The notes: generated from the sequence alone by a model not told the origin. 64,000 nt of DNA from an uncultured Solirubrobacteraceae bacterium (GCA_964588985.1 CAZPQW010000008.1:1-64000); one strand, 5' to 3'; positions 1 through 64,000 are shown, numbered from the stretch's first letter. Program-made: numbers and translations.

Positions 1-35
1 CTGGCTGAACGCACGTAGTGCGTCAGCCGGGTAGG

Positions 36-73
36 ACAGGGGGCCCGTCGCGTTCACGCGGCGGGCCCCCTGT
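36..73 (+). terminator. GC-rich 17-bp stem-loop, probable terminator of an upstream transcript
   Basis: ACAGGGGGCCCGTCGCG-ttca-CGCGGCGGGCCCCCTGT; a second hairpin lies at 1-30; U-tract is weak. Confidence 0.5.
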
Positions 74-199
74 GCTCTTGAAGGAGTCACGCCGCTCCGC
101 CGGGGATAGAGACAATGTGTGAAATCGATTGAACACGCATGCCCCGCTGGATACAGTCGCCCGACGATTCAGTGGATAACGAGCGGAGGCTGTTCAAAG

Positions 200-760
200 A
201 TGAGACTGGGGTTGCGAAGGATGACCGGTGGACGACTGGCGCTGGGGGCGGTGGGGCTTGCCCTCGTGCTGTCCGGCTGCGGTGGCTCGAGCGTTGGGAC
301 GTCGACTCCAGGATCCACTCCCGCTGCCACGCTGCCCACGTTCGCGCTCGCGAGCCCGGTGCTGCCCAAGACGCATGTGCTTCCGAGCCATTACGCGTGC
401 AACCCGAAGATCGGCGTGCCTCCGCTGAAATGGGCAGCGTTGCCAGCCAACACAGCCGAACTGGCCCTCGTGGTCTTCTTCATACAGAGAGGGCAACCCG
501 AACCGCAGGCGGCACTGACTGGGTTGAAGCCGACACTCCGCGAACTGAAATCCGGCGTCATCCCGCATGGTGCGGTCATAGCCGCCAACAGCAAGGTGAT
601 CTGCCCCACGGCCGGAATTGTGGCGACCTACTTCATACGCGTGTACGCGCTCAAGGCTCCGGTCAAAGTGGCGCACGGGGCCAGCGTGGGCGCCGTCGTC
701 ACGGCGATCTCACCATTGGCCACCAGCGTCGGCTCGGTTGAAGTTCACTACAAGAGATAG
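200..760 (+). CDS. Lipoprotein, distant YbhB/YbcL (PEBP)-like
   Basis: Signal peptide with lipobox LSGC; LASP..LP..Y.C, PPLKW..LP..TAELALVV and Y.IRVYAL motifs; ATG at 200 preferred over the ORF-track start at 119. Confidence 0.6.
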   Translation: MRLGLRRMTGGRLALGAVGLALVLSGCGGSSVGTSTPGSTPAATLPTFALASPVLPKTHVLPSHYACNPKIGVPPLKWAALPANTAELALVVFFIQRGQPEPQAALTGLKPTLRELKSGVIPHGAVIAANSKVICPTAGIVATYFIRVYALKAPVKVAHGASVGAVVTAISPLATSVGSVEVHYKR

Positions 761-1843
761 TCAGCGCGTGGCGAGCTCGGCCGAGGGGTAGCTGGGGTCG
801 AGCACGTCGAAGACGGGGACGCCTGGGATCGCCTCCTGGATCAGGGACCTCAGCTGTGCGGAGTCGAAGCGGTGCGAGCCGGGTGCGACCGGGTTGACGG
901 TGACGGCCGCGAGCGCGATTCGATTGAGGACCTGGATACGCACCCCCTGGCGGCGGTACCAGGCCGGCCCTCGTTTGGCGAGGAACACCCTCGTGGGGTC
1001 GGCTACGACGACGTCGATCTCGCGACCGCGTCGAGCGGTGGCCTGCAGCAGGTCGCGCAGGAAGCGGTCGGGCAGCGCCCCCGAGACGATCAACGTATTC
1101 GCGGTTGGGTGGGCGTCGAGCCGTTCGGCTATCTCGCCGGCGTCCGCGCGAAGCGCGAATCGGGGCGGCAGCTCCACCGGCTCGCCGCGATCGCCCACGA
1201 GCAGGCTCAACGTCCCGTCGCGAGCGGCGGAGAGCTCTCGCAGGGATGGGCCGCTGTCGCGGCTCTCCTCGACGCTCGGCAGGCGGACGAGGTCGACGGC
1301 ATCCCGGGTCTGTAAGACGACGTCGTCGAGGTCCTCGCCGAGAACCGCGCCGGTCGATATCACCAGTTGGTCGGCGACCGCGGGCGAGGAGGCCGCGCGG
1401 CGGTCTATGGCTCCGTCGATCAGCACCTGCTCGGCGCCGAACGCGAGCATCGCGTCACAGACGGCGCGCACGTCCTCGGCGGCGCTCGGCCCAGCCACCT
1501 CGATCGCGCCGGGACCGCGCAGGCGCGCGATCAGCACCCGCCCGAGCGGCGTCCTGATCGCGGTCTCTTCGAGGAGCTCGTGCGGCAGTGCGCTCGCCCG
1601 CAGCAGGGAGTCCGTGGTCGCCACGAGGCTGCCGCCCGGCATCTCGATACGCGGCTTCTCGATGCGGAAGTCGATCACGTCGCGCTCCTCGCCGTCGCGC
1701 CCGACTGACGTGACTCCCACGTGACGGCCGTCGGCTTCGAGCTCTCGCAGCAGCGTGCCGAGCGCGACGGTCTTGCCGGTGTTCTTCGCGAGCCCGACCA
1801 GCGCGAGCCGTCGCGCCGAGGAGGTCAGCTCGGAGAGGAGCAC
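761..1843 (-). CDS. kamB: Lysine 5,6-aminomutase reactivase subunit KamB-like
   Basis: LALVGLAKNTGKT P-loop, GVTSVGRDGE..D....EKPRI, TPLGRV, LIDGAIDRRAASSP; GTG at 1843 overlaps the kamE 3' end. Confidence 0.8.
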   Translation of the reverse strand: MLLSELTSSARRLALVGLAKNTGKTVALGTLLRELEADGRHVGVTSVGRDGEERDVIDFRIEKPRIEMPGGSLVATTDSLLRASALPHELLEETAIRTPLGRVLIARLRGPGAIEVAGPSAAEDVRAVCDAMLAFGAEQVLIDGAIDRRAASSPAVADQLVISTGAVLGEDLDDVVLQTRDAVDLVRLPSVEESRDSGPSLRELSAARDGTLSLLVGDRGEPVELPPRFALRADAGEIAERLDAHPTANTLIVSGALPDRFLRDLLQATARRGREIDVVVADPTRVFLAKRGPAWYRRQGVRIQVLNRIALAAVTVNPVAPGSHRFDSAQLRSLIQEAIPGVPVFDVLDPSYPSAELATR

Positions 1844-2610
1844 TCGGACACCCGCGCAGCTGTGCTGACGCGGTCGGCGAGCTCTCGCACGAGGAACGTC
1901 GCCAGGTGGTTGGGATAGGTGCCTTTGGAGAAGCCCGCGTCGTAGCCGAGCTCCTTGGCCAGCTCGTTCGACACGCGCGGCCCTCCGCACGCGAGGATCA
2001 TCTGCCGTCGGCGCCCCTCCGCCTCGACCATCTCCACGAGCTCGGTGAGGTTGTGCACGTGCAGGTTCTGCTGGGTGACGGTCTGGGAGACGAGGATCGC
2101 GTCGGCCCCCACTTCGATCGCCTTCGCGACGAGCACGCTGTTGGGGACCTGGCTGCCGAGGTTGTAGGTCTCGAAGCACGGGTAGCCCTCGAGGCCGTGG
2201 CGGCTGTGGTAGCCCTTGAGGTTGAGCATCGCGTCGATCCCCACGCTGTGGGTGTCCGAGCCGGTGCTCGCGCCCACGACCACGATCTTGCGCCCCACGT
2301 GCTCCTCGGCGAAGCGCTCGACCTCGTCCTCGCTCATGTACTCGATGTCGAAGCCCTCGCCCTGCAGCGCGGTGAAGTCCACCGTCTGCGCGCAGCGCCC
2401 GTACATCACGAAGTACGTGTAGCCCTCGGTGAGGGACTCGTAGTGGACGACCTCCGGCTCCTCGAAGCCCATCTTGCCCGCGAGCTCGAGCGCCGCCTTG
2501 CGCGCCGCCAGCGAGTGGGGGACGGGCAGGGTGAAGCTCATCTGCACGAGGCCGTCGCCGAGATGGTCGGCGTACGGCTTCACGGTTGTGAGATCGATGG
2601 CCTTAGGCAT
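1825..2610 (-). CDS. kamE: Lysine 5,6-aminomutase beta subunit (B12- and PLP-binding)
   Basis: VKPYAD..GDG.VQMSFTLP dimerisation domain; B12 motif DTHSVG followed by the PLP lysine in NLKGY; ADAILVSQTVTQ; GGPR. Confidence 0.93.
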   Translation of the reverse strand: MPKAIDLTTVKPYADHLGDGLVQMSFTLPVPHSLAARKAALELAGKMGFEEPEVVHYESLTEGYTYFVMYGRCAQTVDFTALQGEGFDIEYMSEDEVERFAEEHVGRKIVVVGASTGSDTHSVGIDAMLNLKGYHSRHGLEGYPCFETYNLGSQVPNSVLVAKAIEVGADAILVSQTVTQQNLHVHNLTELVEMVEAEGRRRQMILACGGPRVSNELAKELGYDAGFSKGTYPNHLATFLVRELADRVSTAARVSECSSPS

Positions 2611-4189
2611 AGCTCGCCTCGTCCGCGACCGCTGGGCGCATCAGCTCCACGACCGGGTTGAAGTAGCCGGGCTCCACGGTGACGATCCCCTCAATCCCTC
2701 GACCCTCCTCGACGCCGCGGCTGACGTCGCCGAAGGTCGCGTCCTCGATCGCCTGGAACAGGCCTGTCTCGGCGATCCGCTCGAGCAACTCGCGCGCGCC
2801 GGCGAGCACCTCGTGGGCGCGCGTCTGGATGATGCCACCGCGCTTGAACTCGATCTCATCGCCGAGGTCGTGGGCGGCGTTGAACACGTACTCCACGTTC
2901 TGCAGGCCGAGCACGCGGTCGTGGATGTGGGGAGTGAAGATCCCCTCGGTGGGCACGCCGATCGTCTGGATGCCCTGCCCGGTTGCGATCGTCACGAGGT
3001 TGAACAGGGCGTCGGTGGCGTGCGTGCGGAACAGGTTGCCGTCCATGTGTCTGGTGGGGGGCATGTACTTCACTGGGCAGTCGGGGAACAGCTCGCGAGT
3101 GAGCTGCGCCTGCGCCCACTCGTACAGCAGCCCGTTGCGCACCGGGGTGTCGATCTCGAACGCGTCGCCGAGCCCGATCTGCGCGTCGGGCACTCCGGAG
3201 TCGCGCGCGAGCTCGTGGTTGATGAACTGCGACGCGGTCACCGACGGCGCCGCCTCGATCGCGTCGGCGGTGCGCAGGTAGTTGTCCTCGCCCGTGTTGA
3301 TCACCACGCCGAAGTAACCGTTGATCATGCGCGAGACGCGCTGGTCGATCAGGCCGCGGATGATGTTGATGTCGCGGTAGAGGATCCCGTAGAGGGCGTC
3401 GTTGACCATGTTGTCGAAGCCCTCCCACGCGCCCATCGCCGCGATCTCCGACATGCACAGTCCCGAGCAGAAGCTCGACAGGCGGATGTAGCGCCCGTGC
3501 TGCTCGGACCACTCGTCCATCGCCTCGCGCATGATGCGGAAGTTCGCCTGCGTGGCGAACGTGCCGCCGTAGCCCTCCGTGGTGGGGCCGTAGGGGACGT
3601 AGTCGAGCAGGCTCTGGGCGGTCGAGCGGATCACCGCGACGATGTCCCCGCCCGCCTGCGCCACCGCCTTCGCGTGCACCACGTCCTCGTACACGTCGCC
3701 CGTCGCGGTGAGCACGTAGCGCAGGGGAGCGTGACCGTCGCCGAGGCGCTCGCGCATCTCGCGACGGGTCTCGAAGCGGGCGGCGATCTCGCGCAGGCGC
3801 GCGCCGCACTCCTCGCTCACGCGCTCGTGGATCGCGGGCTCCTCTGCCATCTCCAGCGCACACAGGTCGAGCTCCGCCGCGCTTACCGCCTCCGCGATCT
3901 GCTGTGGGCCGCGGCCGGTTTGGATCATCGCGTTGCCCAGCCAGTGCGCGATCCCCTTGCCAAGCACGCCGCGGTCCTGGACGTGATCGACGAGCACGTT
4001 CGGCAGCGGCACGTCGAGATCGTTCGCGCCGTCCACGCCGAGCAGGCGTGTGACGCTGCGCTCGACCGACAGGGTCGTGCGCCCCTCCGTCCGCTCCGCG
4101 ACCTGCTCGGCGATCCGCGTGGCCGCCTGGCGGCAGGCCGCCACCACGCCGGGGTCGAGATCGAGCTTGGGGGCGCCCACCTGGCTCAC
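2603..4189 (-). CDS. kamD: Lysine 5,6-aminomutase alpha subunit
   Basis: TTLSVERSVTRLLGVDG, VAVIRSTAQSLLDYVPYG.TTEGYGGTFATQ.NFR, NDALYGILYRDIN, INTGEDNYL, KYMPPT; GTG at 4189 overlaps the upstream TGA (GTGA). Confidence 0.93.
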   Translation of the reverse strand: MSQVGAPKLDLDPGVVAACRQAATRIAEQVAERTEGRTTLSVERSVTRLLGVDGANDLDVPLPNVLVDHVQDRGVLGKGIAHWLGNAMIQTGRGPQQIAEAVSAAELDLCALEMAEEPAIHERVSEECGARLREIAARFETRREMRERLGDGHAPLRYVLTATGDVYEDVVHAKAVAQAGGDIVAVIRSTAQSLLDYVPYGPTTEGYGGTFATQANFRIMREAMDEWSEQHGRYIRLSSFCSGLCMSEIAAMGAWEGFDNMVNDALYGILYRDINIIRGLIDQRVSRMINGYFGVVINTGEDNYLRTADAIEAAPSVTASQFINHELARDSGVPDAQIGLGDAFEIDTPVRNGLLYEWAQAQLTRELFPDCPVKYMPPTRHMDGNLFRTHATDALFNLVTIATGQGIQTIGVPTEGIFTPHIHDRVLGLQNVEYVFNAAHDLGDEIEFKRGGIIQTRAHEVLAGARELLERIAETGLFQAIEDATFGDVSRGVEEGRGIEGIVTVEPGYFNPVVELMRPAVADEASYA

Positions 4190-5835
4190 TGCAGATCTCT
4201 CACGATCGGGAACGGGATCACCTCGCGCAGCGTGTCGCGTTCGGTGAGGATCATCACGAGACGGTCCACGCCCATGCCGCCGCCGGCGGTGGGCGAGTAG
4301 CCGTACTCGATCGCGCGCGCGTATTCCTCGTCGTTGGGGTGCGGCACGTCCGCGTCGTCGATCATGCGCCGCTTGCGCTGGTCGACGAACCGCTGCCACT
4401 GGTCGACGGGGTCGTTCAGCTCGGTGTCGCCGCTCACGAGCTCGATGCCGCCGATCACCGCATCGAAGTGCTCGCCCAGCTCGGGGTGGACCGCATGGCG
4501 CTTGGTGATCGGGAACGGCTCGAGCGGGAAGTCGAACACGTGCGTCGGCTGGTTGATCGTGCTCTCGATCTGCTCCGAGTAGATGTCCGCGACGACCTCC
4601 GCCCACGTGGCGGCGGGGTCCATCGGCTCGTCCAGCACCTCGGCGAGCTGCTCGCGTGTGGACTCCATGAAGTCGAGGCCGAAGCGCTCCAGGATCAGCT
4701 CGCGCATCGTGACCCTCCGCCAGGGCTTGGCGAGGTCGATCTCCTCGCCGTTTCGTTTGATCGTCGTGCGTCCGAGCGCCTTCTGTGCGACGTCGCGGAA
4801 CATCTCTTCGGTCACGGTCGCCACGTCGTTGTAGTCGGAGTACGCGCACATGAACTCGATGATCGTGAACTCGGGGCTGTGCTTGTGCGAGATCCCCTCG
4901 TTGCGGAACACCTTGCCCATGTCGTACACGTTCTCCATGCCGCCCACGATGCAGCGGTTGAGGAACAGCTCCACGGAGATGCGCAGGTAGAGGTCGCGGT
5001 CGAGCGCGTTGTGGTGCGTCGTGAACGGTCTCGACCCGGCGCCGCCCGCGAGCGACTGCAGAGCGGGCGTTTCGATCTCCACGAAGTTCCGCTCTGCGAG
5101 CCATTCGCGGATCGCCAGGATGATCTTGTTGCGAGTGACGAACAGCTCACGCGTGCTCTCGTTGGCCATCAGGTCCAGCTCGCGGTACCGGTATCGCGTC
5201 CCCGTGTCGCCGAGCCCGTGGTGCTTGTCCGGCGGCGGGCGCAGCGTCTTGGTCAGCAGCGTGCACTCGACCGCCTCCAGGGCGAGCTGGCCGCGCTGGG
5301 TCACGTACACGCAGCCGTCGACGCTCACGATGTCTCCGATGTCGAGGTTCAGGATCCGGTCGTAGGTCTCCTGCCCCAGCGAGTCGACGCGAAGCACGAT
5401 CTGGATCGAGCCCGACAGGTCGCGCAGGTCCAGGAACGCTGTCTTGCCGTGGCCGCGACGCGAGATCAACCGACCCGCGACGAGGTAGCGCATGTCGGCG
5501 TGGCTGCCGTGCTCCAGCGCGCTCGGGTCGTGCGCCGCGAGCACGTCGGCGATGCGCGTGCGTGTCGCCCACAGGCTGACAGCCGGGTAGGGCTCGATCC
5601 CTTCGGCGCGCAGCCGCTCCATCTTCGCACGACGTTCGTCGAATTCCCCCTCCGGGGACGATGCGACCGCGCCGCCGTCCGCGCCGTCGACAACGACCGC
5701 GTCGGCAGTCGACTCGTCGCCCTGCTCCATCTCCTCCTGATCCTGTACTGGCATATCGAAGACGATCCTCTCAGCTGGGACGTGCTTGTCAAGCGGTCGC
5801 GCGGCGGTTTCCACGGACACGTTAGCGTTGGCCAT
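4186..5835 (-). CDS. lysS: Class IIb lysyl-tRNA synthetase homologue, divergent and probably a paralogue
   Basis: OB anticodon domain (RGHGKTAFLDLRD.SG.IQ), EIETP, FRNEG..H.PEFT, ELNDP, G.G.DRL.M..T....REVI.FP; several canonical residues substituted; start could instead be 5754 or 5730. Confidence 0.85.
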   Translation of the reverse strand: MANANVSVETAARPLDKHVPAERIVFDMPVQDQEEMEQGDESTADAVVVDGADGGAVASSPEGEFDERRAKMERLRAEGIEPYPAVSLWATRTRIADVLAAHDPSALEHGSHADMRYLVAGRLISRRGHGKTAFLDLRDLSGSIQIVLRVDSLGQETYDRILNLDIGDIVSVDGCVYVTQRGQLALEAVECTLLTKTLRPPPDKHHGLGDTGTRYRYRELDLMANESTRELFVTRNKIILAIREWLAERNFVEIETPALQSLAGGAGSRPFTTHHNALDRDLYLRISVELFLNRCIVGGMENVYDMGKVFRNEGISHKHSPEFTIIEFMCAYSDYNDVATVTEEMFRDVAQKALGRTTIKRNGEEIDLAKPWRRVTMRELILERFGLDFMESTREQLAEVLDEPMDPAATWAEVVADIYSEQIESTINQPTHVFDFPLEPFPITKRHAVHPELGEHFDAVIGGIELVSGDTELNDPVDQWQRFVDQRKRRMIDDADVPHPNDEEYARAIEYGYSPTAGGGMGVDRLVMILTERDTLREVIPFPIVRDLQ

Positions 5836-5896
5836 GGGTCGCCCGACGTCACGATGCCGGGGCGAACGCGCGCGGGCACGGCGGAGCGGGCGAGCG

Positions 5897-6370
5897 TCAG
5901 TTGGGCCGACCGCAGTGCTGGAAGCCGTCGTGGGTGGCGATCGCGATCAGCTGCTTCTGGAGTTCGTGGCTCTTGGCGATCGTTTCTTCGCCTAGCTTCG
6001 CGTTCTTCGCTTTCGCCTCGACGGCCAGCTGCGCGGTGTAGTTGGCCAGCTGCTGCATGCCCGACAAGAGCGTCTGCCAGTCCTTCGACAGTGAGGAGGG
6101 CGCTTTCAACGCGCTCAGATCGGCGACGACCTGATGCTCGTACGTCGCGAGACCGAGCCCGGTTTGGGCAACCTTCTGCAGCGTGTGCGCACCGCGCAGA
6201 TTCGTCACGTGCCCGAGGGCCGCGTTGGCGGCCGCGACGCGCGCGTTCATCTGCTTGCAGATCGGGTCCGCCTGCGCGATCAGCTTGGCGTTTGGGCTGC
6301 TGCCGCTGCCGCCGCCGCAGCCGGCGAACAGCGCGGCAAGGATGACGAGATACGAGAGCCTGCGTGCCAT
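5897..6370 (-). CDS. Helical lipoprotein of unknown function
   Basis: Lipobox FAGC; AQADPIC and a C-terminal GFQHC Cys pair; GGAG upstream. Confidence 0.75.
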   Translation of the reverse strand: MARRLSYLVILAALFAGCGGGSGSSPNAKLIAQADPICKQMNARVAAANAALGHVTNLRGAHTLQKVAQTGLGLATYEHQVVADLSALKAPSSLSKDWQTLLSGMQQLANYTAQLAVEAKAKNAKLGEETIAKSHELQKQLIAIATHDGFQHCGRPN

Positions 6371-6496
6371 GAGGACCGACGATCTCCTGCTTCACGGGGA
6401 CGATTGACGGCGCGACCCTATTGCCTGGGTTTCTCCAAAGCCAGCGATTGAGCCGATTGTCTCGGACTCTTCGATCGTCTGATCGGGGCGTGCGGG

Positions 6497-7654
6497 TCAG
6501 GCCATCGGCAGCGACATGCCCACCGGCTTGCGGCTCTCGGCCGGCGCGGAGGGTGTCGGCGCAACCTCGACGAGGGGCAGCGTCGGCAGCTGCGGGGGCG
6601 CCATCGCGATCAGTCCTCTCGCGACCTGGCGAATCGCCTGCGAGGCAGGGTCGTCGGGGTCCTCGATCACGAGCGGCACGCCGTTGTCGGCCTGCTCGCG
6701 CAGCGGCATCGTCAGCGGCACCTTGCCGAGCAGCGGCACGTCGAGCTCGTCCGCCAGTTCTTGGCCGCCGCCCTCGCCGAAGATCGTGAAGCGCTCGCCC
6801 GCGGGTGTGGTGAAGCTGGACATGTTCTCGATCACGCCGCCGATCTCGAGTGAGACCTTGGCTGCCATCTGCGCCGAGCGGCGGGCGACTTTCTGCGCGG
6901 TCGCCTGGGGCGTCGTGACGATCATGAACTGGGCTTGCGGCAGCAGCTGCGCGAGCGTCATCGACACGTCGCCAGTGCCCGGAGGCAGGTCCACAAGGAG
7001 GTAGTCGAGGAAGCCCCAGTCGACGTCCTGCAGGAACTGCGTGAGCGCCTTGTGCAGCATCGGTCCGCGCCACACCACCGCCGCGTCCTCCTCCACGAAG
7101 AAGCCGATCGACATCACCTTCACGCCATGGGACTCGAGCGGGATGATCTTGCGCGCCGCCGACACGTCCGGGCGCGTCGCGCCGAGCCCGTACATGCGCG
7201 GGATCGAGTAGCCCCACACGTCCGCGTCGAGGATCCCCACGCGCTTGCCTTCGCCCGTGAGCGCCGCGGCGAGGTTGGCGGTCAGCGTGGACTTGCCCAC
7301 GCCGCCCTTGCCCGAGCCGATGCACAGCACGTTGGCCACCTGGGCCAGCGCGCCGGCGGGCAGGCTCGCGCGGCCGAGCTTCTGCTGCAGGGCGCTCTTC
7401 TGCTCGTCGCTGAGCACGTCGAAGTACACGTTCACGTGCGTCACGCCCTCCAGCGCGCCCACCGCGTCCGCCACGGACGTCTGGAAGTGGCCCTTGATCG
7501 GGCAGCCTGGCGTCGTCAGCGAGACGGTCACGTCGACCACCCCGTTGGGGCTCGGCTCGATCGAGCGGACCATGTCGAGCTCGACGATCGAGCGATGCAG
7601 CTCCGGGTCGATCACGACCTCGAGCGCTTTGAGAATCTCATCCTTGCCGACCAC
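6497..7654 (-). CDS. mrp: Mrp/NBP35 (ApbC) Fe-S cluster carrier ATPase with N-terminal DUF59 domain
   Basis: VIDPEL..SIVEL, LTTPGCP, GSGKGGVGKST, WRGPMLHKAL.QF, DLPPGTGD, ENMS. Confidence 0.92.
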   Translation of the reverse strand: MVGKDEILKALEVVIDPELHRSIVELDMVRSIEPSPNGVVDVTVSLTTPGCPIKGHFQTSVADAVGALEGVTHVNVYFDVLSDEQKSALQQKLGRASLPAGALAQVANVLCIGSGKGGVGKSTLTANLAAALTGEGKRVGILDADVWGYSIPRMYGLGATRPDVSAARKIIPLESHGVKVMSIGFFVEEDAAVVWRGPMLHKALTQFLQDVDWGFLDYLLVDLPPGTGDVSMTLAQLLPQAQFMIVTTPQATAQKVARRSAQMAAKVSLEIGGVIENMSSFTTPAGERFTIFGEGGGQELADELDVPLLGKVPLTMPLREQADNGVPLVIEDPDDPASQAIRQVARGLIAMAPPQLPTLPLVEVAPTPSAPAESRKPVGMSLPMA

Positions 7655-7836
7655 GAGGGCTCATTGTGACAAACGCTGGCGGGCAGCCCGTGGCGAGTGT
7701 CGTTAAAGCGATCCGCGGGCGGTGGGGGCCGCCCGCGGATCGAGGGAGGAGAGGGTGCTACTACTGCCGACGGGATATGAGGTCGGCAGACTTTCCGCTT
7801 CCGGCCTCTCCGAGCCGGGCGGGGAAGGTGGTCGGT

Positions 7837-8427
7837 CTAGACGAGGCTGAGGATGCGCTCCTGGACCTTGGTCGCGAGCTCGGGCACGCGACCCGCGTAC
7901 TCGGGAACCTTGTTCGCGAGCTCGCTGCTGTTCTTCGCGATCGCTTCGCGTCTGGCGTCGATGTCGCTGACCGCGCTCTCCACCACACGGCGACGCTGGC
8001 GCAGTTCGCGCTCGACGCGGACGCGGGCTTTGCGGACCTCGCGCTCGAGGCGGTTGCGGGCCGTCACGCCACGACGCTCGAAGCGACGCAGCTGCGCCTG
8101 GGCCTTCGTGCTGGAGGAGTACGTGGACACGGTGTCGCTGACGGTCTCGACCACCCGGTCGCGAGCGATCAGGGCCGCGCCGACGGGGATCAGCACGGCG
8201 CGCTCGGCGTAGTCGCCGACCACGCCGGCGGTCTCGCGTGTGGCGGTCTGCGTCTGGCGCAGAGCCGACTCGGCCTGGTGAGCCGCACGGGTGCGTGCGC
8301 CCTTGGCGTGGGTGGCTTTAGCCTTCGTGGTGCCGCTGGCTGCGCGGGCTTTGGCGACGGCGGGTTTGCTCGCTGCTTTTGCGCGAGGTTTGGCGGCTTT
8401 GGGGGAAGTTGCGGGGGCGGTGGGCAT
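7837..8427 (-). CDS. Hypothetical protein with Lys/Ala-rich N-terminus and helical (phasin/HBHA-like) body
   Basis: AGGAG RBS upstream; AERAVLIPVGAAL.ARD segment; GC-ending codon usage. Confidence 0.7.
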   Translation of the reverse strand: MPTAPATSPKAAKPRAKAASKPAVAKARAASGTTKAKATHAKGARTRAAHQAESALRQTQTATRETAGVVGDYAERAVLIPVGAALIARDRVVETVSDTVSTYSSSTKAQAQLRRFERRGVTARNRLEREVRKARVRVERELRQRRRVVESAVSDIDARREAIAKNSSELANKVPEYAGRVPELATKVQERILSLV

Positions 8428-8476
8428 CTGAAGCTCCTATCTCTGTCTCGCCGGGTGCGAGAACACGGGTAAGTGG

Positions 8477-8492
8477 TCGAACACCTGTTTGT
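8477..8492. promoter_or_regulatory. Possible LexA (SOS)-like box
   Basis: TCGAAC-acct-GTTTGT versus actinobacterial consensus TCGAAC-N4-GTTCGA (10/12), upstream of 7837..8427. Confidence 0.35.
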
Positions 8493-8569
8493 AACCCGTG
8501 TGGAGAAGATCGTTACAGCTTGATCGTAGCACCGCGTGAAAACCCTGTAACCAGGGGCTCTGCGCTCGG

Positions 8570-9730
8570 CTACTTTGTAACAGGAGGAACATGCGTTCGG
8601 GCGGTGCTTCCAGGCTCGTCGGCGTCTCGAGCGTCCATCCGCGCGATCCACAGGTCGGGCTGCTCGAGCTCGGCCGTGGTCGGCAGGGCGTGCGGTCCGC
8701 CCCACGCGCGCGCGAGGGATTGCGACCCGCCCGTCCGCACGACCTCGTCGCAGAAGCGCCGCCCGATCTCGTACTGGCGCATCTTCAGCTCCAGCCCGAG
8801 CAGCCGCTCGAGCACGCGCCAGGGCAGGGGGCGGTTCTCGCGCCGGCGGTTCATCGCGGCGCGCAGCTTCGGCAGCGAGGGGAGCATCTCCGCGCCGATA
8901 GCGTCCATCGTGTGCTCCGCGTGTCCCTCGATCAGCGACATCGCCGCCTGCATCCGCTCGACCAGCTGCCAACGATCCTCGCCGAGCGTCAGCCGCAGCA
9001 GCTGTCCACTCCGTGCGCGCTCGAGCATCTCGCGCAGCTCGGCCGGGTTCGGAACCTTCCCGCCCAGCCCGCCCAGCCCGTCGCGAAGATTCGACGCCCA
9101 TCCGCCGCGGCGCCCGTCCTTGAGCTCATCGCTCTCCTCGCCCGCGAGCGTCACCTGCAGCCCCTCGAGCAGCTCCGCGAGCATCCCTCCGAGGTGCTCG
9201 CGCAGCCACGGCGCTCCCGAGAACTGGACCGCGTGGGTGATCTCGTGGATCGTCACCCACAGCACGAGCTCGTCGCGGTCCACCGCGAGGTTACGCGCGG
9301 CCTGGGCGAGGTTGGGGGCGAGCAGCAGCAGGCGGGGGGCGACCGAAGCGTCGAGCAGCGCGAGGTCGTACTGGCCGAGCACGCGCTGGGAGAGCATCCC
9401 CGTCAGCGCGCCCACCTGCGCGCCGAGCAGCAGCCCCGAGGCGGAGCGCAGCGGGCCCGCGAGGAAGCCTTCCTCCTTTGCCATGCGCTCGGTCAACGGC
9501 GCGAGCATCGGGCGCATGCTCTCGAGGTTCGCCGCGATCCACTCGGAGCGATCGACCGCCTCCAGTGGCGGCAGGTGCGCGGGCAGCTCGAGGCCGCTGT
9601 AGGCGCTCACGCGCTCGGCGAAGTCGTGTGCGAGCGGCTCGACGGTCGCGGCACGCACCCCCCCGTGCGGAGGCGAGCCGGCGATCAGCTCTCCGATCCG
9701 CTGGGCGGTACGCCAGTCGATGAAGTCCAC
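8570..9730 (-). CDS. Zinc-dependent metalloprotease (zincin-like, DUF2342-type)
   Basis: SQRVLGQYD, HEITHAVQF (HExxH), MSLIEGHAE, LGLELKMRQY..GRRF, LPT..EL..PD.W. Confidence 0.88.
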   Translation of the reverse strand: MDFIDWRTAQRIGELIAGSPPHGGVRAATVEPLAHDFAERVSAYSGLELPAHLPPLEAVDRSEWIAANLESMRPMLAPLTERMAKEEGFLAGPLRSASGLLLGAQVGALTGMLSQRVLGQYDLALLDASVAPRLLLLAPNLAQAARNLAVDRDELVLWVTIHEITHAVQFSGAPWLREHLGGMLAELLEGLQVTLAGEESDELKDGRRGGWASNLRDGLGGLGGKVPNPAELREMLERARSGQLLRLTLGEDRWQLVERMQAAMSLIEGHAEHTMDAIGAEMLPSLPKLRAAMNRRRENRPLPWRVLERLLGLELKMRQYEIGRRFCDEVVRTGGSQSLARAWGGPHALPTTAELEQPDLWIARMDARDADEPGSTARTHVPPVTK

Positions 9731-9805
9731 CGCAAGAGCGTAGCCCGGCGGGCGCGCTGTTCCGCGCGTAACCTTCCAGTTGTGTCTGGCTCAAAGATCG
9801 CGCCC

Positions 9806-11506
9806 GTGCCGCCTCAGGCCAACTCGCGCGTGGAGCACGGCGGCGGTTTCCTCAAGCGGGCGGAGGTGCGCGACGTGCTCGCGTGGATGCGTCTGCTGGT
9901 CGATCCGCAGGACGCCGCAGCTGTCGTGCGCGCGCTGTCCAGGCCGCCGATCGAGCTGCGCCAGGTGGAGCTAGCGCGCGTGATCCAGGTAGCCCGCAGG
10001 CGCAAGCTGGACCTCGTGGTCGGCCTCGCCGCCGCGACCGAGTCCCCGCACGTTCCGCCGGAGGCGCGCGAACGCATCCAGCGCTTCGTGGAGCTCCACC
10101 GCGGCGCGGCCGGCGAGCTGGACGTGATCGCCCCGGACGTGTTCCTCGGAGGCCTGATCGAGCGCCTCGGTCTGCGCGGGCGCCCGCTGCTGGCGCCCGA
10201 GGACGCCGCCGTGCAGCGCGCGAGCCTCGAGCGGCTGCACGCGCTCGCGGTGGACTTCGTACGCGAGCGTCCGGAGTCGAGCACGCGCGACCTCGTACGC
10301 CACCTCGCCACGGTCGTGCCGGAGGCTCACACGGAAGCTCCGCCGGATCTCGCTTTCGCCGCGGCCGAGGCTGAGGCGAACGCAGATCAGCCCGCGTCCG
10401 CGGACGTGCTCTCCGAGCAGCTCGAGACGACGCTGCGGCTGCTGCGCGAGGAGGTCCTCGACAGCGTCGCGCGGATCGGCGGGCGGCTCGGCGAGCTGCG
10501 GCTGGACACCGACCTCGACATCTCCCACGGCGTGGTGCGCTACCTGGAGCTGCTGAAGCTCTCCGCACTGCTGCAACGGCCCGAGGGGCAGGACCTGGAG
10601 GATGCGCTCGCGGACGTCAACGCGCGCCTGCTCGCGGCCACCACCCCGCTCGAGCGCGAGATCTTCCAGACCTCGCCGCTCGACGACACGCTGCTGAGCG
10701 GCGGCGGCGACGATCGCGCCCGCGCGCAGGCGCTGCTGCCAAGGGAGGAGCACTCGCTCGGCCCGTTCCTGCCGCGCAGGGGGATCGGCCTCGGCCTGTC
10801 GGCGTCGGACATCCAGACATACCGCAGCTGTCCGCTGAAGTACAAGTTCGCGCGTGTGCTGCGCATCCCCGTCGAGCAGACGATCCACCAGCGCTTCGGC
10901 ATCGTCGTCCACCAGGTGCTCGAGCGCTACCACTCCGACGGGCACGCCACGCTCGCACAGATGCTCGACCTGCTTGACGCGGGCTGGCGCCGCGCGGGCT
11001 TCGGCCCCGGCGATCGGGATCGCGAGCTGTTCGAGAAGGCCCAGACCGCGCTCACCCGCTACCACGCGCGGCTGAGCGAGCACGACGCCGAGCCGGTGTG
11101 GTTCGAGCGCCAGTTCGACTTCCGCGTCGGGCCGCACCACCTGCGTGGCCGCGTCGATCGCGTCGACCGTGTCGCCGGCGCCGACGACGCCGAGTACGAG
11201 CTGATCGACTACAAGACCTCGCGGCCGAAGACCGTCGAGCAGCTGAAGGACGACGTGCAGCTGTCGCTGTATGCGCTCGCCGCGCGCGAAGCGTGGCAGC
11301 TGGAGTCCTCGCGCCAAGCTTACTACTACGTGCTCGACGACCTCAAGGTGCCCGTGCCGCGCGACCAGCGCGACGCGGAGGCGGTCAAGCAGATCGTGCT
11401 CGAGGTGGGAGAGGGCATCCTCGCGCAGGAGTTCGAGCCCACTCCCTCCCGTACCGCGTGCTCGATGTGCGACTACCGGATCGTGTGTCCGGCGGCCGAG
11501 GCGTAG
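9806..11506 (+). CDS. PD-(D/E)XK RecB/AddB-like nuclease with a UvrD 2B-like N-terminal fragment
   Basis: FLKRAEVRDVLAWMRLLVDPQD; LSASDIQTYRSCPLKY, GIVVHQVLE, LRGRVDRVD, LIDYKT, QLSLYALA, CSMCDYRIVC; start approximate. Confidence 0.82.
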   Translation: MPPQANSRVEHGGGFLKRAEVRDVLAWMRLLVDPQDAAAVVRALSRPPIELRQVELARVIQVARRRKLDLVVGLAAATESPHVPPEARERIQRFVELHRGAAGELDVIAPDVFLGGLIERLGLRGRPLLAPEDAAVQRASLERLHALAVDFVRERPESSTRDLVRHLATVVPEAHTEAPPDLAFAAAEAEANADQPASADVLSEQLETTLRLLREEVLDSVARIGGRLGELRLDTDLDISHGVVRYLELLKLSALLQRPEGQDLEDALADVNARLLAATTPLEREIFQTSPLDDTLLSGGGDDRARAQALLPREEHSLGPFLPRRGIGLGLSASDIQTYRSCPLKYKFARVLRIPVEQTIHQRFGIVVHQVLERYHSDGHATLAQMLDLLDAGWRRAGFGPGDRDRELFEKAQTALTRYHARLSEHDAEPVWFERQFDFRVGPHHLRGRVDRVDRVAGADDAEYELIDYKTSRPKTVEQLKDDVQLSLYALAAREAWQLESSRQAYYYVLDDLKVPVPRDQRDAEAVKQIVLEVGEGILAQEFEPTPSRTACSMCDYRIVCPAAEA

Positions 11507-11516
11507 GCCTCTCACG

Positions 11517-12389
11517 CTACTTACCCTCGCGCCCCCGTTGCCGCAGGAACCGCTGGAATTCCCGCGCGAGCGCGTCGCCCGACGGCACCTCATCGGGCGA
11601 GGTCTGATCCTCGCTGTCCGCAGCCTGCTCGAGCCGTTCCACGAACGCCTGGATGTCGGGGTCGCTCTGCACCGCGAGCCCCACCTGGCGCTCGTAGTCG
11701 GCCGCGGCGGACTCCAGCTCGGACACGTCCACCGACACGCCGATCAGCACTTCCACCCGCCGCAGAAGAGCGAGCGCCGCCTTCGGGTTGGCGGCCGCCG
11801 CCACGTAGTGGGGGACCGACGCCCACAGGCTCGCCGACGGTAGGCCCGCGTCCGCGCACGCGGTGTGCAGCACGCCCACGATCCCGGTCGGCCCCTCGTA
11901 GCTGGACGGCGTCAGCGCCAGACGCTCCAGCAGCGCCGCGTCGGAGGCGTGGCCGGTCATCGCGACGGGGCGTGTGTGCGGCATGTCGCCCAGCAGCGCT
12001 CCGAGCGAGACCACCATCTGCACCCCCAGCGCCTCCGCCAGGTCGACCACGTGTGCGCAGAACGCCCGCCAGCGCATCGACGGCTCCACGCCCTGAACGA
12101 GCACCAGGTCGCGTGGGGCGCGCGGCGCACCCGCTTCGAAGAACTCCACCGTCGGCCACGTGATCTCCCGCTTCTCGCTCTCCCCGAAGCGGATGCTCGG
12201 CCGGTTCGTCTGGAAGTCGAAGAACTCCTCCGAGTCGATGTGCGCGAAACGTCGCGCGTTCAAGGAGGAGGCGAGGAACGACACGGCGCTCGACGCCGCG
12301 TCGCCGGCATCGTTCCAGCCCTCGAAAGCGCACACCATGGCCGGGGCCCTGAGGCCATCCGGACGGCGGTCCCAGATGAGGGGCTGCAT
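11517..12389 (-). CDS. PAC2 family (proteasome assembly chaperone-like) protein
   Basis: AFEGWNDAGDAAS, FDFQ.NRP, GVEPSMRW, LGALL.D.PHTRP, YEGPTGIVG, LWASVPHY. Confidence 0.9.
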   Translation of the reverse strand: MQPLIWDRRPDGLRAPAMVCAFEGWNDAGDAASSAVSFLASSLNARRFAHIDSEEFFDFQTNRPSIRFGESEKREITWPTVEFFEAGAPRAPRDLVLVQGVEPSMRWRAFCAHVVDLAEALGVQMVVSLGALLGDMPHTRPVAMTGHASDAALLERLALTPSSYEGPTGIVGVLHTACADAGLPSASLWASVPHYVAAAANPKAALALLRRVEVLIGVSVDVSELESAAADYERQVGLAVQSDPDIQAFVERLEQAADSEDQTSPDEVPSGDALAREFQRFLRQRGREGK

Positions 12390-12414
12390 CCGAACCACCG
12401 TACATCATGAGTCC

Positions 12415-13365
12415 GTGTCCTCCGCCACGCGTCCAGCGCCAGAGCTCCCCAACACCGTCGCCACGTTGCGCGATCAGGAGGAGGTCGACGGGCTGTTCGC
12501 ATGCACTCGCAAGGAGCGCCAGATCTCCCGCGCCGGCACGCCCTACCTCACGGTCGAGCTGCGCGACAGCACCGGCACGATCCGCGGACGCGCCTTCCGC
12601 GAAGCGGACGTCCTCGCCGGTCGCTTCGAGCGCGGCGAGCTCGTGCGCGTGCGCGGTCGCGTCGAGCGCTTCCGCGACGAGCTGCAGATCGCGCTGCGGT
12701 CGATCTCACGCGCCGAGGGCGAGGAGGCCGACCCGACGGTGTTCCTGCCCACCGCCTACCGCGACCTCGACGAGCTGGAGGGTTTCTTCGAGCACCTCGC
12801 GCGCGAGGTCTACGACCCGGGGTGCAAGGCGCTGCTCGCCGCGATCCTCGCCGACGCCGCCCTGCGCGCGGAGATCCGTCGTGCGCCCTGCTCGATACCC
12901 GTGCACGCCGGCGCGCCCGCCGGCCGCGGCCCGTCCGGCCACCATGCCTACCTCGGCGGGCTGCTCGAGCACACCGTCGCCGTCGCCACGCTCGCGCTGG
13001 AGTGCTGTCAGCTGCACCCGCGTCTCGATCGAGACCTGCTGCTCACCGCCGCGCTCGTGCACGACCTCGGCAAGACGCGCGAGTTCACCTACGGCGCGGA
13101 CATCGAGCGCAGCGACGAGGGCCGCATGCTCGGCCACGTCGAGCTCGGGCTGCGGCTGATCTCACGCTATGCGCCCACCAAGCTCGAGGGCGAGCGGCGG
13201 CTGGCGCTCGATCACTGCGTGATGCTCCACCACGGGCCCGAGGCGGCCTCGGGGCAGCGGTTCGCCTCGGCCGAGGCGCTCGCGCTTCACCGGCTCAACG
13301 CGCTCGACGCGCAGGTCAAGGGGGCGTTGGAGCATGGGGGGTTTGGCGGGAAGCGGGTGGATTGA
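12415..13365 (+). CDS. yhaM: OB-fold + HD domain 3'-5' exoribonuclease, YhaM-like
   Basis: PYLTVELRDSTGTI OB fold; HHAYLGGLLEHT, LVHDLGK..E, LGHV, LHHG; start approximate. Confidence 0.8.
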   Translation: MSSATRPAPELPNTVATLRDQEEVDGLFACTRKERQISRAGTPYLTVELRDSTGTIRGRAFREADVLAGRFERGELVRVRGRVERFRDELQIALRSISRAEGEEADPTVFLPTAYRDLDELEGFFEHLAREVYDPGCKALLAAILADAALRAEIRRAPCSIPVHAGAPAGRGPSGHHAYLGGLLEHTVAVATLALECCQLHPRLDRDLLLTAALVHDLGKTREFTYGADIERSDEGRMLGHVELGLRLISRYAPTKLEGERRLALDHCVMLHHGPEAASGQRFASAEALALHRLNALDAQVKGALEHGGFGGKRVD

Positions 13366-13390
13366 CGGCTTGAGACTGGTGAGCGTCGGT

Positions 13391-13852
13391 CTATGTGAAG
13401 CTCCAGCCTTGATTGCGGATGAAGCTGAGCGCATTGACGCACGGCACTCGCAGGGCCGTGCATACCGAGGGTATCTTCGGCTTGGTGTCTGTCCCGCCTT
13501 TCTCCTCGGTGACGACGGTCAGGCTTCTGACCTGGGCAGTGGCAATGACGAACGGATCTGCTCCATTGCGGTTCTTTGTCGCCTTCATAAGAAGCGGGTG
13601 CTGGGCGAGGACTTCGCTCGTTGCGCGCTGAATAGCGTCGTCAAGCGGGACGAACAAATGCGGACGCGCGTTGATCCACTTGGCGAGGTCGTCCTCTTGC
13701 CTCTCCAGCTCGACGCGCACCTCGTCGGGACAGAGCACCTCCTGCTGAGTGATGAGTTCGTCCAGCTTGATCCAAAGGCCGGGAAAGACGTCGGGCGGAT
13801 ATGAGCGCGACCAGCACTCGATGAGCACACTCGTATCGAATCAGTAGGGCAT
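13391..13852 (-). pseudogene. DUF4411 family PIN-domain protein with an in-frame TGA at codon 4
   Basis: TAATG-coupled ATG at 13852 reads M-P-Y-[TGA]-F-D-T-S-V-L-I-E-C-W; YPPDVFPGLW, ADPFVIATA, VVTEE, KIP.VC..L.V.C. Confidence 0.75.
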
Positions 13853-15063
13853 TAGTCGCGGGCGCCGCCTGTGGACGCTAGCTTGGCTTCGAGCTTAGGT
13901 AGCCCGTTGAGCTTGATCTCGAGGTACTCAGACAGGTCTGATCCTGTGATGGCGCGCCGGTAGTAGGCATCGAGCGCCGACTCGATAAACCCTCGGCCGA
14001 GATCGCGGATCATCATCCTGTAGTAGCTCGGGCCTCCCGAACGCTCGTCTTCTTGCCGCTTACGCTTCTGCTCCTCACGGAACACCTCGTAGCCTGCCCG
14101 ATATTCGGCCTCCTTTTCCTGCAGAAAGCCCCAGTCTGCGAGGCCAACGGAGTACAGGCGGCGCACGACGGCTTCCCGACTGGTGGAGTACTTCTCGGAC
14201 AGGCTGCGAATGGTGTCCTCGCTCCAGCGCATGTCGGCAGGCGGATCTTGGAGCGTCGGCTCTGCGCGGAAGGCATCAAGAGGCATCAGCACGGCAGCAG
14301 CAACTTGGTTGCAGAAGATCTCGATCTCGTCTGTTGGTCCGCGGGGCTGCTGCCGTGGTAACGCATCGCAAACTCCGTCTGCGTGAAGCAGCACGTGCGC
14401 GAACTCATGGAGCAGGGTGAAGATCCGGCCGCGTGGGAAGTCGCCGCCGTTGAGTACCACGACCGGCAGGTGAGTCATAGAGATCGAAAAACCCCGCATC
14501 TCCTTAAGGGGGATCGACTGAGCCTGCAGGACGAGAACATCGAGCCTGGATACCGCGTCAAGCCATGCGTTGAGCGCACGCCTGGGATCGCGCCATGTCG
14601 CCTGTTGTGTGAGGGTCACCCCAAGAAGTGACCGAGTAGCGGCCCCATACAGCTCAGAGTCGGTCGTCGGCTCGTCGAGCATGGGCGCGGCACCTACCGG
14701 CTCGTCAGCGAGCTCGCGCAGCTCGATAGCTGCCTCGCGCACGGCATGAGCACGGCGGATAACAGCCAGCAGCCCAGGTGACAGCTGTCCAAGTTGGGTG
14801 TCTGGCAGGCGCCGATAGTCCCTGAGTGGCTGAAAGTCGAGCGGTGGCTCGGGAAGGTAGAAGATCGCCAGTGGGCGCTTATAGACCTTCGCTGCCATCC
14901 GAAGCTGCGCGATGGTTGGGCGAGTCGAGCCTGACTCCCAGGAGCGCAGGCGGTCCTCGCTCACCCGTAGCTTGGCGGCGGCAGCGTCGAGGCCGAAGCC
15001 CGCCGACTGGCGTACCCAGCTGAGCAGTTCGGGCTTGATGAGTGCGTCAGGAGTACGTGCCAT
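13852..15063 (-). CDS. XRE HTH + ImmA/IrrE family metallopeptidase
   Basis: N-terminal HTH (LLSWVRQSAG...WESG..RPTIAQL...Y.RPL..FY); GRIFTLLHEFAH; EIFCNQVAAAVLMP. Confidence 0.9.
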   Translation of the reverse strand: MARTPDALIKPELLSWVRQSAGFGLDAAAAKLRVSEDRLRSWESGSTRPTIAQLRMAAKVYKRPLAIFYLPEPPLDFQPLRDYRRLPDTQLGQLSPGLLAVIRRAHAVREAAIELRELADEPVGAAPMLDEPTTDSELYGAATRSLLGVTLTQQATWRDPRRALNAWLDAVSRLDVLVLQAQSIPLKEMRGFSISMTHLPVVVLNGGDFPRGRIFTLLHEFAHVLLHADGVCDALPRQQPRGPTDEIEIFCNQVAAAVLMPLDAFRAEPTLQDPPADMRWSEDTIRSLSEKYSTSREAVVRRLYSVGLADWGFLQEKEAEYRAGYEVFREEQKRKRQEDERSGGPSYYRMMIRDLGRGFIESALDAYYRRAITGSDLSEYLEIKLNGLPKLEAKLASTGGARD

Positions 15064-15148
15064 CTTGATGGTCTATCAGGAGCCTACGCACGTCTCCCGA
15101 TACTTGCGCTTCGCGGCATAGCTCGCCAGCTCAAGCCTGAGGAAGGCC

Positions 15149-15310
15149 TCATGTGTGGAGGTTGGTCCATGGATCGGCCGGGACCGGTCCGGCGCTATCG
15201 CGTACTGCTTCCATGTCCTCGGCAAACCCGGGGTCGGGAGGCGCAGGGTGCTCCAGTAGCCGTGTGAGCGCCTCTTTGAGGGGCCGGCCCCGACGGCGGG
15301 AGGCGCCCAT
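15149..15310 (-). CDS. Small protein resembling the C-terminus of actinobacterial type II antitoxins; possibly a remnant
   Basis: PDPGFAEDMEAVR....P...DPW pattern; 53 aa. Confidence 0.35.
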   Translation of the reverse strand: MGASRRRGRPLKEALTRLLEHPAPPDPGFAEDMEAVRDSAGPVPADPWTNLHT

Positions 15311-15322
15311 CTTCCACGTTAG

Positions 15323-15364
15323 GTACCGCGCAGTAGGTACAAATATGTACCGGCAAAGCGGTAC
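15323..15364. promoter_or_regulatory. 4xGTAC operator-like site, copy A
   Basis: GTAC at 15323, 15337, 15347, 15361 (spacing 14/10/14). Confidence 0.55.
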
Positions 15365-15384
15365 GATCCTGTCACGGCAGGATC

Positions 15385-16587
15385 TCATCTCGGCCTGTCC
15401 GCCAGCGGCGAAGCCCGCCGCAGCCACTCTCCGAAAAGCGGGTCGACGATGTACCAGGTGCGGTCGCGCAGATCGACCAACCCTCGCCCCTGCAGCCGCA
15501 CGAGCGCCGGGCGCACGCGCGAGTGGCTGGAGAACCCGTACCGGGCGGCGATCGGTCGACTATTGACGTGCTCGCCGCCGCGGTCCGCCAACAGTTGCAG
15601 CGCGCGAATCTCGTTCACCTCGCCCTCGTCTCCGTTCATCAGCACGTTGAGCACCGAAGCGAACTCCGACCGCTCGATCGTCTGCACGAGCCGATCGTGC
15701 GCGGCTGTCGCTGTTTCGAGCGTGACTCGGTCGCCGGCGGGCGTCGCCGTCCAGCACTCCCACGCAAGCTGCTGCGTGCTGCGGGGGTGGGCATGAGTGG
15801 CGTTGAGCAGATAGCTCAGCGCATCCTCGTCTGCCGGCTTGCCCGTCTCCTCGAACTGGAAGTCGAGGTACTCGAGGAAGTCCACGCGGCCGATCACAGG
15901 CAGCTGCATCTGCGCAGCCTCGCCAAAGATCGGCTGATGGGAGTCCTCGAGCATCATCTTCAGGGCGTTGCGGATCGACCCCGTGAACAGCAACGAGACG
16001 TGGTTGGAGCCAGAGCTCATGAGCGCCGAGCGGATAATCGCCAGCGGATCGCCGGGGCAGTGGCGCAGCCGCTGGAACTCGTCGAACACCACCACTAGGT
16101 GATCCGAGAGCGAGCGCAGCGCGAGCAGCTGCGCGTGCAGAGCCTCCGCATCCTGTGCCGGATTGGCCACCGCGCTCTTCACCGAGCCCTTGATCACCCT
16201 GATGTCGAAGCCGATCTCCTTCTCCAGCGCTCCGATCTGGCGCTGCGCGGCCCGTCGCATGCTCTTCGTCGGATGGCTGGTCATCGCATCGTGCACGCAC
16301 CCGATGAACCCCGGGATGCTCACCACTCGCTGGAGGTTGACTTTCACAACGTCGAACGGCGGCGCGTCGTTGCCGTGGCTCTTCGCGAGCTCGAGAGCGA
16401 GCTGGTTCACGAACGTGGTCTTGCCCGTGTCGCGCGGTCCGAACAGCGCCACGTTCGTCTGGCCCTTCAGCGTCAGCGCAACCTTGTTCGCGAAGGCCTC
16501 CATGCCCACGATCTTCGACGGGTCGTCGAGCGGACGATCCCAGATGAAGGGGTTCAGAACGGCGGGCACTTCAGTGGATTGTACCAT
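15385..16587 (-). CDS. AAA/archaeal-type ATPase with probable C-terminal winged helix
   Basis: N-terminal NPF; Walker A GPRDTGKTT; Walker B VVVFDEFQ; LFTGS; HP..TQQLA; C-terminal Y.VDPLF.EWL. Confidence 0.85.
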   Translation of the reverse strand: MVQSTEVPAVLNPFIWDRPLDDPSKIVGMEAFANKVALTLKGQTNVALFGPRDTGKTTFVNQLALELAKSHGNDAPPFDVVKVNLQRVVSIPGFIGCVHDAMTSHPTKSMRRAAQRQIGALEKEIGFDIRVIKGSVKSAVANPAQDAEALHAQLLALRSLSDHLVVVFDEFQRLRHCPGDPLAIIRSALMSSGSNHVSLLFTGSIRNALKMMLEDSHQPIFGEAAQMQLPVIGRVDFLEYLDFQFEETGKPADEDALSYLLNATHAHPRSTQQLAWECWTATPAGDRVTLETATAAHDRLVQTIERSEFASVLNVLMNGDEGEVNEIRALQLLADRGGEHVNSRPIAARYGFSSHSRVRPALVRLQGRGLVDLRDRTWYIVDPLFGEWLRRASPLADRPR

Positions 16588-16622
16588 CTAGGCGGTACCG
16601 AAATGTACCGGTATGCCGGTAC
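16581..16622. promoter_or_regulatory. 4xGTAC operator-like site, copy B, overlapping the ATPase start
   Basis: GTAC at 16581, 16595, 16605, 16619 (spacing 14/10/14). Confidence 0.55.
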
Positions 16623-16707
16623 GGAGCCAAAGGCATCCAGCGGCTGGGCAAAATCGCCCTCCAACCCCGGTCAAGGCGACCCCGGGCCCTGCCGATAGGA
16701 AACGGTG

Positions 16708-18501
16708 ATGGGCGACAGCGCCACGCCAACCCTCGCATCACGGAAGACCGCAGGCGCGGAGGAGGACCCGACCGAGCGCAGGGCGGCTCCGCGGGACCTC
16801 GACCGCGTGCCCAACGGCCTGCATCCGCCGCGCCATCCCGGCCGCTCCACGCGCATGATCGGCGAAGTGGTCGTCGACCTCGGCTTCTCCGATCGCGAGG
16901 CCGTCGAGGAGGCGGTGTCCGCCGCCCGCGCGCAGGGCCGTCCCACGGGCCTCGTGCTCGTCGAGCGCGGCATCCTGCGCCACGACCAGCTCGCCCGCGT
17001 CGTCGCCGAGCGCTTCGGCCTGGACTTCGTCGACCTGTCCGTCTTCGACCTCGACATGGGCGCCGCCAACCTGATCAGCTCGGAGACCGCCAAGCGCTAC
17101 CAGGCCCTGCCCGTCGGCTACGCCGACGACGGCGCGCTGCTCGTAGCGATGGCCAACCCCACGAACGTCCTCACGATCGACGACATCGGCATGATGACCG
17201 GCCGGCGGATCCGCCCCGCGGCCGCATCGGTGGAGGACCTCAACCTGCTGCTCACGCGACTCGTCCGCATGGACGACTCGATCGAGGACATCGCCGACGA
17301 GGAGCACGACGACTCCGAGAGCGACCTGCAGCTCGACGACGTCGACGCCGGCGCGCCCGTCATCAAGCTCGTGCACTCGATCGTCGCCCAGGCAGTCCAG
17401 CAGGGCGCCTCCGACATCCACGTCAACCCCGAGGAGGGCGACACGCGCGTGATGTTCCGCGTCGACGGCGTGCTCGCGCCCGCCGCCACCGTCAAGCGCA
17501 AGATGGCCGCCGCGGTGGTGTCGCGCATCAAGATCATGGCCGAGCTCGACATCTCCGAGAAACGCGTCCCGCAGGACGGCCGCTTCGCGCTCGGCGTCGA
17601 CGGGCGTCGCGTGAACATCCGCGTCGTCACGCTGCCGCTCGTCAACGGCGAGGGCGTCGTCATGCGCATCCTCGACTCCGGCGTGGTCGTCGACGACATC
17701 GACTCGCTCGGCATGCAGCCCGCCGACGCGAAGCGCTTCAACAGCGCCATCCACCGCCCCAACGGCGCCGTGCTCGTCACCGGCCCCACCGGCTCGGGCA
17801 AGTCCACCACCCTCTACACCGCGCTCAACGCGCTCAACGACGGCGAACGCTCGATCATCACGATCGAGGACCCCGTCGAGCAGCGCATCGCGGGCGTCAA
17901 GCAGATGCAGATCGCCCCCAAGGCCGGCGTCACCTTCGACGTCGGGCTGCGCTCGATGCTGCGCGCGGACCCCGACGTGATCATGGTCGGCGAGATCCGC
18001 GACCGCCAGACCGCGCACATCGCCATCGAGGCCGCGCTCACCGGGCACCTCGTGCTCTCGACGCTCCACACCCGCGACGCGCCCAGCGCGCTCGGCCGCC
18101 TGATCGACATGGGCATCGAGCCGTTCCTCGTCTCCTCCGCCGTCGACTGCATCGTCGCCCAGCGACTGGTGCGGATGCTCTGCGTCCACTGCAAGCGCCC
18201 GCAGACCCTGTCCGAGTCGGTGCTCGCCGACCACGGGCTCGCCGGCGCGGAGCCGTATGAGCCGGTCGGCTGCTCGCGCTGCGGCGGCTCCGGCTACCGC
18301 GGCCGGGTGGGCGTGTACGAGGTGATGTCCGTCAGCGAGCCGATCCGCACGATGATCCTCGAACGCTCCTCGGTGGACGACATGGTCGCCGTCGCCGTCG
18401 AGGAAGGCATGCTCCGCCTGCGAGAGGACGGCATGGCGAAGGTCCGCGCCGGGCTCACCTCGATCGCTGAGGTCGAGCGCATGACGAACAGCATGCTGTA
18501 G
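16708..18501 (+). CDS. pilB: GspE/PilB family type II secretion / type IV pilus assembly ATPase
   Basis: ASDIH, PQDGR, GPTGSGKSTTLY, TIEDPVE, LRADPDVIMVGEIRD, TGHLVLSTLH, Zn-binding CxxC pairs. Confidence 0.9.
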   Translation: MGDSATPTLASRKTAGAEEDPTERRAAPRDLDRVPNGLHPPRHPGRSTRMIGEVVVDLGFSDREAVEEAVSAARAQGRPTGLVLVERGILRHDQLARVVAERFGLDFVDLSVFDLDMGAANLISSETAKRYQALPVGYADDGALLVAMANPTNVLTIDDIGMMTGRRIRPAAASVEDLNLLLTRLVRMDDSIEDIADEEHDDSESDLQLDDVDAGAPVIKLVHSIVAQAVQQGASDIHVNPEEGDTRVMFRVDGVLAPAATVKRKMAAAVVSRIKIMAELDISEKRVPQDGRFALGVDGRRVNIRVVTLPLVNGEGVVMRILDSGVVVDDIDSLGMQPADAKRFNSAIHRPNGAVLVTGPTGSGKSTTLYTALNALNDGERSIITIEDPVEQRIAGVKQMQIAPKAGVTFDVGLRSMLRADPDVIMVGEIRDRQTAHIAIEAALTGHLVLSTLHTRDAPSALGRLIDMGIEPFLVSSAVDCIVAQRLVRMLCVHCKRPQTLSESVLADHGLAGAEPYEPVGCSRCGGSGYRGRVGVYEVMSVSEPIRTMILERSSVDDMVAVAVEEGMLRLREDGMAKVRAGLTSIAEVERMTNSML

Positions 18502-18550
18502 ACGAGCGCGTCGACGCCGACTCGTCTTCAGTAGGAGACAGGCGCCGCGG

Positions 18551-18580
18551 CGTGCCACGGCGTGCCACGGCGTGCCAAGG
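18551..18580. repeat. Short tandem repeat, (CGTGCCACGG)x3
   Basis: Two exact units and one variant (CGTGCCAAGG), intergenic. Confidence 0.7.
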
Positions 18581-18714
18581 CAGCGGCTAGGTCCCCCGGC
18601 ATGTCTGTCGCCGTGCGGCTTTTTACCGTCTCCGCGAGACTTGGGCGGCCGGAGCGCGGTGTCTTGCGCCGGCTGCGCACTAAATCGAACTTGTCCGCGA
18701 GTTGGACTCTTGCC

Positions 18715-19722
18715 ATGGTCTGGGCTGTGTCTGGGGAAAGGGTCTCGATATCGGTCGTGGTGAGCAACCTGAACGGTGAGCGCTATCTCCCGCGCCTGCT
18801 CGAGACCCTCGTGGAGCAGCGCGGTGTGGACACGGAGATCATCGTGGTCGATCGTCACAGCACGGATAGCTCGTCGGAGATCCTGGAGCGCTATCCGGCG
18901 GTCCGTGTCGTCCGAGAGCCGCCGGAGTCAGGGCTGGTGGCCGGCTACGCCGCCGGCGCGAAAGAGGCCTGCCACCCGCTGCTGTTCTTTTGCAACGAGG
19001 ATCTCTACCTCGACGAGCACTGCCTTGCGGAGCTCGCGTCGCGCATCGATGTGCAGAGCACGATCGCGGCAGCCGACCCCTGGCAGTGGACCTACGACGG
19101 CAAGCAGTGGATCCATGGTGGAACGCGGTTCCGCCGCAGCCCGTGGCACATCTACTCGCCCTTCCCGTTCAGGATGCACGAGTTCACCGTGCCCCTCCCA
19201 GATCGGTCGGTGATCCCGTTCGCCTGTGCGGGAGCGGTGATGATCGACGCGGCCGTCTACAGGGAGCTCGGCGGCTGGGACGACAGCTTCTTCCTCGACT
19301 ACGAGGACATCGACCTCTTCCTCAGGGCCTGGCAGCGCGGCTGGTCCTGCGTGACGGTCCCCGAGGCGCGCGTCTTCCACGCGGTTGGCTCCGCCAACGC
19401 GCAGATCGTCGGTGGCGAACGCGTGAGCCGGCGCCGTTACATCTCCCATCGCTCGAACGTCGTGGTCATCCCCTTCAAGTACTTCTCTCCCGCGTTCGTC
19501 GTCGTCGGGCCGCTGAACTGGCTGGCGACGGTGTGCGCCAACGCGCTGCGTCTTCGTTGGCGTTCGATCGGGCTCGACCTCGTGGTGCTGGGCGACGTCG
19601 CGCGCCGCCTGCCGGCGGTCCTCGCGTTTCGCCGGCGCAACCGCCCGTGGAACCGCCGCAGGCCGGGACAGAGGTTCTTCCTCGACTCCCAGTTCGGGCC
19701 CGAAGCCGACGCCGCTCGGTGA
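18715..19722 (+). CDS. Glycosyltransferase family 2
   Basis: ISVVVSNLNG..YL, EIIVVD..STD, FCNED, LGGWDDSFFLDYEDIDL.LRA; start uncertain (18715 or 18727). Confidence 0.85.
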   Translation: MVWAVSGERVSISVVVSNLNGERYLPRLLETLVEQRGVDTEIIVVDRHSTDSSSEILERYPAVRVVREPPESGLVAGYAAGAKEACHPLLFFCNEDLYLDEHCLAELASRIDVQSTIAAADPWQWTYDGKQWIHGGTRFRRSPWHIYSPFPFRMHEFTVPLPDRSVIPFACAGAVMIDAAVYRELGGWDDSFFLDYEDIDLFLRAWQRGWSCVTVPEARVFHAVGSANAQIVGGERVSRRRYISHRSNVVVIPFKYFSPAFVVVGPLNWLATVCANALRLRWRSIGLDLVVLGDVARRLPAVLAFRRRNRPWNRRRPGQRFFLDSQFGPEADAAR

Positions 19723-20735
19723 TGTCGGCCGCACCTCCCGCCAGAGCGCTCGTAACCGGCGCCGCCGGCTTCATCGGCTCGCACGTCGTCGACGGCTGTC
19801 TCGATCTCGGCATGGACGTCGTCGCGACGGACGATCTCTCGGGCGGCTATGTCGAGAACGTCTCGAGTCGAGCGGTGTTCGTCGCGGGAGATCTGCGCGA
19901 CGCGGCGTTCGTCGCCAGCCTGTGGAGCGACCACGCGTTCGACTACGTCTACCACCTCGGGGCGTATGCCGCGGAGGGTTTGTCGCACTTCGTTCGCGCT
20001 TTCAACTACCGCACCAATCTGGAGGCGAGCGTCAACCTGATCAATCAGGCGGTGATACACGAAGCGCGTCGCTTCGTGTTCACCTCGTCGATAGCCGTGT
20101 ACGGTCACGGGCAGGTCCCGATGACCGAGGACATGATCCCCGTGCCCGAGGATCCATACGGGATATCGAAGTACGCGGTCGAGCTGGACCTCGCGGCCGC
20201 GGCGAAGATGTTCGGGCTCGACTACACGATCTTCCGTCCGCACAACGTCTACGGCGAGCGCCAGAACATCGCCGACAAGTACCGGAACGTGATCGGCATC
20301 TTCATGAACGCGGTGCTCAGGGACGAACCGATGCGGATCTTCGGCGACGGTCGTCAGACGCGGGCCTTCTCGCACATCGCCGACGTCGCCCCCATCATCA
20401 GTCGCTCTCCGTTGGTCGAGCGGTCACGCAACGAGGTCTTCAACATCGGCGCCGACCAGCCCTACACGGTCCTCGAGCTCTCCGCCGAGGTCGCGGACGC
20501 GTTTGGCGTCGAGCGCCGCGTCGAGCACGAGCCGCCTCGCAACGAGGTCGTGCACGCGTACTCGGACCACACGAAGGTGAGACGGGCATTCGATCCCCCC
20601 GCGCCGATCCCGCTGGACGCGGGTATCCAGCGGATGAGCGCATGGGTGAGGGACCACGGCGCTCGCGAACCGGTCGAGTTCCCGGGGGCGATCGAGGTCG
20701 ATCGCAAGCTGCCGCCCAGTTGGCGGGCGAAGTAG
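19722..20735 (+). CDS. NAD-dependent epimerase/dehydratase
   Basis: VTGAAGFIGSH, FTSSIAVYG, PYGISK (YxxxK), RPHNVYG, GDGRQTRAF; TGATG coupling. Confidence 0.92.
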   Translation: MSAAPPARALVTGAAGFIGSHVVDGCLDLGMDVVATDDLSGGYVENVSSRAVFVAGDLRDAAFVASLWSDHAFDYVYHLGAYAAEGLSHFVRAFNYRTNLEASVNLINQAVIHEARRFVFTSSIAVYGHGQVPMTEDMIPVPEDPYGISKYAVELDLAAAAKMFGLDYTIFRPHNVYGERQNIADKYRNVIGIFMNAVLRDEPMRIFGDGRQTRAFSHIADVAPIISRSPLVERSRNEVFNIGADQPYTVLELSAEVADAFGVERRVEHEPPRNEVVHAYSDHTKVRRAFDPPAPIPLDAGIQRMSAWVRDHGAREPVEFPGAIEVDRKLPPSWRAK

Positions 20736-20794
20736 GTCTCACCAGTGAGTGGACGGCGTCGCGCGCACGCACGACGCCGTCCACGGCGAGGGTC

Positions 20795-21472
20795 CTATTT
20801 CTTCTTGGCCGTGCTCTTCTTGTGGCCCTTCTTCTTGCCTTTCTTGTGCGCCTTGATCAGCGGCTTCGGGTCCAGGCGGGTGCTGCCCGAGTACGCGTCC
20901 GGTTTGCAGCCGTTGGGCCGGCCGAGATCGAACGGGCCTGAGATCGCCTGGACGATCGCGCCTTTTTCCAGATACGCGTAGGTGACCGTCAGCAGCGGAT
21001 CCACGCGCGGCTCCACGCACAGCTTCGTGCCGATCGCGAACTGCCCGGTGATCTGCTCATAGCCGGCTTTCGCCGCGCCCACGCAGTTGAGCGCGTAGCC
21101 CGGAACTTCGCCCGAGCACGAGAACGTGTCGTTCAGCGGCGTCCCCGCTGGGATGCTCGTCAGCAGCGGCGGGCTCTGGACGCCCGTGACGGGGATCTGC
21201 GCCTGCAGCTGGTAGCCGGTGATCGGGCCGCTGCAGTGGAACGTGTACTTCACCTGCTGTTCTTCGCTGCCCGGTTCCGGCGTGCCGGCCGAGAGGCCGC
21301 CGAAGCAGTTGTAGTTGTTCGGGTTGTTTTCTTCGGCGTGGCTCAGGGTCGGTGTGGCGAGCAGCAGGCCGAGCGAGCCCACGATCGCGGCTAGCCACCA
21401 TGTGGCCTTGCGGTGGGCTGTCTGGAATGCGTGCAACGTGGGTCTCCGTTCGTTGGTTGATGGGTGCGTCAT
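20795..21472 (-). CDS. Secreted Cys-containing hypothetical protein with Lys-rich C-terminal tail
   Basis: Signal peptide ending SHA; six Cys; tail KAHKKGKKKGHKKSTAKKK. Confidence 0.75.
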   Translation of the reverse strand: MTHPSTNERRPTLHAFQTAHRKATWWLAAIVGSLGLLLATPTLSHAEENNPNNYNCFGGLSAGTPEPGSEEQQVKYTFHCSGPITGYQLQAQIPVTGVQSPPLLTSIPAGTPLNDTFSCSGEVPGYALNCVGAAKAGYEQITGQFAIGTKLCVEPRVDPLLTVTYAYLEKGAIVQAISGPFDLGRPNGCKPDAYSGSTRLDPKPLIKAHKKGKKKGHKKSTAKKK

Positions 21473-22398
21473 GAGTGCAGGAGCTTTTCCAGGCTCTGCG
21501 TTGGTGAAGCGGGGTTGAAGGGGGTGGAGGCGCTCGCTCCCGCGGTCACGAATGGCGAGATCAGCAGCGCGCCGACGGGAGGCTGGGAGGTGAGCGTCGC
21601 GCTCTGCGAGCCGGTCGGCAGGCCGCTCGCGCCACCGGCGGCGATCGCGCCGAACGTCACCACGATCAGGCCGCTCGAGCGGTAGGTCGCGCTGCTCGTG
21701 ATCGTCGGAAGGGTCGCCTTGAGGAATTCATCCGCCGCCGTCAGCGCCCCGGGCGTGCCGGCGGCGCACTGCGCGCCCGCCGCTCCTTCGGGGCACGGCG
21801 GCTGCACGATCGTGTCCACCACCTGGGGACCGCTCGTGGCCATCAGGGCCGCGTCGTTTGCGAACGCGCTCGCCTCGATCGCCGACCAGCCGCTCAGCAC
21901 CGTGCCCGTGGGCGCCGCCTGGGCGTTGATGTAGGGGGCTCCCGTCGGCGCTTCGAGGGCGCTCGCGAACGTCGAGCCCGACAGCTCGATCAGCCACACG
22001 TTCGTGACCGGCGGCAGTTTGACCGGGGCGGCTTTGGCTTTGCCTTTGCCCGCGGGCGTGGTCGAGTAAGGCGCTGAGCTTTCTTCCGAGGAGTTCGTGC
22101 CTGCCGACGGCTGCGCCGTCGAAGCGGCCTTCCGGGCGCGTCGTTTACGCGCGCGAGGGGTCGCCTGCGCGACCGTCGCGGGCGGCTGGACGGCGCTCGT
22201 GTGTCCGACTCCGGCGGCCGCGAGCAGCGAGGGCAGCAGCGGCAGGCGCGTCCCTACGGCCAGCGAGCTCGTCGGGGTGGGGCCGATCGCCGCGCCGACC
22301 GCGACACCCACCGCGAGCATCGCCGCGGCCAGCGCGGCGGTCATCCGCGGCGATGGGGCGCGAAAGGGAGACTTTTGGCTTTTCGGTGTGTTGTTCAT
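21469..22398 (-). CDS. Membrane-anchored protein with degenerate phosphoesterase-like domain
   Basis: N-terminal hydrophobic segment; NVWLIELS, AADEFLK...P.I..S..Y...GLIVVTF, VGALLISPFV; ATGA overlap with the next gene. Confidence 0.6.
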   Translation of the reverse strand: MNNTPKSQKSPFRAPSPRMTAALAAAMLAVGVAVGAAIGPTPTSSLAVGTRLPLLPSLLAAAGVGHTSAVQPPATVAQATPRARKRRARKAASTAQPSAGTNSSEESSAPYSTTPAGKGKAKAAPVKLPPVTNVWLIELSGSTFASALEAPTGAPYINAQAAPTGTVLSGWSAIEASAFANDAALMATSGPQVVDTIVQPPCPEGAAGAQCAAGTPGALTAADEFLKATLPTITSSATYRSSGLIVVTFGAIAAGGASGLPTGSQSATLTSQPPVGALLISPFVTAGASASTPFNPASPTQSLEKLLHS

Positions 22399-22529
22399 TG
22401 AGTAGAGCGAAATTCTTATAAACCAGCAACACGATCACGGCGGAATAGTTCTGGATGTTTTCGACCTTTTCTACAAAATACCTAATGTCGATCAGATCTA
22501 TGGGGATATGCTATGTTCGCCGCTCGACG

Positions 22530-22547
22530 TTGTCAACTCTTTGTCAA
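22530..22547 (+). promoter_or_regulatory. Pho-box-like 11-bp direct repeat upstream of pstS
   Basis: TTGTCAA-ctct-TTGTCAA, 27 nt before the pstS ATG. Confidence 0.55.
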
Positions 22548-22574
22548 ACCATCACGAAACGGAGCTTCTTCTCA

Positions 22575-23393
22575 ATGCATCGAATTCGCCGTCTCTCCGC
22601 CGCCTTCGCGGTGACTGGCGTGCTCGGGGTTGCGGCGCCTGCGGTCGCCAACGCAACGCACCTCGTCACGATCAGTGGCGCCACCGCGTCCTATCCGCTC
22701 GTCTCGCTGCTGGCCCAGAAGTACGTCAAGACCCACCCGCACAAGCTCAAGTTCAAGATCGCCCAGGGTGGAGCGCAGATCGGCATCAACGACGTGGCCG
22801 CCGGTCGCGTCACGATCGGCGACGTCTCGCGCGAACCGCAGACGAGCGACCCGTCGGGGCTGGTCTTCTACCCGATCGCCAAGTACGCGATCTGCGTGAT
22901 CACCAACAAAGCCAACCCGCTCAGCAACCTCACCTCCAGCCAGGTCGTGTCGATCTTCACCGGCAAGTTCCGCAACTGGAGCCAGGTCTCCGGCGCCACC
23001 GCCAGCGGCACGATCGACCTGATCAGCCGCACGTCGGTCGCCGGAGTGCTCACGAGCTTCCAGTCGCTGCTGCTCGAAGGCAAGAAAGTCTCGACGATCG
23101 CGACCGAAGAGGCCTCCGAGGGTTTGCTCAAGCAGCAGGTCGAGAACGACCCCAACTCGATCGGGTTCGTGTCCAACTACCAGGCCGATCTCGGCGGCGT
23201 CAACTCCGTCGGCTACAACGGCGTGGCCTGCAGCCTCGCGACCGCGAAATCGGGTCAGTACGCCGGCATCGCACGGTTCAACGAGGTGACCAAGGGCAAG
23301 GCCAAAGGCGCCGCGGCGGCCTTCATCGGCTGGATCCGCAGCTCCCCGGCGGCTCGCAAGATCATCGCCAGTCAGTGGATTCCCGTCGCCTAG
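22575..23393 (+). CDS. pstS: Phosphate ABC transporter substrate-binding protein
   Basis: Signal peptide; TISGATASYPL, GGAQIGI.DV..G...IGDVSRE, NKANPLSNLT; first gene of the pst operon. Confidence 0.85.
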   Translation: MHRIRRLSAAFAVTGVLGVAAPAVANATHLVTISGATASYPLVSLLAQKYVKTHPHKLKFKIAQGGAQIGINDVAAGRVTIGDVSREPQTSDPSGLVFYPIAKYAICVITNKANPLSNLTSSQVVSIFTGKFRNWSQVSGATASGTIDLISRTSVAGVLTSFQSLLLEGKKVSTIATEEASEGLLKQQVENDPNSIGFVSNYQADLGGVNSVGYNGVACSLATAKSGQYAGIARFNEVTKGKAKGAAAAFIGWIRSSPAARKIIASQWIPVA

Positions 23394-23400
23394 GACGCTG

Positions 23401-24384
23401 ATGCTGGAACGACTGCGCACACCCTGGCCAGATCGGCGCGCCGAGCTCAGCCTCGGCGGACTCTCGCTACTGGTCGGGGTGGGCGTGGTCGCGATGGTGG
23501 TATTCGTCGGGATCCGCGCCTGGCCGATCTTCGAACACAACGGGCTCAGCTGGCTCGGTCCCGGCGGGCACCTCGAAACCCAGTTCGCCAACATGCAGGC
23601 CACGGGGGCCAACGCGCCCGCCTCGGCCTTCCACCTGCGGGCGTGGCCGATCGTCTATGGCACGCTGCTGACGAGCGTGTTCGCGGTCGGCTTCGGCCTC
23701 GCGATCGCTGTGCTCGCCTCGATCTTCATCGTCGAGCTCGCGCCCGCGCGGCTGCGCGGGATCGCGATCCCCGTGATCCGGCTGCTGGCGTCGGTCCCGT
23801 CCGTCGTCTACGGCCTGATCGGAATCCTGGTGCTCGTGCCGTTCGTCGGCAACCACCTCATCACCGCCCACGAGAAGGCCTCCGTGCAGAACGTGGTCGA
23901 GCTGACCGGCGCCGGGCTCGGCGTGACCGTCGTGATCCTCACCGTGATGATCACGCCGATCATGATCGCGCTGATCTGCGAGGCGCTCATGGCGGCGCCC
24001 GTCTCATGGCGGGAGGGCGCGATCGCGCTCGGCCTGAACCCGCTGCGCGCGGTGCTCGCCGTCACGCTGCGCGCGATCCGCCCGGCGATCGTCGCGGCCG
24101 CGGTGCTCGCCAGCGCCCGCGCGCTCGGCGAGGCCGTGATGATCCAGATGGTCTCCGGCGGGCGCTTCTTCACGCCCAAGCCGATCGACGGCGTCATCTT
24201 CCCGTTCGAGCCGCTGCGCACGGCGGCGTCGACGATCGTCGACTACGTCGACGGCACCGGCGCGCCCGCGCTGCGCGCGACCCTCTACGCGCTCGCGCTG
24301 ATGCTGCTGTTCTCCGCCTTCGTTCTGTCGGTCGGCGGCTACATGATCAAGCTCCCGCTACGCAGGTACCAGACCCGCGGATGA
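23401..24384 (+). CDS. pstC: Phosphate ABC transporter permease
   Basis: IVYGTLLTS, LLASVPSVVYGL.G, REGAIALG, ARALGE. Confidence 0.88.
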   Translation: MLERLRTPWPDRRAELSLGGLSLLVGVGVVAMVVFVGIRAWPIFEHNGLSWLGPGGHLETQFANMQATGANAPASAFHLRAWPIVYGTLLTSVFAVGFGLAIAVLASIFIVELAPARLRGIAIPVIRLLASVPSVVYGLIGILVLVPFVGNHLITAHEKASVQNVVELTGAGLGVTVVILTVMITPIMIALICEALMAAPVSWREGAIALGLNPLRAVLAVTLRAIRPAIVAAAVLASARALGEAVMIQMVSGGRFFTPKPIDGVIFPFEPLRTAASTIVDYVDGTGAPALRATLYALALMLLFSAFVLSVGGYMIKLPLRRYQTRG

Positions 24385-25391
24385 GCGTCTACGCCCCCGA
24401 CGTATCCCGCGGAGGCTCGCCCGCGCAGACACCGAACGGTCGCGGCCGGCGCTCCTCGCCGTGGACGTGGCGCTGGGGTGATCGACTGGTGCTCGCTTGC
24501 GCGTGGACCGCGGGGGTCGGGCTGTGCCTGATCGCCGGAGCGATCGTCGTCTACATGGGCTACCGCGGCGTCGAGTACCTGCGCCCCAACCTGATCTTCA
24601 GCCGACCGCAGACCGGCACCAGCCAGGCCGGTTCGGGCGGCATCCTCGACCCGATCCTCGGGACGCTGCTGCTGACGGCCATCGGCATCGCGCTCGCCGT
24701 CCCGCTGGCCGTGGGCAGCGCCGTGTGGATCGCCGAGTACGGACGGCCGAGCTGGCTGGCGCGCGTCGTCGAGTCGAGCGTCGAGGTCGTCGCCGGGACG
24801 CCCGACATCGTGATCGCCCTCTTCGGCCTCGCGATCTTTCAGCTGAGCCTGTTCGCGCCGCTGTCGTTCACGGCCGAAGGCGGAGGGGTGTACGGCCGCT
24901 CGTTCCTCGCGGCCGGCGCGATGATGTCGCTGCTCGCGCTGCCGCCGGTGTTCGCCGCCACGCGGGACGGCATGCAGGCGGTCCCCGCGCACATGCGCGA
25001 GGCGGCCTTCGCGCTCGGCAAGACGCGCATCACCACGATCCGGCGCGTGCTGCTTCCGAGCGTGCGCTCGAACATCGCCACCGGCGTGACGCTCGGCGTC
25101 AGTCGCATCATCGGCGACACCGCGATCGTGCTCGTGCTGCTCGGCGGAACGCATCGCATCGAACCGCAGAACTCCGTCCCCGTGCTCGGCCTGCTGCGCG
25201 GCACCGGGACCGCGCTCACGAGCTTCGTGTACGAAAACTCGCCCGCCGGCGAAAGCGCCGCTCCGCAGAAGGCGTACGCGGCGGCGTTCGTGCTGCTGAT
25301 CTTCGTCCTCGGCCTGAACCTGATCGTCGGCCGCATCGGCCGCTCCCAGTCCGACACGCAGGGCCTCACCGCGGCGGGCGCGGTCATCTGA
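24381..25391 (+). CDS. pstA: Phosphate ABC transporter permease
   Basis: GGILDPILGTL, GTPDIVIALFGL, REAAFALG.TR..TIRRVLLP, SRIIGDTA; ATGA overlap. Confidence 0.88.
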   Translation: MSVYAPDVSRGGSPAQTPNGRGRRSSPWTWRWGDRLVLACAWTAGVGLCLIAGAIVVYMGYRGVEYLRPNLIFSRPQTGTSQAGSGGILDPILGTLLLTAIGIALAVPLAVGSAVWIAEYGRPSWLARVVESSVEVVAGTPDIVIALFGLAIFQLSLFAPLSFTAEGGGVYGRSFLAAGAMMSLLALPPVFAATRDGMQAVPAHMREAAFALGKTRITTIRRVLLPSVRSNIATGVTLGVSRIIGDTAIVLVLLGGTHRIEPQNSVPVLGLLRGTGTALTSFVYENSPAGESAAPQKAYAAAFVLLIFVLGLNLIVGRIGRSQSDTQGLTAAGAVI

Positions 25392-25490
25392 GACATGGGG
25401 ATATGGGGATGAACTTTTCACAAATCCGCAAAAAAGTCGCTAACCTCAGTGGTCTGATGGCCAAAGTCCACTCACTGGAGAACGATTCTC

Positions 25491-26432
25491 ATGAGTCCTG
25501 AGGAGATGGTCTTGGATCCCTGGAGCTTCGCCACGGACGGTCGCGAGGAGCAGGGCCGCGAGACCGCCGCTCCGCGCGCCGTGCCGCCCGTGCGCACGAT
25601 CGTGCTCGACCGCCAGCCCACGCCAGTGCGCCCGCCGCGCGAGCGCGAGGCCGTCAGGCCGCTGTCCTCCGCCGCCGGACCGGAGCGCCTGCGCCTGCGC
25701 GAGGTGAGCGTGTCCTTCGGCGAGAAACAGGCTGTCAAGTCGGTCTCCCTGTCCGTCCACCAGGGCGAGGTGCTCGCGCTGATCGGGCCCTCGGGCTGCG
25801 GCAAGACGACGCTGCTGCGCACGCTCAACCGCCTCACCGAGCTGACCCCGAGCGCGTCGCGCTCCGGCGAGGTGCTGCTCGACGGCGAGGACATCCACGA
25901 GCTCGTCGACACCAAGCTGCGCTCGCGCGTCGCGATGGTCTTCCAGCAGCCCAACCCCTTCCCGATGTCGATCTTCGACAACGTCGCGTTCGCGCTGCGC
26001 GAGCAGTCGCGCAAGCGCCCCGGCAGGCGCGAGCTCGAGCCGCTCGTGATCGACGCGCTGCGCAGGGCCGGCCTCTACGACGAGGTTCGCGACGACCTCG
26101 ACCGCCCCGCCCTGCGACTGTCCGGCGGCCAGCAGCAGCGCCTGTGCATCGCGCGCGCGATCGCCCCGCGCCCCGAGGTGCTGCTGATGGACGAGCCCTG
26201 CAGCGCCCTCGACCCGATCTCCACCGGCGTGATCGAGGAGCTGATCGGCGAGCTGCGCAGAGAGCTCGCGGTCGTGATCGTCACCCACAACCTCGCACAG
26301 GCCCACCGCGTCGCCGACAAGGTCGCGTTCATGTACCTGGGGGACCTCGTCGAGTACGGGACCGCCAGCCAGGTGTTCGAGGAGCCGCGCGCCACGCGCA
26401 CGCGCGACTACGTCAGCGGAGCGTTTGGATGA
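25491..26432 (+). CDS. pstB: Phosphate ABC transporter ATP-binding protein
   Basis: GPSGCGKTT, MVFQQPNPFPMSIFDNV, LSGGQQQRLCIARA, MDEPCSALDP, DYVSGAFG. Confidence 0.93.
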   Translation: MSPEEMVLDPWSFATDGREEQGRETAAPRAVPPVRTIVLDRQPTPVRPPREREAVRPLSSAAGPERLRLREVSVSFGEKQAVKSVSLSVHQGEVLALIGPSGCGKTTLLRTLNRLTELTPSASRSGEVLLDGEDIHELVDTKLRSRVAMVFQQPNPFPMSIFDNVAFALREQSRKRPGRRELEPLVIDALRRAGLYDEVRDDLDRPALRLSGGQQQRLCIARAIAPRPEVLLMDEPCSALDPISTGVIEELIGELRRELAVVIVTHNLAQAHRVADKVAFMYLGDLVEYGTASQVFEEPRATRTRDYVSGAFG

Positions 26433-26698
26433 GCCCCCGTCGTGAGCGCGCCGTGCCGTCACGCGGCGCGGCGCGGATGCGTCGCGCGCTCGCGATGGCC
26501 GGCTGCGGGGTCCTCGCCGTGAGCGTGTCCGCCTGCGAGAGCACCGAGCAGGAAAGCGCGAAGATCGCCCGCGAAGGCCAGCAGATCATCGCCGCCGAAG
26601 CCGCGCACGCACGCAAGCTCGCGCGCTCGCGCCACCAGCACCACCGTGGCCACTCGAGGACCAGCGCGGCGCACACCGCGAAAGTTGGTGCGGGATGA
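26429..26698 (+). CDS. Small lipoprotein
   Basis: ATGA overlap with pstB; lipobox VSAC. Confidence 0.6.
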   Translation: MSPRRERAVPSRGAARMRRALAMAGCGVLAVSVSACESTEQESAKIAREGQQIIAAEAAHARKLARSRHQHHRGHSRTSAAHTAKVGAG

Positions 26699-27339
26699 TG
26701 AGCCTCGCTCCCGTGCCGTCCGAGAGCGCCACGTGCGCGAACTGCTCCGCCCCGCTCGTCGCGGACCAGCGCTACTGCCTCTCCTGTGGGCACCCGTGCT
26801 CGCCCGTTCGGCTCGCGTTCCTCGACGTGCTCCAGTCGGAGGGACAGCAGCAGGTCGCCACTCGCCCGCTCGCCACCACGCCCGCGATGACTTACGCGCC
26901 CCTGCTCGAACCGGCAGGCCCGTCCGGCTGGCTGCGCCGCTACTCCCCGCTGTTCGGAGTGCTCACCGTGTTGCTGCTCGCGATGATCGCCGGGCTGCTC
27001 GTCGGCCACTGGGTGACACAGAACAAAGCGACCGCGTCCGTGCCGAGCCAGCAGACGATCAAGATCGAAGGACTCGGCGGCCTCGCCGCGGGGGCCAGCG
27101 CCACGCCCACCACCTCCACCACGCCCGCCGCGAGCGCCTCCAGCCAGCCGAGCGCCAAGGAAGAATCCGAAGAAGTCGTCAAAGAAGCGAAAGCCGAAAA
27201 AGCGCAGGCTCAGTCGATCGAAAAAACCAAACCCCGCAAAGCCGGCGCGAACACGCTGCAGAAACTGAACTCCACGACCGGCAAGAAGCACGCCGAAGAA
27301 CTCAACAAGCTTGGCGCCGAACCGATCGAAACGGGCTGA
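26695..27339 (+). CDS. Zinc-ribbon membrane protein
   Basis: CANC...QRYCLSCG, one TM helix, charged C-terminus; overlaps both neighbours. Confidence 0.75.
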   Translation: MMSLAPVPSESATCANCSAPLVADQRYCLSCGHPCSPVRLAFLDVLQSEGQQQVATRPLATTPAMTYAPLLEPAGPSGWLRRYSPLFGVLTVLLLAMIAGLLVGHWVTQNKATASVPSQQTIKIEGLGGLAAGASATPTTSTTPAASASSQPSAKEESEEVVKEAKAEKAQAQSIEKTKPRKAGANTLQKLNSTTGKKHAEELNKLGAEPIETG

Positions 27340-27767
27340 TGAGCGCGCACAACGGCAACGGTCGCCCCGAGCCGATCTCCAGCGCACCGGCGGGCGCGGT
27401 CGTGCCGGTCGGCGGCCTCGTGTCGACGAGCGGCTCGATGGCGGAGCTGCGCAGCCGCCGCCTCGAGCTGGCCGAGCGCGTCGCCGCGCTCACCTGGGAC
27501 CTCGGAGGCCTCGCGTACGAGATGGCGATCCGCGACCACTACCGCCTCGACGTGCTCGCGCGCAAAGCCGCCGAACTGCAGGAGGCCGACGCACAGCTCG
27601 GCGAGGTGCAGCGCCTGCTCGCCACGAGCGAGGCGGGCATCCACGGGCAGTGCCGCTCGTGCGGCGCGGTGCACAGCCGCGGCGCCGCCTACTGCTGGCA
27701 CTGCGGCGCGCCGCTCCTCGAGGAGGCGCGCCCGTCGGTGCTGCACGGCGAGTCGCCGGTGGCGTAG
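27339..27767 (+). CDS. Coiled-coil + zinc-ribbon protein
   Basis: WDLGGLAYEMAIRDH, CRSCG...YCWHCG; TGATG coupling. Confidence 0.75.
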   Translation: MSAHNGNGRPEPISSAPAGAVVPVGGLVSTSGSMAELRSRRLELAERVAALTWDLGGLAYEMAIRDHYRLDVLARKAAELQEADAQLGEVQRLLATSEAGIHGQCRSCGAVHSRGAAYCWHCGAPLLEEARPSVLHGESPVA

Positions 27768-27777
27768 CGTCTGAGGG

Positions 27778-28704
27778 GTGAAGCTCCTCGCCCTGACGCT
27801 CACGTTCGCGCTCGCCGGACCGCCAACCGTCTCGGCGGCCAGCACCTCCTCTCACCCCGCTCCTCGCGAAGGGGGCTGCCCGATCCTCCCCGCGAGCAAC
27901 TCCCTCAACCGGGACATCTCGCACGCGCCGGTCGACCCCAACTCCGCGCGCTACATCGCGAGCATCGGCCTCGGCGGACACCTGCACCCTGACTTCGGCA
28001 CCAACCCGAGCTACGGCATCCCCTATGCGGTCGTCGGTCCGCACCAGGCGAAGGCGCCGATCGCGTTTAGCGAATTCGGGGAAGAATCCAACCCCGGCCC
28101 CTACCCGATCCCCGCCAACGCGCCGATCGAGGGCGCTGGCGAAGAAGGCGACCGGCACGTGCTGGTGCTGCAGACGGGCAGCTGCAGGCTCTACGAGCTC
28201 TACAACGCCCAGCGTAAGGGAGCCGGCTGGGAAGCTGGCTCAGGGGCGATGTTCGACCTGCGCAGCAACGCCCTGCGCCCCGAAGGCTGGACGTCCGCGG
28301 ACGCCGCCGGGCTGCCGATCTTCCCGCTGCTCGTCCGTTACCCCGAGGTCCACGCCGGGCGGATCGACCATGCGCTGCGCGTGACCGTCGCACGCACCCA
28401 GCGCGGCTACATCCACCCGGCCACGCACTTCGCCTCCTCGAGCTCGGACACGAGCCTGCCGCCGATGGGCCTGCGGCTGCGGCTGAAGGCGAGCTACCCG
28501 ATCGCGGGCTTCCACGGCGAGTCGCTGATCGTCCTGCGCGCGCTCAAGCGCTACGGGCTGATCGTCGCCGACAACGGAACCTCCTGGTACATCACCGGCG
28601 CCCCCGACCCGCGCTGGAACGACGCCGACCTCGAACAGATCAAGCGCGTCCCCGGGGCGGCGTTCGAAGCGGTCCGAACCGGGTCGATCCGTCACCGCGG
28701 CTGA
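27778..28704 (+). CDS. Secreted hypothetical protein
   Basis: Signal peptide; LHPDFG, GDRHVLV, WTSADAAGLPI.P.L.RY.EV..G.IDHALR, LKRYGLIVADNG. Confidence 0.8.
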   Translation: MKLLALTLTFALAGPPTVSAASTSSHPAPREGGCPILPASNSLNRDISHAPVDPNSARYIASIGLGGHLHPDFGTNPSYGIPYAVVGPHQAKAPIAFSEFGEESNPGPYPIPANAPIEGAGEEGDRHVLVLQTGSCRLYELYNAQRKGAGWEAGSGAMFDLRSNALRPEGWTSADAAGLPIFPLLVRYPEVHAGRIDHALRVTVARTQRGYIHPATHFASSSSDTSLPPMGLRLRLKASYPIAGFHGESLIVLRALKRYGLIVADNGTSWYITGAPDPRWNDADLEQIKRVPGAAFEAVRTGSIRHRG

Positions 28705-28729
28705 GCTGAGCAGTGGAGTAGCGGCTGGG

Positions 28730-28987
28730 CTACGGCTGGTGAGTCGGCTCGACCACGGGAGTCGGCTGCTGCTCCGCCGGGACCGCGGGGGCCTGAGCGA
28801 CGGGCGCCGGCGGCTGCTGCGCGGTCTGGCTGATCGTCGGCTGCGAGGAGGATCCGCTGACCGAGTCCTTGAACTCGCGCATCCCACTGCCGAGTGAGCG
28901 GCCGATCTCCGGGAGCCGCTTGGCTCCGAAGATCAACAGCAGGATCACCACCAGGAAGGCGATGTGGAGTGGGTTATCGAGTCCCAT
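28730..28987 (-). CDS. tatA: Twin-arginine translocase TatA
   Basis: LLIFGAKRLPEIGRSLGSGMREFK. Confidence 0.93.
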   Translation of the reverse strand: MGLDNPLHIAFLVVILLLIFGAKRLPEIGRSLGSGMREFKDSVSGSSSQPTISQTAQQPPAPVAQAPAVPAEQQPTPVVEPTHQP

Positions 28988-29001
28988 CAGTCTCCATCAG
29001 T

Positions 29002-29358
29002 CTACCCAAGCAGAGCCCTCCTCACCAGTTGGGCCGCCACGACTACCATCAACGCGGCGAAAGCGTCGCGCAGCACCGCCCCCGAGAGAGCGTTCGCGAG
29101 CGCCACGCCCGCGGCCGCCCCGACGACCGAGAGCAGTCCGAGCAGCAGTGCGTCGCGCCGGTTGACGTTGCCGTAGCGGTCCTGGCGATACGTGCCCACG
29201 ATCGCCACGGGCACGATCGCGAGCAGCGAGGTGGCCTCCGCGTGGTGCTGGTCCAGCCCGAGGAAGATCACCAGGCCGGGCACGAACAGAACGCCGCCGC
29301 CCACGCCCAACAGGCCCGCCACGACCCCCGCGGCGAGGCCGATCGCGATCGCGCCCAT
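29002..29358 (-). CDS. TauE/SafE (TSUP) family half-size membrane protein
   Basis: GLLGVGGGVLFVP, AEATSL. Confidence 0.8.
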   Translation of the reverse strand: MGAIAIGLAAGVVAGLLGVGGGVLFVPGLVIFLGLDQHHAEATSLLAIVPVAIVGTYRQDRYGNVNRRDALLLGLLSVVGAAAGVALANALSGAVLRDAFAALMVVVAAQLVRRALLG

Positions 29359-29726
29359 CACCGCAGCACCAGCTCGACCGCGCTTGCCACCAGCACCGCC
29401 GCGAACAGCAGCGCGATCGAGCGCGCCCGCAGGCGCTGCTGCAGCCACGTCCCGATCAGCACGCCACCCACGGCGGGCACGCCCACGAGCGCCGCGTCGC
29501 GCAGATCGACGTTGCCGTAGAGCCCCTGTACTCCGGCGGCGAACGCCGCGATGAACACGATCGCCGCGAGCGACGTGGCGGTCGCGGTGCGCTCCTCGTA
29601 GCCGAGCCACAGGATCAGCAGCGGCACGATCACGCTTCCGCCGCCCACGCCGAACAGGCCGCTGAACACCCCCGCCGCGGTGCCAATCGCCATCAGCTTC
29701 AGCGAGCGGTCCCCGGTCCCAGACAC
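29358..29726 (-). CDS. TauE/SafE (TSUP) family half-size membrane protein
   Basis: SGLFGVGGGSVIVP, ATATSL; TGATG coupling to the next half; start approximate. Confidence 0.8.
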   Translation of the reverse strand: MSGTGDRSLKLMAIGTAAGVFSGLFGVGGGSVIVPLLILWLGYEERTATATSLAAIVFIAAFAAGVQGLYGNVDLRDAALVGVPAVGGVLIGTWLQQRLRARSIALLFAAVLVASAVELVLR

Positions 29727-29746
29727 TGCGCGCCATACTAGACCGC

Positions 29747-30547
29747 GTGTCCCCCGCCGCAACGCTCGTGGAGGCGCTCGAGCCGATCCGCTCGGATCCC
29801 GCGCACGCCGCCGTCCTGCTCGACATCGACGGCACCCTCGCGCCCATCGTCCGCCACGCGACCGACGCGCACGTCCCCGAGGCGACCCGCTCGGTGCTGA
29901 TCGAGGTCGCCAAGCGCTACACCACCGTCGGCTGCGTCAGCGGACGGCGCGCGAGCATCGCCCGCCAGATCGTCTCGATCGGGACGATCGCCTACGTCGG
30001 CAACCACGGCGGCGAGCTGCTGCGCCCGGGGAGCACCCAGCCGGAGATCGACCCGGAGCTCGCGGCATGGACCGCTCGCGTGCGCGAGTTCGCCGTGCGC
30101 GCCTACACCCCCGAGCACCAGCGGATGCGCGTGCGCGGCGAGGACAAGGACGCGATCGCGGCGTTCCACTGGCGCGGCGCGCCCGACGAGGACGCCGCCG
30201 AGCAGGCGGTGCGCGAGATCGCGAAGCTCGCCGAGACCGAGGGCTTCGCTGTGCACTGGGGGCGCAAGGTGCTCGAGGTCCGCCCCCCGGTGGCCTTCGA
30301 CAAGGGCATCGGCATCGCCGCGCTGCTGCGCGAGGGCCCCGCGACGGCCGCCCTCTACGTGGGCGACGACACGACCGACCTGGACGCGTTCCGCGGCCTG
30401 CGGGCGCTGGTGCAGGGCAACAAGCTCACGAGCGCGCTGTGCGTGGCCGTCAGCTCCGACGAAGCGCCCGCGGAGCTTGCGCAGGAGGCGGACCTCACGG
30501 TGGACGGCCCCGCCGGCGTGCGCGGGCTGCTCGAGGCGCTGCTCTAG
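29747..30547 (+). CDS. otsB: Trehalose-6-phosphate phosphatase
   Basis: HAD motifs LLDIDGTLAPI, VSGR, GNHG.E, GRKVLEVRP...DKG, YVGDDTTDLDAF. Confidence 0.9.
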   Translation: MSPAATLVEALEPIRSDPAHAAVLLDIDGTLAPIVRHATDAHVPEATRSVLIEVAKRYTTVGCVSGRRASIARQIVSIGTIAYVGNHGGELLRPGSTQPEIDPELAAWTARVREFAVRAYTPEHQRMRVRGEDKDAIAAFHWRGAPDEDAAEQAVREIAKLAETEGFAVHWGRKVLEVRPPVAFDKGIGIAALLREGPATAALYVGDDTTDLDAFRGLRALVQGNKLTSALCVAVSSDEAPAELAQEADLTVDGPAGVRGLLEALL

Positions 30548-30551
30548 CGAC

Positions 30552-31079
30552 GTGCGCTTCGTCGACTTCCTCAGAACCACCGTCTTGCTGAGCGCCGGCG
30601 CGGCCACCGCGCTCGCGACGCTCACCGTGTTCGCCGCCGCCGGCGCCCACAACGTGCTCGTCGCCGCGTCGATCGGCTGGTGGATCGTGGCGAGCGCGAT
30701 CGGGCTGCGCGCGGGCAGACGGGCGCAGACCAACCCGCCGATCGCACGCCTGCTCGCGAGCGCCAGCGCGAGCAAGACGCTGCCCGAGCACCGCCCCGGC
30801 GCGATCATGCTCAACCGCCTGTGGCCGCTGCTGCTGTTCACGCTGATCGCCGGAGGCTCCGCGTTCTTCGCCCCGCAGGTCCCCGGCATCGCGGCCGGCT
30901 TCGCGATCATCTGGGCGCTGTCGTGGCGCCGCCAGGACGCGGCGGTGGAGGCGATCGAGGAGCGCGACGGCGCGAGCTTCTACGTCCAGCGCACCTCGCC
31001 GATCAGGCCGATGTCGCTGCTGCGCACCCCCGGCTTCGCCGCCTCGCGCCCGGAGCGCGTCAACGGCGCCGTCACCTGA
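30552..31079 (+). CDS. Hypothetical membrane protein
   Basis: Four hydrophobic segments; operonic spacing. Confidence 0.7.
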   Translation: MRFVDFLRTTVLLSAGAATALATLTVFAAAGAHNVLVAASIGWWIVASAIGLRAGRRAQTNPPIARLLASASASKTLPEHRPGAIMLNRLWPLLLFTLIAGGSAFFAPQVPGIAAGFAIIWALSWRRQDAAVEAIEERDGASFYVQRTSPIRPMSLLRTPGFAASRPERVNGAVT

Positions 31080-31080
31080 G

Positions 31081-32127
31081 ATGGGAGCCGAGCGCCCGCT
31101 CGACGTCCTGATCGTCTCGCTCGGATCCACCGCGGGCCTGCGCGCGGCCGACGCGGAGCTGCGCGACTCGCTGGAGCGCATGGGAGCAAACGCGGTCATT
31201 GTCAGCGTCATCAAACCGCGCGAGGTGCGCACGCTGATGCTCACCGACCTCGCGTGGGCGCGCGCGGGACGTGTCGCGTGCAAGAAGGCGCTGGCCGAGC
31301 TGCAGGGCCATCGCCCGCCCGCGATCGTCTACTCGAGCACCACCGCCTCGCTCCTGTGGCCTCGCCCTGGGGCGATCCGGTTCGACGCCCCGTCCGCGGG
31401 CAACCGGCCGGGACGCCACGGGCTGTGGCAACGGCCGCTCGAGTCCCGCCGGCTGGCAACTGCGCCGCTGCTGCTGCCGTGGAGCGAGGGCGGGCTGGGC
31501 GAGGCGCCGGCTTCGGCGCGCAAGGAGGGGAGGGCGCTGGTGCTCCCCGTTGCGGTGGCGCCGTCGGGGCCGCCCGCGCAGGTCCGCGACATCGCCGCGA
31601 TCACCTACGCGGCCAATCCCAGCAAGAAGGGGATCGACCGTGTCCTCGCGGCCTGGCGTGCCGTGCGCGCCCAGTGGCCCGACGCCGCGGAGGAGCTCGT
31701 CGTGGCGGGAGCCTCGGTGCAGGAGCTGAGAGCCGCCGGGCTGGACGTGAAGGGGGAGGAGGGCGTGCGCGTCGTTGGCGCCCTGCCCGCCGCCGAGTAC
31801 CGCGCGCTGCTCAGGCGCGCGCGCGTGTTCGTGTGCGCGCCGCGGCGCGAGGATTTCGGCATCGCCCAGCTCGAGGCGCTCGCCGACGGCTGCGTGCTCG
31901 TCACCACCCCCGCGCCCGGGCCCTACGCGGCGCTTCCGATCGCGAGTTCGCTCGACCACCGGCTTGTGAGCGAGGATCTGGAGGGGGCGCTGCTGACCGC
32001 GCTGCAGGACCCGCGGCCGGACTACTCCTCGCGCGCGCTGGCGGCGCTTGCCCCGTTCACTCGCGCCGCGATCGACACGCAGGTGGCCGAGGAGCTGCTC
32101 CCCCGTCTCACCGAAATGCCCGTCTGA
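31081..32127 (+). CDS. Glycosyltransferase family 4 (GT-B)
   Basis: KKGID, EDFGIAQLEALADG. Confidence 0.82.
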   Translation: MGAERPLDVLIVSLGSTAGLRAADAELRDSLERMGANAVIVSVIKPREVRTLMLTDLAWARAGRVACKKALAELQGHRPPAIVYSSTTASLLWPRPGAIRFDAPSAGNRPGRHGLWQRPLESRRLATAPLLLPWSEGGLGEAPASARKEGRALVLPVAVAPSGPPAQVRDIAAITYAANPSKKGIDRVLAAWRAVRAQWPDAAEELVVAGASVQELRAAGLDVKGEEGVRVVGALPAAEYRALLRRARVFVCAPRREDFGIAQLEALADGCVLVTTPAPGPYAALPIASSLDHRLVSEDLEGALLTALQDPRPDYSSRALAALAPFTRAAIDTQVAEELLPRLTEMPV

Positions 32128-32187
32128 AGACGGAGACAATTGCCGTAATTGCTGGAATCGGCGACAGCCGTGACCTAGGCTCGACCG

Positions 32188-33846
32188 GTGTCGGCTTCCG
32201 ATCGCGTCAATCCTCCCGCGCGCCTCACCAGCACGAGCTCGTTCGAGGCGAAGGCACATCCGGTAAGCACCGCACGCACGGACCTGCTGCGCTGGAGCGG
32301 CTATGCGTGGGGCGCGATTGGAGCGACCGCGGCGTTCATCGGCATCACCTGCTGGTGGCTCACGCAGGACCGCAGCATCCCGATCTACGACGTCGGCACG
32401 CAGCTGCAGACGGTCTTCGAATACCACCGGATGCTGCAGGCGGGGGATCTGCTGGGGCCGTTCACCTTCGAAAACGTCTATCCGATCCTCGGCCACATCG
32501 TGGGCGCGGTCGCGGCGCTGATCGGCGGCGTGAGCGTCGCCGCCCCGGTGCTCGGAGAGAACCTCGTCTTCGTCCCGCTGCTCGCGCTCGGCTGCTACCA
32601 GACGGGCCGCCTCCTCTTCAGCCCTCTCGCGGGGATGCTCGCGGTGCTGGTGGTGTTCGGCTCGCCGCTGGTGATCGAGATGTTCCACGTGTTCCTGCTC
32701 GACGCGCCGGTCGCGGCGATGGTGGCGCTCGCGATGTGGCTGATCCTCGCGAGCGAGGACTTTCGCCGCGTCGGGGTCTCGGGGCTGGCGGGCCTCGCGG
32801 TGGGGTTGGGCATGAACGTGAAGGTGCAGTTCGCGCTGTTCGTCGTCGGCCTCACGGCCGTCGTCTTCCTCCATGGCGGGTGGCGCAACTGGCGCGGCTT
32901 CGCCACGTTCGTCGCGGTCGCGCTCCTGGTCGGGACGCCCTGGTACATCCAGCACTCCTCCGAACTGGGGCGGATGATCGAACTCTCGAGCTCCGGGCCG
33001 GGTACGCCGCCGGGCAACATCCCGCCGACGTTCTCAATGGAAAACCTGCAGTGGTACTTCTGGAGCATCCTCAACTCCCAGCTGCTCCTGCCGCTCTTCC
33101 TCCTCGCGGTCGGCGGAATCGTATGGATGGCCGTCACGACCGTTCGCAGTCGGGGGAAGAACGCACTCAGACTGGAGTTCCTCCTCGGCGGCTTCCTGGC
33201 CTGGTTCGTCATCACGTTCCCGGACGCCCACCACGACATTCGCTATGGCCTGCCGATGATCGGCTTTCTCGCGGTCGTCGCAACGGGATGGATAGTGCAT
33301 CTTCCCCGGGCCGCCCGAAGCGCGGCCATCGCCGTGGTCGTCCTCGGAGTCAGCGCCAACACCCTGGGCATCACGTTCGGTGTCGGCGGCAACGCGGAAG
33401 CGAAGCTGACCAGCAACCCTCCGCCCACCGAGGCGTTCCCCGACCAAGTCAAGTTCTTTACCACGGCGGGTTTCCTGGTCGCTGCCCCTAGTCGTGACGG
33501 CGATGTCCCGGGGCTGCTCAAAGCGCTACGCCGCGAAGGGGTGACCACCATCTCCTGGAGCGCTTCCCAAAGCGTGGACCCCGAATTCTCCCTGGAAGGC
33601 CTCAGGCCGCTCGCGCAGATCGCCGGTCTCGCCCCTGCAATAACCGAACAGCCTCAGTATGCGCCACAGGCGAGCGTCGCGACGCTCCTCCGCGAACCGG
33701 TCACCGCACACACCCAGCCGCCGTGCACGCGTCTGCGGGATCACACGGGCGTGTGGGTCGTGCGCTACGAACCCGTGGCGGCGAAGCTGGCTATGTACTG
33801 CCCGACGCGCAGGCCGCGGTATTACGCCGCCGGATCGGTGCACTAA
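32188..33846 (+). CDS. ArnT/PMT-like (GT-C) polytopic glycosyltransferase
   Basis: Many TM helices; PIYD, LLDAP, GLGM.VK, PWY, DIRY.LP motifs. Confidence 0.78.
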   Translation: MSASDRVNPPARLTSTSSFEAKAHPVSTARTDLLRWSGYAWGAIGATAAFIGITCWWLTQDRSIPIYDVGTQLQTVFEYHRMLQAGDLLGPFTFENVYPILGHIVGAVAALIGGVSVAAPVLGENLVFVPLLALGCYQTGRLLFSPLAGMLAVLVVFGSPLVIEMFHVFLLDAPVAAMVALAMWLILASEDFRRVGVSGLAGLAVGLGMNVKVQFALFVVGLTAVVFLHGGWRNWRGFATFVAVALLVGTPWYIQHSSELGRMIELSSSGPGTPPGNIPPTFSMENLQWYFWSILNSQLLLPLFLLAVGGIVWMAVTTVRSRGKNALRLEFLLGGFLAWFVITFPDAHHDIRYGLPMIGFLAVVATGWIVHLPRAARSAAIAVVVLGVSANTLGITFGVGGNAEAKLTSNPPPTEAFPDQVKFFTTAGFLVAAPSRDGDVPGLLKALRREGVTTISWSASQSVDPEFSLEGLRPLAQIAGLAPAITEQPQYAPQASVATLLREPVTAHTQPPCTRLRDHTGVWVVRYEPVAAKLAMYCPTRRPRYYAAGSVH

Positions 33847-33870
33847 AGGCTGGTCCGAGTCCAAAAGTCA

Positions 33871-33909
33871 GAAACTACACTTGCGGGAAGCTGGTAGCGA
33901 GCGTACGGT
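33871..33909 (+). promoter_or_regulatory. Sigma70-type promoter with upstream GAAACT element
   Basis: GAAACTACAC-TTGCGG-N17-TACGGT; same layout occurs five times in the window. Confidence 0.7.
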
Positions 33910-33957
33910 AGACGCTACGGAGTCACGTGTAATGGCTCCTTAGGGATGTCTAGGCTG

Positions 33958-33990
33958 ATGTTTGACGCTACTCCGGGTGGGCGCTTATAA
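33958..33990 (+). other. Leader ORF MFDATPGGR[TTA]* overlapping an anti-SD sequence
   Basis: ATG TTT GAC GCT ACT CCG GGT GGG CGC TTA TAA; CTACTCC is complementary to the downstream GGAGTAG. Confidence 0.45.
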
Positions 33991-34014
33991 GTCCAATCGT
34001 AAAGGAGTAGTTAG

Positions 34015-34638
34015 ATGAGGCGTACAACAACGACGGCAGTGGGGCTGGTGGCCCTTGTGGTGATGTTGGTGCTCGGCGTGTTCTCCGCCGGGTCAGCGTC
34101 AGCGCATTTATTCTTATACACGGGACCCTTACCCTCATTACTCTTAATATTAAGCGAGGGTCCGCAGATCTTCAACGTTACACCAGAAGGCTTCCAAATC
34201 AATTGTCCGCATTTCTTAGGTCATATTCAGGTCTCTAATGGTGTGATGTGGGGCTTAACGGCCAAAGTCACCGGTGACTATCCCGGCAAATGCACCGTGA
34301 CCGGTGGCTCCAAAGGGACGATCTCCCCGGTGGAATACGAAATCAGTGCTGACGGCACGATCTCTATTCTCAAAACCATTACAATCACGGCCGGGAGTCC
34401 GGCCAACTGCAGTCTCTTAGTCGAACCGACCGCAGAAAACCAGAACCTCTCAAGCCTCTTATTCTTAAAAGATCCCCTCAACTCTGGAGCGATATTAGGG
34501 CATGCCGCAGTTGGTGGCATCCACTCGAAAGGCACCAGCGGGGTCTGTTCTGAAAAGGAAGAAAATAACTACACTAAAGGTAGCTATTTCGGCTTATTCT
34601 TAGTGTGGGTGCATGGGGGTACTGTTGCTTGGGAGTAG
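34015..34638 (+). CDS. TTA-rich secreted beta-rich protein, paralogue 1
   Basis: AAGGAG RBS; signal peptide ending ASA; 4 Cys; C-terminal GG.V.WE; 14 TTA codons. Confidence 0.9.
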   Translation: MRRTTTTAVGLVALVVMLVLGVFSAGSASAHLFLYTGPLPSLLLILSEGPQIFNVTPEGFQINCPHFLGHIQVSNGVMWGLTAKVTGDYPGKCTVTGGSKGTISPVEYEISADGTISILKTITITAGSPANCSLLVEPTAENQNLSSLLFLKDPLNSGAILGHAAVGGIHSKGTSGVCSEKEENNYTKGSYFGLFLVWVHGGTVAWE

Positions 34639-34698
34639 TTTAGATATGGCAGTTTCACGCTGTGTTACAGGAGGTTATGAAGGCTAGTTAGCTGGCTT

Positions 34699-34733
34699 GG
34701 GTGGGGGTTGGGTTTGGTGTCTGGCTCCCACCC
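34699..34733 (+). terminator. Conserved hairpin downstream of the TTA-rich gene
   Basis: GGGTGGGGGTT...GGCTCCCACCC; homologous hairpins at 45750, 54750 and 58883. Confidence 0.6.
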
Positions 34734-34816
34734 GGTTTTGTTGCGTGAGGGGAGTTGGTGTGGGTTTGTGTGGTTGTGATGGTGGTGGGGTTGGGTGTCT
34801 AGGAGGGGGTTGGGCT

Positions 34817-37483
34817 GTGGCTGGACCGGCGTTTAGGCGTGTTTGTTTGGTGGTGCTTGTTGTGGTGCTCTCTGGGTGTGTGGTGTGGGTGTCTGTGGCG
34901 GGTGCTGTGGTGTTGCCGGATGGTCGTGGCTATGAGCTGGTTTCGCCGGTGGCGAAGAATGGTTTGAGCCCGTATGCGGCGGTCCCTTCTACCACCGGTG
35001 GGGCGGTGGATTTTCAGGCGCGTGGGGCGTTTGCCGGCGCGACGTCTGGGGCTCTGAACCTGTATCAGGCGACGCGTACGGCTGGTGGCTGGCAGACAGC
35101 GCCGTTGACGCCGGCCCCGTCTACCCCGTTGGGGGCTTTGGAAGAGCAGGCGCCGGTATGGCTGTCGGCGGACTTGTCTGAGGCGATCTTCACGACCCCT
35201 GAGTCCTATGCTCCTGGCGATCAAGACGGCGGCGCGCTGAGCCTGTACGCAGAGGCTGTGGGTGGCGGGTTGAGCTGGCTATCGCAGGGATCTCAGGGAG
35301 GCACGGAATCGAGCGAGACGACGTTCGATGGAGCCTCACCAGACGGGAACCATGTCGTGTTCAGCAGCCACGCATCGCTGATCCCGCCCGCAACAGGGCT
35401 TGGGAGCGATGCAGCCCCAGAAGCGGAGTACCTCTACGAACGCAACGCTCCTGAAGCCCAAACACACCTGCTCAACGTAAACAATGCCGGGCAGATCATC
35501 GGCAGCCTCGAAACCACGCTTCCCAAAGGATACACACCAGGCCCAACGGCAAACTTTATCGCGGTCGCCCTTATCGAAGGAGAGGGCTTTTTCCCGGGGC
35601 AGTTCATCACGGTAGGCGAAGGTGAAAGCGAACTGACCACACAGATCACCCAGGTCTTCAAGATAAGCAGTACAACAGAGAGCTTGGGAGTGGGAAACAA
35701 CGCTGGATTGCCGATAGCGTATCCTGTGGGTACGCGTGTGGCGCATTTGTCGGAAGGCGCGATTTTGGGTGATGGTGGTGATTTGGCGTCGGGTGTGGCG
35801 CCTGCGAGTGAATATTTGCCGGCGGATGCTGGTAGTGGCTCCACGACCCATGCGGTGTCGAGTGATGGCTCGAAGGTGTTCTTCGAGAGCCCGAACCCCG
35901 CGGTTGGCGAGCCGGTGGGCCTATATGTGCGTATAGGTAATGCCACGACTGTAAAGATTGCTGGAGCGAGCGCTGATGGCACCAGACTCAGCGGGCTCCT
36001 CGAATCGGAGGCGGTCATATTCGGTTCGGCGCGGTTTGAGGGTGCGGCGGCGGACGGGTCGCTGGTGTTCTTCACTTCAGGTGAAGGGCTTGCTGGTGCG
36101 ACGAGTGGTGGGGAGGTGTATGAGTTCAACACGACCGGCCATGAAATCGGAGGGGTCAGCCCGTTGTCCGTCGGTGCCGTATCAGCCGGGCTGGGAGGCG
36201 ACAGAACCCCGGCAAGCACCCTCACCGCCACCGCGGCGGGGCGCAAACCGGGCGTAACCATCAGGGTCGCGAGCACGGCGGGGTTCCATGCCGGGGAAGA
36301 GATCATGTTCGCGCCGTTCGAAACAGAAGGAGAATTCGGAATGAGCTCGGGTGTGACGTCGAGGGTCGCGTCGGTGGACAGTGCGACCGAACTCACTCTC
36401 AGCGAAGGCCTGATCGGGGTAGGGTTCGGTGTTCCGGCTGGTACGGAAGTGCATGGTGTTCATCCGGCGTCTGTGGTTGCGGTCGCGGATGATGGTTCGC
36501 GTGTGTATTTCGTCTCGGATGGTGTGTTGGCGGAAAACACGAACGCTCAGGGTGCGAGCGCGGTCCCGGTGCAGCCGAACCTGTACGTGTTCGATACAGC
36601 GACCCAGGAAACCGCGTTTATCGGGACGTTGGCGTCGAGTGATGTGAGGGATGCGGGGGGTAACCCGTCGGGTTTGGTGGGCGAGCCGGATATCTCTCGG
36701 CCTGCTGTGCCGAGCCCTGACGGTGGTGTTCTGGTGTTCGCGTCTGCGGCTGATTTGACGGGCCAGAACCCGTGGCAGCAATACACCGAGATCTACCGGT
36801 ACTCGGTCGCGGGCAACTCGCTGGTGTGCGTGTCGTGCACCGCCCCGGGAGTGAAGCCCGCGGGGAACGCGTCGTTCGGGGAAACCGCCGGCGGCACTTA
36901 TGATCCGCCGGGCTTGACATCCCCGATGAGCGCAGATGGCGCTCGCGTGTTCTTCCAGACCCCAGACTCGCTTGTCGCGGAAGACACGAACGGGAGTGCT
37001 CCTGTGAGCCCGAAGTTCGGGACCCCAACCTCCACGGATGTGTATGAGTGGGAGGAAGGGCACGTGTCACTGATCTCCAGCGGCTCGGCGTCCACCCCGG
37101 CCGTTTTGATGGGCGCCACGCCCAGCGGAAACGATGCGCTGTTCACAACAACAGCGCAACTGGTACCCAGCGAGACTGACGGGGGCTATGAAAACGTGTT
37201 CGACGCACGCGTCGACGGGGGATTCCCCGCCGCAGCGAAAGCCGGCCCCTCATGCTCCGGCTCGGGGTGCACTGCAGCGTTCGGTCTCGCCCCCACGCTC
37301 CAAGCGCCCGCCAGCGCGTCACTACGCGGCCCCGGGAACACGCCCGCCAAGACAACCCCGAAACCAAAGCCAAAGCACATGGCCTGCGGGAAGCGACACG
37401 TACGACGACACGTGAAAGGCCGAACAGTATGCGCCCGACGAGCCAAGAACACCCAGAAAGCAGGCAGCACACATGCACACTAA
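34817..37483 (+). CDS. Large secreted beta-propeller (TolB/WD40-like) surface protein, copy 1
   Basis: AGGAGG RBS before GTG 34817; signal peptide; LPDGRGYELVSP; repeated S.DG..VFF; basic Cys-containing tail. Confidence 0.85.
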   Translation: MAGPAFRRVCLVVLVVVLSGCVVWVSVAGAVVLPDGRGYELVSPVAKNGLSPYAAVPSTTGGAVDFQARGAFAGATSGALNLYQATRTAGGWQTAPLTPAPSTPLGALEEQAPVWLSADLSEAIFTTPESYAPGDQDGGALSLYAEAVGGGLSWLSQGSQGGTESSETTFDGASPDGNHVVFSSHASLIPPATGLGSDAAPEAEYLYERNAPEAQTHLLNVNNAGQIIGSLETTLPKGYTPGPTANFIAVALIEGEGFFPGQFITVGEGESELTTQITQVFKISSTTESLGVGNNAGLPIAYPVGTRVAHLSEGAILGDGGDLASGVAPASEYLPADAGSGSTTHAVSSDGSKVFFESPNPAVGEPVGLYVRIGNATTVKIAGASADGTRLSGLLESEAVIFGSARFEGAAADGSLVFFTSGEGLAGATSGGEVYEFNTTGHEIGGVSPLSVGAVSAGLGGDRTPASTLTATAAGRKPGVTIRVASTAGFHAGEEIMFAPFETEGEFGMSSGVTSRVASVDSATELTLSEGLIGVGFGVPAGTEVHGVHPASVVAVADDGSRVYFVSDGVLAENTNAQGASAVPVQPNLYVFDTATQETAFIGTLASSDVRDAGGNPSGLVGEPDISRPAVPSPDGGVLVFASAADLTGQNPWQQYTEIYRYSVAGNSLVCVSCTAPGVKPAGNASFGETAGGTYDPPGLTSPMSADGARVFFQTPDSLVAEDTNGSAPVSPKFGTPTSTDVYEWEEGHVSLISSGSASTPAVLMGATPSGNDALFTTTAQLVPSETDGGYENVFDARVDGGFPAAAKAGPSCSGSGCTAAFGLAPTLQAPASASLRGPGNTPAKTTPKPKPKHMACGKRHVRRHVKGRTVCARRAKNTQKAGSTHAH

Positions 37484-37739
37484 GACGAAGGGGAAGCGAA
37501 AGCTTGGGCCGTTGATGGCGAGGCATCGAGGCGTTGTGCAGGAGGCGACCGAGGGCGCCGGGACCAGCAGTGCCGGCGACGACCTTTATTAGAGGTGGTC
37601 TCGATCGAGTCGCGTGTAGCGATCCTTGTGCTCGATGAGCCGTAGGCCTCGCAACTCGGTGAGGCGTTTGTGGTTGAGCTCGGGCTGGAGTGTCGCGTCG
37701 AACTGTGGAGAAGTCCAGCGCGCACGATCCCTGGTAGCG

Positions 37740-38246
37740 AGTGAGCCACCGCACTGACCACGGTCAACGGAGCCCCCGACGTCAATCGCAAAATCGGAGG
37801 GAGGTGGGGCCACTTCGAGCGTCAAGAGCGTTGGTCCTTTTGCGAGCGCCCATTATGGATTCGGGCTGTGGCGGGGTCCCAGCTAGCTTCTCGAGGGTGC
37901 TGGTGAGGACGCTGCCACGGAACTCGTTGCCGTTGTCCGAGAGCATCCGTTCCAAGCGCCAGCCCGCGATCTTCAGTGCCCGTGCAACACGTCCGGCGAG
38001 CGCGATTGGGCTGCCTTGCTTGCAGATCACGAGCTCCGCCCAGGCGCAGGAGGACGCGATGTCGATCGCAATGAGCTGTCAGATCGGCGCCCGGTGCCCT
38101 TCTGTCGTCCGGCGTAGAAGCAGGGTGCTGCGTGGCCTGCGATCAGCGCGGGGCACTTGGCGCGGGTGTTCAGCCCGTGGCGGCGAAGAACCTTCCACGC
38201 CCCCGTTCGGCGAGACGATGATCTCGCCCCACTTCTTCAGGCACAA
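37740..38246 (-). pseudogene. Degraded IS481-family transposase remnant
   Basis: Fragments KWGEIIVSPNG, RRHGLNTRAK and GWRLERMLSDNGNEFRG in different frames; boundaries approximate. Confidence 0.6.
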
Positions 38247-38486
38247 GGATCTACCCCTGGTTTGTTGGAGTCGCGTGTTTAGAGTCCTGGCATCGGCTAG
38301 GAGGCAGAATGCCCGCGAGGTATCCATCAGCAGTGCGTCGTCAGGTCGTTGAGCTTGCTCGTGCGGGGACGCGTGTCGCGCAGCTGGCTGAGACGTTCGG
38401 GATGATGACGGGGTCCCTGTGATGTGAGCCAGGTGCTGTGCGTGTTTGTCATGTCCCGTTGGTGGGATGAGAGGATGGACACGATC

Positions 38487-38765
38487 ATGAAGCGACGTAG
38501 GCACACGCCGGAGCAGGCCGTTCGGAAGATCCGTGAGGGCGAACGACTGTTGAACGAGGGGCAGGATCTCGCCGAGGTGCTGAGGCATCTCGAGATCACC
38601 GAGTCGACGTTCAACCGGTGGCGCGCGCAATACGGCGGGCTGAAGGCCGATGAGGCCAAGCGGCTGAAGACGCTCGATGCCGAGAACCAGCGGCTGAAGA
38701 AGCTCGTGGCTGAGCAGGCGCTGGACATCGACATGCTCAAGGAGCTGGCGGAGGGAAACTTTTGA
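38487..38765 (+). CDS. IS407-group transposase OrfA
   Basis: MKRRRHTPEQAVRKIREG...WRAQYGG....AKRLK.L..EN.RLKKLVAEQALD...LKE. Confidence 0.9.
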   Translation: MKRRRHTPEQAVRKIREGERLLNEGQDLAEVLRHLEITESTFNRWRAQYGGLKADEAKRLKTLDAENQRLKKLVAEQALDIDMLKELAEGNF

Positions 38766-39609
38766 CCCCGGAACGTAGGCGCAGAGCTGTCGGTCGGCTC
38801 GAAGAGCGTTTCGGGGTTTCACAGCGCCGTGCGTGCCGGGTAGCTGGGCAGCATCGCTCGACGCAGCGCAAACCCCCGCCGGCGCCACGTCCGGCGGATG
38901 AGCGGCTCGCTGCCCGGTTGCGGGAGATCGCGGGTGAGCATCCGCGGTGGGGGTGGAAGACCGCCCATGAGACCCTGCTCAGGGAGGGCTGGGCACTGAA
39001 CCGCAAGCGAACACGCCGCATCTGGCGCCAGGAGGGCCTGCGGCGGCCCGTGAAGACACGGAAGCGTCGTCGGCTGCCCAGCGGGCAGAAACAGCGTCTG
39101 CGGGCGAGCAGGCCGAACGATGTACGGGCTGTTGATTTCCAGTTCGATGAGATCTCCGACCGGCGCAGGATCAAGCTGTGCAACATCGTGGATGAGTACA
39201 CCCGCGAGGCGCTCGCGATCCGCGTCGCCCGGTCCTGCACCGCCGACGACGTCGTTGAGGTCCTTGCCGGCCTGGTCGCTGAGCGGGGCGCACCCGCCTT
39301 TCTGCGCTCGGATAACGGCCCGGAGTTCATCGCGTGGCACTGCGGGACTACTGCCGAATGACGCTTATGGCCACAAGCTACATCGAGCCGGGATCGCCGT
39401 GGGAGAACCCGTTCGTTGAGTCCTTCAACGGCCGGCTCCGCGACGAGCTGCTGAACATCGAGGAGTTCGGCTCAATCACCGAGGCCAGGGTCGTGATCGA
39501 GGACTGGCGCCACGAGTACAACACCTACCGGCCCCACTCAGCCCTCGGAGGCCGCTGTCCAAGCGAGTACGCCACAATCACAACAACAAACAATCAAGAA
39601 CACACATAG
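38762..39609 (+). pseudogene. IS407-group OrfB integrase with an extra frameshift near 39335
   Basis: DFQFD, NIVDEYTRE, RSDNGPEF in one frame; YIEPGSPWENPFVESFN in another. Confidence 0.82.
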
Positions 39610-39838
39610 CCACTGGACTCCTCACTGGGGCCCCGTCAATGACCGAGACGACGATCTATAACTGGATCAATCAGGAGAAGATCGATCGTGGCGAGATCGT
39701 CGGGCAGACGACGGACCAGGCGTTGGAACTCGCCGCGGCGAAGCGCCGTATCCGAGAGCTCGAGACAGAGCTCGCGGTCTCGCGGAAGGTCAATGAGATC
39801 TTTCTCGATCAGGATCTCGCCCCAAAAGCCTCTTCCCG

Positions 39839-40702
39839 GTGATCGAGTCTCTGACCGGGCAGGGAATCAACGTCAGACACGCCTGCCGGGTCCTCGGCGT
39901 ATCCGAGTCCGGCTACTACGACTGGAAGGACAGGCCGCCGTCAGCGACGGCGCTCAGGCGCCTATGGCTCGCTGGCGAGATCACGGACGTGCACCGGGCC
40001 TCTGGCGGCATCTACGGCGCTGAACGCGTGACAGCCGAGCTGCGCTACGGCCGCGACATCCTCGTGAGCCACAACGCGGTATCGGACATCATGCGACGTC
40101 TCGGGCTCAAGGGCGTCCCGAATCGTCGGCTCCCGCGAGGGGCGCGGGCAGGCGCGTATCGCTCGCTTGACTTGGTTCGCCGCGACTTCTCGCGGCGTGC
40201 CCCGAACGAGCTATGGATGACCGACATCACCGAGCACCCCACGAGGGAGGGCAAGGTCTACTGCTGTGTCGTGCTCGATGCGTTCTCACGCATGGTCGTC
40301 GGCTGGGCCATCGATAGCACCCAGACGACCGCACTCGTCACGACAGCGCTCGGTATGGCGACCAGCACCCGCAACCCCGACAGCGGCCTGGTGCTGCATA
40401 GCGATCGCGGGGTTCAATTCACCTCTTGGGCCTTCAGCCGCAAGCTCCAAGACGCCGGGCTCGCACCATCGATGGGAGCCGTCGGGGCACCCGGAGACAA
40501 TGCCATGGTCGAGTCGTTCTGGGGACGCATGCAGGTCGAGCTACTCAACCGCAAACGATGGAAGACAAGGATCGAGCTCGCGACTGCGATCCACGACTAC
40601 ATCGAGACCTTCCGCAACACCACAAGACGCCACAGCGCGCTGAACATGCTCACACCAACCGAATACGAGAACCACTACCAATCAACCACCGCTACCGCCT
40701 GA
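39839..40702 (+). CDS. Element B OrfB (DDE integrase)
   Basis: WMTDITEHPTREGK, LDAFSR, HSDRGVQF, DNAMVESFW. Confidence 0.9.
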   Translation: MIESLTGQGINVRHACRVLGVSESGYYDWKDRPPSATALRRLWLAGEITDVHRASGGIYGAERVTAELRYGRDILVSHNAVSDIMRRLGLKGVPNRRLPRGARAGAYRSLDLVRRDFSRRAPNELWMTDITEHPTREGKVYCCVVLDAFSRMVVGWAIDSTQTTALVTTALGMATSTRNPDSGLVLHSDRGVQFTSWAFSRKLQDAGLAPSMGAVGAPGDNAMVESFWGRMQVELLNRKRWKTRIELATAIHDYIETFRNTTRRHSALNMLTPTEYENHYQSTTATA

Positions 40703-40805
40703 CCCCAAACCCACGACTCCGCAAAAATAGGGGTAGTGAGCCAGGCCGGTTTTGACGGGGGCCGTATTCCGTGGATATGTCCGCGGGAGGGGAGAGCCTT
40801 CTGGC

Positions 40806-41108
40806 ATGTCGAGACCGTCGAAGTACCCACCGGAGTTGATCGAGCGCGGGGTTCGTCTGGCGCTTGAGGGCGAGCGGCCGATTGCTCATGTCGCTGATGA
40901 TTTGGGCATCCACCGCGAGACGTTGCGCAAACACGTCAGGCAGGCCGAGGCTGATAGCGGCAAGCGAGGCGACCTGCTCTCGAGCGAGGAGCGGGAGGAG
41001 ATCAAGAAGCTGCGCCGCGAGAACTTCGAGTTGCGCAGGGCGAACGAGATCCTGAAGTCAGCGAGCGTGTTTTTCGCCAAGGAGCTCGACCCAGACCGAA
41101 CGAAGTGA
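40806..41108 (+). CDS. Element C OrfA
   Basis: MSRPSKYPPEL.ER.VR...ELRRANEILKSAS.FFA.ELD. Confidence 0.9.
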   Translation: MSRPSKYPPELIERGVRLALEGERPIAHVADDLGIHRETLRKHVRQAEADSGKRGDLLSSEEREEIKKLRRENFELRRANEILKSASVFFAKELDPDRTK

Positions 41109-41701
41109 GCGCCTACGTGCAGGAGCACCGGGAGCGCTTCGGGGTCGAGCCGATCTGCAGCACTTTGGGCGTGTCGGCGTCCGCCTTCTACCAGCGCGCC
41201 ACCGGCCAACGATCGGCGAGGGCCGTGGAGGATGAGCGGCTGCTCGCCAGGATTCGTGAGGTGCATGAGGCGAACTACTGCGCCTATGGCTACCGCAGGA
41301 CCTGGAAGGCTCTCACGCGTGCGGGTGAGCGGGCGCCACGGTGTCGGGTGCAGCGGCTGATGCGGGCTCACGGGATCCAGGGAGCGAAGCGTCGAGGCAA
41401 GCCGTGGCGGACCACGACCCCCGATCCTGAAGCTCCCCGGCGGCCGGACTTGGTGAACCGTGATTTCACCGCCTCGGCGCCGAACGAGCTGTGGGTCGCG
41501 GACTTCAGCTATCTGCGTTGCTGGGAGGGGCTGGTGTTCTTCAGCTTCGTGATCGATGTCTACAGCCGCAAGGTCGTGGGCTGGCAGTTCGCCAGGCACA
41601 TGCGCACCACCTTGGTCCTCGACGCGCTACGGATGGCACTCTCGACAAGGCAACGGGTCGAGGAGGTCCGGCTCATTCACCACTCCGACAGGGGGTCGCA
41701 A

Positions 41702-43149
41702 GGCGGGCTCAACTGGTCGTCGCAACACGTTGATCGTGGAGGTGCTGATGGGCAGGCCAGCTGGGTGGATGACGGAGATAACGGGCAGGGCACCGATGAA
41801 GTCGCCTGGGAAGCCATCGCTTCGCCGAGATGTGGAGCGGTTGTTCTGGCGTGAGATCGCCAAGGGCCTGAGCAGTGAGGACGCTGCGTTGTCCGTCGGC
41901 GCCTCTTCGGCGGCAGGCAGCCGATGGTTCAGGGAACGTGGTGGCATGCCAACATTCATGCTTGCCTCGCTCTCGGGTCGCTATCTGTCATTCGAGGAGC
42001 GAGAGGAGATCTCGATTTGCAGGGCTCAGGGCGCCGGGGTTCGGGAGATCGCACAGCGGCTGGGGCGTTCCCCGTCGACGATCTCCAGGGAGCTGCACCG
42101 CAACGCTGCCACTCGCGGCGGGCAGTTCGACTATCGCGCATCGGTCGCGCAGTGGAAGGCGGAGCTGGTGGCACGCCGCCCAAAGACCGCGAAGCTCGCA
42201 GCCAACCCGCGGCTGAGCGAGTACGTGCACGAGCGGCTCTCCGGGGGAGTTCGCCGGCCGGACGGGACCGCGGTGCCGGGCCCAGCTACGGCGCCTTGGA
42301 AGGGCCGCAACAAGCCGATGCGCCAGGACCGCAAGTGGGCCAGAGCGTGGAGCCCGGAACAGATATCCAACCGCTTGAGGATCGACTTCCCCGATGATGA
42401 GGCGATGCGGATATCGCACGAGGCGATCTACCAGGCGCTCTACGTGCAGGGCCGCGGCGCGCTCCGGCGTGAGCTCACCGCGTGCTTGCGCAGCGGCAGG
42501 GCTCTGCGAGTTCCCAGAGCCCGCGTGCGCAGACGTGGCAAGAGCTACGTCACCGAGCAAATCATGATCAGTGAGCGTCCCGCCGAGGCCGAGGACCGCG
42601 CTGTGCCAGGGCACTGGGAGGGCGATCTCATCCTCGGTGCCGACCAGACAGCGATCGGGACGCTCGTCGAGCGCAGCACTCGGTTCACCATGCTGCTTCA
42701 CCTACCACCGATGCCCGGCCACGGCGGCACAAGAGTGAAGAACGGGCCACCGCTCGCCGGACGGGGAGCCGAGGCAGTGCGCGATGCCATCACCGCTCAG
42801 ATCACCACGTTGCCAGAGCAGCTACGCCGCTCCCTCACCTGGGACCAAGGAGCGGAGATGACACAACACGCACAGATCACAATCGACAGCGGGCTGAAGG
42901 TCTATTTCTGTGACCCTCAGAGCCCGTGGCAGCGAGGCACGAACGAGAACACCAACGGCCTGCTCCGCCAATACTTCCCCAAAGGCACCAACCTCGCCAG
43001 ACACACCGCCGAGGAGCTCGAGGCGGTCGCTGCAACGCTCAACAGCAGGCCACGCAAGACACTCGGCTGGCGCACACCCGCCGAAACACTCGACGAGCAT
43101 CTACGATCCCTCCCAACGCAAACCGTTGCGTCCACCAGTTGAATCCGCC
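41702..43149 (+). mobile_element. IS30-family element
   Basis: GGCGGGCTCAACTGGTCGTCGCAAC and GTTGCGTCCACCAGTTGAATCCGCC IRs; duplication CAA. Confidence 0.88.
41748..43142 (+). CDS. IS30-family transposase
   Basis: LSFEEREEI, GRSPSTISREL, WSPEQI, GHWEGDLI, LTWDQG.EM, PWQRGTNENTNGLLRQYFPKG. Confidence 0.93.
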   Translation: MGRPAGWMTEITGRAPMKSPGKPSLRRDVERLFWREIAKGLSSEDAALSVGASSAAGSRWFRERGGMPTFMLASLSGRYLSFEEREEISICRAQGAGVREIAQRLGRSPSTISRELHRNAATRGGQFDYRASVAQWKAELVARRPKTAKLAANPRLSEYVHERLSGGVRRPDGTAVPGPATAPWKGRNKPMRQDRKWARAWSPEQISNRLRIDFPDDEAMRISHEAIYQALYVQGRGALRRELTACLRSGRALRVPRARVRRRGKSYVTEQIMISERPAEAEDRAVPGHWEGDLILGADQTAIGTLVERSTRFTMLLHLPPMPGHGGTRVKNGPPLAGRGAEAVRDAITAQITTLPEQLRRSLTWDQGAEMTQHAQITIDSGLKVYFCDPQSPWQRGTNENTNGLLRQYFPKGTNLARHTAEELEAVAATLNSRPRKTLGWRTPAETLDEHLRSLPTQTVASTS

Positions 43150-43685
43150 CAATATGTGTCGGGGGACTACACGCAGACCCTCGCCGACAACGACGTGCTC
43201 GCGTCAGTCGGGAGCACCGGCGATGCCTACGACAACAGCATGGCTGAGAGCTTCGTCGACAGCTTCAAGACAGAGCTCGTCGCCGACCGCGTCTGGCAAA
43301 CACGAAGCCAGCTCGAGCTCGCGATCGTGGAGTACATCAGCTGGTTCAACGACAGCCGCCTCCACGAAAACCTCGACGACCGGCCACCACGAGAGATCGA
43401 AGAACTCTACGCTGCAAAAGCAGGGACACCCATCACCACATCATGAAAGACAAAAGCTACTAATCCAGTCCCCGTCAAAACCGGTCCGGCTCATAGATCC
43501 CAACCTCTCTTCACTTGGCGATGAAGGAGGCAGCCTGAGCCGAGGCACGGACGGGCACCCCGATCGAAGAGCCCGTCCAACCCTCAATGACCCTCACGGA
43601 CCTGCCCAACCATGTCAGGCGACACGCTGTAGCGGCTGCCCTCGAAGAGGCGACCATCGGCCCTTGCGACCGACCTGCCGCGTGC

Positions 43686-44630
43686 CTATTCTCCGGTCCA
43701 GCCGCCAGCTTCGATGAGTTCTTGGACCTCGAGCTCCTCGCCGTTAGCGTCGATCGCCATCATGTTTTGACCTGCTTTGGAGGGGAGGCCAAGCTTACGG
43801 TCGATTGACGCATCCACCAGACCGCCACCTGAGGTGCCACAACCATTGGCTACGGGGACCGAGAACGAATTGCTCACCAATGTCGTGCCGAGGAGTTGTA
43901 CGGCGCCAGAGCGCTTTACGATGCGTTCGTACGCTTTGCCGTGGATCGGCTTCGCTGGCGGGGGCGGTTCGGTCATGCCGGCCGTCAGTGGAATGACGAG
44001 CGGTGTTGCGGCTGAGCCGATGTAGCAGTTAGCACCCAGGAACGGGCTCATGAGGTGGATCTTTACGCTCAGCGTCAGAGCGGTACCTGTTCGGGCATTC
44101 AGGAGCTTGCAGAGGTCAAATGTCGGCAGCGGATTTGTGCCGCAGGGGGTCAGAAGCCCGAACGCGGTGTCGGTCGCGACCGGCGTCGCCCATTCAACCA
44201 TGGCTGTGACTCCGGTAAGCTGGACATTTCCGATGGTTCCGAGCAGTCCACCGGGCACTGGCTGGGCTGGTCCGTGGATGATCCCATGAGGAGGCGAGAT
44301 CACGCATTCGGTGAAGCCCAGTGGAAAGCAGATCGCGGATACTTCTTCTTCTTCTGTGAGGCCTGCGTCAAAGGTGTCGCCCGGCACCGAGATCGGCACG
44401 CTCGAATGCCCGATCTGCACCACGCCGCCAGTCGTATACGAATGCACGCATTTGCCAGAGATCCCGATCACGCTCGCCTTGGGGCAATTCGCGAAGTCCG
44501 CAGTGGTCCCAGTGATCCCCGGCTCGGTGAAGGCTGGCGCGGCGGCCGCGAAGACCGAGAGCGCGACTAGACCGAGAACGCCTGCCGCGAAAAAGATTCG
44601 GCGTATTCCCCTACCGGCAGAAACAATCAC
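43686..44630 (-). CDS. Secreted Cys-rich hypothetical protein
   Basis: Signal peptide ending APA; FANCP, VKIHL..PFLG.NCYIGS, NSFSVP.ANGCG, LGLPS.AGQN. Confidence 0.8.
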   Translation of the reverse strand: MIVSAGRGIRRIFFAAGVLGLVALSVFAAAAPAFTEPGITGTTADFANCPKASVIGISGKCVHSYTTGGVVQIGHSSVPISVPGDTFDAGLTEEEEVSAICFPLGFTECVISPPHGIIHGPAQPVPGGLLGTIGNVQLTGVTAMVEWATPVATDTAFGLLTPCGTNPLPTFDLCKLLNARTGTALTLSVKIHLMSPFLGANCYIGSAATPLVIPLTAGMTEPPPPAKPIHGKAYERIVKRSGAVQLLGTTLVSNSFSVPVANGCGTSGGGLVDASIDRKLGLPSKAGQNMMAIDANGEELEVQELIEAGGWTGE

Positions 44631-44718
44631 GACACTCGATCTCCCCTCTTAGATTCAAAACCACAGACGCAGGTCGGTGGCGCAGAAGTCCAAATAGCCG
44701 CACAAATCCGGACTCCTT

Positions 44719-44763
44719 ACCCTACGCTCGCCACCAGTCTTATGCAAGTCTAGTTTCTGACTT
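44719..44763 (-). promoter_or_regulatory. Same promoter motif on the minus strand, upstream of 43686..44630
   Basis: Reverse complement AAGTCAGAAACTAGAC-TTGCAT-N17-TAGGGT. Confidence 0.7.
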
Positions 44764-44921
44764 TCGACCCTCTCGTCTATCGCGGCTCGTGGCTTTGCCC
44801 GAACCCCGTCCATGGATCCACCGGGCCGCAGGCGGACGGGGGCGTATTGTCGCCCGCCGCACTTCGCAATATTCGCCAGCGGGTCGTTGCCTTGATCGGT
44901 TCGGCGCGGGTAAAGAAGTCA

Positions 44922-44960
44922 GAAACTACACTTGCGGAGCGCTAGTAGTCAGCGTACAGT
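44922..44960 (+). promoter_or_regulatory. Sigma70-type promoter with GAAACT element
   Basis: GAAACTACAC-TTGCGG-N17-TACAGT. Confidence 0.7.
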
Positions 44961-45065
44961 AGAAGCTACGGTGTCACGTGTAATGGCTCCTTAGGGATGT
45001 CTAGGCTGATGTTTGACGCTACTCCGGGTGGGCGCTTATAAGTCCAATCGTAAAGGAGTAGTTAG

Positions 45066-45689
45066 ATGAGGCGTACAACAACGACGGCAGTGGGGCTGGT
45101 GGCCCTTGTGGTGATGTTGGTGCTCGGCGTGTTCTCCGCCGGGTCAGCGTCAGCGCATTTATTCTTATACACGGGACCCTTACCCTCATTACTCTTAATA
45201 TTAAGCGAGGGTCCGCAGATCTTCAACGTTACACCAGAAGGCTTCCAAATCAATTGTCCGCATTTCTTAGGTCATATTCAGGTCTCTAATGGTGTGATGT
45301 GGGGCTTAACGGCCAAAGTCACCGGTGACTATCCCGGCAAATGCACCGTGACCGGTGGCTCCAAAGGGACGATCTCCCCGGTGGAATACGAAATCAGTGC
45401 TGACGGCACGATCTCTATTCTCAAAACCATTACAATCACGGCCGGGAGTCCGGCCAACTGCAGTCTCTTAGTCGAACCGACCGCAGAAAACCAGAACCTC
45501 TCAAGCCTCTTATTCTTAAAAGATCCCCTCAACTCTGGAGCGATATTAGGGCATGCCGCAGTTGGTGGCATCCACTCGAAAGGCACCAGCGGGGTCTGTT
45601 CTGAAAAGGAAGAAAATAACTACACTAAAGGTAGCTATTTCGGCTTATTCTTAGTGTGGGTGCATGGGGGTACTGTTGCTTGGGAGTAG
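45066..45689 (+). CDS. TTA-rich secreted protein, paralogue 2 (same protein as paralogue 1)
   Basis: Same 207-aa sequence, 14 TTA codons; leader ORF at 45009-45041. Confidence 0.9.
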   Translation: MRRTTTTAVGLVALVVMLVLGVFSAGSASAHLFLYTGPLPSLLLILSEGPQIFNVTPEGFQINCPHFLGHIQVSNGVMWGLTAKVTGDYPGKCTVTGGSKGTISPVEYEISADGTISILKTITITAGSPANCSLLVEPTAENQNLSSLLFLKDPLNSGAILGHAAVGGIHSKGTSGVCSEKEENNYTKGSYFGLFLVWVHGGTVAWE

Positions 45690-45867
45690 TTTAGATATGG
45701 CAGTTTCACGCTGTGTTACAGGAGGTTATGAAGGCTAGTTAGCTGGCTTGGGTGGGGGTTGGGTTTGGTGTCTGGCTCCCACCCGGTTTTGTTGCGTGAG
45801 GGGAGTTGGTGTGGGTTTGTGTGGTTGTGATGGTGGTGGGGTTGGGTGTCTAGGAGGGGGTTGGGCT

Positions 45868-48534
45868 GTGGCTGGACCGGCGTTTAGGCGTGTTTGTTTG
45901 GTGGTGCTTGTTGTGGTGCTCTCTGGGTGTGTGGTGTGGGTGTCTGTGGCGGGTGCTGTGGTGTTGCCGGATGGTCGTGGCTATGAGCTGGTTTCGCCGG
46001 TGGCGAAGAATGGTTTGAGCCCGTATGCGGCGGTCCCTTCTACCACCGGTGGGGCGGTGGATTTTCAGGCGCGTGGGGCGTTTGCCGGCGCGACGTCTGG
46101 GGCTCTGAACCTGTATCAGGCGACGCGTACGGCTGGTGGCTGGCAGACAGCGCCGTTGACGCCGGCCCCGTCTACCCCGTTGGGGGCTTTGGAAGAGCAG
46201 GCGCCGGTATGGCTGTCGGCGGACTTGTCTGAGGCGATCTTCACGACCCCTGAGTCCTATGCTCCTGGCGATCAAGACGGCGGCGCGCTGAGCCTGTACG
46301 CAGAGGCTGTGGGTGGCGGGTTGAGCTGGCTATCGCAGGGATCTCAGGGAGGCACGGAATCGAGCGAGACGACGTTCGATGGAGCCTCACCAGACGGGAA
46401 CCATGTCGTGTTCAGCAGCCACGCATCGCTGATCCCGCCCGCAACAGGGCTTGGGAGCGATGCAGCCCCAGAAGCGGAGTACCTCTACGAACGCAACGCT
46501 CCTGAAGCCCAAACACACCTGCTCAACGTAAACAATGCCGGGCAGATCATCGGCAGCCTCGAAACCACGCTTCCCAAAGGATACACACCAGGCCCAACGG
46601 CAAACTTTATCGCGGTCGCCCTTATCGAAGGAGAGGGCTTTTTCCCGGGGCAGTTCATCACGGTAGGCGAAGGTGAAAGCGAACTGACCACACAGATCAC
46701 CCAGGTCTTCAAGATAAGCAGTACAACAGAGAGCTTGGGAGTGGGAAACAACGCTGGATTGCCGATAGCGTATCCTGTGGGTACGCGTGTGGCGCATTTG
46801 TCGGAAGGCGCGATTTTGGGTGATGGTGGTGATTTGGCGTCGGGTGTGGCGCCTGCGAGTGAATATTTGCCGGCGGATGCTGGTAGTGGCTCCACGACCC
46901 ATGCGGTGTCGAGTGATGGCTCGAAGGTGTTCTTCGAGAGCCCGAACCCCGCGGTTGGCGAGCCGGTGGGCCTATATGTGCGTATAGGTAATGCCACGAC
47001 TGTAAAGATTGCTGGAGCGAGCGCTGATGGCACCAGACTCAGCGGGCTCCTCGAATCGGAGGCGGTCATATTCGGTTCGGCGCGGTTTGAGGGTGCGGCG
47101 GCGGACGGGTCGCTGGTGTTCTTCACTTCAGGTGAAGGGCTTGCTGGTGCGACGAGTGGTGGGGAGGTGTATGAGTTCAACACGACCGGCCATGAAATCG
47201 GAGGGGTCAGCCCGTTGTCCGTCGGTGCCGTATCAGCCGGGCTGGGAGGCGACAGAACCCCGGCAAGCACCCTCACCGCCACCGCGGCGGGGCGCAAACC
47301 GGGCGTAACCATCAGGGTCGCGAGCACGGCGGGGTTCCATGCCGGGGAAGAGATCATGTTCGCGCCGTTCGAAACAGAAGGAGAATTCGGAATGAGCTCG
47401 GGTGTGACGTCGAGGGTCGCGTCGGTGGACAGTGCGACCGAACTCACTCTCAGCGAAGGCCTGATCGGGGTAGGGTTCGGTGTTCCGGCTGGTACGGAAG
47501 TGCATGGTGTTCATCCGGCGTCTGTGGTTGCGGTCGCGGATGATGGTTCGCGTGTGTATTTCGTCTCGGATGGTGTGTTGGCGGAAAACACGAACGCTCA
47601 GGGTGCGAGCGCGGTCCCGGTGCAGCCGAACCTGTACGTGTTCGATACAGCGACCCAGGAAACCGCGTTTATCGGGACGTTGGCGTCGAGTGATGTGAGG
47701 GATGCGGGGGGTAACCCGTCGGGTTTGGTGGGCGAGCCGGATATCTCTCGGCCTGCTGTGCCGAGCCCTGACGGTGGTGTTCTGGTGTTCGCGTCTGCGG
47801 CTGATTTGACGGGCCAGAACCCGTGGCAGCAATACACCGAGATCTACCGGTACTCGGTCGCGGGCAACTCGCTGGTGTGCGTGTCGTGCACCGCCCCGGG
47901 AGTGAAGCCCGCGGGGAACGCGTCGTTCGGGGAAACCGCCGGCGGCACTTATGATCCGCCGGGCTTGACATCCCCGATGAGCGCAGATGGCGCTCGCGTG
48001 TTCTTCCAGACCCCAGACTCGCTTGTCGCGGAAGACACGAACGGGAGTGCTCCTGTGAGCCCGAAGTTCGGGACCCCAACCTCCACGGATGTGTATGAGT
48101 GGGAGGAAGGGCACGTGTCACTGATCTCCAGCGGCTCGGCGTCCACCCCGGCCGTTTTGATGGGCGCCACGCCCAGCGGAAACGATGCGCTGTTCACAAC
48201 AACAGCGCAACTGGTACCCAGCGAGACTGACGGGGGCTATGAAAACGTGTTCGACGCCCGCGTCAACGGGGGATTCCCCGCCGCAGCGAAAGCCGGCCCC
48301 TCATGCTCCGGCTCCGGGTGCACTGCAGCGTTCGGTCTCGCCCCCACGCTCCAAGCGCCCGCCAGCGCATCACTACACGGCCCCGGAAACACGCCCGCCA
48401 AGACAACCCCGAAACCAAAGCCAAAGCGAATGGCCTGCGGAAAGCGACACGTACGACGACACGTGAAAGGCCGAACAATCTGCGCCCGACGAGCCAAGAA
48501 CACCCAGAAGACAGGCAGCACACATGCACACTAA
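45868..48534 (+). CDS. Large secreted beta-propeller surface protein, copy 2
   Basis: Differs from copy 1 by five residues, all near the C-terminus. Confidence 0.85.
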   Translation: MAGPAFRRVCLVVLVVVLSGCVVWVSVAGAVVLPDGRGYELVSPVAKNGLSPYAAVPSTTGGAVDFQARGAFAGATSGALNLYQATRTAGGWQTAPLTPAPSTPLGALEEQAPVWLSADLSEAIFTTPESYAPGDQDGGALSLYAEAVGGGLSWLSQGSQGGTESSETTFDGASPDGNHVVFSSHASLIPPATGLGSDAAPEAEYLYERNAPEAQTHLLNVNNAGQIIGSLETTLPKGYTPGPTANFIAVALIEGEGFFPGQFITVGEGESELTTQITQVFKISSTTESLGVGNNAGLPIAYPVGTRVAHLSEGAILGDGGDLASGVAPASEYLPADAGSGSTTHAVSSDGSKVFFESPNPAVGEPVGLYVRIGNATTVKIAGASADGTRLSGLLESEAVIFGSARFEGAAADGSLVFFTSGEGLAGATSGGEVYEFNTTGHEIGGVSPLSVGAVSAGLGGDRTPASTLTATAAGRKPGVTIRVASTAGFHAGEEIMFAPFETEGEFGMSSGVTSRVASVDSATELTLSEGLIGVGFGVPAGTEVHGVHPASVVAVADDGSRVYFVSDGVLAENTNAQGASAVPVQPNLYVFDTATQETAFIGTLASSDVRDAGGNPSGLVGEPDISRPAVPSPDGGVLVFASAADLTGQNPWQQYTEIYRYSVAGNSLVCVSCTAPGVKPAGNASFGETAGGTYDPPGLTSPMSADGARVFFQTPDSLVAEDTNGSAPVSPKFGTPTSTDVYEWEEGHVSLISSGSASTPAVLMGATPSGNDALFTTTAQLVPSETDGGYENVFDARVNGGFPAAAKAGPSCSGSGCTAAFGLAPTLQAPASASLHGPGNTPAKTTPKPKPKRMACGKRHVRRHVKGRTICARRAKNTQKTGSTHAH

Positions 48535-48556
48535 GACGAAGGAAACAGAGGGAGCG

Positions 48557-51445
48557 ATGATGAGTGTTGTGACTGACAACGGGTTTGCTCACGGCGGCGT
48601 TGGGGCTCGTGTGCGTTTCGCTCTCTTGATGGCGGTAGCGCTGGTGTTGGTCGCCGGCTCGAGTGTTGCGGGCGCGTCTGAAGGGTTTGGTGTGTCCTCC
48701 TTCTCGACGGGCGTGTCGTCGCTGCAGGCTGGTGGGCATGCGGATTTCACGACGGAATTCTCGGTGGGCCGGGAAGCGTTGGGTGGTCCGTTGGGGCAGG
48801 TCAAGAATTTGACGGAGACGCTGCCGGTGGGGTTGGTGGGTGATCCGCAGGACATTCCGCGGTGCACGCCGGCGCAGCTCACGGAATTCGATTGTCAGCC
48901 GTCTTCCCAGGTCGGTGTGTTGATTTCGCGGTTCTCGTTTCCGGCGACTGAAGAAGGCGAAGAACCGTTGGAAGTCGAAGAACGGAGTGGCGTCTACAAC
49001 ATGGTGCCCTCGCCTGGTCATCCGGCGACGTTCGCGACGCAGGTGGCGTTCGCGACGGTGTTGATCCAGGCTGATGTAAAGCGTGATGGTTCGTCGCGCT
49101 TGGTGGCTAGCGTGAGGGAACTTTCGACGCTGGAGCCGTTGGTGTCGACGTCGTTGACGATGTGGGGTGTGCCGGCGGATCCGTCGCATGATGCGTTGCG
49201 GTTTCTCGCGCCTCCGGGCGAAGGGGCGGGTGTCGGTGCTGGTGTTGCGCCGACGCCGTTCATGATCAACTCGAGTGACTGCACGGATGGGCCTTTGGAA
49301 AGCCGGCTCGAACTTCAATCGTGGTCGGGCGAAGAAGCGAGCGCGACAGCGGAAATGCCTGCCCCGACGGGGTGTGGCTCGCTGAGCGCGTCCCCGACGA
49401 TCTCGGTGGTCCCGGAAACGTCTCAGGCGGGGGCGCCGTCTGGGTATGAAGTTGATTTGAAGGTGCCGCAGGAACTAGCGCCTTATGCGTCCTCGACCCC
49501 GGATTTGCGTGACGCGGTCGTGACCTTGCCTGCTGGGACTGTGGCGTCGCCGTCGGCGGCGAATGGGCTTGAAGCTTGTAGCGAGTCCGAGTTTGGGTGG
49601 GAAGGGGTGACCCCGACCTCGGTGGGGCACGCGAACGAAAGCCCCGTGGCGTGCCCGGCCGGCTCGGAAATCGGGACGGTCGAAGTGCTGACGCCGCTGC
49701 TCGGGAGCCCGGTTAAGGGTTCGGTGTTCTTGGCGGCGCAGGACGCGAACCCGTTCAAGTCGTTGCTCGCGGTCTACATGGTGCTGGAAGGCGAAGGTGT
49801 GCAGGTCAAGCTCGCGGGGCGTGTGAGCCCGAATCCCGCGACGGGGCAGTTGACGACGAGCTTCACGGCGATTCCGCAGGTCCCGTTCAGCGAGTTGCGG
49901 TTGCATGTGCGTGGCGGACCGGCCGCTTCTCTGTCGAACCCGACCGTGTGTGGCCCGGCTAGGAGTGTGGCGGCGTTGACGTTCTACAGCAGCCCCGTCC
50001 CGGTGGAACCCTCGAGCGTGTTCGACGTGACGGGCTGTGGGGCGCCGAGGTTCGCGCCGTCGTTCACGGCCGGCACCACGACCCCTGTGGCGGGTGCGTT
50101 CAGCCCGATGAGCGTCCTGATCGCAAGGACCGACGCCGACCAGGACATCGAAGGGGTCCAGGCCACGACCCCGCCTGGGCTGCTTGGCGTGCTGGCGAGT
50201 GTCCCGCTCTGCGGAGAACCGGCCGCTTCGAAAGGCGAATGCCCTGCAGCATCGGAAATCGGGCATGTCGTCGTCGGAGCGGGCCCGGGCCCGGAACCGG
50301 TCTACATCCCCGAGACGGGTCACCCACAGAGCCCCGTTTTCCTCACGACCGGGTATAAGGGCGCCCCATTCGGGTTGAGCATCGTGGTGCCCGCTGTCGC
50401 GGGCCCGTTCAACCTGGGGACCGTGATCATGAGAGCCCGCGTGGATGTGGATCCCCATACCTCGCAGGCTGTGATCACGAGCGACCCTCTGCCCCAGATC
50501 CTGAAGGGCATACCCGTCCAGGGTCGCACCATCAACGTCGTCGTGGACCGCAAAGAATTTATGTTCAACCCGACAAGCTGCGAACCCCTCGCGGCTACAG
50601 GGGTGATCACCTCCGCGCAGGGTATGGTCGCGAACGTGAGCAGTCCGTTCCAGACGGGAGGCTGTCAGAAACTGTCGTTCAAACCGTCGTTCGCGGCCTC
50701 GGTGCAGGGGAATGGCACGTTCAAAGGGCACGGGGCATCCCTCACGGTCAGGGTCTCCACACACCAGGGGCCAACCGTCTCGGGTGGTGGGGAATCGAAC
50801 CTCGCTAAAGCCGATGTCCAGCTCCCGGTGGAGCTCCCATCCAGGGATGCGACCCTGCAGAAAGCTTGCACCGCGCAGGTGTTCGCGGCGAACCCCGCCG
50901 GGTGCCCGACAGCGTCGAGGGTCGGGACGGCGGTCGTGCACACTCCGCTGCTCGCTTCACCGCTGGAAGGTCCGGCAATCATCGTGAGCCATGCGGGGGC
51001 GGCGTTCCCCGACCTCGACTTGGTGCTGCAGGGCGATGGGGTCACGTTCGACCTGGTCGGAAACACTCAGATCAAGCACGGGATCACCTACAGCCACTTC
51101 GATACCGCCCCAGATGCTCCGTTCTCAAGCTTCGAACTGAAGCTCCCCGAGGGCCCCAACAGCATCCTCGCCGCTTTCCTGCCGCACGGCAGCACCCTCT
51201 GTACAACAACGATCGTGAAGAGCGTGAAGATCAAATCCCACGGGCGGACAAGACGCGTCAAACGCAACGTCCCAGCGCCGTTGCTGATGCCGACGACGCT
51301 GACCGCCCAAGACGGAGCAGTCATCAAACAGACCACGAAGATCGCGGTCACGGGGTGCCCGGCCCCAGCGAAAGCCCACAAGGCCAAGGCCCGGAAGGCC
51401 AGAAGAGCGCGAACCGCGCGCACGAACAGGAAGGCGGCCCACTGA
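48557..51445 (+). CDS. Large secreted beta-sandwich-rich surface protein
   Basis: GGAG RBS; signal peptide; QAGGHADFTT, LPVGLVGDP..IPRC, two similar C..L...P / CPA.S.IG.V modules; basic tail. Confidence 0.85.
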   Translation: MMSVVTDNGFAHGGVGARVRFALLMAVALVLVAGSSVAGASEGFGVSSFSTGVSSLQAGGHADFTTEFSVGREALGGPLGQVKNLTETLPVGLVGDPQDIPRCTPAQLTEFDCQPSSQVGVLISRFSFPATEEGEEPLEVEERSGVYNMVPSPGHPATFATQVAFATVLIQADVKRDGSSRLVASVRELSTLEPLVSTSLTMWGVPADPSHDALRFLAPPGEGAGVGAGVAPTPFMINSSDCTDGPLESRLELQSWSGEEASATAEMPAPTGCGSLSASPTISVVPETSQAGAPSGYEVDLKVPQELAPYASSTPDLRDAVVTLPAGTVASPSAANGLEACSESEFGWEGVTPTSVGHANESPVACPAGSEIGTVEVLTPLLGSPVKGSVFLAAQDANPFKSLLAVYMVLEGEGVQVKLAGRVSPNPATGQLTTSFTAIPQVPFSELRLHVRGGPAASLSNPTVCGPARSVAALTFYSSPVPVEPSSVFDVTGCGAPRFAPSFTAGTTTPVAGAFSPMSVLIARTDADQDIEGVQATTPPGLLGVLASVPLCGEPAASKGECPAASEIGHVVVGAGPGPEPVYIPETGHPQSPVFLTTGYKGAPFGLSIVVPAVAGPFNLGTVIMRARVDVDPHTSQAVITSDPLPQILKGIPVQGRTINVVVDRKEFMFNPTSCEPLAATGVITSAQGMVANVSSPFQTGGCQKLSFKPSFAASVQGNGTFKGHGASLTVRVSTHQGPTVSGGGESNLAKADVQLPVELPSRDATLQKACTAQVFAANPAGCPTASRVGTAVVHTPLLASPLEGPAIIVSHAGAAFPDLDLVLQGDGVTFDLVGNTQIKHGITYSHFDTAPDAPFSSFELKLPEGPNSILAAFLPHGSTLCTTTIVKSVKIKSHGRTRRVKRNVPAPLLMPTTLTAQDGAVIKQTTKIAVTGCPAPAKAHKAKARKARRARTARTNRKAAH

Positions 51446-53928
51446 TGATGCGCAAACGCACACGCTCGCTCCCACGTCGTGCGCTCAAGGGAGCCCTGCT
51501 TGGCCTGGTCGTCCTTGCTGTGCTGCCGTCGGTGGCGTTCGCGGAAGCGCCGGAAGCGCCGGCGATGGAACCCGCGACGGCGATCACGGGCACGTCGGCG
51601 ACGTTGAACGGGGAACTGAACCCCGGGGCGAGCGTGGAAAAGGTGTCCTACCGGTTCTTCTATAGCCCTGGCGGGGAATGCACGAGCTTCCTCGCGGTGC
51701 CCGCCGAACCGCCGTTCCCGGAAGCCGAAGGCAGCCATCAGAAAGTCTCTGCGCCCGTGACTGGTTTGGAGGCGCTGACGACATATCAGGTGTGTCTGCT
51801 TGCGTCGAACCCGGCCAATGAAGCCGAAGCGACGTTCAGCCTCGCCCCGGACGTATTCGAAACGGCCGCGTCGAAGCCGGTCGTGATCTCTGAGACGGCG
51901 GCTGGCGTCACGCCGTTCGCAGCGAGCCTGCAGGCGGAAGTGAACCCGGAGAACCAGCCTACGACGAGCTGCGTGTTCGAATACGGCAAAGCGGCCCTCG
52001 GGGAAAACAAACTTCCCTGCGAACAGCTCGAATTCACGGGGGGCGCCCCTGGCACGGCGACCCGCACGCTGGCGGGCCTCTCACCGCACACGAAATACAA
52101 GTTCCGGGTGGTCGTGAAGAACGCCACCGGGGAAACGAAAGGCACAGAACAATCCTTCGAAACGCTCGCGGTGGAAACCCCGTCCGTTACGAGCGAGAGC
52201 GTCAGCAGCATTCAGCCTTTCCAGGCGCGCCTCGAAGGGATCCTGAACCCGAACTTCCAGCCCACAAAATGCAAGTTCTCCTACGGTCTGGCCGTGGGGG
52301 AACACGAAACGCCGTGCGAACCGGAACTCTTCGAAGGATTCGGGGAACAGGGGTTCGGGGCGAACGTCACCGGCCTTGAAGCCGGCACGACCTACCACTA
52401 CGAGGTCCTCGCCCGCAACGCCGCCGGAGAAACCACCGGCAGCGAACAGGAATTCACGACCCCGGCTCTCGAAGCACCCGTGTTTGGGGCCGAGAGCTCT
52501 TCGGGGATCACTTCCACGGACGCCCAGCTCGAAGCCAGGATCAACCCGGATGCGCAGGAAACGAGCGTGACGTTCGAATACTCAACCGAACAATCCGCTG
52601 TCGAAGAAGGCAAAGGCACGCCGGTGTCCGCCGCGGCCCTGCCGGCGGCCTTCGAAGAAGTCACAGCCGGCCCAGTCGACCTCGGCGGGAACCTCGCCCC
52701 CGGAACCACCTACTTCTACCGTGTCATCGCGACGAACCCGAAGGGGGAAACCGCGGGGCCCGTGGAACAGTTCACGACCAGCCCGGCGGAACCCCCGATC
52801 ATTCTCGGCGAGAGCGCGAGCAACGTCACCGAAACCGGGGCGGACCTGGAAGCCACGATCAACCCGAACAGCCACGAAGCGACCTACAGCTTCGAATACT
52901 CAACCGAAGAATCCGCCGTCCAGAAAGGCGAAGGCACGACCGTCAAAGGCAAAACCCCGCTCCCTGCCGTCAACGAAGAACTCCCCGCCGGCCCGATCCA
53001 CCTCGCCGGCCTGCAGGCAGCGACCGTCTACTACTACCGGATCATCGCGGTCAACCCCGTCATGGGCACCGTCGATGGGGCCGTCCAGAGCTTCCACACG
53101 CTCGGGAAGCCCGCGATCACGACCGAACCAGAAGCAACGACACGCACCACCGCGACGATCAACGCCACGATCAACCCAAACGGGTCCCCGACGCTCTACA
53201 GCATCCTCTACATCGCGGAATGCACCGAAGAAAGCACCCTGTGCCCTGAAGAAGAAAGCATCGGCATCCGCACCATCCCCACGAGCAGCTACACCCCCCA
53301 GCCAGCGGGCCCCGTGACCCTCCAGGAACTCAAACCGGGCACCACCTACTTCTACATCGTGATCGCGACCAACCAAGCCGGCACCACGATCAGCGAAGAA
53401 CAAGAATTCACAACCAGCCCCCGAACCCCACCCACCGCCACACTCAACCCCGCAACCAGCATCACCCCGACCACCGCGACCATCACCGCGACCATCGACA
53501 CCCGCGGGCTACCGACCACCATCAGCCTTCAGGTCGGCACCGAACCCGCCAACACCACCCCGATCAACGCCACCACCACACAAGAAAACAACACCATCCA
53601 CGCCACCGCCATCCTCCAAGGCCTACAACCCAACACCACCTACACCATCACCCTGACCGCCACCAACCCGGACGGCACAACCACACCCACCACAACCACC
53701 TTCACCACACCCCCCAACCCGGCCCTACTCACCACCCCGCCCACTTCGCCCACCCTCACCTACACGCCCATAACCACCATCACGACCCAACAAAACAAAG
53801 AAGACAAGCAAAACATTCAGCGAGAACTCCTCAACAAAGCACTGAAGACCTGCAGGCACAAGCCCAAGCACCAACGCAAGCACTGCGAACGGCAAGCACG
53901 CAAGAGATACGGCAAGAGAACGAGCTAG
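51445..53928 (+). CDS. Secreted fibronectin type III-like repeat protein
   Basis: Seven repeats of A.L.(G/A).(I/V)NP...L.P.TTY.Y.V.A.N..G....F.T; TGATG coupling; C-terminal KALKTCRHK...HCERQARKRYG. Confidence 0.85.
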   Translation: MMRKRTRSLPRRALKGALLGLVVLAVLPSVAFAEAPEAPAMEPATAITGTSATLNGELNPGASVEKVSYRFFYSPGGECTSFLAVPAEPPFPEAEGSHQKVSAPVTGLEALTTYQVCLLASNPANEAEATFSLAPDVFETAASKPVVISETAAGVTPFAASLQAEVNPENQPTTSCVFEYGKAALGENKLPCEQLEFTGGAPGTATRTLAGLSPHTKYKFRVVVKNATGETKGTEQSFETLAVETPSVTSESVSSIQPFQARLEGILNPNFQPTKCKFSYGLAVGEHETPCEPELFEGFGEQGFGANVTGLEAGTTYHYEVLARNAAGETTGSEQEFTTPALEAPVFGAESSSGITSTDAQLEARINPDAQETSVTFEYSTEQSAVEEGKGTPVSAAALPAAFEEVTAGPVDLGGNLAPGTTYFYRVIATNPKGETAGPVEQFTTSPAEPPIILGESASNVTETGADLEATINPNSHEATYSFEYSTEESAVQKGEGTTVKGKTPLPAVNEELPAGPIHLAGLQAATVYYYRIIAVNPVMGTVDGAVQSFHTLGKPAITTEPEATTRTTATINATINPNGSPTLYSILYIAECTEESTLCPEEESIGIRTIPTSSYTPQPAGPVTLQELKPGTTYFYIVIATNQAGTTISEEQEFTTSPRTPPTATLNPATSITPTTATITATIDTRGLPTTISLQVGTEPANTTPINATTTQENNTIHATAILQGLQPNTTYTITLTATNPDGTTTPTTTTFTTPPNPALLTTPPTSPTLTYTPITTITTQQNKEDKQNIQRELLNKALKTCRHKPKHQRKHCERQARKRYGKRTS

Positions 53929-53959
53929 CTCGGTGACCAGCAGCACAGCGCCGGAGTAA

Positions 53960-53998
53960 GAAACTGCGCTTGCATAATGCTGACAGTTCCCTTATTAT
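53960..53998 (+). promoter_or_regulatory. Sigma70-type promoter with GAAACT element
   Basis: GAAACTGCGC-TTGCAT-N17-TATTAT. Confidence 0.7.
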
Positions 53999-54055
53999 TC
54001 AGAATAAGGGAACTACTGGAAGATGCGGTTCCTGGAGGGATGTCCCCGAGCCTTC

Positions 54056-54100
54056 ATGATTGACGCTACTCCGAGTGGGCGCTTACAAGTCCAATCGTAA
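54056..54100 (+). other. Leader ORF MIDATPSGR[TTA]QVQS*
   Basis: In-frame TTA at 54083; TAA abuts the AGGAG RBS. Confidence 0.45.
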
Positions 54101-54117
54101 AGGAGTGGTTGAGGCAT

Positions 54118-54735
54118 ATGAGGCGTGTAACAACGACAGCCATGGGGCTGGTGGCCCTTGTGGCGGTGCTGCTGCTCGGCGTGTTCTTCGCCGGGTCGGC
54201 ATCGGCGCACTTATTCTTATACACAGGACCCTTACCGACCTTACTGTTACTCTTAAGTGATAGCGCGCAGATCTTCAGCTTTGTGCCAGAAGGCCTGCAA
54301 ATAAGTTGTCCGCATTTCTTAGGTCACATCCTGTTCTCTGGCGGGACGATGTGGGGATTAACGACCAAAGTCACTGGTGACTATCCCGGCAAATGCACGA
54401 TGACCGGTGGCTCCAAACTGACTTTCTCACCGGTGGAATATGAACTCAATGCCGACGGAACGATATCGATTCTCAAAACTATCACGATTACGGCCGGTAG
54501 TCCGGCCAGCTGCAGTTTCTTAATCGAACCGACCGCAGCGAATCAGAACCTCTCAAGCCTCTTATTCTTAAAAGATCCTCTGAACTCTTCGGCACTGTTA
54601 GCGCACGTCGCTGTTGGAGGCATCCACTCAAAAGGAACCAATGGGCTATGCGCCGAAGGCGGGGAACACACGAACACAACATATTTCGGCTTAATCTTAG
54701 TGCGGGTCGATGGAGGTAACGTTACATGGGAGTAG
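54118..54735 (+). CDS. TTA-rich secreted protein, paralogue 3
   Basis: Homologous to 34015..34638; 14 TTA at the same aligned positions. Confidence 0.9.
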   Translation: MRRVTTTAMGLVALVAVLLLGVFFAGSASAHLFLYTGPLPTLLLLLSDSAQIFSFVPEGLQISCPHFLGHILFSGGTMWGLTTKVTGDYPGKCTMTGGSKLTFSPVEYELNADGTISILKTITITAGSPASCSFLIEPTAANQNLSSLLFLKDPLNSSALLAHVAVGGIHSKGTNGLCAEGGEHTNTTYFGLILVRVDGGNVTWE

Positions 54736-54749
54736 CTCGTTAGCCGCCA

Positions 54750-54781
54750 GGTGGGAGCCGGGCTGATGTCCGGCTCCCACC
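54750..54781. terminator. Hairpin between paralogue 3 and convergent polX
   Basis: GGTGGGAGCCGGGC-tgat-GTCCGGCTCCCACC. Confidence 0.7.
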
Positions 54782-54810
54782 CGCGGTCATACCGGTCGTG
54801 GGTGAATGAC

Positions 54811-56559
54811 TCACGTGGATCGTCTACACAGGAGCCTGAATTTCGGCCAGGGCAGCGCGTTCGCCACTGCATCGGTGTTCAACCACGCCCGTCGCGCCGT
54901 AGCGACCCCCCAGCGCATGTTCGTCAGCGTAGCCGTCCGGTGCGCATCGGAGTCGATCACGATTCGAACGCCGGCCCGATGAGCGGCCTGAGCATGCACA
55001 TCGGACAAATCGCGCCGATCCGGATTCCCATTGATCTCTAGCGTCGTCCCAGTCCGCGCGGCCGCAGCAAACATAGTCTCAAGATCAACTGCGTAAGGCG
55101 CGCGCCGCCCGATCAGTCTCCCAGTCGGATGCCCGATCGTATCGACAAGCGGATGCTCAATCGCGGCTACTATCCGCTCAGTCATGGCCTGCTCACCCAT
55201 CCCGAATGACGTATGCACACTGGCGATGACCCAGTCGAGCTGCGCGAGCAGCTCATCCTCATAATCGAGCGACCCGTCGGGCAGGATGTTAACCTCGCTC
55301 CCCGCCAGCAGCTCGATCCCCGCGATCCGCTCGTTCGCCTCGCGCACCAACTCGATCTGCCGCCGCAACTGCTCAGGCGAGACGTCGTTGCCGAACCCGT
55401 GGCTGGCCGAGTGGTCGGTGATGGCGAGGTACTCGTATCCTCGCTCTCGAGCAGCAAGCGCCATCTCCTCGATCGTGTTGTGCCCATCGGAGGCGATGGT
55501 GTGGCAGTGCAGATCTCCGCGGATGTCCCCGAGCTCGATCAGTCTCGGCAGTCCGTTCGGCGACGAGGCCGCCTCCAGCTCGCCCCGGTTCTCCCGCAGC
55601 TCCGGCGGGATGTAGGCAAGCCCGAGCCGCGCATAGACCTCCGCCTCGCTCGTGTACGCGCCGGAGACCCCGGTGGCATCGTCGAGAACGCCGTACTCGG
55701 ACACATGCAGCCCACGCCTCACCGCCGCCTCCCGCAGCGCGGCGTTGTGCGCCCCCGAGCCGGTGAAGTGCTGCAGCAGGTTGCCGAGCTGTGCCGGCTT
55801 GGCGATCCGCAGGTCGATCCCGACCCCCGAGTGCGTGCGTGCCTTGGCCCCTGCCTTGCCGGCGGAGCTGACGCTCTCGATCTCCTCCAGCTTCGCCAGA
55901 CTCTTGGCGAGCGCCGTGGGACGCGTGGTCGCGGCGACGAGGTCGATGTCCTTGACGCTGTCGGCCTGCCGGCGCGCGGAGCCGGCGAGCTGCACGTACG
56001 TGCCCTCCCCGCCCAGCTCCAGCAGCCCCGCAACAAGCGCCTCGCCGATCTCGATCGCCCGCGGCAAGAGGATCCGCTGAGCTCCGGCGCCCGCCGGCCG
56101 TGCGTCCATCTCCGCGAGCGCGGCGAGGACCCCTTCCTCGAACTTGGCGCCCAGCCCGCGAACGGTCCGCAGCCGCTGCGCCAGGGCGGCCTCGCGCAGC
56201 GCCTGCGGCGAGTCGATCCCCAGCTCGGCGTGCAGCAGCCGGGCTCGCTTGGGGCCGAGCCCCGGCAGCCTGGTGATCGCGACGAGGCCGGCGGGGAACT
56301 TGGCGCGCAGCCGCTCGGCCGAGGGGATGGCGCCGGTCTGCGCGAGCGTGAGGATCTTCTCCTGCAGGGTCTTGCCGATGCCAGGCAGCTCGGTGGCTCG
56401 CCCCGCACGCGCGAGCGCGGCGACCGACACCGAGGCCTCACGCACGGCTTTGGCGGCGGTCCGGTACGCCACGACGCGGTGGACGATGGCGCCGTCGAGC
56501 TCGTAGAGATCGCCCAGCTCTTCGAAGGCATCCGCGATGACGGCGTTCGACGGGTCCAC
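54811..56559 (-). CDS. polX: DNA polymerase/3'-5' exonuclease PolX with PHP domain
   Basis: LPGIGK, PGLGPKR, AGSARR....KDID, HFTGSGAHN, GDLHCHT..SDG, AITDHS, GHPTGR, DSDAH. Confidence 0.92.
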   Translation of the reverse strand: MDPSNAVIADAFEELGDLYELDGAIVHRVVAYRTAAKAVREASVSVAALARAGRATELPGIGKTLQEKILTLAQTGAIPSAERLRAKFPAGLVAITRLPGLGPKRARLLHAELGIDSPQALREAALAQRLRTVRGLGAKFEEGVLAALAEMDARPAGAGAQRILLPRAIEIGEALVAGLLELGGEGTYVQLAGSARRQADSVKDIDLVAATTRPTALAKSLAKLEEIESVSSAGKAGAKARTHSGVGIDLRIAKPAQLGNLLQHFTGSGAHNAALREAAVRRGLHVSEYGVLDDATGVSGAYTSEAEVYARLGLAYIPPELRENRGELEAASSPNGLPRLIELGDIRGDLHCHTIASDGHNTIEEMALAARERGYEYLAITDHSASHGFGNDVSPEQLRRQIELVREANERIAGIELLAGSEVNILPDGSLDYEDELLAQLDWVIASVHTSFGMGEQAMTERIVAAIEHPLVDTIGHPTGRLIGRRAPYAVDLETMFAAAARTGTTLEINGNPDRRDLSDVHAQAAHRAGVRIVIDSDAHRTATLTNMRWGVATARRAWLNTDAVANALPWPKFRLLCRRST

Positions 56560-56580
56560 TCCTCTAGGGTACGCGGACGA

Positions 56581-57300
56581 ATGTCTGGGGCGCCCTGGCT
56601 GATACTGCCCACCTACAACGAGGCTGAGAACGTGAAGGCGATCCTCGCCGCCGCCGGCGAGGTGCTCGCGAGCGCGGCTCCGGACGGCTTTCGCGTGCTG
56701 GTGGTCGACGACGGCTCGCCTGACGGCACGGGTCGGCTGGCGGATGAGATGGCGGCGGAGCACGAGTGGGTTCAGGTGCTCCACCGCACGGAGAAGAACG
56801 GCATCGGCCCCGCCTACCTGGCGGGCTTCCGTCACGCGCTCGACCAGGGCGCCGGCTACGTGATGGAGATGGACTCGGACTTCTCCCACGACCCGGCCGA
56901 CCTGGCGCGGCTGCTTGAGGCGGTCCGCGACGGCGCCGACCTGGCGCTCGGCTCGCGCTACGTCCCGGGCGGAGGGGTGACCGACTGGGGGCTCTTGCGA
57001 CGCTTCATCAGCGAGGGCGGCTCCACCTACGCGCGGCTCGTGCTCGGCCTGAAGGTGCGCGACCTGACGGGCGGCTTCAAGTGCTTCCGCCGCGAGGTAT
57101 TGGAGGCCATCCACTTCGACGGCGTGCGCTCGCAGGGCTACGCGTTCCAGGTCGAGCTGACCTATCGCGCGGTCCAGGCCGGCTTCAAGGTCGTCGAGGT
57201 GCCGATCGTGTTTCGCGACCGCCAGCAGGGGACAAGCAAGATGTCCTGGCGCATCGCCGCCGAGGCGATGTGGCTGGTTCCGCTTCTGCGCTTCAGGTAG
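56581..57300 (+). CDS. ppm1: Polyprenol monophosphomannose synthase (GT2)
   Basis: LPTYNEAEN, VDDGSPDGTG, EMDSDFSHDP, GSRYVPGG, DLTGGFKCFR, GYAFQVE. Confidence 0.88.
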   Translation: MSGAPWLILPTYNEAENVKAILAAAGEVLASAAPDGFRVLVVDDGSPDGTGRLADEMAAEHEWVQVLHRTEKNGIGPAYLAGFRHALDQGAGYVMEMDSDFSHDPADLARLLEAVRDGADLALGSRYVPGGGVTDWGLLRRFISEGGSTYARLVLGLKVRDLTGGFKCFRREVLEAIHFDGVRSQGYAFQVELTYRAVQAGFKVVEVPIVFRDRQQGTSKMSWRIAAEAMWLVPLLRFR

Positions 57301-57326
57301 CCGCGCAGCAGGCCGATGTCGAACAC

Positions 57327-58076
57327 ATGGATGCGTCCGCATACGCGTTCGCCCACGGCGTGCGGCATACGCGCGCGACGCTCCGTGCGTGGCAGGAGCA
57401 GCCCGGCCGGGTGGTCGGTCGCTGGGTGGCGGGCTCGGCCGCTGCGTCCGCAGGCCTGCTCGTCGCGGTGCTCGTCATCGCCTCGCTCGATCACGGCTAC
57501 CAGCAGATCGTCAGTCTGCAGCCGCCGTTCGGTCAGGGCGACGTCGGAGACGTGCTGCACGTGCTGCGCAGCAACATGCTCGTGCTGGCCCTGCACGCGA
57601 TGGCGTGCGTGGCGGGGTTCATCGCCGGCAGCTCGCTGCCTCTGCAGGCCGAGCGCCACAGCGGCGTATCGCGCTGGGTCCACGAACACGGCGGGCGGAT
57701 CGCGATCGCGTTCGTCGCCTGCGCGACGACGTTCTCGCTGAGCGCGCAGGCGTATCTCATCGGGCACTCGCTCGCGGGAGTGTCGGGCTTCCTCGAAGTC
57801 TCGCCGGGGCTACTCCTGCTGGGCGTGCTGCCGCACGCGATCCCCGAGCTGATCGCGCTGTTCCTGCCGCTGGCGGCGTGGATCATCGCGAGCCGTCGCG
57901 GGGAGTGGGAGCAGCTGCTGGCGGCGACGGTCGTGACGGTGGCGCTGGCCGTGCCTGTGCTCGTCGTGGCCGCATTCGTAGAGGTCTACGTCTCGCCGCA
58001 CCTCTTCGCGGCTCTGACCCACATCCACCCGCCGATCGTGCGCCAATCCGAAGGGTGGACCGTCATCGTGCGCTAG
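57327..58076 (+). CDS. SpoIIM (DUF95)-like membrane protein
   Basis: N.LV, LPHAIPEL.A and AAFVE.YVSP motifs; multiple TM segments. Confidence 0.75.
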   Translation: MDASAYAFAHGVRHTRATLRAWQEQPGRVVGRWVAGSAAASAGLLVAVLVIASLDHGYQQIVSLQPPFGQGDVGDVLHVLRSNMLVLALHAMACVAGFIAGSSLPLQAERHSGVSRWVHEHGGRIAIAFVACATTFSLSAQAYLIGHSLAGVSGFLEVSPGLLLLGVLPHAIPELIALFLPLAAWIIASRRGEWEQLLAATVVTVALAVPVLVVAAFVEVYVSPHLFAALTHIHPPIVRQSEGWTVIVR

Positions 58077-58093
58077 GTCGCAAACGCTGGTAG

Positions 58094-58132
58094 GAAACTG
58101 CGCTTGCACGATACCGTCCGCGAGCATATAAT
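58094..58132 (+). promoter_or_regulatory. Sigma70-type promoter with GAAACT element
   Basis: GAAACTGCGC-TTGCAC-N17-TATAAT. Confidence 0.75.
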
Positions 58133-58186
58133 TCTAGCTAAGGAGTCGTTTCGCATAGTTGGTTCCCTAAGGGGTGTCCTGGCCTG

Positions 58187-58231
58187 ATGATCGACGCTAC
58201 TCCGAGTGGGCGCTTACAAGTCCAATCGTAA
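58187..58231 (+). other. Leader ORF MIDATPSGR[TTA]QVQS*
   Basis: In-frame TTA at 58214; TAA abuts the RBS. Confidence 0.45.
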
Positions 58232-58248
58232 AGGAGTGGTTGAGGCAC

Positions 58249-58875
58249 ATGAGACATGTAACAACGACAGCCACGGGTCTGATGGCCCTTGTGATGATGC
58301 TGGTGCTCGGGGTGTTCTCCGCCGGGTCGGCGTCGGCGCACTTATTTTTATACACAGGACCATTACCGGTCTTACTTTTACTCTTAAGTGACAATGCGCA
58401 GATCTTCAACCCTGCAGAGGGTAATGAAGGTACTAGCATTAGCTGCCCGCATTTCCGTGGCCACATACTATTCGCTGGTGGCACGATGTGGGGGTTAACG
58501 GCCAAAGTAACTGGCGAATATCCTGGAAAGTGCAAAGGATTCATCGGCGCCAAAGCAACCGTCTCACCGGTTGAATACGAAATCAATGCCGATGGCACGA
58601 TATCGGTTCTCAAAACCATTACGATCACGATCGGTAGTCCGTGGATCTGCAGTCTCTTAGTCGATCCGGTCGCCGCGAATCAGAATCTCTCGGGCCTCTT
58701 ATTCTTAAAAGATCCTCTGGCCCCGAGCTTAGCCCTATTAGTGCACGCTGCGGTTGGAGGCATCCACTCATTAGGCACAAACGGGGAATGTGCTGAAGCA
58801 GGAGAACATCCTGCAGGTACCTATTTCGGCTTAATCTTAGTATGGGCTCATGGGGGCACCGTTTCATGGGAGTAG
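58249..58875 (+). CDS. TTA-rich secreted protein, paralogue 4
   Basis: Homologous to paralogues 1-3; 15 TTA codons. Confidence 0.9.
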   Translation: MRHVTTTATGLMALVMMLVLGVFSAGSASAHLFLYTGPLPVLLLLLSDNAQIFNPAEGNEGTSISCPHFRGHILFAGGTMWGLTAKVTGEYPGKCKGFIGAKATVSPVEYEINADGTISVLKTITITIGSPWICSLLVDPVAANQNLSGLLFLKDPLAPSLALLVHAAVGGIHSLGTNGECAEAGEHPAGTYFGLILVWAHGGTVSWE

Positions 58876-58882
58876 TGGCGCA

Positions 58883-58915
58883 GGGTGGGAGTTGGCTGGT
58901 GTCTGGCTCCCGCCC
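58883..58915 (+). terminator. Conserved hairpin downstream of paralogue 4
   Basis: GGGTGGGAGTTGG...CTGGCTCCCGCCC. Confidence 0.6.
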
Positions 58916-59049
58916 ACCGTCCCGTCGCCCTCGCCACCCCGACCACGCGCGAGCCCAGCCTTCTGGGTAGCGCCACCCTGGACCGTCCTGGCCACCCCAG
59001 ACCGCCCCTTTACTTTGTATAGTGGATGGCAAGCAACCAAGGAGACCCC

Positions 59050-59382
59050 ATGGCAGGCACCCTGACGCAAGTCACCGACACCAACTTCGACGCGGAGGTC
59101 ATCGAGGCCGAGGGCCCCGTGCTCGTCGACTTCTGGGCGCCGTGGTGCGGCCCGTGCCGCGTCGTGGCCCCCGTGCTCGAGGAGATCGCTTCCGAGCGCC
59201 CCGAGCTGCGGATCGTGAAGCTCGACATCGACGAGAACCCGCAGACCGCCGCCCGCTTCCAGGTGCTCTCGATCCCGACGATGATCCTCTTCAAGGGCGG
59301 CCAGCCCGTCAAGACCGTGATCGGCGCCTACCCCAAGAAGAAGCTCGAGCAGGAGCTGGAGCCCTCACTAGCCGCGGCGTAG
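59050..59382 (+). CDS. trxA: Thioredoxin
   Basis: VLVDFWAPWCGPCR, SIPT; AGGAG RBS. Confidence 0.95.
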   Translation: MAGTLTQVTDTNFDAEVIEAEGPVLVDFWAPWCGPCRVVAPVLEEIASERPELRIVKLDIDENPQTAARFQVLSIPTMILFKGGQPVKTVIGAYPKKKLEQELEPSLAAA

Positions 59383-62300
59383 GCCGATGCTCAGGGGCAG
59401 GCCGTCGATCTCGGCTTGCCCCGTGAGGCTCTCGGCGCCGGCGTCCCCGTCCCCAAAGCTGAGCTCGACCGCGAGCGTCTCGCCCATCAGGTAGTCGCGG
59501 TGCGCTCGCGCCGCCTCCAGCAGCTCTTCGGCTCCGCCCAGCGTCAGCTCGATCCGATCCTCCACCTGCAGGCCCGCCGTCTTACGCGCGTTCTGCACCG
59601 CATGCACGATCTCGCGCGCGAGACCCTCGCGTCGCAGCTCCTCGTCGATCGCGAGATCGAGCGCGACCGCGTGGGCGCCTTCGCGCTCGACGCTGTAGCC
59701 GTCGGGGGCGCGCATCGTGAGCAGCAGGTCCTCGGCTGAGAGGGTGTGCTCGCGGCCATTCACCGAGATCCCCACCTCCTCGCCCGCGCGGATCGCCGCC
59801 GCAACGTGCGCGGGATCGAGCGCCGCGATCGCCTCCGCCGCTAGCGGCATGTCCTTCCCGAACAGCGGCCCCAAAGTGCGGTAGTTGGCCTTCACCTCGT
59901 AGCTGCCCAGCTCCTCCGCGCCGGCCACGAAGCGAACGCGCCTCACGTTCAGCTCCTCGCGCACCACGTCCGCCAGCCGCTCGATCGCCGCGCGCTCTCG
60001 CCCCTCCGCCACCACCGCGGCCTCGCCCAGCGGCTGGCGCACCTTGATCTTCGCCTTCCCGCGCGCGCCCAGGCCGAGGCGCACCGTCTCGCGCGCGAGC
60101 GCCATCGCCTGCTCCAGCTCCTCGTCGCGCTCACCCACGTCCGCAGCGCTGGGGAAGTCGCACAGGTGGACGCTCGCGAGCGTGCCGTCGAGGTTGTCGT
60201 AGATCTCATCCGCCACGAACGGGCAGAAGGGGGCGAGCATCTTCGAGATCGCCAGCAGACACGCGCGCAGCGTCGCGAACGCCGCCGGGTCGCCGTCCCA
60301 GAAGCGCCGCCGCGAGCGGCGCACGTACCAGTTGGAGAGATCGTCCACCAGGGCCGCGATCGCGCGGCCCGCGGTCGTCGCGTCATACGCGTCCAGGCGC
60401 TCGGCCACCAGCTCCGCGGTGCTCGCCGTGCGCGACAGCGCCCAGCGGTCGAGGTCGCCCTCCGGCGGCGTGTCCGCCAGTGCCTGCGCGAGCTCTTCGC
60501 CCGACGCGTTGGCGTAGAGGACGTAGAAGTAGTACGTCGACCACAGCTGCTTGAGGAACAGGCGCACGCCCTCGCCGATGGTCTCCGCCGAGAAGCGGTA
60601 GCCGTCCCACGGCTGCTTGGAGGTGAAGAAGTACCAGCGCAGCGCGTCCGCGCCGTAGGCGTCGAGCACCTGCCACGGCTCGACCGTGTTGCCTTTCGAC
60701 TTCGACATCTTCTGCCCGTCCTCGTCCAGGATCAAGCCGAGGCACACGACGTTCCTGTAGGGAGCCGGCTTCTCCAGGAGCGTCGCCACCGCCAGCAGCG
60801 AGTAGAACCAGCCGCGCGTCTGGTCCTGCGCCTCGCAGATGAAGTCCGCCGGGAAGCGAGACTCGAACACGTCCTGGTTCTCGAACGGGAAGTGGTGCTG
60901 GGCAAACGGCATCGCGCCCGAGTCGAACCACACGTCGATCACCTCCGGCACGCGCCTCATCGCCGCCCCGCACGCCGACCCATCCTCATCAAAATTCGGA
61001 CACGGGAATGAGACCTCGTCCACATACGGGCGGTGGTGGTCATCCAGCGGCGTCCCCGAGCGCTCGGCCAGCTCCTCGAACGAGCCGACCACGTGCACGT
61101 GCCCGCTCTCGCAGCGCCACACCGGCAGCGGCGTGCCCCAGTAGCGCTCGCGCGAGAGCGCCCAGTCGACGTTGTTCTTCAGCCAGTCCCCGAAGCGGCC
61201 GTGCTTGACGTGCGGCGGGTGCCAGCCCACCGTCTCGTTCGCCGCGAGCAGCTCGTCGCGCAGCTTCGACGTCGCGATGTACCAAGACGGTTTGGCGTAG
61301 TACAGCAGCGGCGTGCCGCAGCGCCAGCAGTGCGGGTAGGAGTGCTCGTACTCCTGCACCCGCAGCAGCAGCCCGCGGGCGTCCAGGTCCGCGATCAGCT
61401 CCTTCGTCAGAGCTGGGTCCTTGACGAAGTGGCCCTCGTAGGGCTCCCCGTCGCGGCTCAGCACACGCGCGTCATACGTACCGTCGGGGCGCACCGGGTT
61501 ATAGAGAGAGTCGGCCTGCGTCGGGTCGAACCCCACCCGCGGCGAGGCAGCCGACACGCGGTAGTCGTCCTCGCCGAAGGCCGGCGCCAGGTGCACGATG
61601 CCCGTGCCGTCCTGCGTCGTCACGAAGTCGTCAGCCAGGATCGGGAGGGGGCCGGGCGCACGGTCCTCGGCCGCGAAGATCGGGCCCTCGTAGGAGCCGT
61701 AGCGCTCCACCAGCTCCGTCCCCGAGAAGGACTCGAGCGCCTCCGTCGCCTCGCCCAGCACCGCCTCCATCCGCGCCTCCGCGAGCACGAACACCTCATC
61801 GCCCACGCGCACGCGTGTATAGGTGGCCGTCGGCGAGACCGCCACCGCCACGTTCCCCGGAAGCGTCCACGGCGTGGTCGTCCACACCAGCAGCCTCTCC
61901 GCGGGGGCTCCTGTAATCGGCAGCTTCAGGAACACGCTCGGGTCGACCACGTCCTTGTAACCAAGCGCCACCTCGTGCGAGGACAGAGTCGTCTCACAAC
62001 GCGGGCAGTAAGGCACGACCTTGTGTCCCTCGTACAGCAGCCCCCGCCGCTCGATCCGCGCGAGCGCCCACCACACCGACTCGATGTAGGTCTCATCCAG
62101 CGTCCGGTATGCGTTCTCCAGGTCGAGCCAGAAGCCGATCCGCTCCGTCAGCCGGTCCCACTCCTCAAGGAACGTGAACACCGACTCGCGGCACTTCGCG
62201 TTGAAGCGCTCGATGCCGTACTCCTCGATCTCCGACTTGGACGCGATCCCCAGCTCCTTTTCCACCGCGATCTCAACCGGCAGGCCGTGGCAGTCCCAGC

Positions 62301-62592
62301 CGCCCTTGCGCTCCACGCGCAGGCCGCGCATCGTCTGGAAGCGCGGGTAGATGTCCTTGAACACGCGCGAGAGCACGTGGTGGGAGCCCGGCGGCCCGTT
62401 CGCCGTGGGCGGGCCCTCGTAGAAGACCCACTGCTTCGCCTGCGCGCGCAACCGCAGCGACTCCGCGAACACGTCGCGCTCGCGCCAGCGCTCCAGCACC
62501 TCGAGCTCGAGGGCCGGAAAGGCCTGCGCGGGGTCGATCGCGCGAGCGGGGATCAGGGAGCGTTGTGGAGTGTCTGCCACGAGGCGGCTCAT
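59368..62592 (-). CDS. ileS: Isoleucyl-tRNA synthetase (type 2-like)
   Basis: FYEGPPTANG, GWDCHGLPVE, WTTTPWTLP, DWALSRERYWGTP, DQTRGWFY, KMSKS; start 62592 or 62580. Confidence 0.95.
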   Translation of the reverse strand: MSRLVADTPQRSLIPARAIDPAQAFPALELEVLERWRERDVFAESLRLRAQAKQWVFYEGPPTANGPPGSHHVLSRVFKDIYPRFQTMRGLRVERKGGWDCHGLPVEIAVEKELGIASKSEIEEYGIERFNAKCRESVFTFLEEWDRLTERIGFWLDLENAYRTLDETYIESVWWALARIERRGLLYEGHKVVPYCPRCETTLSSHEVALGYKDVVDPSVFLKLPITGAPAERLLVWTTTPWTLPGNVAVAVSPTATYTRVRVGDEVFVLAEARMEAVLGEATEALESFSGTELVERYGSYEGPIFAAEDRAPGPLPILADDFVTTQDGTGIVHLAPAFGEDDYRVSAASPRVGFDPTQADSLYNPVRPDGTYDARVLSRDGEPYEGHFVKDPALTKELIADLDARGLLLRVQEYEHSYPHCWRCGTPLLYYAKPSWYIATSKLRDELLAANETVGWHPPHVKHGRFGDWLKNNVDWALSRERYWGTPLPVWRCESGHVHVVGSFEELAERSGTPLDDHHRPYVDEVSFPCPNFDEDGSACGAAMRRVPEVIDVWFDSGAMPFAQHHFPFENQDVFESRFPADFICEAQDQTRGWFYSLLAVATLLEKPAPYRNVVCLGLILDEDGQKMSKSKGNTVEPWQVLDAYGADALRWYFFTSKQPWDGYRFSAETIGEGVRLFLKQLWSTYYFYVLYANASGEELAQALADTPPEGDLDRWALSRTASTAELVAERLDAYDATTAGRAIAALVDDLSNWYVRRSRRRFWDGDPAAFATLRACLLAISKMLAPFCPFVADEIYDNLDGTLASVHLCDFPSAADVGERDEELEQAMALARETVRLGLGARGKAKIKVRQPLGEAAVVAEGRERAAIERLADVVREELNVRRVRFVAGAEELGSYEVKANYRTLGPLFGKDMPLAAEAIAALDPAHVAAAIRAGEEVGISVNGREHTLSAEDLLLTMRAPDGYSVEREGAHAVALDLAIDEELRREGLAREIVHAVQNARKTAGLQVEDRIELTLGGAEELLEAARAHRDYLMGETLAVELSFGDGDAGAESLTGQAEIDGLPLSIGLRRG

Positions 62593-62762
62593 TCTCGCAG
62601 GCAGGCGCCGCGGGCGGCCATCGTCATGCGATCCGCCGCTGCAGTCGTCGGCGTATTTGGAGACACTCGCACGCGTGTAGGGGCAGGTGAGGCAAGCCTT
62701 CCGCAATTCAAGTCAGTGACTCAAAACGCGTTGTGTATCGTCGCTTCGATGGCAGGCACACG

Positions 62763-63635
62763 ATGCTAGACCGCGTCTCCATGCTGGTTAAGCCGTCGGC
62801 GCTCGCGGGCTTGGCGCGCCTCGACGACCCGTTCCTGAGCTACGTCCCGGACACGTTCGAGGTCAACTGGTCGGAGGGCCTGGAGCAGCTGCACGAGGAG
62901 AGCAGCCGCACGCACTTCATCGAGGTCTGGACCAGGCGCGCGATGCTCACGCGTCTCGGACCCCTTCGCGACGCTCCGACGGTGATCGACGTCGGCTGCT
63001 CCACCGGGCACCTGCTCGCGGATCTGAGCGTGCGCTTGCCCGACGCGACCCTGCTCGGGGTCGATCTCGTGGCCGCCGGCCTGCGCAAGGCGCACCGGCA
63101 GGTTCCCGACGCCCTGCTCCTGCAGGCGGATGTCTGCGCGCTGCCCCTGGAAGACGAATGCGTCGACGTCGCGCTGAGCGCGAACCTGCTCGAGCACGTG
63201 CCCGACGACCAGCGCGCGCTCGCGGAGATCGCGCGCATCCTCCGCCCCGGAGGTCGCGCGGTGATCGTCGTCCCGGTCAACCCCGGAAGCTACGACTGCT
63301 ACGACCGCCTGCTCGGCCACGAGCGTCGCTACGCGCGCGGCGAGCTCGCGCGCAAGGCCAGCGGGGCGGGGTTCGAGGTTCTGCAGGACATCCACCTCGG
63401 CGCCCCCCTGTTCCCCGCGTTCTGGGTGGTCAAGCAGCGCAATCGCATGCGCCACGAAGACCTGCGCGGTGACGCCCTCGAAGACAAGGTCAAGAGCGAC
63501 ATCGAGCGCACCGGCAACTCCGCGCTCGGCCATCTCGCCTGCAACCTCGAGGAGCTCCTGCTGCGATATGGAGTGAGGCTCCCGTTCGGGATCCGCGGGC
63601 TGACGGTGCTCGAACGCCCGCGAGGGGCGCCATGA
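62763..63635 (+). CDS. Class I SAM-dependent methyltransferase
   Basis: VIDVGCSTG, ADVCALP, NLLEHVPDD, RILRPGG, D..LGH.RRY. Confidence 0.85.
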   Translation: MLDRVSMLVKPSALAGLARLDDPFLSYVPDTFEVNWSEGLEQLHEESSRTHFIEVWTRRAMLTRLGPLRDAPTVIDVGCSTGHLLADLSVRLPDATLLGVDLVAAGLRKAHRQVPDALLLQADVCALPLEDECVDVALSANLLEHVPDDQRALAEIARILRPGGRAVIVVPVNPGSYDCYDRLLGHERRYARGELARKASGAGFEVLQDIHLGAPLFPAFWVVKQRNRMRHEDLRGDALEDKVKSDIERTGNSALGHLACNLEELLLRYGVRLPFGIRGLTVLERPRGAP

Positions 63636-64000
63636 GCCCGGTCGATCGCACCACGAGCGCGACGGGAGGCCCGGTGGGCCTCGTGGGACAGCGGTCGCGT
63701 CGCGCCGACTCGGGGCGTCCCCGCGACCCCGCGGCTGTCGGCTCGACGCCCTGGGCGGTGGACGCGCCCGAGAGACCCACGCGACGGCTGCTGAGCATCG
63801 TGATCCCCGCGTACAACGAGCAGGACAACATCCAGCGCGTCTACGACCGCCTCGGCGCGGCCCTCGACGGGCTCGATCTCGAGTGGGAGCTGATCTTCAG
63901 CGTCGACCCGTGCACCGACAGCACCGAAGAGCTGATCCTGCGTCTGTGCGCTCAGGACGCACGGGTGAAGATGCTCCGCTTCTCGCGCCGGTTCGGCCAG
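63632..64000 (+). CDS. Glycosyltransferase family 2 (runs off the window)
   Basis: ATGA overlap; LLSIVIPAYNEQDNI...ELIFSVDPCTDST...RFSRRFGQ; no stop before 64000. Confidence 0.85.
   Translation, partial: MSPVDRTTSATGGPVGLVGQRSRRADSGRPRDPAAVGSTPWAVDAPERPTRRLLSIVIPAYNEQDNIQRVYDRLGAALDGLDLEWELIFSVDPCTDSTEELILRLCAQDARVKMLRFSRRFGQ

What the first reader, a model, noticed from the sequence alone, without database searches (positions are those of the whole stretch)
34015..58875. TTA is invariant, position-specific and exchanges with Lys/Arg rather than Leu codons
Counted by hand: 14, 14, 14 and 15 TTA codons, none in the signal peptides. Thirteen aligned positions are TTA in all three distinct paralogues and never TTG or CTN, although neighbours vary silently (GGC/GGA/GGG, TTC/TTT, CCC/CCA) and ordinary Leu positions vary (CTC/CTG/CTT). 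Where TTA differs it aligns with CGT Arg (58456, HF-x-GH), AAA Lys (58771 versus 34528 and 54631, HS-x-G) or Gly/Ser (58729). Many TTAs alternate with hydrophobic residues (HxFxY, xLxIxS, LxFxK, GxFxV), the pattern of the exposed face of amphipathic beta-strands; read as Leu these segments are oddly hydrophobic. I saw no in-frame TTA in the adjacent large island genes. Inference: TTA specifies a polar, probably basic residue. Alternative: extreme bldA-type control, which in Streptomyces usually needs only one or a few TTAs.
Basis: partly seen in the sequence, partly recalled or inferred. Interest (0 to 1): 0.92.

Follow-up and report, generated by a model that had tools for sequence, protein, structure and literature searches.

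The report
TTA codon with private tRNA–synthetase pair
Small secreted proteins of a soil actinobacterium are packed with the almost unused codon TTA at fixed surface positions, and the same genomes carry a private tRNA for that codon beside a diverged synthetase, so TTA may be read there as something other than leucine.

Summary
The four ORFs hold 14, 14, 14 and 15 TTA codons, against about 0.25 per 1000 codons genome-wide.

TTA does not behave like leucine here:
- Seven orthologues of 42-77% identity never swap TTA for another Leu codon in any of 9 invariant columns, while other residues vary synonymously.
- TTA columns align with K, T, E, S and R in relatives. The five other Leu codons align with I and V.

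New evidence from the rest of the genome (contig C5):
- There is a second tRNA with anticodon UAA, 73 nt with a short variable loop, beside the canonical long-arm tRNA-Leu(UAA).
- Next to it lies a strongly diverged arginyl-tRNA-synthetase-like gene (aaRS-X). All three guanidinium-binding residues are replaced.
- The cluster also holds a lysine N6-monooxygenase homologue, a P450, a PabAB-like gene and a deacetylase-like gene.
- The tRNA occurs in 46 of 80 congeneric genomes, and all 46 also have aaRS-X.

Best reading (0.55): this pair decodes TTA in the family as a polar non-leucine residue of unknown identity.

Against it: four housekeeping TTAs sit at L/M/F/L positions, one pair-less genome has TTA-rich genes, and nothing is shown biochemically.

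The parts
34015..34638 (+). TTA-rich secreted protein gene A (207 aa, 14 TTA)
   Evidence: Signal peptide ending in ASA, four conserved Cys, all-beta AlphaFold2 model with pLDDT 76.6.
45066..45689 (+). Identical second copy of gene A (14 TTA)
   Evidence: It lies in an exactly repeated block.
54109..54735 (+). TTA-rich paralogue C (14 TTA); the probable start is the ATG at 54118
   Evidence: profile match from 54118.
58174..58875 (+). TTA-rich paralogue D (15 TTA); the probable start is the ATG at 58249
   Evidence: profile match from 58249.
33922..37206 (.). First copy of an exact 3285-bp duplication (second copy at 44973-48257), carrying gene A and most of the 928-aa gene
44973..48257 (.). 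Second copy of the exact 3285-bp duplication
34697..37483 (+). 928-aa gene directly downstream of gene A (weak PD40 beta-propeller repeat), 0 TTA; its copy is at 45748-48534
   Evidence: This is context only; no functional link was shown.

Best explanation
The window genes belong to a large family of small secreted beta-rich proteins. In a subset of members, exposed beta-strand positions are encoded by TTA.

In this genus TTA has a second decoder: a 73-nt tRNA with a short variable loop and anticodon UAA (G000 contig C5, 104171-104243, minus strand). It lies directly beside a strongly diverged arginyl-tRNA-synthetase-like enzyme, aaRS-X (C5 102473-104146). Both sit in an accessory cluster with a lysine N6-monooxygenase homologue, a P450, a PabAB-like enzyme and a deacetylase-like enzyme.

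I propose three steps:
1. aaRS-X charges this tRNA with a polar amino acid that is neither leucine nor, probably, plain arginine.
2. The charged tRNA competes with the canonical tRNA-Leu(UAA) at TTA.
3. The secreted-protein family has recruited TTA to place that residue at fixed surface positions.

Shown: the codon pattern, its conservation and non-synonymy, the polar character of the columns, the pair and its co-occurrence, and the altered pocket.

Inferred: that the pair works in translation, that it reads these TTAs, and what it inserts.
For: (1) TTA is frozen.
- In 7 orthologues of 42-77% identity, 22 TTA columns hold 94 TTA against 4 TTG.
- All 9 invariant TTA columns use one codon only. 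Other invariant columns vary synonymously: G 9 of 9, S 4 of 4, F 3 of 3, P 3 of 3, H 3 of 3, A 4 of 5.

(2) TTA columns are polar.
- The non-TTA residues in them are K 11, S 7, R 5, E 5, G 4, A 3 and so on. Columns with other Leu codons hold I 30 and V 28.
- The BLOSUM likelihood gives K, K and T in three alignments, while CTG, CTC, CTT, CTA and TTG come out as V, I or L.
- 'lLlIl' aligns with KTKGK, KVKSK and KIKSK in TTA-free homologues.

(3) A second tRNA(UAA) exists.
- It has a 4-nt variable loop.
- Its closest relative in the genome is tRNA-Arg(CCU), 51 of 73 identical.
- The anticodon loop is kept in 32 UAA-type copies.
- 5 of 22 stem pairs show compensatory changes.

(4) The adjacent aaRS-X looks like a working class I synthetase of ArgRS type.
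- It hits only ArgRS: PF00750 at 27.8 bits, TIGR00456 at 83.8 bits against a cut-off of 261.65, 10 of 10 PDB sequence hits, and the top 19 Foldseek hits.
- It keeps the HVGH motif.
- The canonical ArgRS is a different gene, scoring 394.6 bits.

(5) Co-occurrence.
- The tRNA was found in 46 of 80 congeneric genomes, and all 46 have aaRS-X. 31 genomes have neither, and 1 has UAA-type aaRS-X only.
- aaRS-X was not found in 300 other genomes of the phylum.

(6) Sister pairs. tRNA(UAG) in 2 genomes and tRNA(UCU) in 3 genomes each sit beside their own aaRS-X clade.

(7) The pocket has changed. The three guanidinium-binding residues of E. coli ArgRS (D118, Y313, D317; PMC3956977, passages read) are Q, Q and A in aaRS-X.

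(8) The cluster resembles a biosynthetic set.
- The monooxygenase matches L-Lys monooxygenase 4D7E at 1.8e-63.
- In the UAA- and UAG-type modules, the deacetylase-like gene is present in 10 of 10, and the monooxygenase, PabAB-like gene and P450 in 8 of 10 each.
- The aaRS-X and P450 orthologues are missing in 5 of 5 pair-less genomes, and the PabAB-like orthologue in 4 of 5.

(9) Link to TTA-rich genes.
- All 5 genomes with family genes of 8 or more TTA carry the pair: G000, G023, G096, G097, G098.
- TTA-cluster patterns are commoner in pair-bearing genomes, median 10 against 4 (the genomes are not independent).
Against: - No biochemical or proteomic evidence exists. Use of the tRNA in translation is inferred.
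- The canonical long-arm tRNA-Leu(UAA) is present.
- 4 of 4 informative housekeeping TTAs align with L, M, F and L in solved homologues. TTA is therefore not reassigned genome-wide, and decoding would be ambiguous.
- G068 (93% complete, 150 contigs) has three family genes with 5, 5 and 6 TTA, but neither the tRNA nor aaRS-X was found there.
- The tRNA has A73, A15, U48 and G18G19, which the review PMC9976931 names as leucine identity elements in E. coli, where the long arm is dispensable. LeuRS might therefore charge it.
- The gene cluster could instead serve a small-molecule pathway.
- In a second subfamily, TTA aligns with L, I or V in 17 of 47 cases.
- Two columns of the window family align with L, I or V in TTA-free relatives.
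Confidence: 0.55

Rival explanations
1. TTA is read as leucine throughout. The TTA-rich members have a leucine-coated outer face, for example a small beta-barrel that sits in a hydrophobic layer or self-assembles. The many TTAs gate translation on the supply of a UAA-decoding tRNA, an extreme form of bldA control. The aaRS-X/tRNA cluster either supplies Leu-tRNA(UAA) or belongs to an unrelated small-molecule pathway.
For: - Housekeeping TTAs sit at L, M, F and L positions, 4 of 4.
- The canonical tRNA-Leu(UAA) is present.
- The extra tRNA has A73, A15-U48 and G18G19, and E. coli LeuRS needs neither the anticodon nor the long arm (PMC9976931, passages read).
- The ESM Atlas structure search puts outer-membrane beta-barrel families nearest, at TM 0.50-0.55.
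- Residues between the TTAs are hydrophobic in TTA-rich members.
- With TTA counted as neutral, net charge is -5, close to the -3 of TTA-free relatives.
- G068 has TTA-rich genes without the pair.
- The cluster looks like a biosynthetic gene cluster.
Against: - Gating cannot explain why pre-existing, conserved Leu positions and signal-peptide Leu are never TTA, while TTA fills positions that are K, T or E in relatives.
- Per-site selection for gating should be weak, yet 0 of 9 invariant TTA columns show a synonymous change where other residues are saturated.
- An ArgRS-derived enzyme is an unlikely leucine ligase.
- No outer membrane is known to me in this group (recalled).
- The match between an anticodon-UAA accessory tRNA and TTA-packed genes in the same genomes would be coincidence.
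Confidence: 0.27
2. One reading: the pair inserts a canonical basic residue, arginine or lysine, at TTA.
For: - The tRNA and the enzyme are of arginine ancestry.
- In close paralogues TTA swaps with CGT (Arg), AAA (Lys) and Arg.
- The likelihood ranks K first and R second among the orthologues.
- TTA content anticorrelates with Lys content.
- TTA occupies position 2 or 3 of some signal-peptide n-regions, where relatives have R or K.
Against: - aaRS-X lacks all three guanidinium-binding residues.
- Both LysRS copies keep what I recall as the U35-binding R..F..Q motif, so neither looks adapted to A35.
- Net charge would jump to about +9.
- I see no benefit in a private pair for an amino acid that already has six or two codons.
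Confidence: 0.12
3. The TTA excess is a leftover of foreign, AT-rich codon usage in horizontally acquired islands and has no function.
For: The genes lie in islands of 57-64% GC within a 68% GC genome and have GC3 of 0.55-0.59.
Against: - The neighbouring island genes have 0 TTA.
- The other AT-ending Leu codons are not raised.
- The TTAs are position-specific and are kept across orthologues of 42-55% identity in other genomes.
Confidence: 0.03

Closest known systems
ProRSx / tRNA-ProX 'dedicated mistranslation' pairs of Streptomyces and Kitasatospora (PMC10404621, abstract and outline read; table entry in PMC9437257)
   Same: - An accessory tRNA combines the body of one identity with the anticodon of another.
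- It is encoded next to a distinct isoform of the matching synthetase.
- It occurs in Actinomycetota with a patchy distribution.
   Different: - The synthetase here is ArgRS-like with a rebuilt amino-acid pocket, not a ProRS isoform.
- The codon is the rarest one, TTA.
- A gene family is packed with that codon at fixed positions, which points to programmed, gene-specific use. The known pairs cause proteome-wide stress mistranslation.
- Amino-acid-modifying enzymes are clustered with the pair.
bldA (tRNA-Leu UAA) control of TTA-containing genes in Streptomyces (recalled; listings)
   Same: TTA is nearly absent from a high-GC actinobacterial genome and concentrated in accessory genes, and a UAA-anticodon tRNA may limit their translation.
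   Different: - bldA is the single canonical long-arm tRNA-Leu, and its target genes carry one or a few TTAs at ordinary Leu positions.
- Here there are 14-15 TTAs per 207-233 codons, at polar positions, never exchanged with other Leu codons.
- Here there is also a second, non-canonical tRNA with its own synthetase-like gene.
Pyrrolysine cassette pylT-pylS-pylBCD (recalled; reviews listed)
   Same: A tRNA, a dedicated synthetase and lysine-modifying enzymes lie in one accessory cluster, and a small set of genes uses the codon.
   Different: - A sense codon is used, not a stop codon.
- The synthetase is class I and ArgRS-derived.
- The enzymes are unrelated to PylBCD.
- No non-canonical residue has been shown.
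Bacterial sense-codon reassignments found by Codetta-type screens (PMC8629427 and two 2026 preprints, listings and abstract starts; one preprint searched for terms)
   Same: A sense codon may take on a new meaning through a tRNA with an altered anticodon.
   Different: - As I recall, those cases are genome-wide and mostly affect Arg codons.
- Here housekeeping TTAs keep Leu-type positions and the canonical tRNA is retained, so any new meaning is confined to one gene family or is ambiguous.
- TTA and UUA are not mentioned in the one preprint I searched.
allo-tRNAs with serine identity and Leu anticodons, including UAA (PMC5389517, passages read)
   Same: These are natural tRNAs carrying a Leu anticodon but, in the reported tests, another amino acid.
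   Different: - allo-tRNAs have 8/4 or 9/3 acceptor/T architecture and use SerRS.
- The tRNA here is an ordinary 7/5 cloverleaf with a short variable loop, and it has its own synthetase-like gene.

Membership tests
bldA-type TTA regulation | TTA is very rare genome-wide | tested here: met
   0.25 per 1000 codons in 3077 high-GC3 ORFs, and many of those lie upstream of the real starts.
bldA-type TTA regulation | A single canonical long-arm tRNA-Leu(UAA) is the only decoder | tested here: not met
   Two tRNAs with anticodon UAA: an 87-nt long-arm one on C1 and a 73-nt short-loop one on C5.
bldA-type TTA regulation | Target genes carry one or a few TTAs at ordinary leucine positions | tested here: not met
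   14-15 TTAs per gene. The columns align with K, T, E, S and R, and there is no exchange with other Leu codons.
Dedicated aaRS/tRNA pair with mismatched anticodon (ProRSx type) | The tRNA body and the anticodon point to different identities | tested here: inconclusive
   The anticodon is UAA (Leu). There is no long variable arm. The closest in-genome relative is tRNA-Arg(CCU), 51 of 73, and sister tRNAs carry UCU. It also carries A73, A15-U48 and G18G19.
Dedicated aaRS/tRNA pair with mismatched anticodon (ProRSx type) | A synthetase paralogue is encoded beside the tRNA and co-occurs with it | tested here: met
   They are adjacent, or 4-6 kb apart in one subclade. All 46 genomes with the tRNA have aaRS-X.
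Dedicated aaRS/tRNA pair with mismatched anticodon (ProRSx type) | Demonstrated insertion of the non-cognate amino acid at the codon | not testable with these tools
   This needs reporter assays or mass spectrometry.
Genome-wide sense-codon reassignment | The codon aligns with the new residue in conserved housekeeping proteins | tested here: not met
   4 of 4 informative housekeeping TTAs align with L, M, F and L, and 1 falls at a gap.
Genome-wide sense-codon reassignment | Loss or change of the original cognate tRNA | tested here: not met
   The canonical tRNA-Leu(UAA) is present on C1, 258520-258606.
Arginine-tRNA ligase (for aaRS-X) | Class I HIGH motif and full-length ArgRS architecture | tested here: met
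   HVGH is invariant in 13 orthologues. All 10 PDB sequence hits and the top 19 Foldseek hits are ArgRS. The model has only pLDDT 54, so the fold match is weak evidence.
Arginine-tRNA ligase (for aaRS-X) | Score above the curated equivalog cut-off | tested here: not met
   TIGR00456 scores 83.8 bits against a cut-off of 261.65. The canonical copy on C4 scores 394.6 bits.
Arginine-tRNA ligase (for aaRS-X) | Guanidinium-binding residues (E. coli D118, Y313, D317) | tested here: not met
   They are Q (N, Y or H in sister clades), Q and A (S or T in sister clades) in the aaRS-X family. The canonical copy keeps E, Y and D (the residue roles come from PMC3956977).
Bacterial tRNA-Leu | Long variable arm (class II structure) | tested here: not met
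   4-nt variable loop.
Bacterial tRNA-Leu | A73, the A15-U48 pair and G18G19 | tested here: met
   All can be read from the sequence and alignment. The list of elements is from PMC9976931. A20a is not present.
Pyl-type code-expansion cassette | tRNA, dedicated synthetase and amino-acid biosynthesis genes in one accessory cluster | tested here: inconclusive
   The gene content fits. What the enzymes make is unknown.

The most novel reading that the evidence does not exclude
The cluster may be a natural code-expansion cassette that works on a sense codon. In this reading the lysine N6-monooxygenase homologue, with the deacetylase-like, P450 and PabAB-like enzymes, makes a non-canonical lysine-derived amino acid. 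The simplest guess is N6-hydroxylysine, which as I recall is largely uncharged near neutral pH. The ArgRS-derived aaRS-X loads it on tRNA(UAA), or on tRNA(UAG) in the sister modules. A family of secreted barrel-like proteins then displays a dozen such residues on its surface, for example for metal binding or cross-linking.
Probability: 0.25. Interest if true: 0.98.

Novelty: new variant of a known kind. Interest (0 to 1): 0.9.

Why it matters
If the best reading holds, this would be the first case I know of with three features together:
- a bacterium gives a rare sense codon a second, gene-family-specific meaning;
- it does so through a private synthetase/tRNA pair;
- the target genes are identifiable from sequence.

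That would link 'dedicated mistranslation' pairs to true recoding. It would also offer a ready-made orthogonal class I pair for synthetic biology. And it would mean that standard translation of these metagenome proteins writes the wrong residue at about 7% of positions.

Even if TTA is leucine, a short-variable-loop bacterial tRNA with a Leu anticodon, paired with a rebuilt ArgRS paralogue and found in more than half of the sampled genomes of a soil genus, is unexplained biology.

Tried and rejected
- A LysRS-based explanation. The genome has two class II LysRS genes, window 4189-5946 (minus strand) and contig C11. Both are genus-wide whether or not the tRNA is present. Both keep what I recall as the U35-binding R..F..Q motif. 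I dropped this idea.
- A LeuRS2-based explanation. A second LeuRS-like gene (C18 24771-27101) lacks the TTRPDT editing motif. It is present in all 24 congeners examined and in another genus, so it does not track the tRNA. It is not excluded as a charger, but nothing points to it.
- A CTA-cluster pattern, to test whether genomes with the UAG-type pair hold CTA-rich genes. It is swamped by TAC codons in other frames, and all five genomes gave 68-85 hits. Uninformative.
- The TTA-cluster pattern is noisy. Its reversed control is as frequent as the pattern in G000, 25 against 26. I use it only as a rank comparison.
- Foldseek of the family model against the PDB gave no match at E <= 0.001. The best TM was about 0.3, to PsbO and OmpA-type barrels.
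- Pfam finds nothing for the family.
- Burial of TTA positions could not be computed, because structure prediction returns no coordinates.
- The AlphaFold2 model of aaRS-X is poor, pLDDT 54.4.
- No RNA holder is listed for window 33900-37500.
- Literature. I found no paper linking TTA or UUA to Solirubrobacter, to reassignment, or to ArgRS paralogues in the searches. Supplementary files were not consulted.

Full report
**The observation**

The window is about 68% GC. It holds four ORFs of 207-233 codons: 34015-34638, an identical copy at 45066-45689, 54109-54735 and 58174-58875. They carry 14, 14, 14 and 15 TTA codons.

- No TTA lies in a signal peptide.
- Thirteen positions are TTA in all three distinct paralogues.
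- Eleven neighbouring window ORFs have no TTA at all.
- Genome-wide, 3077 high-GC3 ORFs hold 281 TTA in 1.11 million codons. Many of those fall before the real start codons.
- The four window ORFs top the genome list. They are followed by some fifteen other small secreted ORFs with 4-11 TTA on other contigs.

**The family**

The genes belong to a large family without a Pfam model.

- 16 members of the closest subfamily lie in this genome. About 28 ORFs fall into three or four subfamilies.
- 657 cluster representatives match in the 1.84-billion-protein library at E <= 0.001.
- Source names place the organism in Solirubrobacteraceae.
- An AlphaFold2 model of gene A is all-beta with long strands, pLDDT 76.6. 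Foldseek gives only weak barrel-like hits. The ESM Atlas structure search puts outer-membrane-barrel-like clusters nearest, at TM 0.50-0.55. These are leads, not a fold assignment.

**TTA does not behave like leucine here**

Orthologues in other genomes keep the excess, with 14, 14, 13, 10, 12 and 8 TTA. Ten other relatives have none.

Among seven TTA-rich orthologues of 42-77% identity:
- 22 columns contain TTA. They hold 94 TTA, 4 TTG, and K 11, S 7, R 5, E 5, G 4, A 3, with only I 1, F 1 and Y 1 among hydrophobic residues.
- Columns with other Leu codons hold I 30 and V 28.
- All nine columns that are invariant TTA use one codon only. Invariant columns of other residues almost always vary synonymously.

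A BLOSUM-based likelihood names K, K and T for TTA in three alignments. It names V, I or L for each of the other five Leu codons. The method gets only 29-37 of 52-60 control codons exactly right, so I trust the class of residue, not the residue itself.

In TTA-free homologues the motif 'lLlIl' reads KTKGK, KVKSK or KIKSK.

Across 37 family members the TTA fraction anticorrelates with Lys (r = -0.80), and also with Thr and Glu.

Points against a simple picture:
- Two columns align with L, I or V in TTA-free relatives.
- In a second subfamily, L, I and V make up 17 of 47 aligned residues.
- Counting TTA as a basic residue would move the net charge from about -5 to +9, while TTA-free relatives lie near -3.

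**A second tRNA for TTA**

ARAGORN finds two tRNAs with anticodon UAA. One is the canonical 87-nt long-arm tRNA-Leu. The other is a 73-nt tRNA with a 4-nt variable loop and A73.

- Its closest relative in the genome is tRNA-Arg(CCU), 51 of 73 identical.
- It was found in 46 of 80 other genomes of the genus, and in 30 of 37 high-quality ones counting G000. It was found in none of 16 genomes from other families of the order.
- It is also present in the two genomes that hold the closest TTA-rich orthologues.
- Across 32 UAA-type copies the anticodon loop is CTTAAA[C/A].
- In 17 distinct sequences, 5 of 22 stem pairs show compensatory changes.
- It looks like a working tRNA.
- It carries A73, A15-U48 and G18G19. 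A review names these as leucine identity elements in E. coli, where the long arm is dispensable (PMC9976931, passages read).

**A private synthetase**

Directly downstream of the tRNA lies a 557-aa gene that I call aaRS-X.

- It matches only arginyl-tRNA synthetases, and weakly.
- It keeps the HVGH signature.
- The real ArgRS is elsewhere, on contig C4.
- All 46 genomes with the tRNA have aaRS-X. 31 have neither. One, G051, has the UAA-type enzyme without a tRNA hit. Two further genomes, G047 and G087, matched only through sister clades.
- aaRS-X was not found in 300 other genomes of the phylum at E <= 1e-40, with only four candidates scored per genome.
- Sister clades of the enzyme sit beside tRNAs with anticodon UAG (G088, G067; odd loop with C37) and UCU (G022, G075, G047). 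Enzyme clade and anticodon therefore go together.
- The three residues that hold the guanidinium group in E. coli ArgRS are D118, Y313 and D317 (PMC3956977, passages read). They are E, Y and D in the canonical copy, but Q, Q and A in aaRS-X. Plain arginine is therefore an unlikely substrate.

**The cluster**

Around the pair lie four more genes: a deacetylase-like gene, a fused PabAB-like gene, a P450, and a homologue of L-lysine N6-monooxygenase (4D7E, E = 1.8e-63).

- In ten UAA- or UAG-type modules, the deacetylase-like gene is present in 10. The monooxygenase, PabAB-like gene and P450 are present in 8 each.
- Five pair-less genomes lack orthologues of aaRS-X and the P450, and four of five lack the PabAB-like gene.
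- This is an accessory unit.
- It could make an unusual amino acid for the tRNA, or it could be a small-molecule pathway that happens to use a tRNA.

**Does the pair go with the TTA-rich genes?**

- All five genomes with family genes of 8 or more TTA have the pair.
- TTA-cluster patterns are commoner in pair-bearing genomes, median 10 against 4, Mann-Whitney p about 3e-5. The genomes are related, so this is not a true probability.
- The exception is G068. It has three genes with 5, 5 and 6 TTA and no pair in a 93%-complete, 150-contig assembly.

**Housekeeping TTAs**

Genuine internal TTAs in ordinary genes are very few. Of five examined:
- four align with L (GlmS), M (glutamyl-tRNA reductase), F (sulfatase) and L (isochorismate synthase) in solved homologues;
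- one falls at a gap.

The standard meaning therefore survives. Any new meaning is either confined to the family or ambiguous, with two tRNAs competing.

**Verdict**

The reading 'not ordinary leucine, polar' is backed by two lines of evidence. One is comparative. The other is an independent find, a private tRNA(UAA)/synthetase pair. 'Basic' is open.

I put 0.55 on decoding of these TTAs by the pair as a non-leucine residue. I put 0.27 on leucine with tRNA-gated translation. The rest is split between smaller alternatives.

The nearest known systems are the ProRSx/tRNA-ProX pairs of Streptomyces (PMC10404621, abstract read) and, in layout, the pyrrolysine cassette (recalled).

Noticed in passing
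window 4189-5946 (-): A second class II lysyl-tRNA synthetase lies in the window. It is 45-48% identical to the copy on contig C11. All 24 congeners examined have two copies, while 15 of 16 genomes of other families in the order show one and 1 shows no match. Its role is unknown.
   Followed up: partly
G000 contig C18 24771-27101 (+), outside the window: A second LeuRS-like gene of 777 aa scores below the equivalog cut-off. It lacks the TTRPDT editing motif and has KMSKH where KMSKS is expected. It is present across the genus and in one other genus.
   Followed up: partly
window 33922-37206 and 44973-48257: An exact 3285-bp duplication carries gene A and most of the 928-aa gene. Either the duplication is very recent or it is an assembly effect.
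   Followed up: no
G000 contig C27, 31243-31339 (-), outside the window: ARAGORN calls a 97-nt tRNA-like gene with a four-base anticodon 'ggag' and a long extra arm. It may be a misread selenocysteine or long-arm tRNA.
   Followed up: no
L089 8385-8457 (G088) and L090 9300-9372 (G067): These paralogues of the private tRNA have anticodon UAG and an unusual loop, TTTAGCG, with C at position 37. Each lies beside its own aaRS-X paralogue (44-49% identical), a deacetylase-like gene and a monooxygenase.
   Followed up: partly
L088 7977-9771 (G022), L092 8344-10094 (G075), L104 1107 onwards (G047): A third clade of aaRS-X (32-37% identical) lies beside a tRNA with anticodon UCU. No P450, monooxygenase or other cluster gene was found within about 9 kb in G022 and G075; the flanks of the G047 pair were not examined. 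It may be the ancestral form of the pair.
   Followed up: partly
G000 contig C5 44787-46867, outside the window: A family member with 3 TTA (C5 44787-45455) lies directly beside the genome's only AspRS, an archaeal-type non-discriminating enzyme of 438 aa, and ValRS. This is probably coincidence.
   Followed up: no
window 54811-57342 (-) and 59368-62706 (-): A PolX-type polymerase with a PHP domain and IleRS flank the TTA-rich paralogues C and D. Both have normal codon usage and 0 TTA.
   Followed up: no
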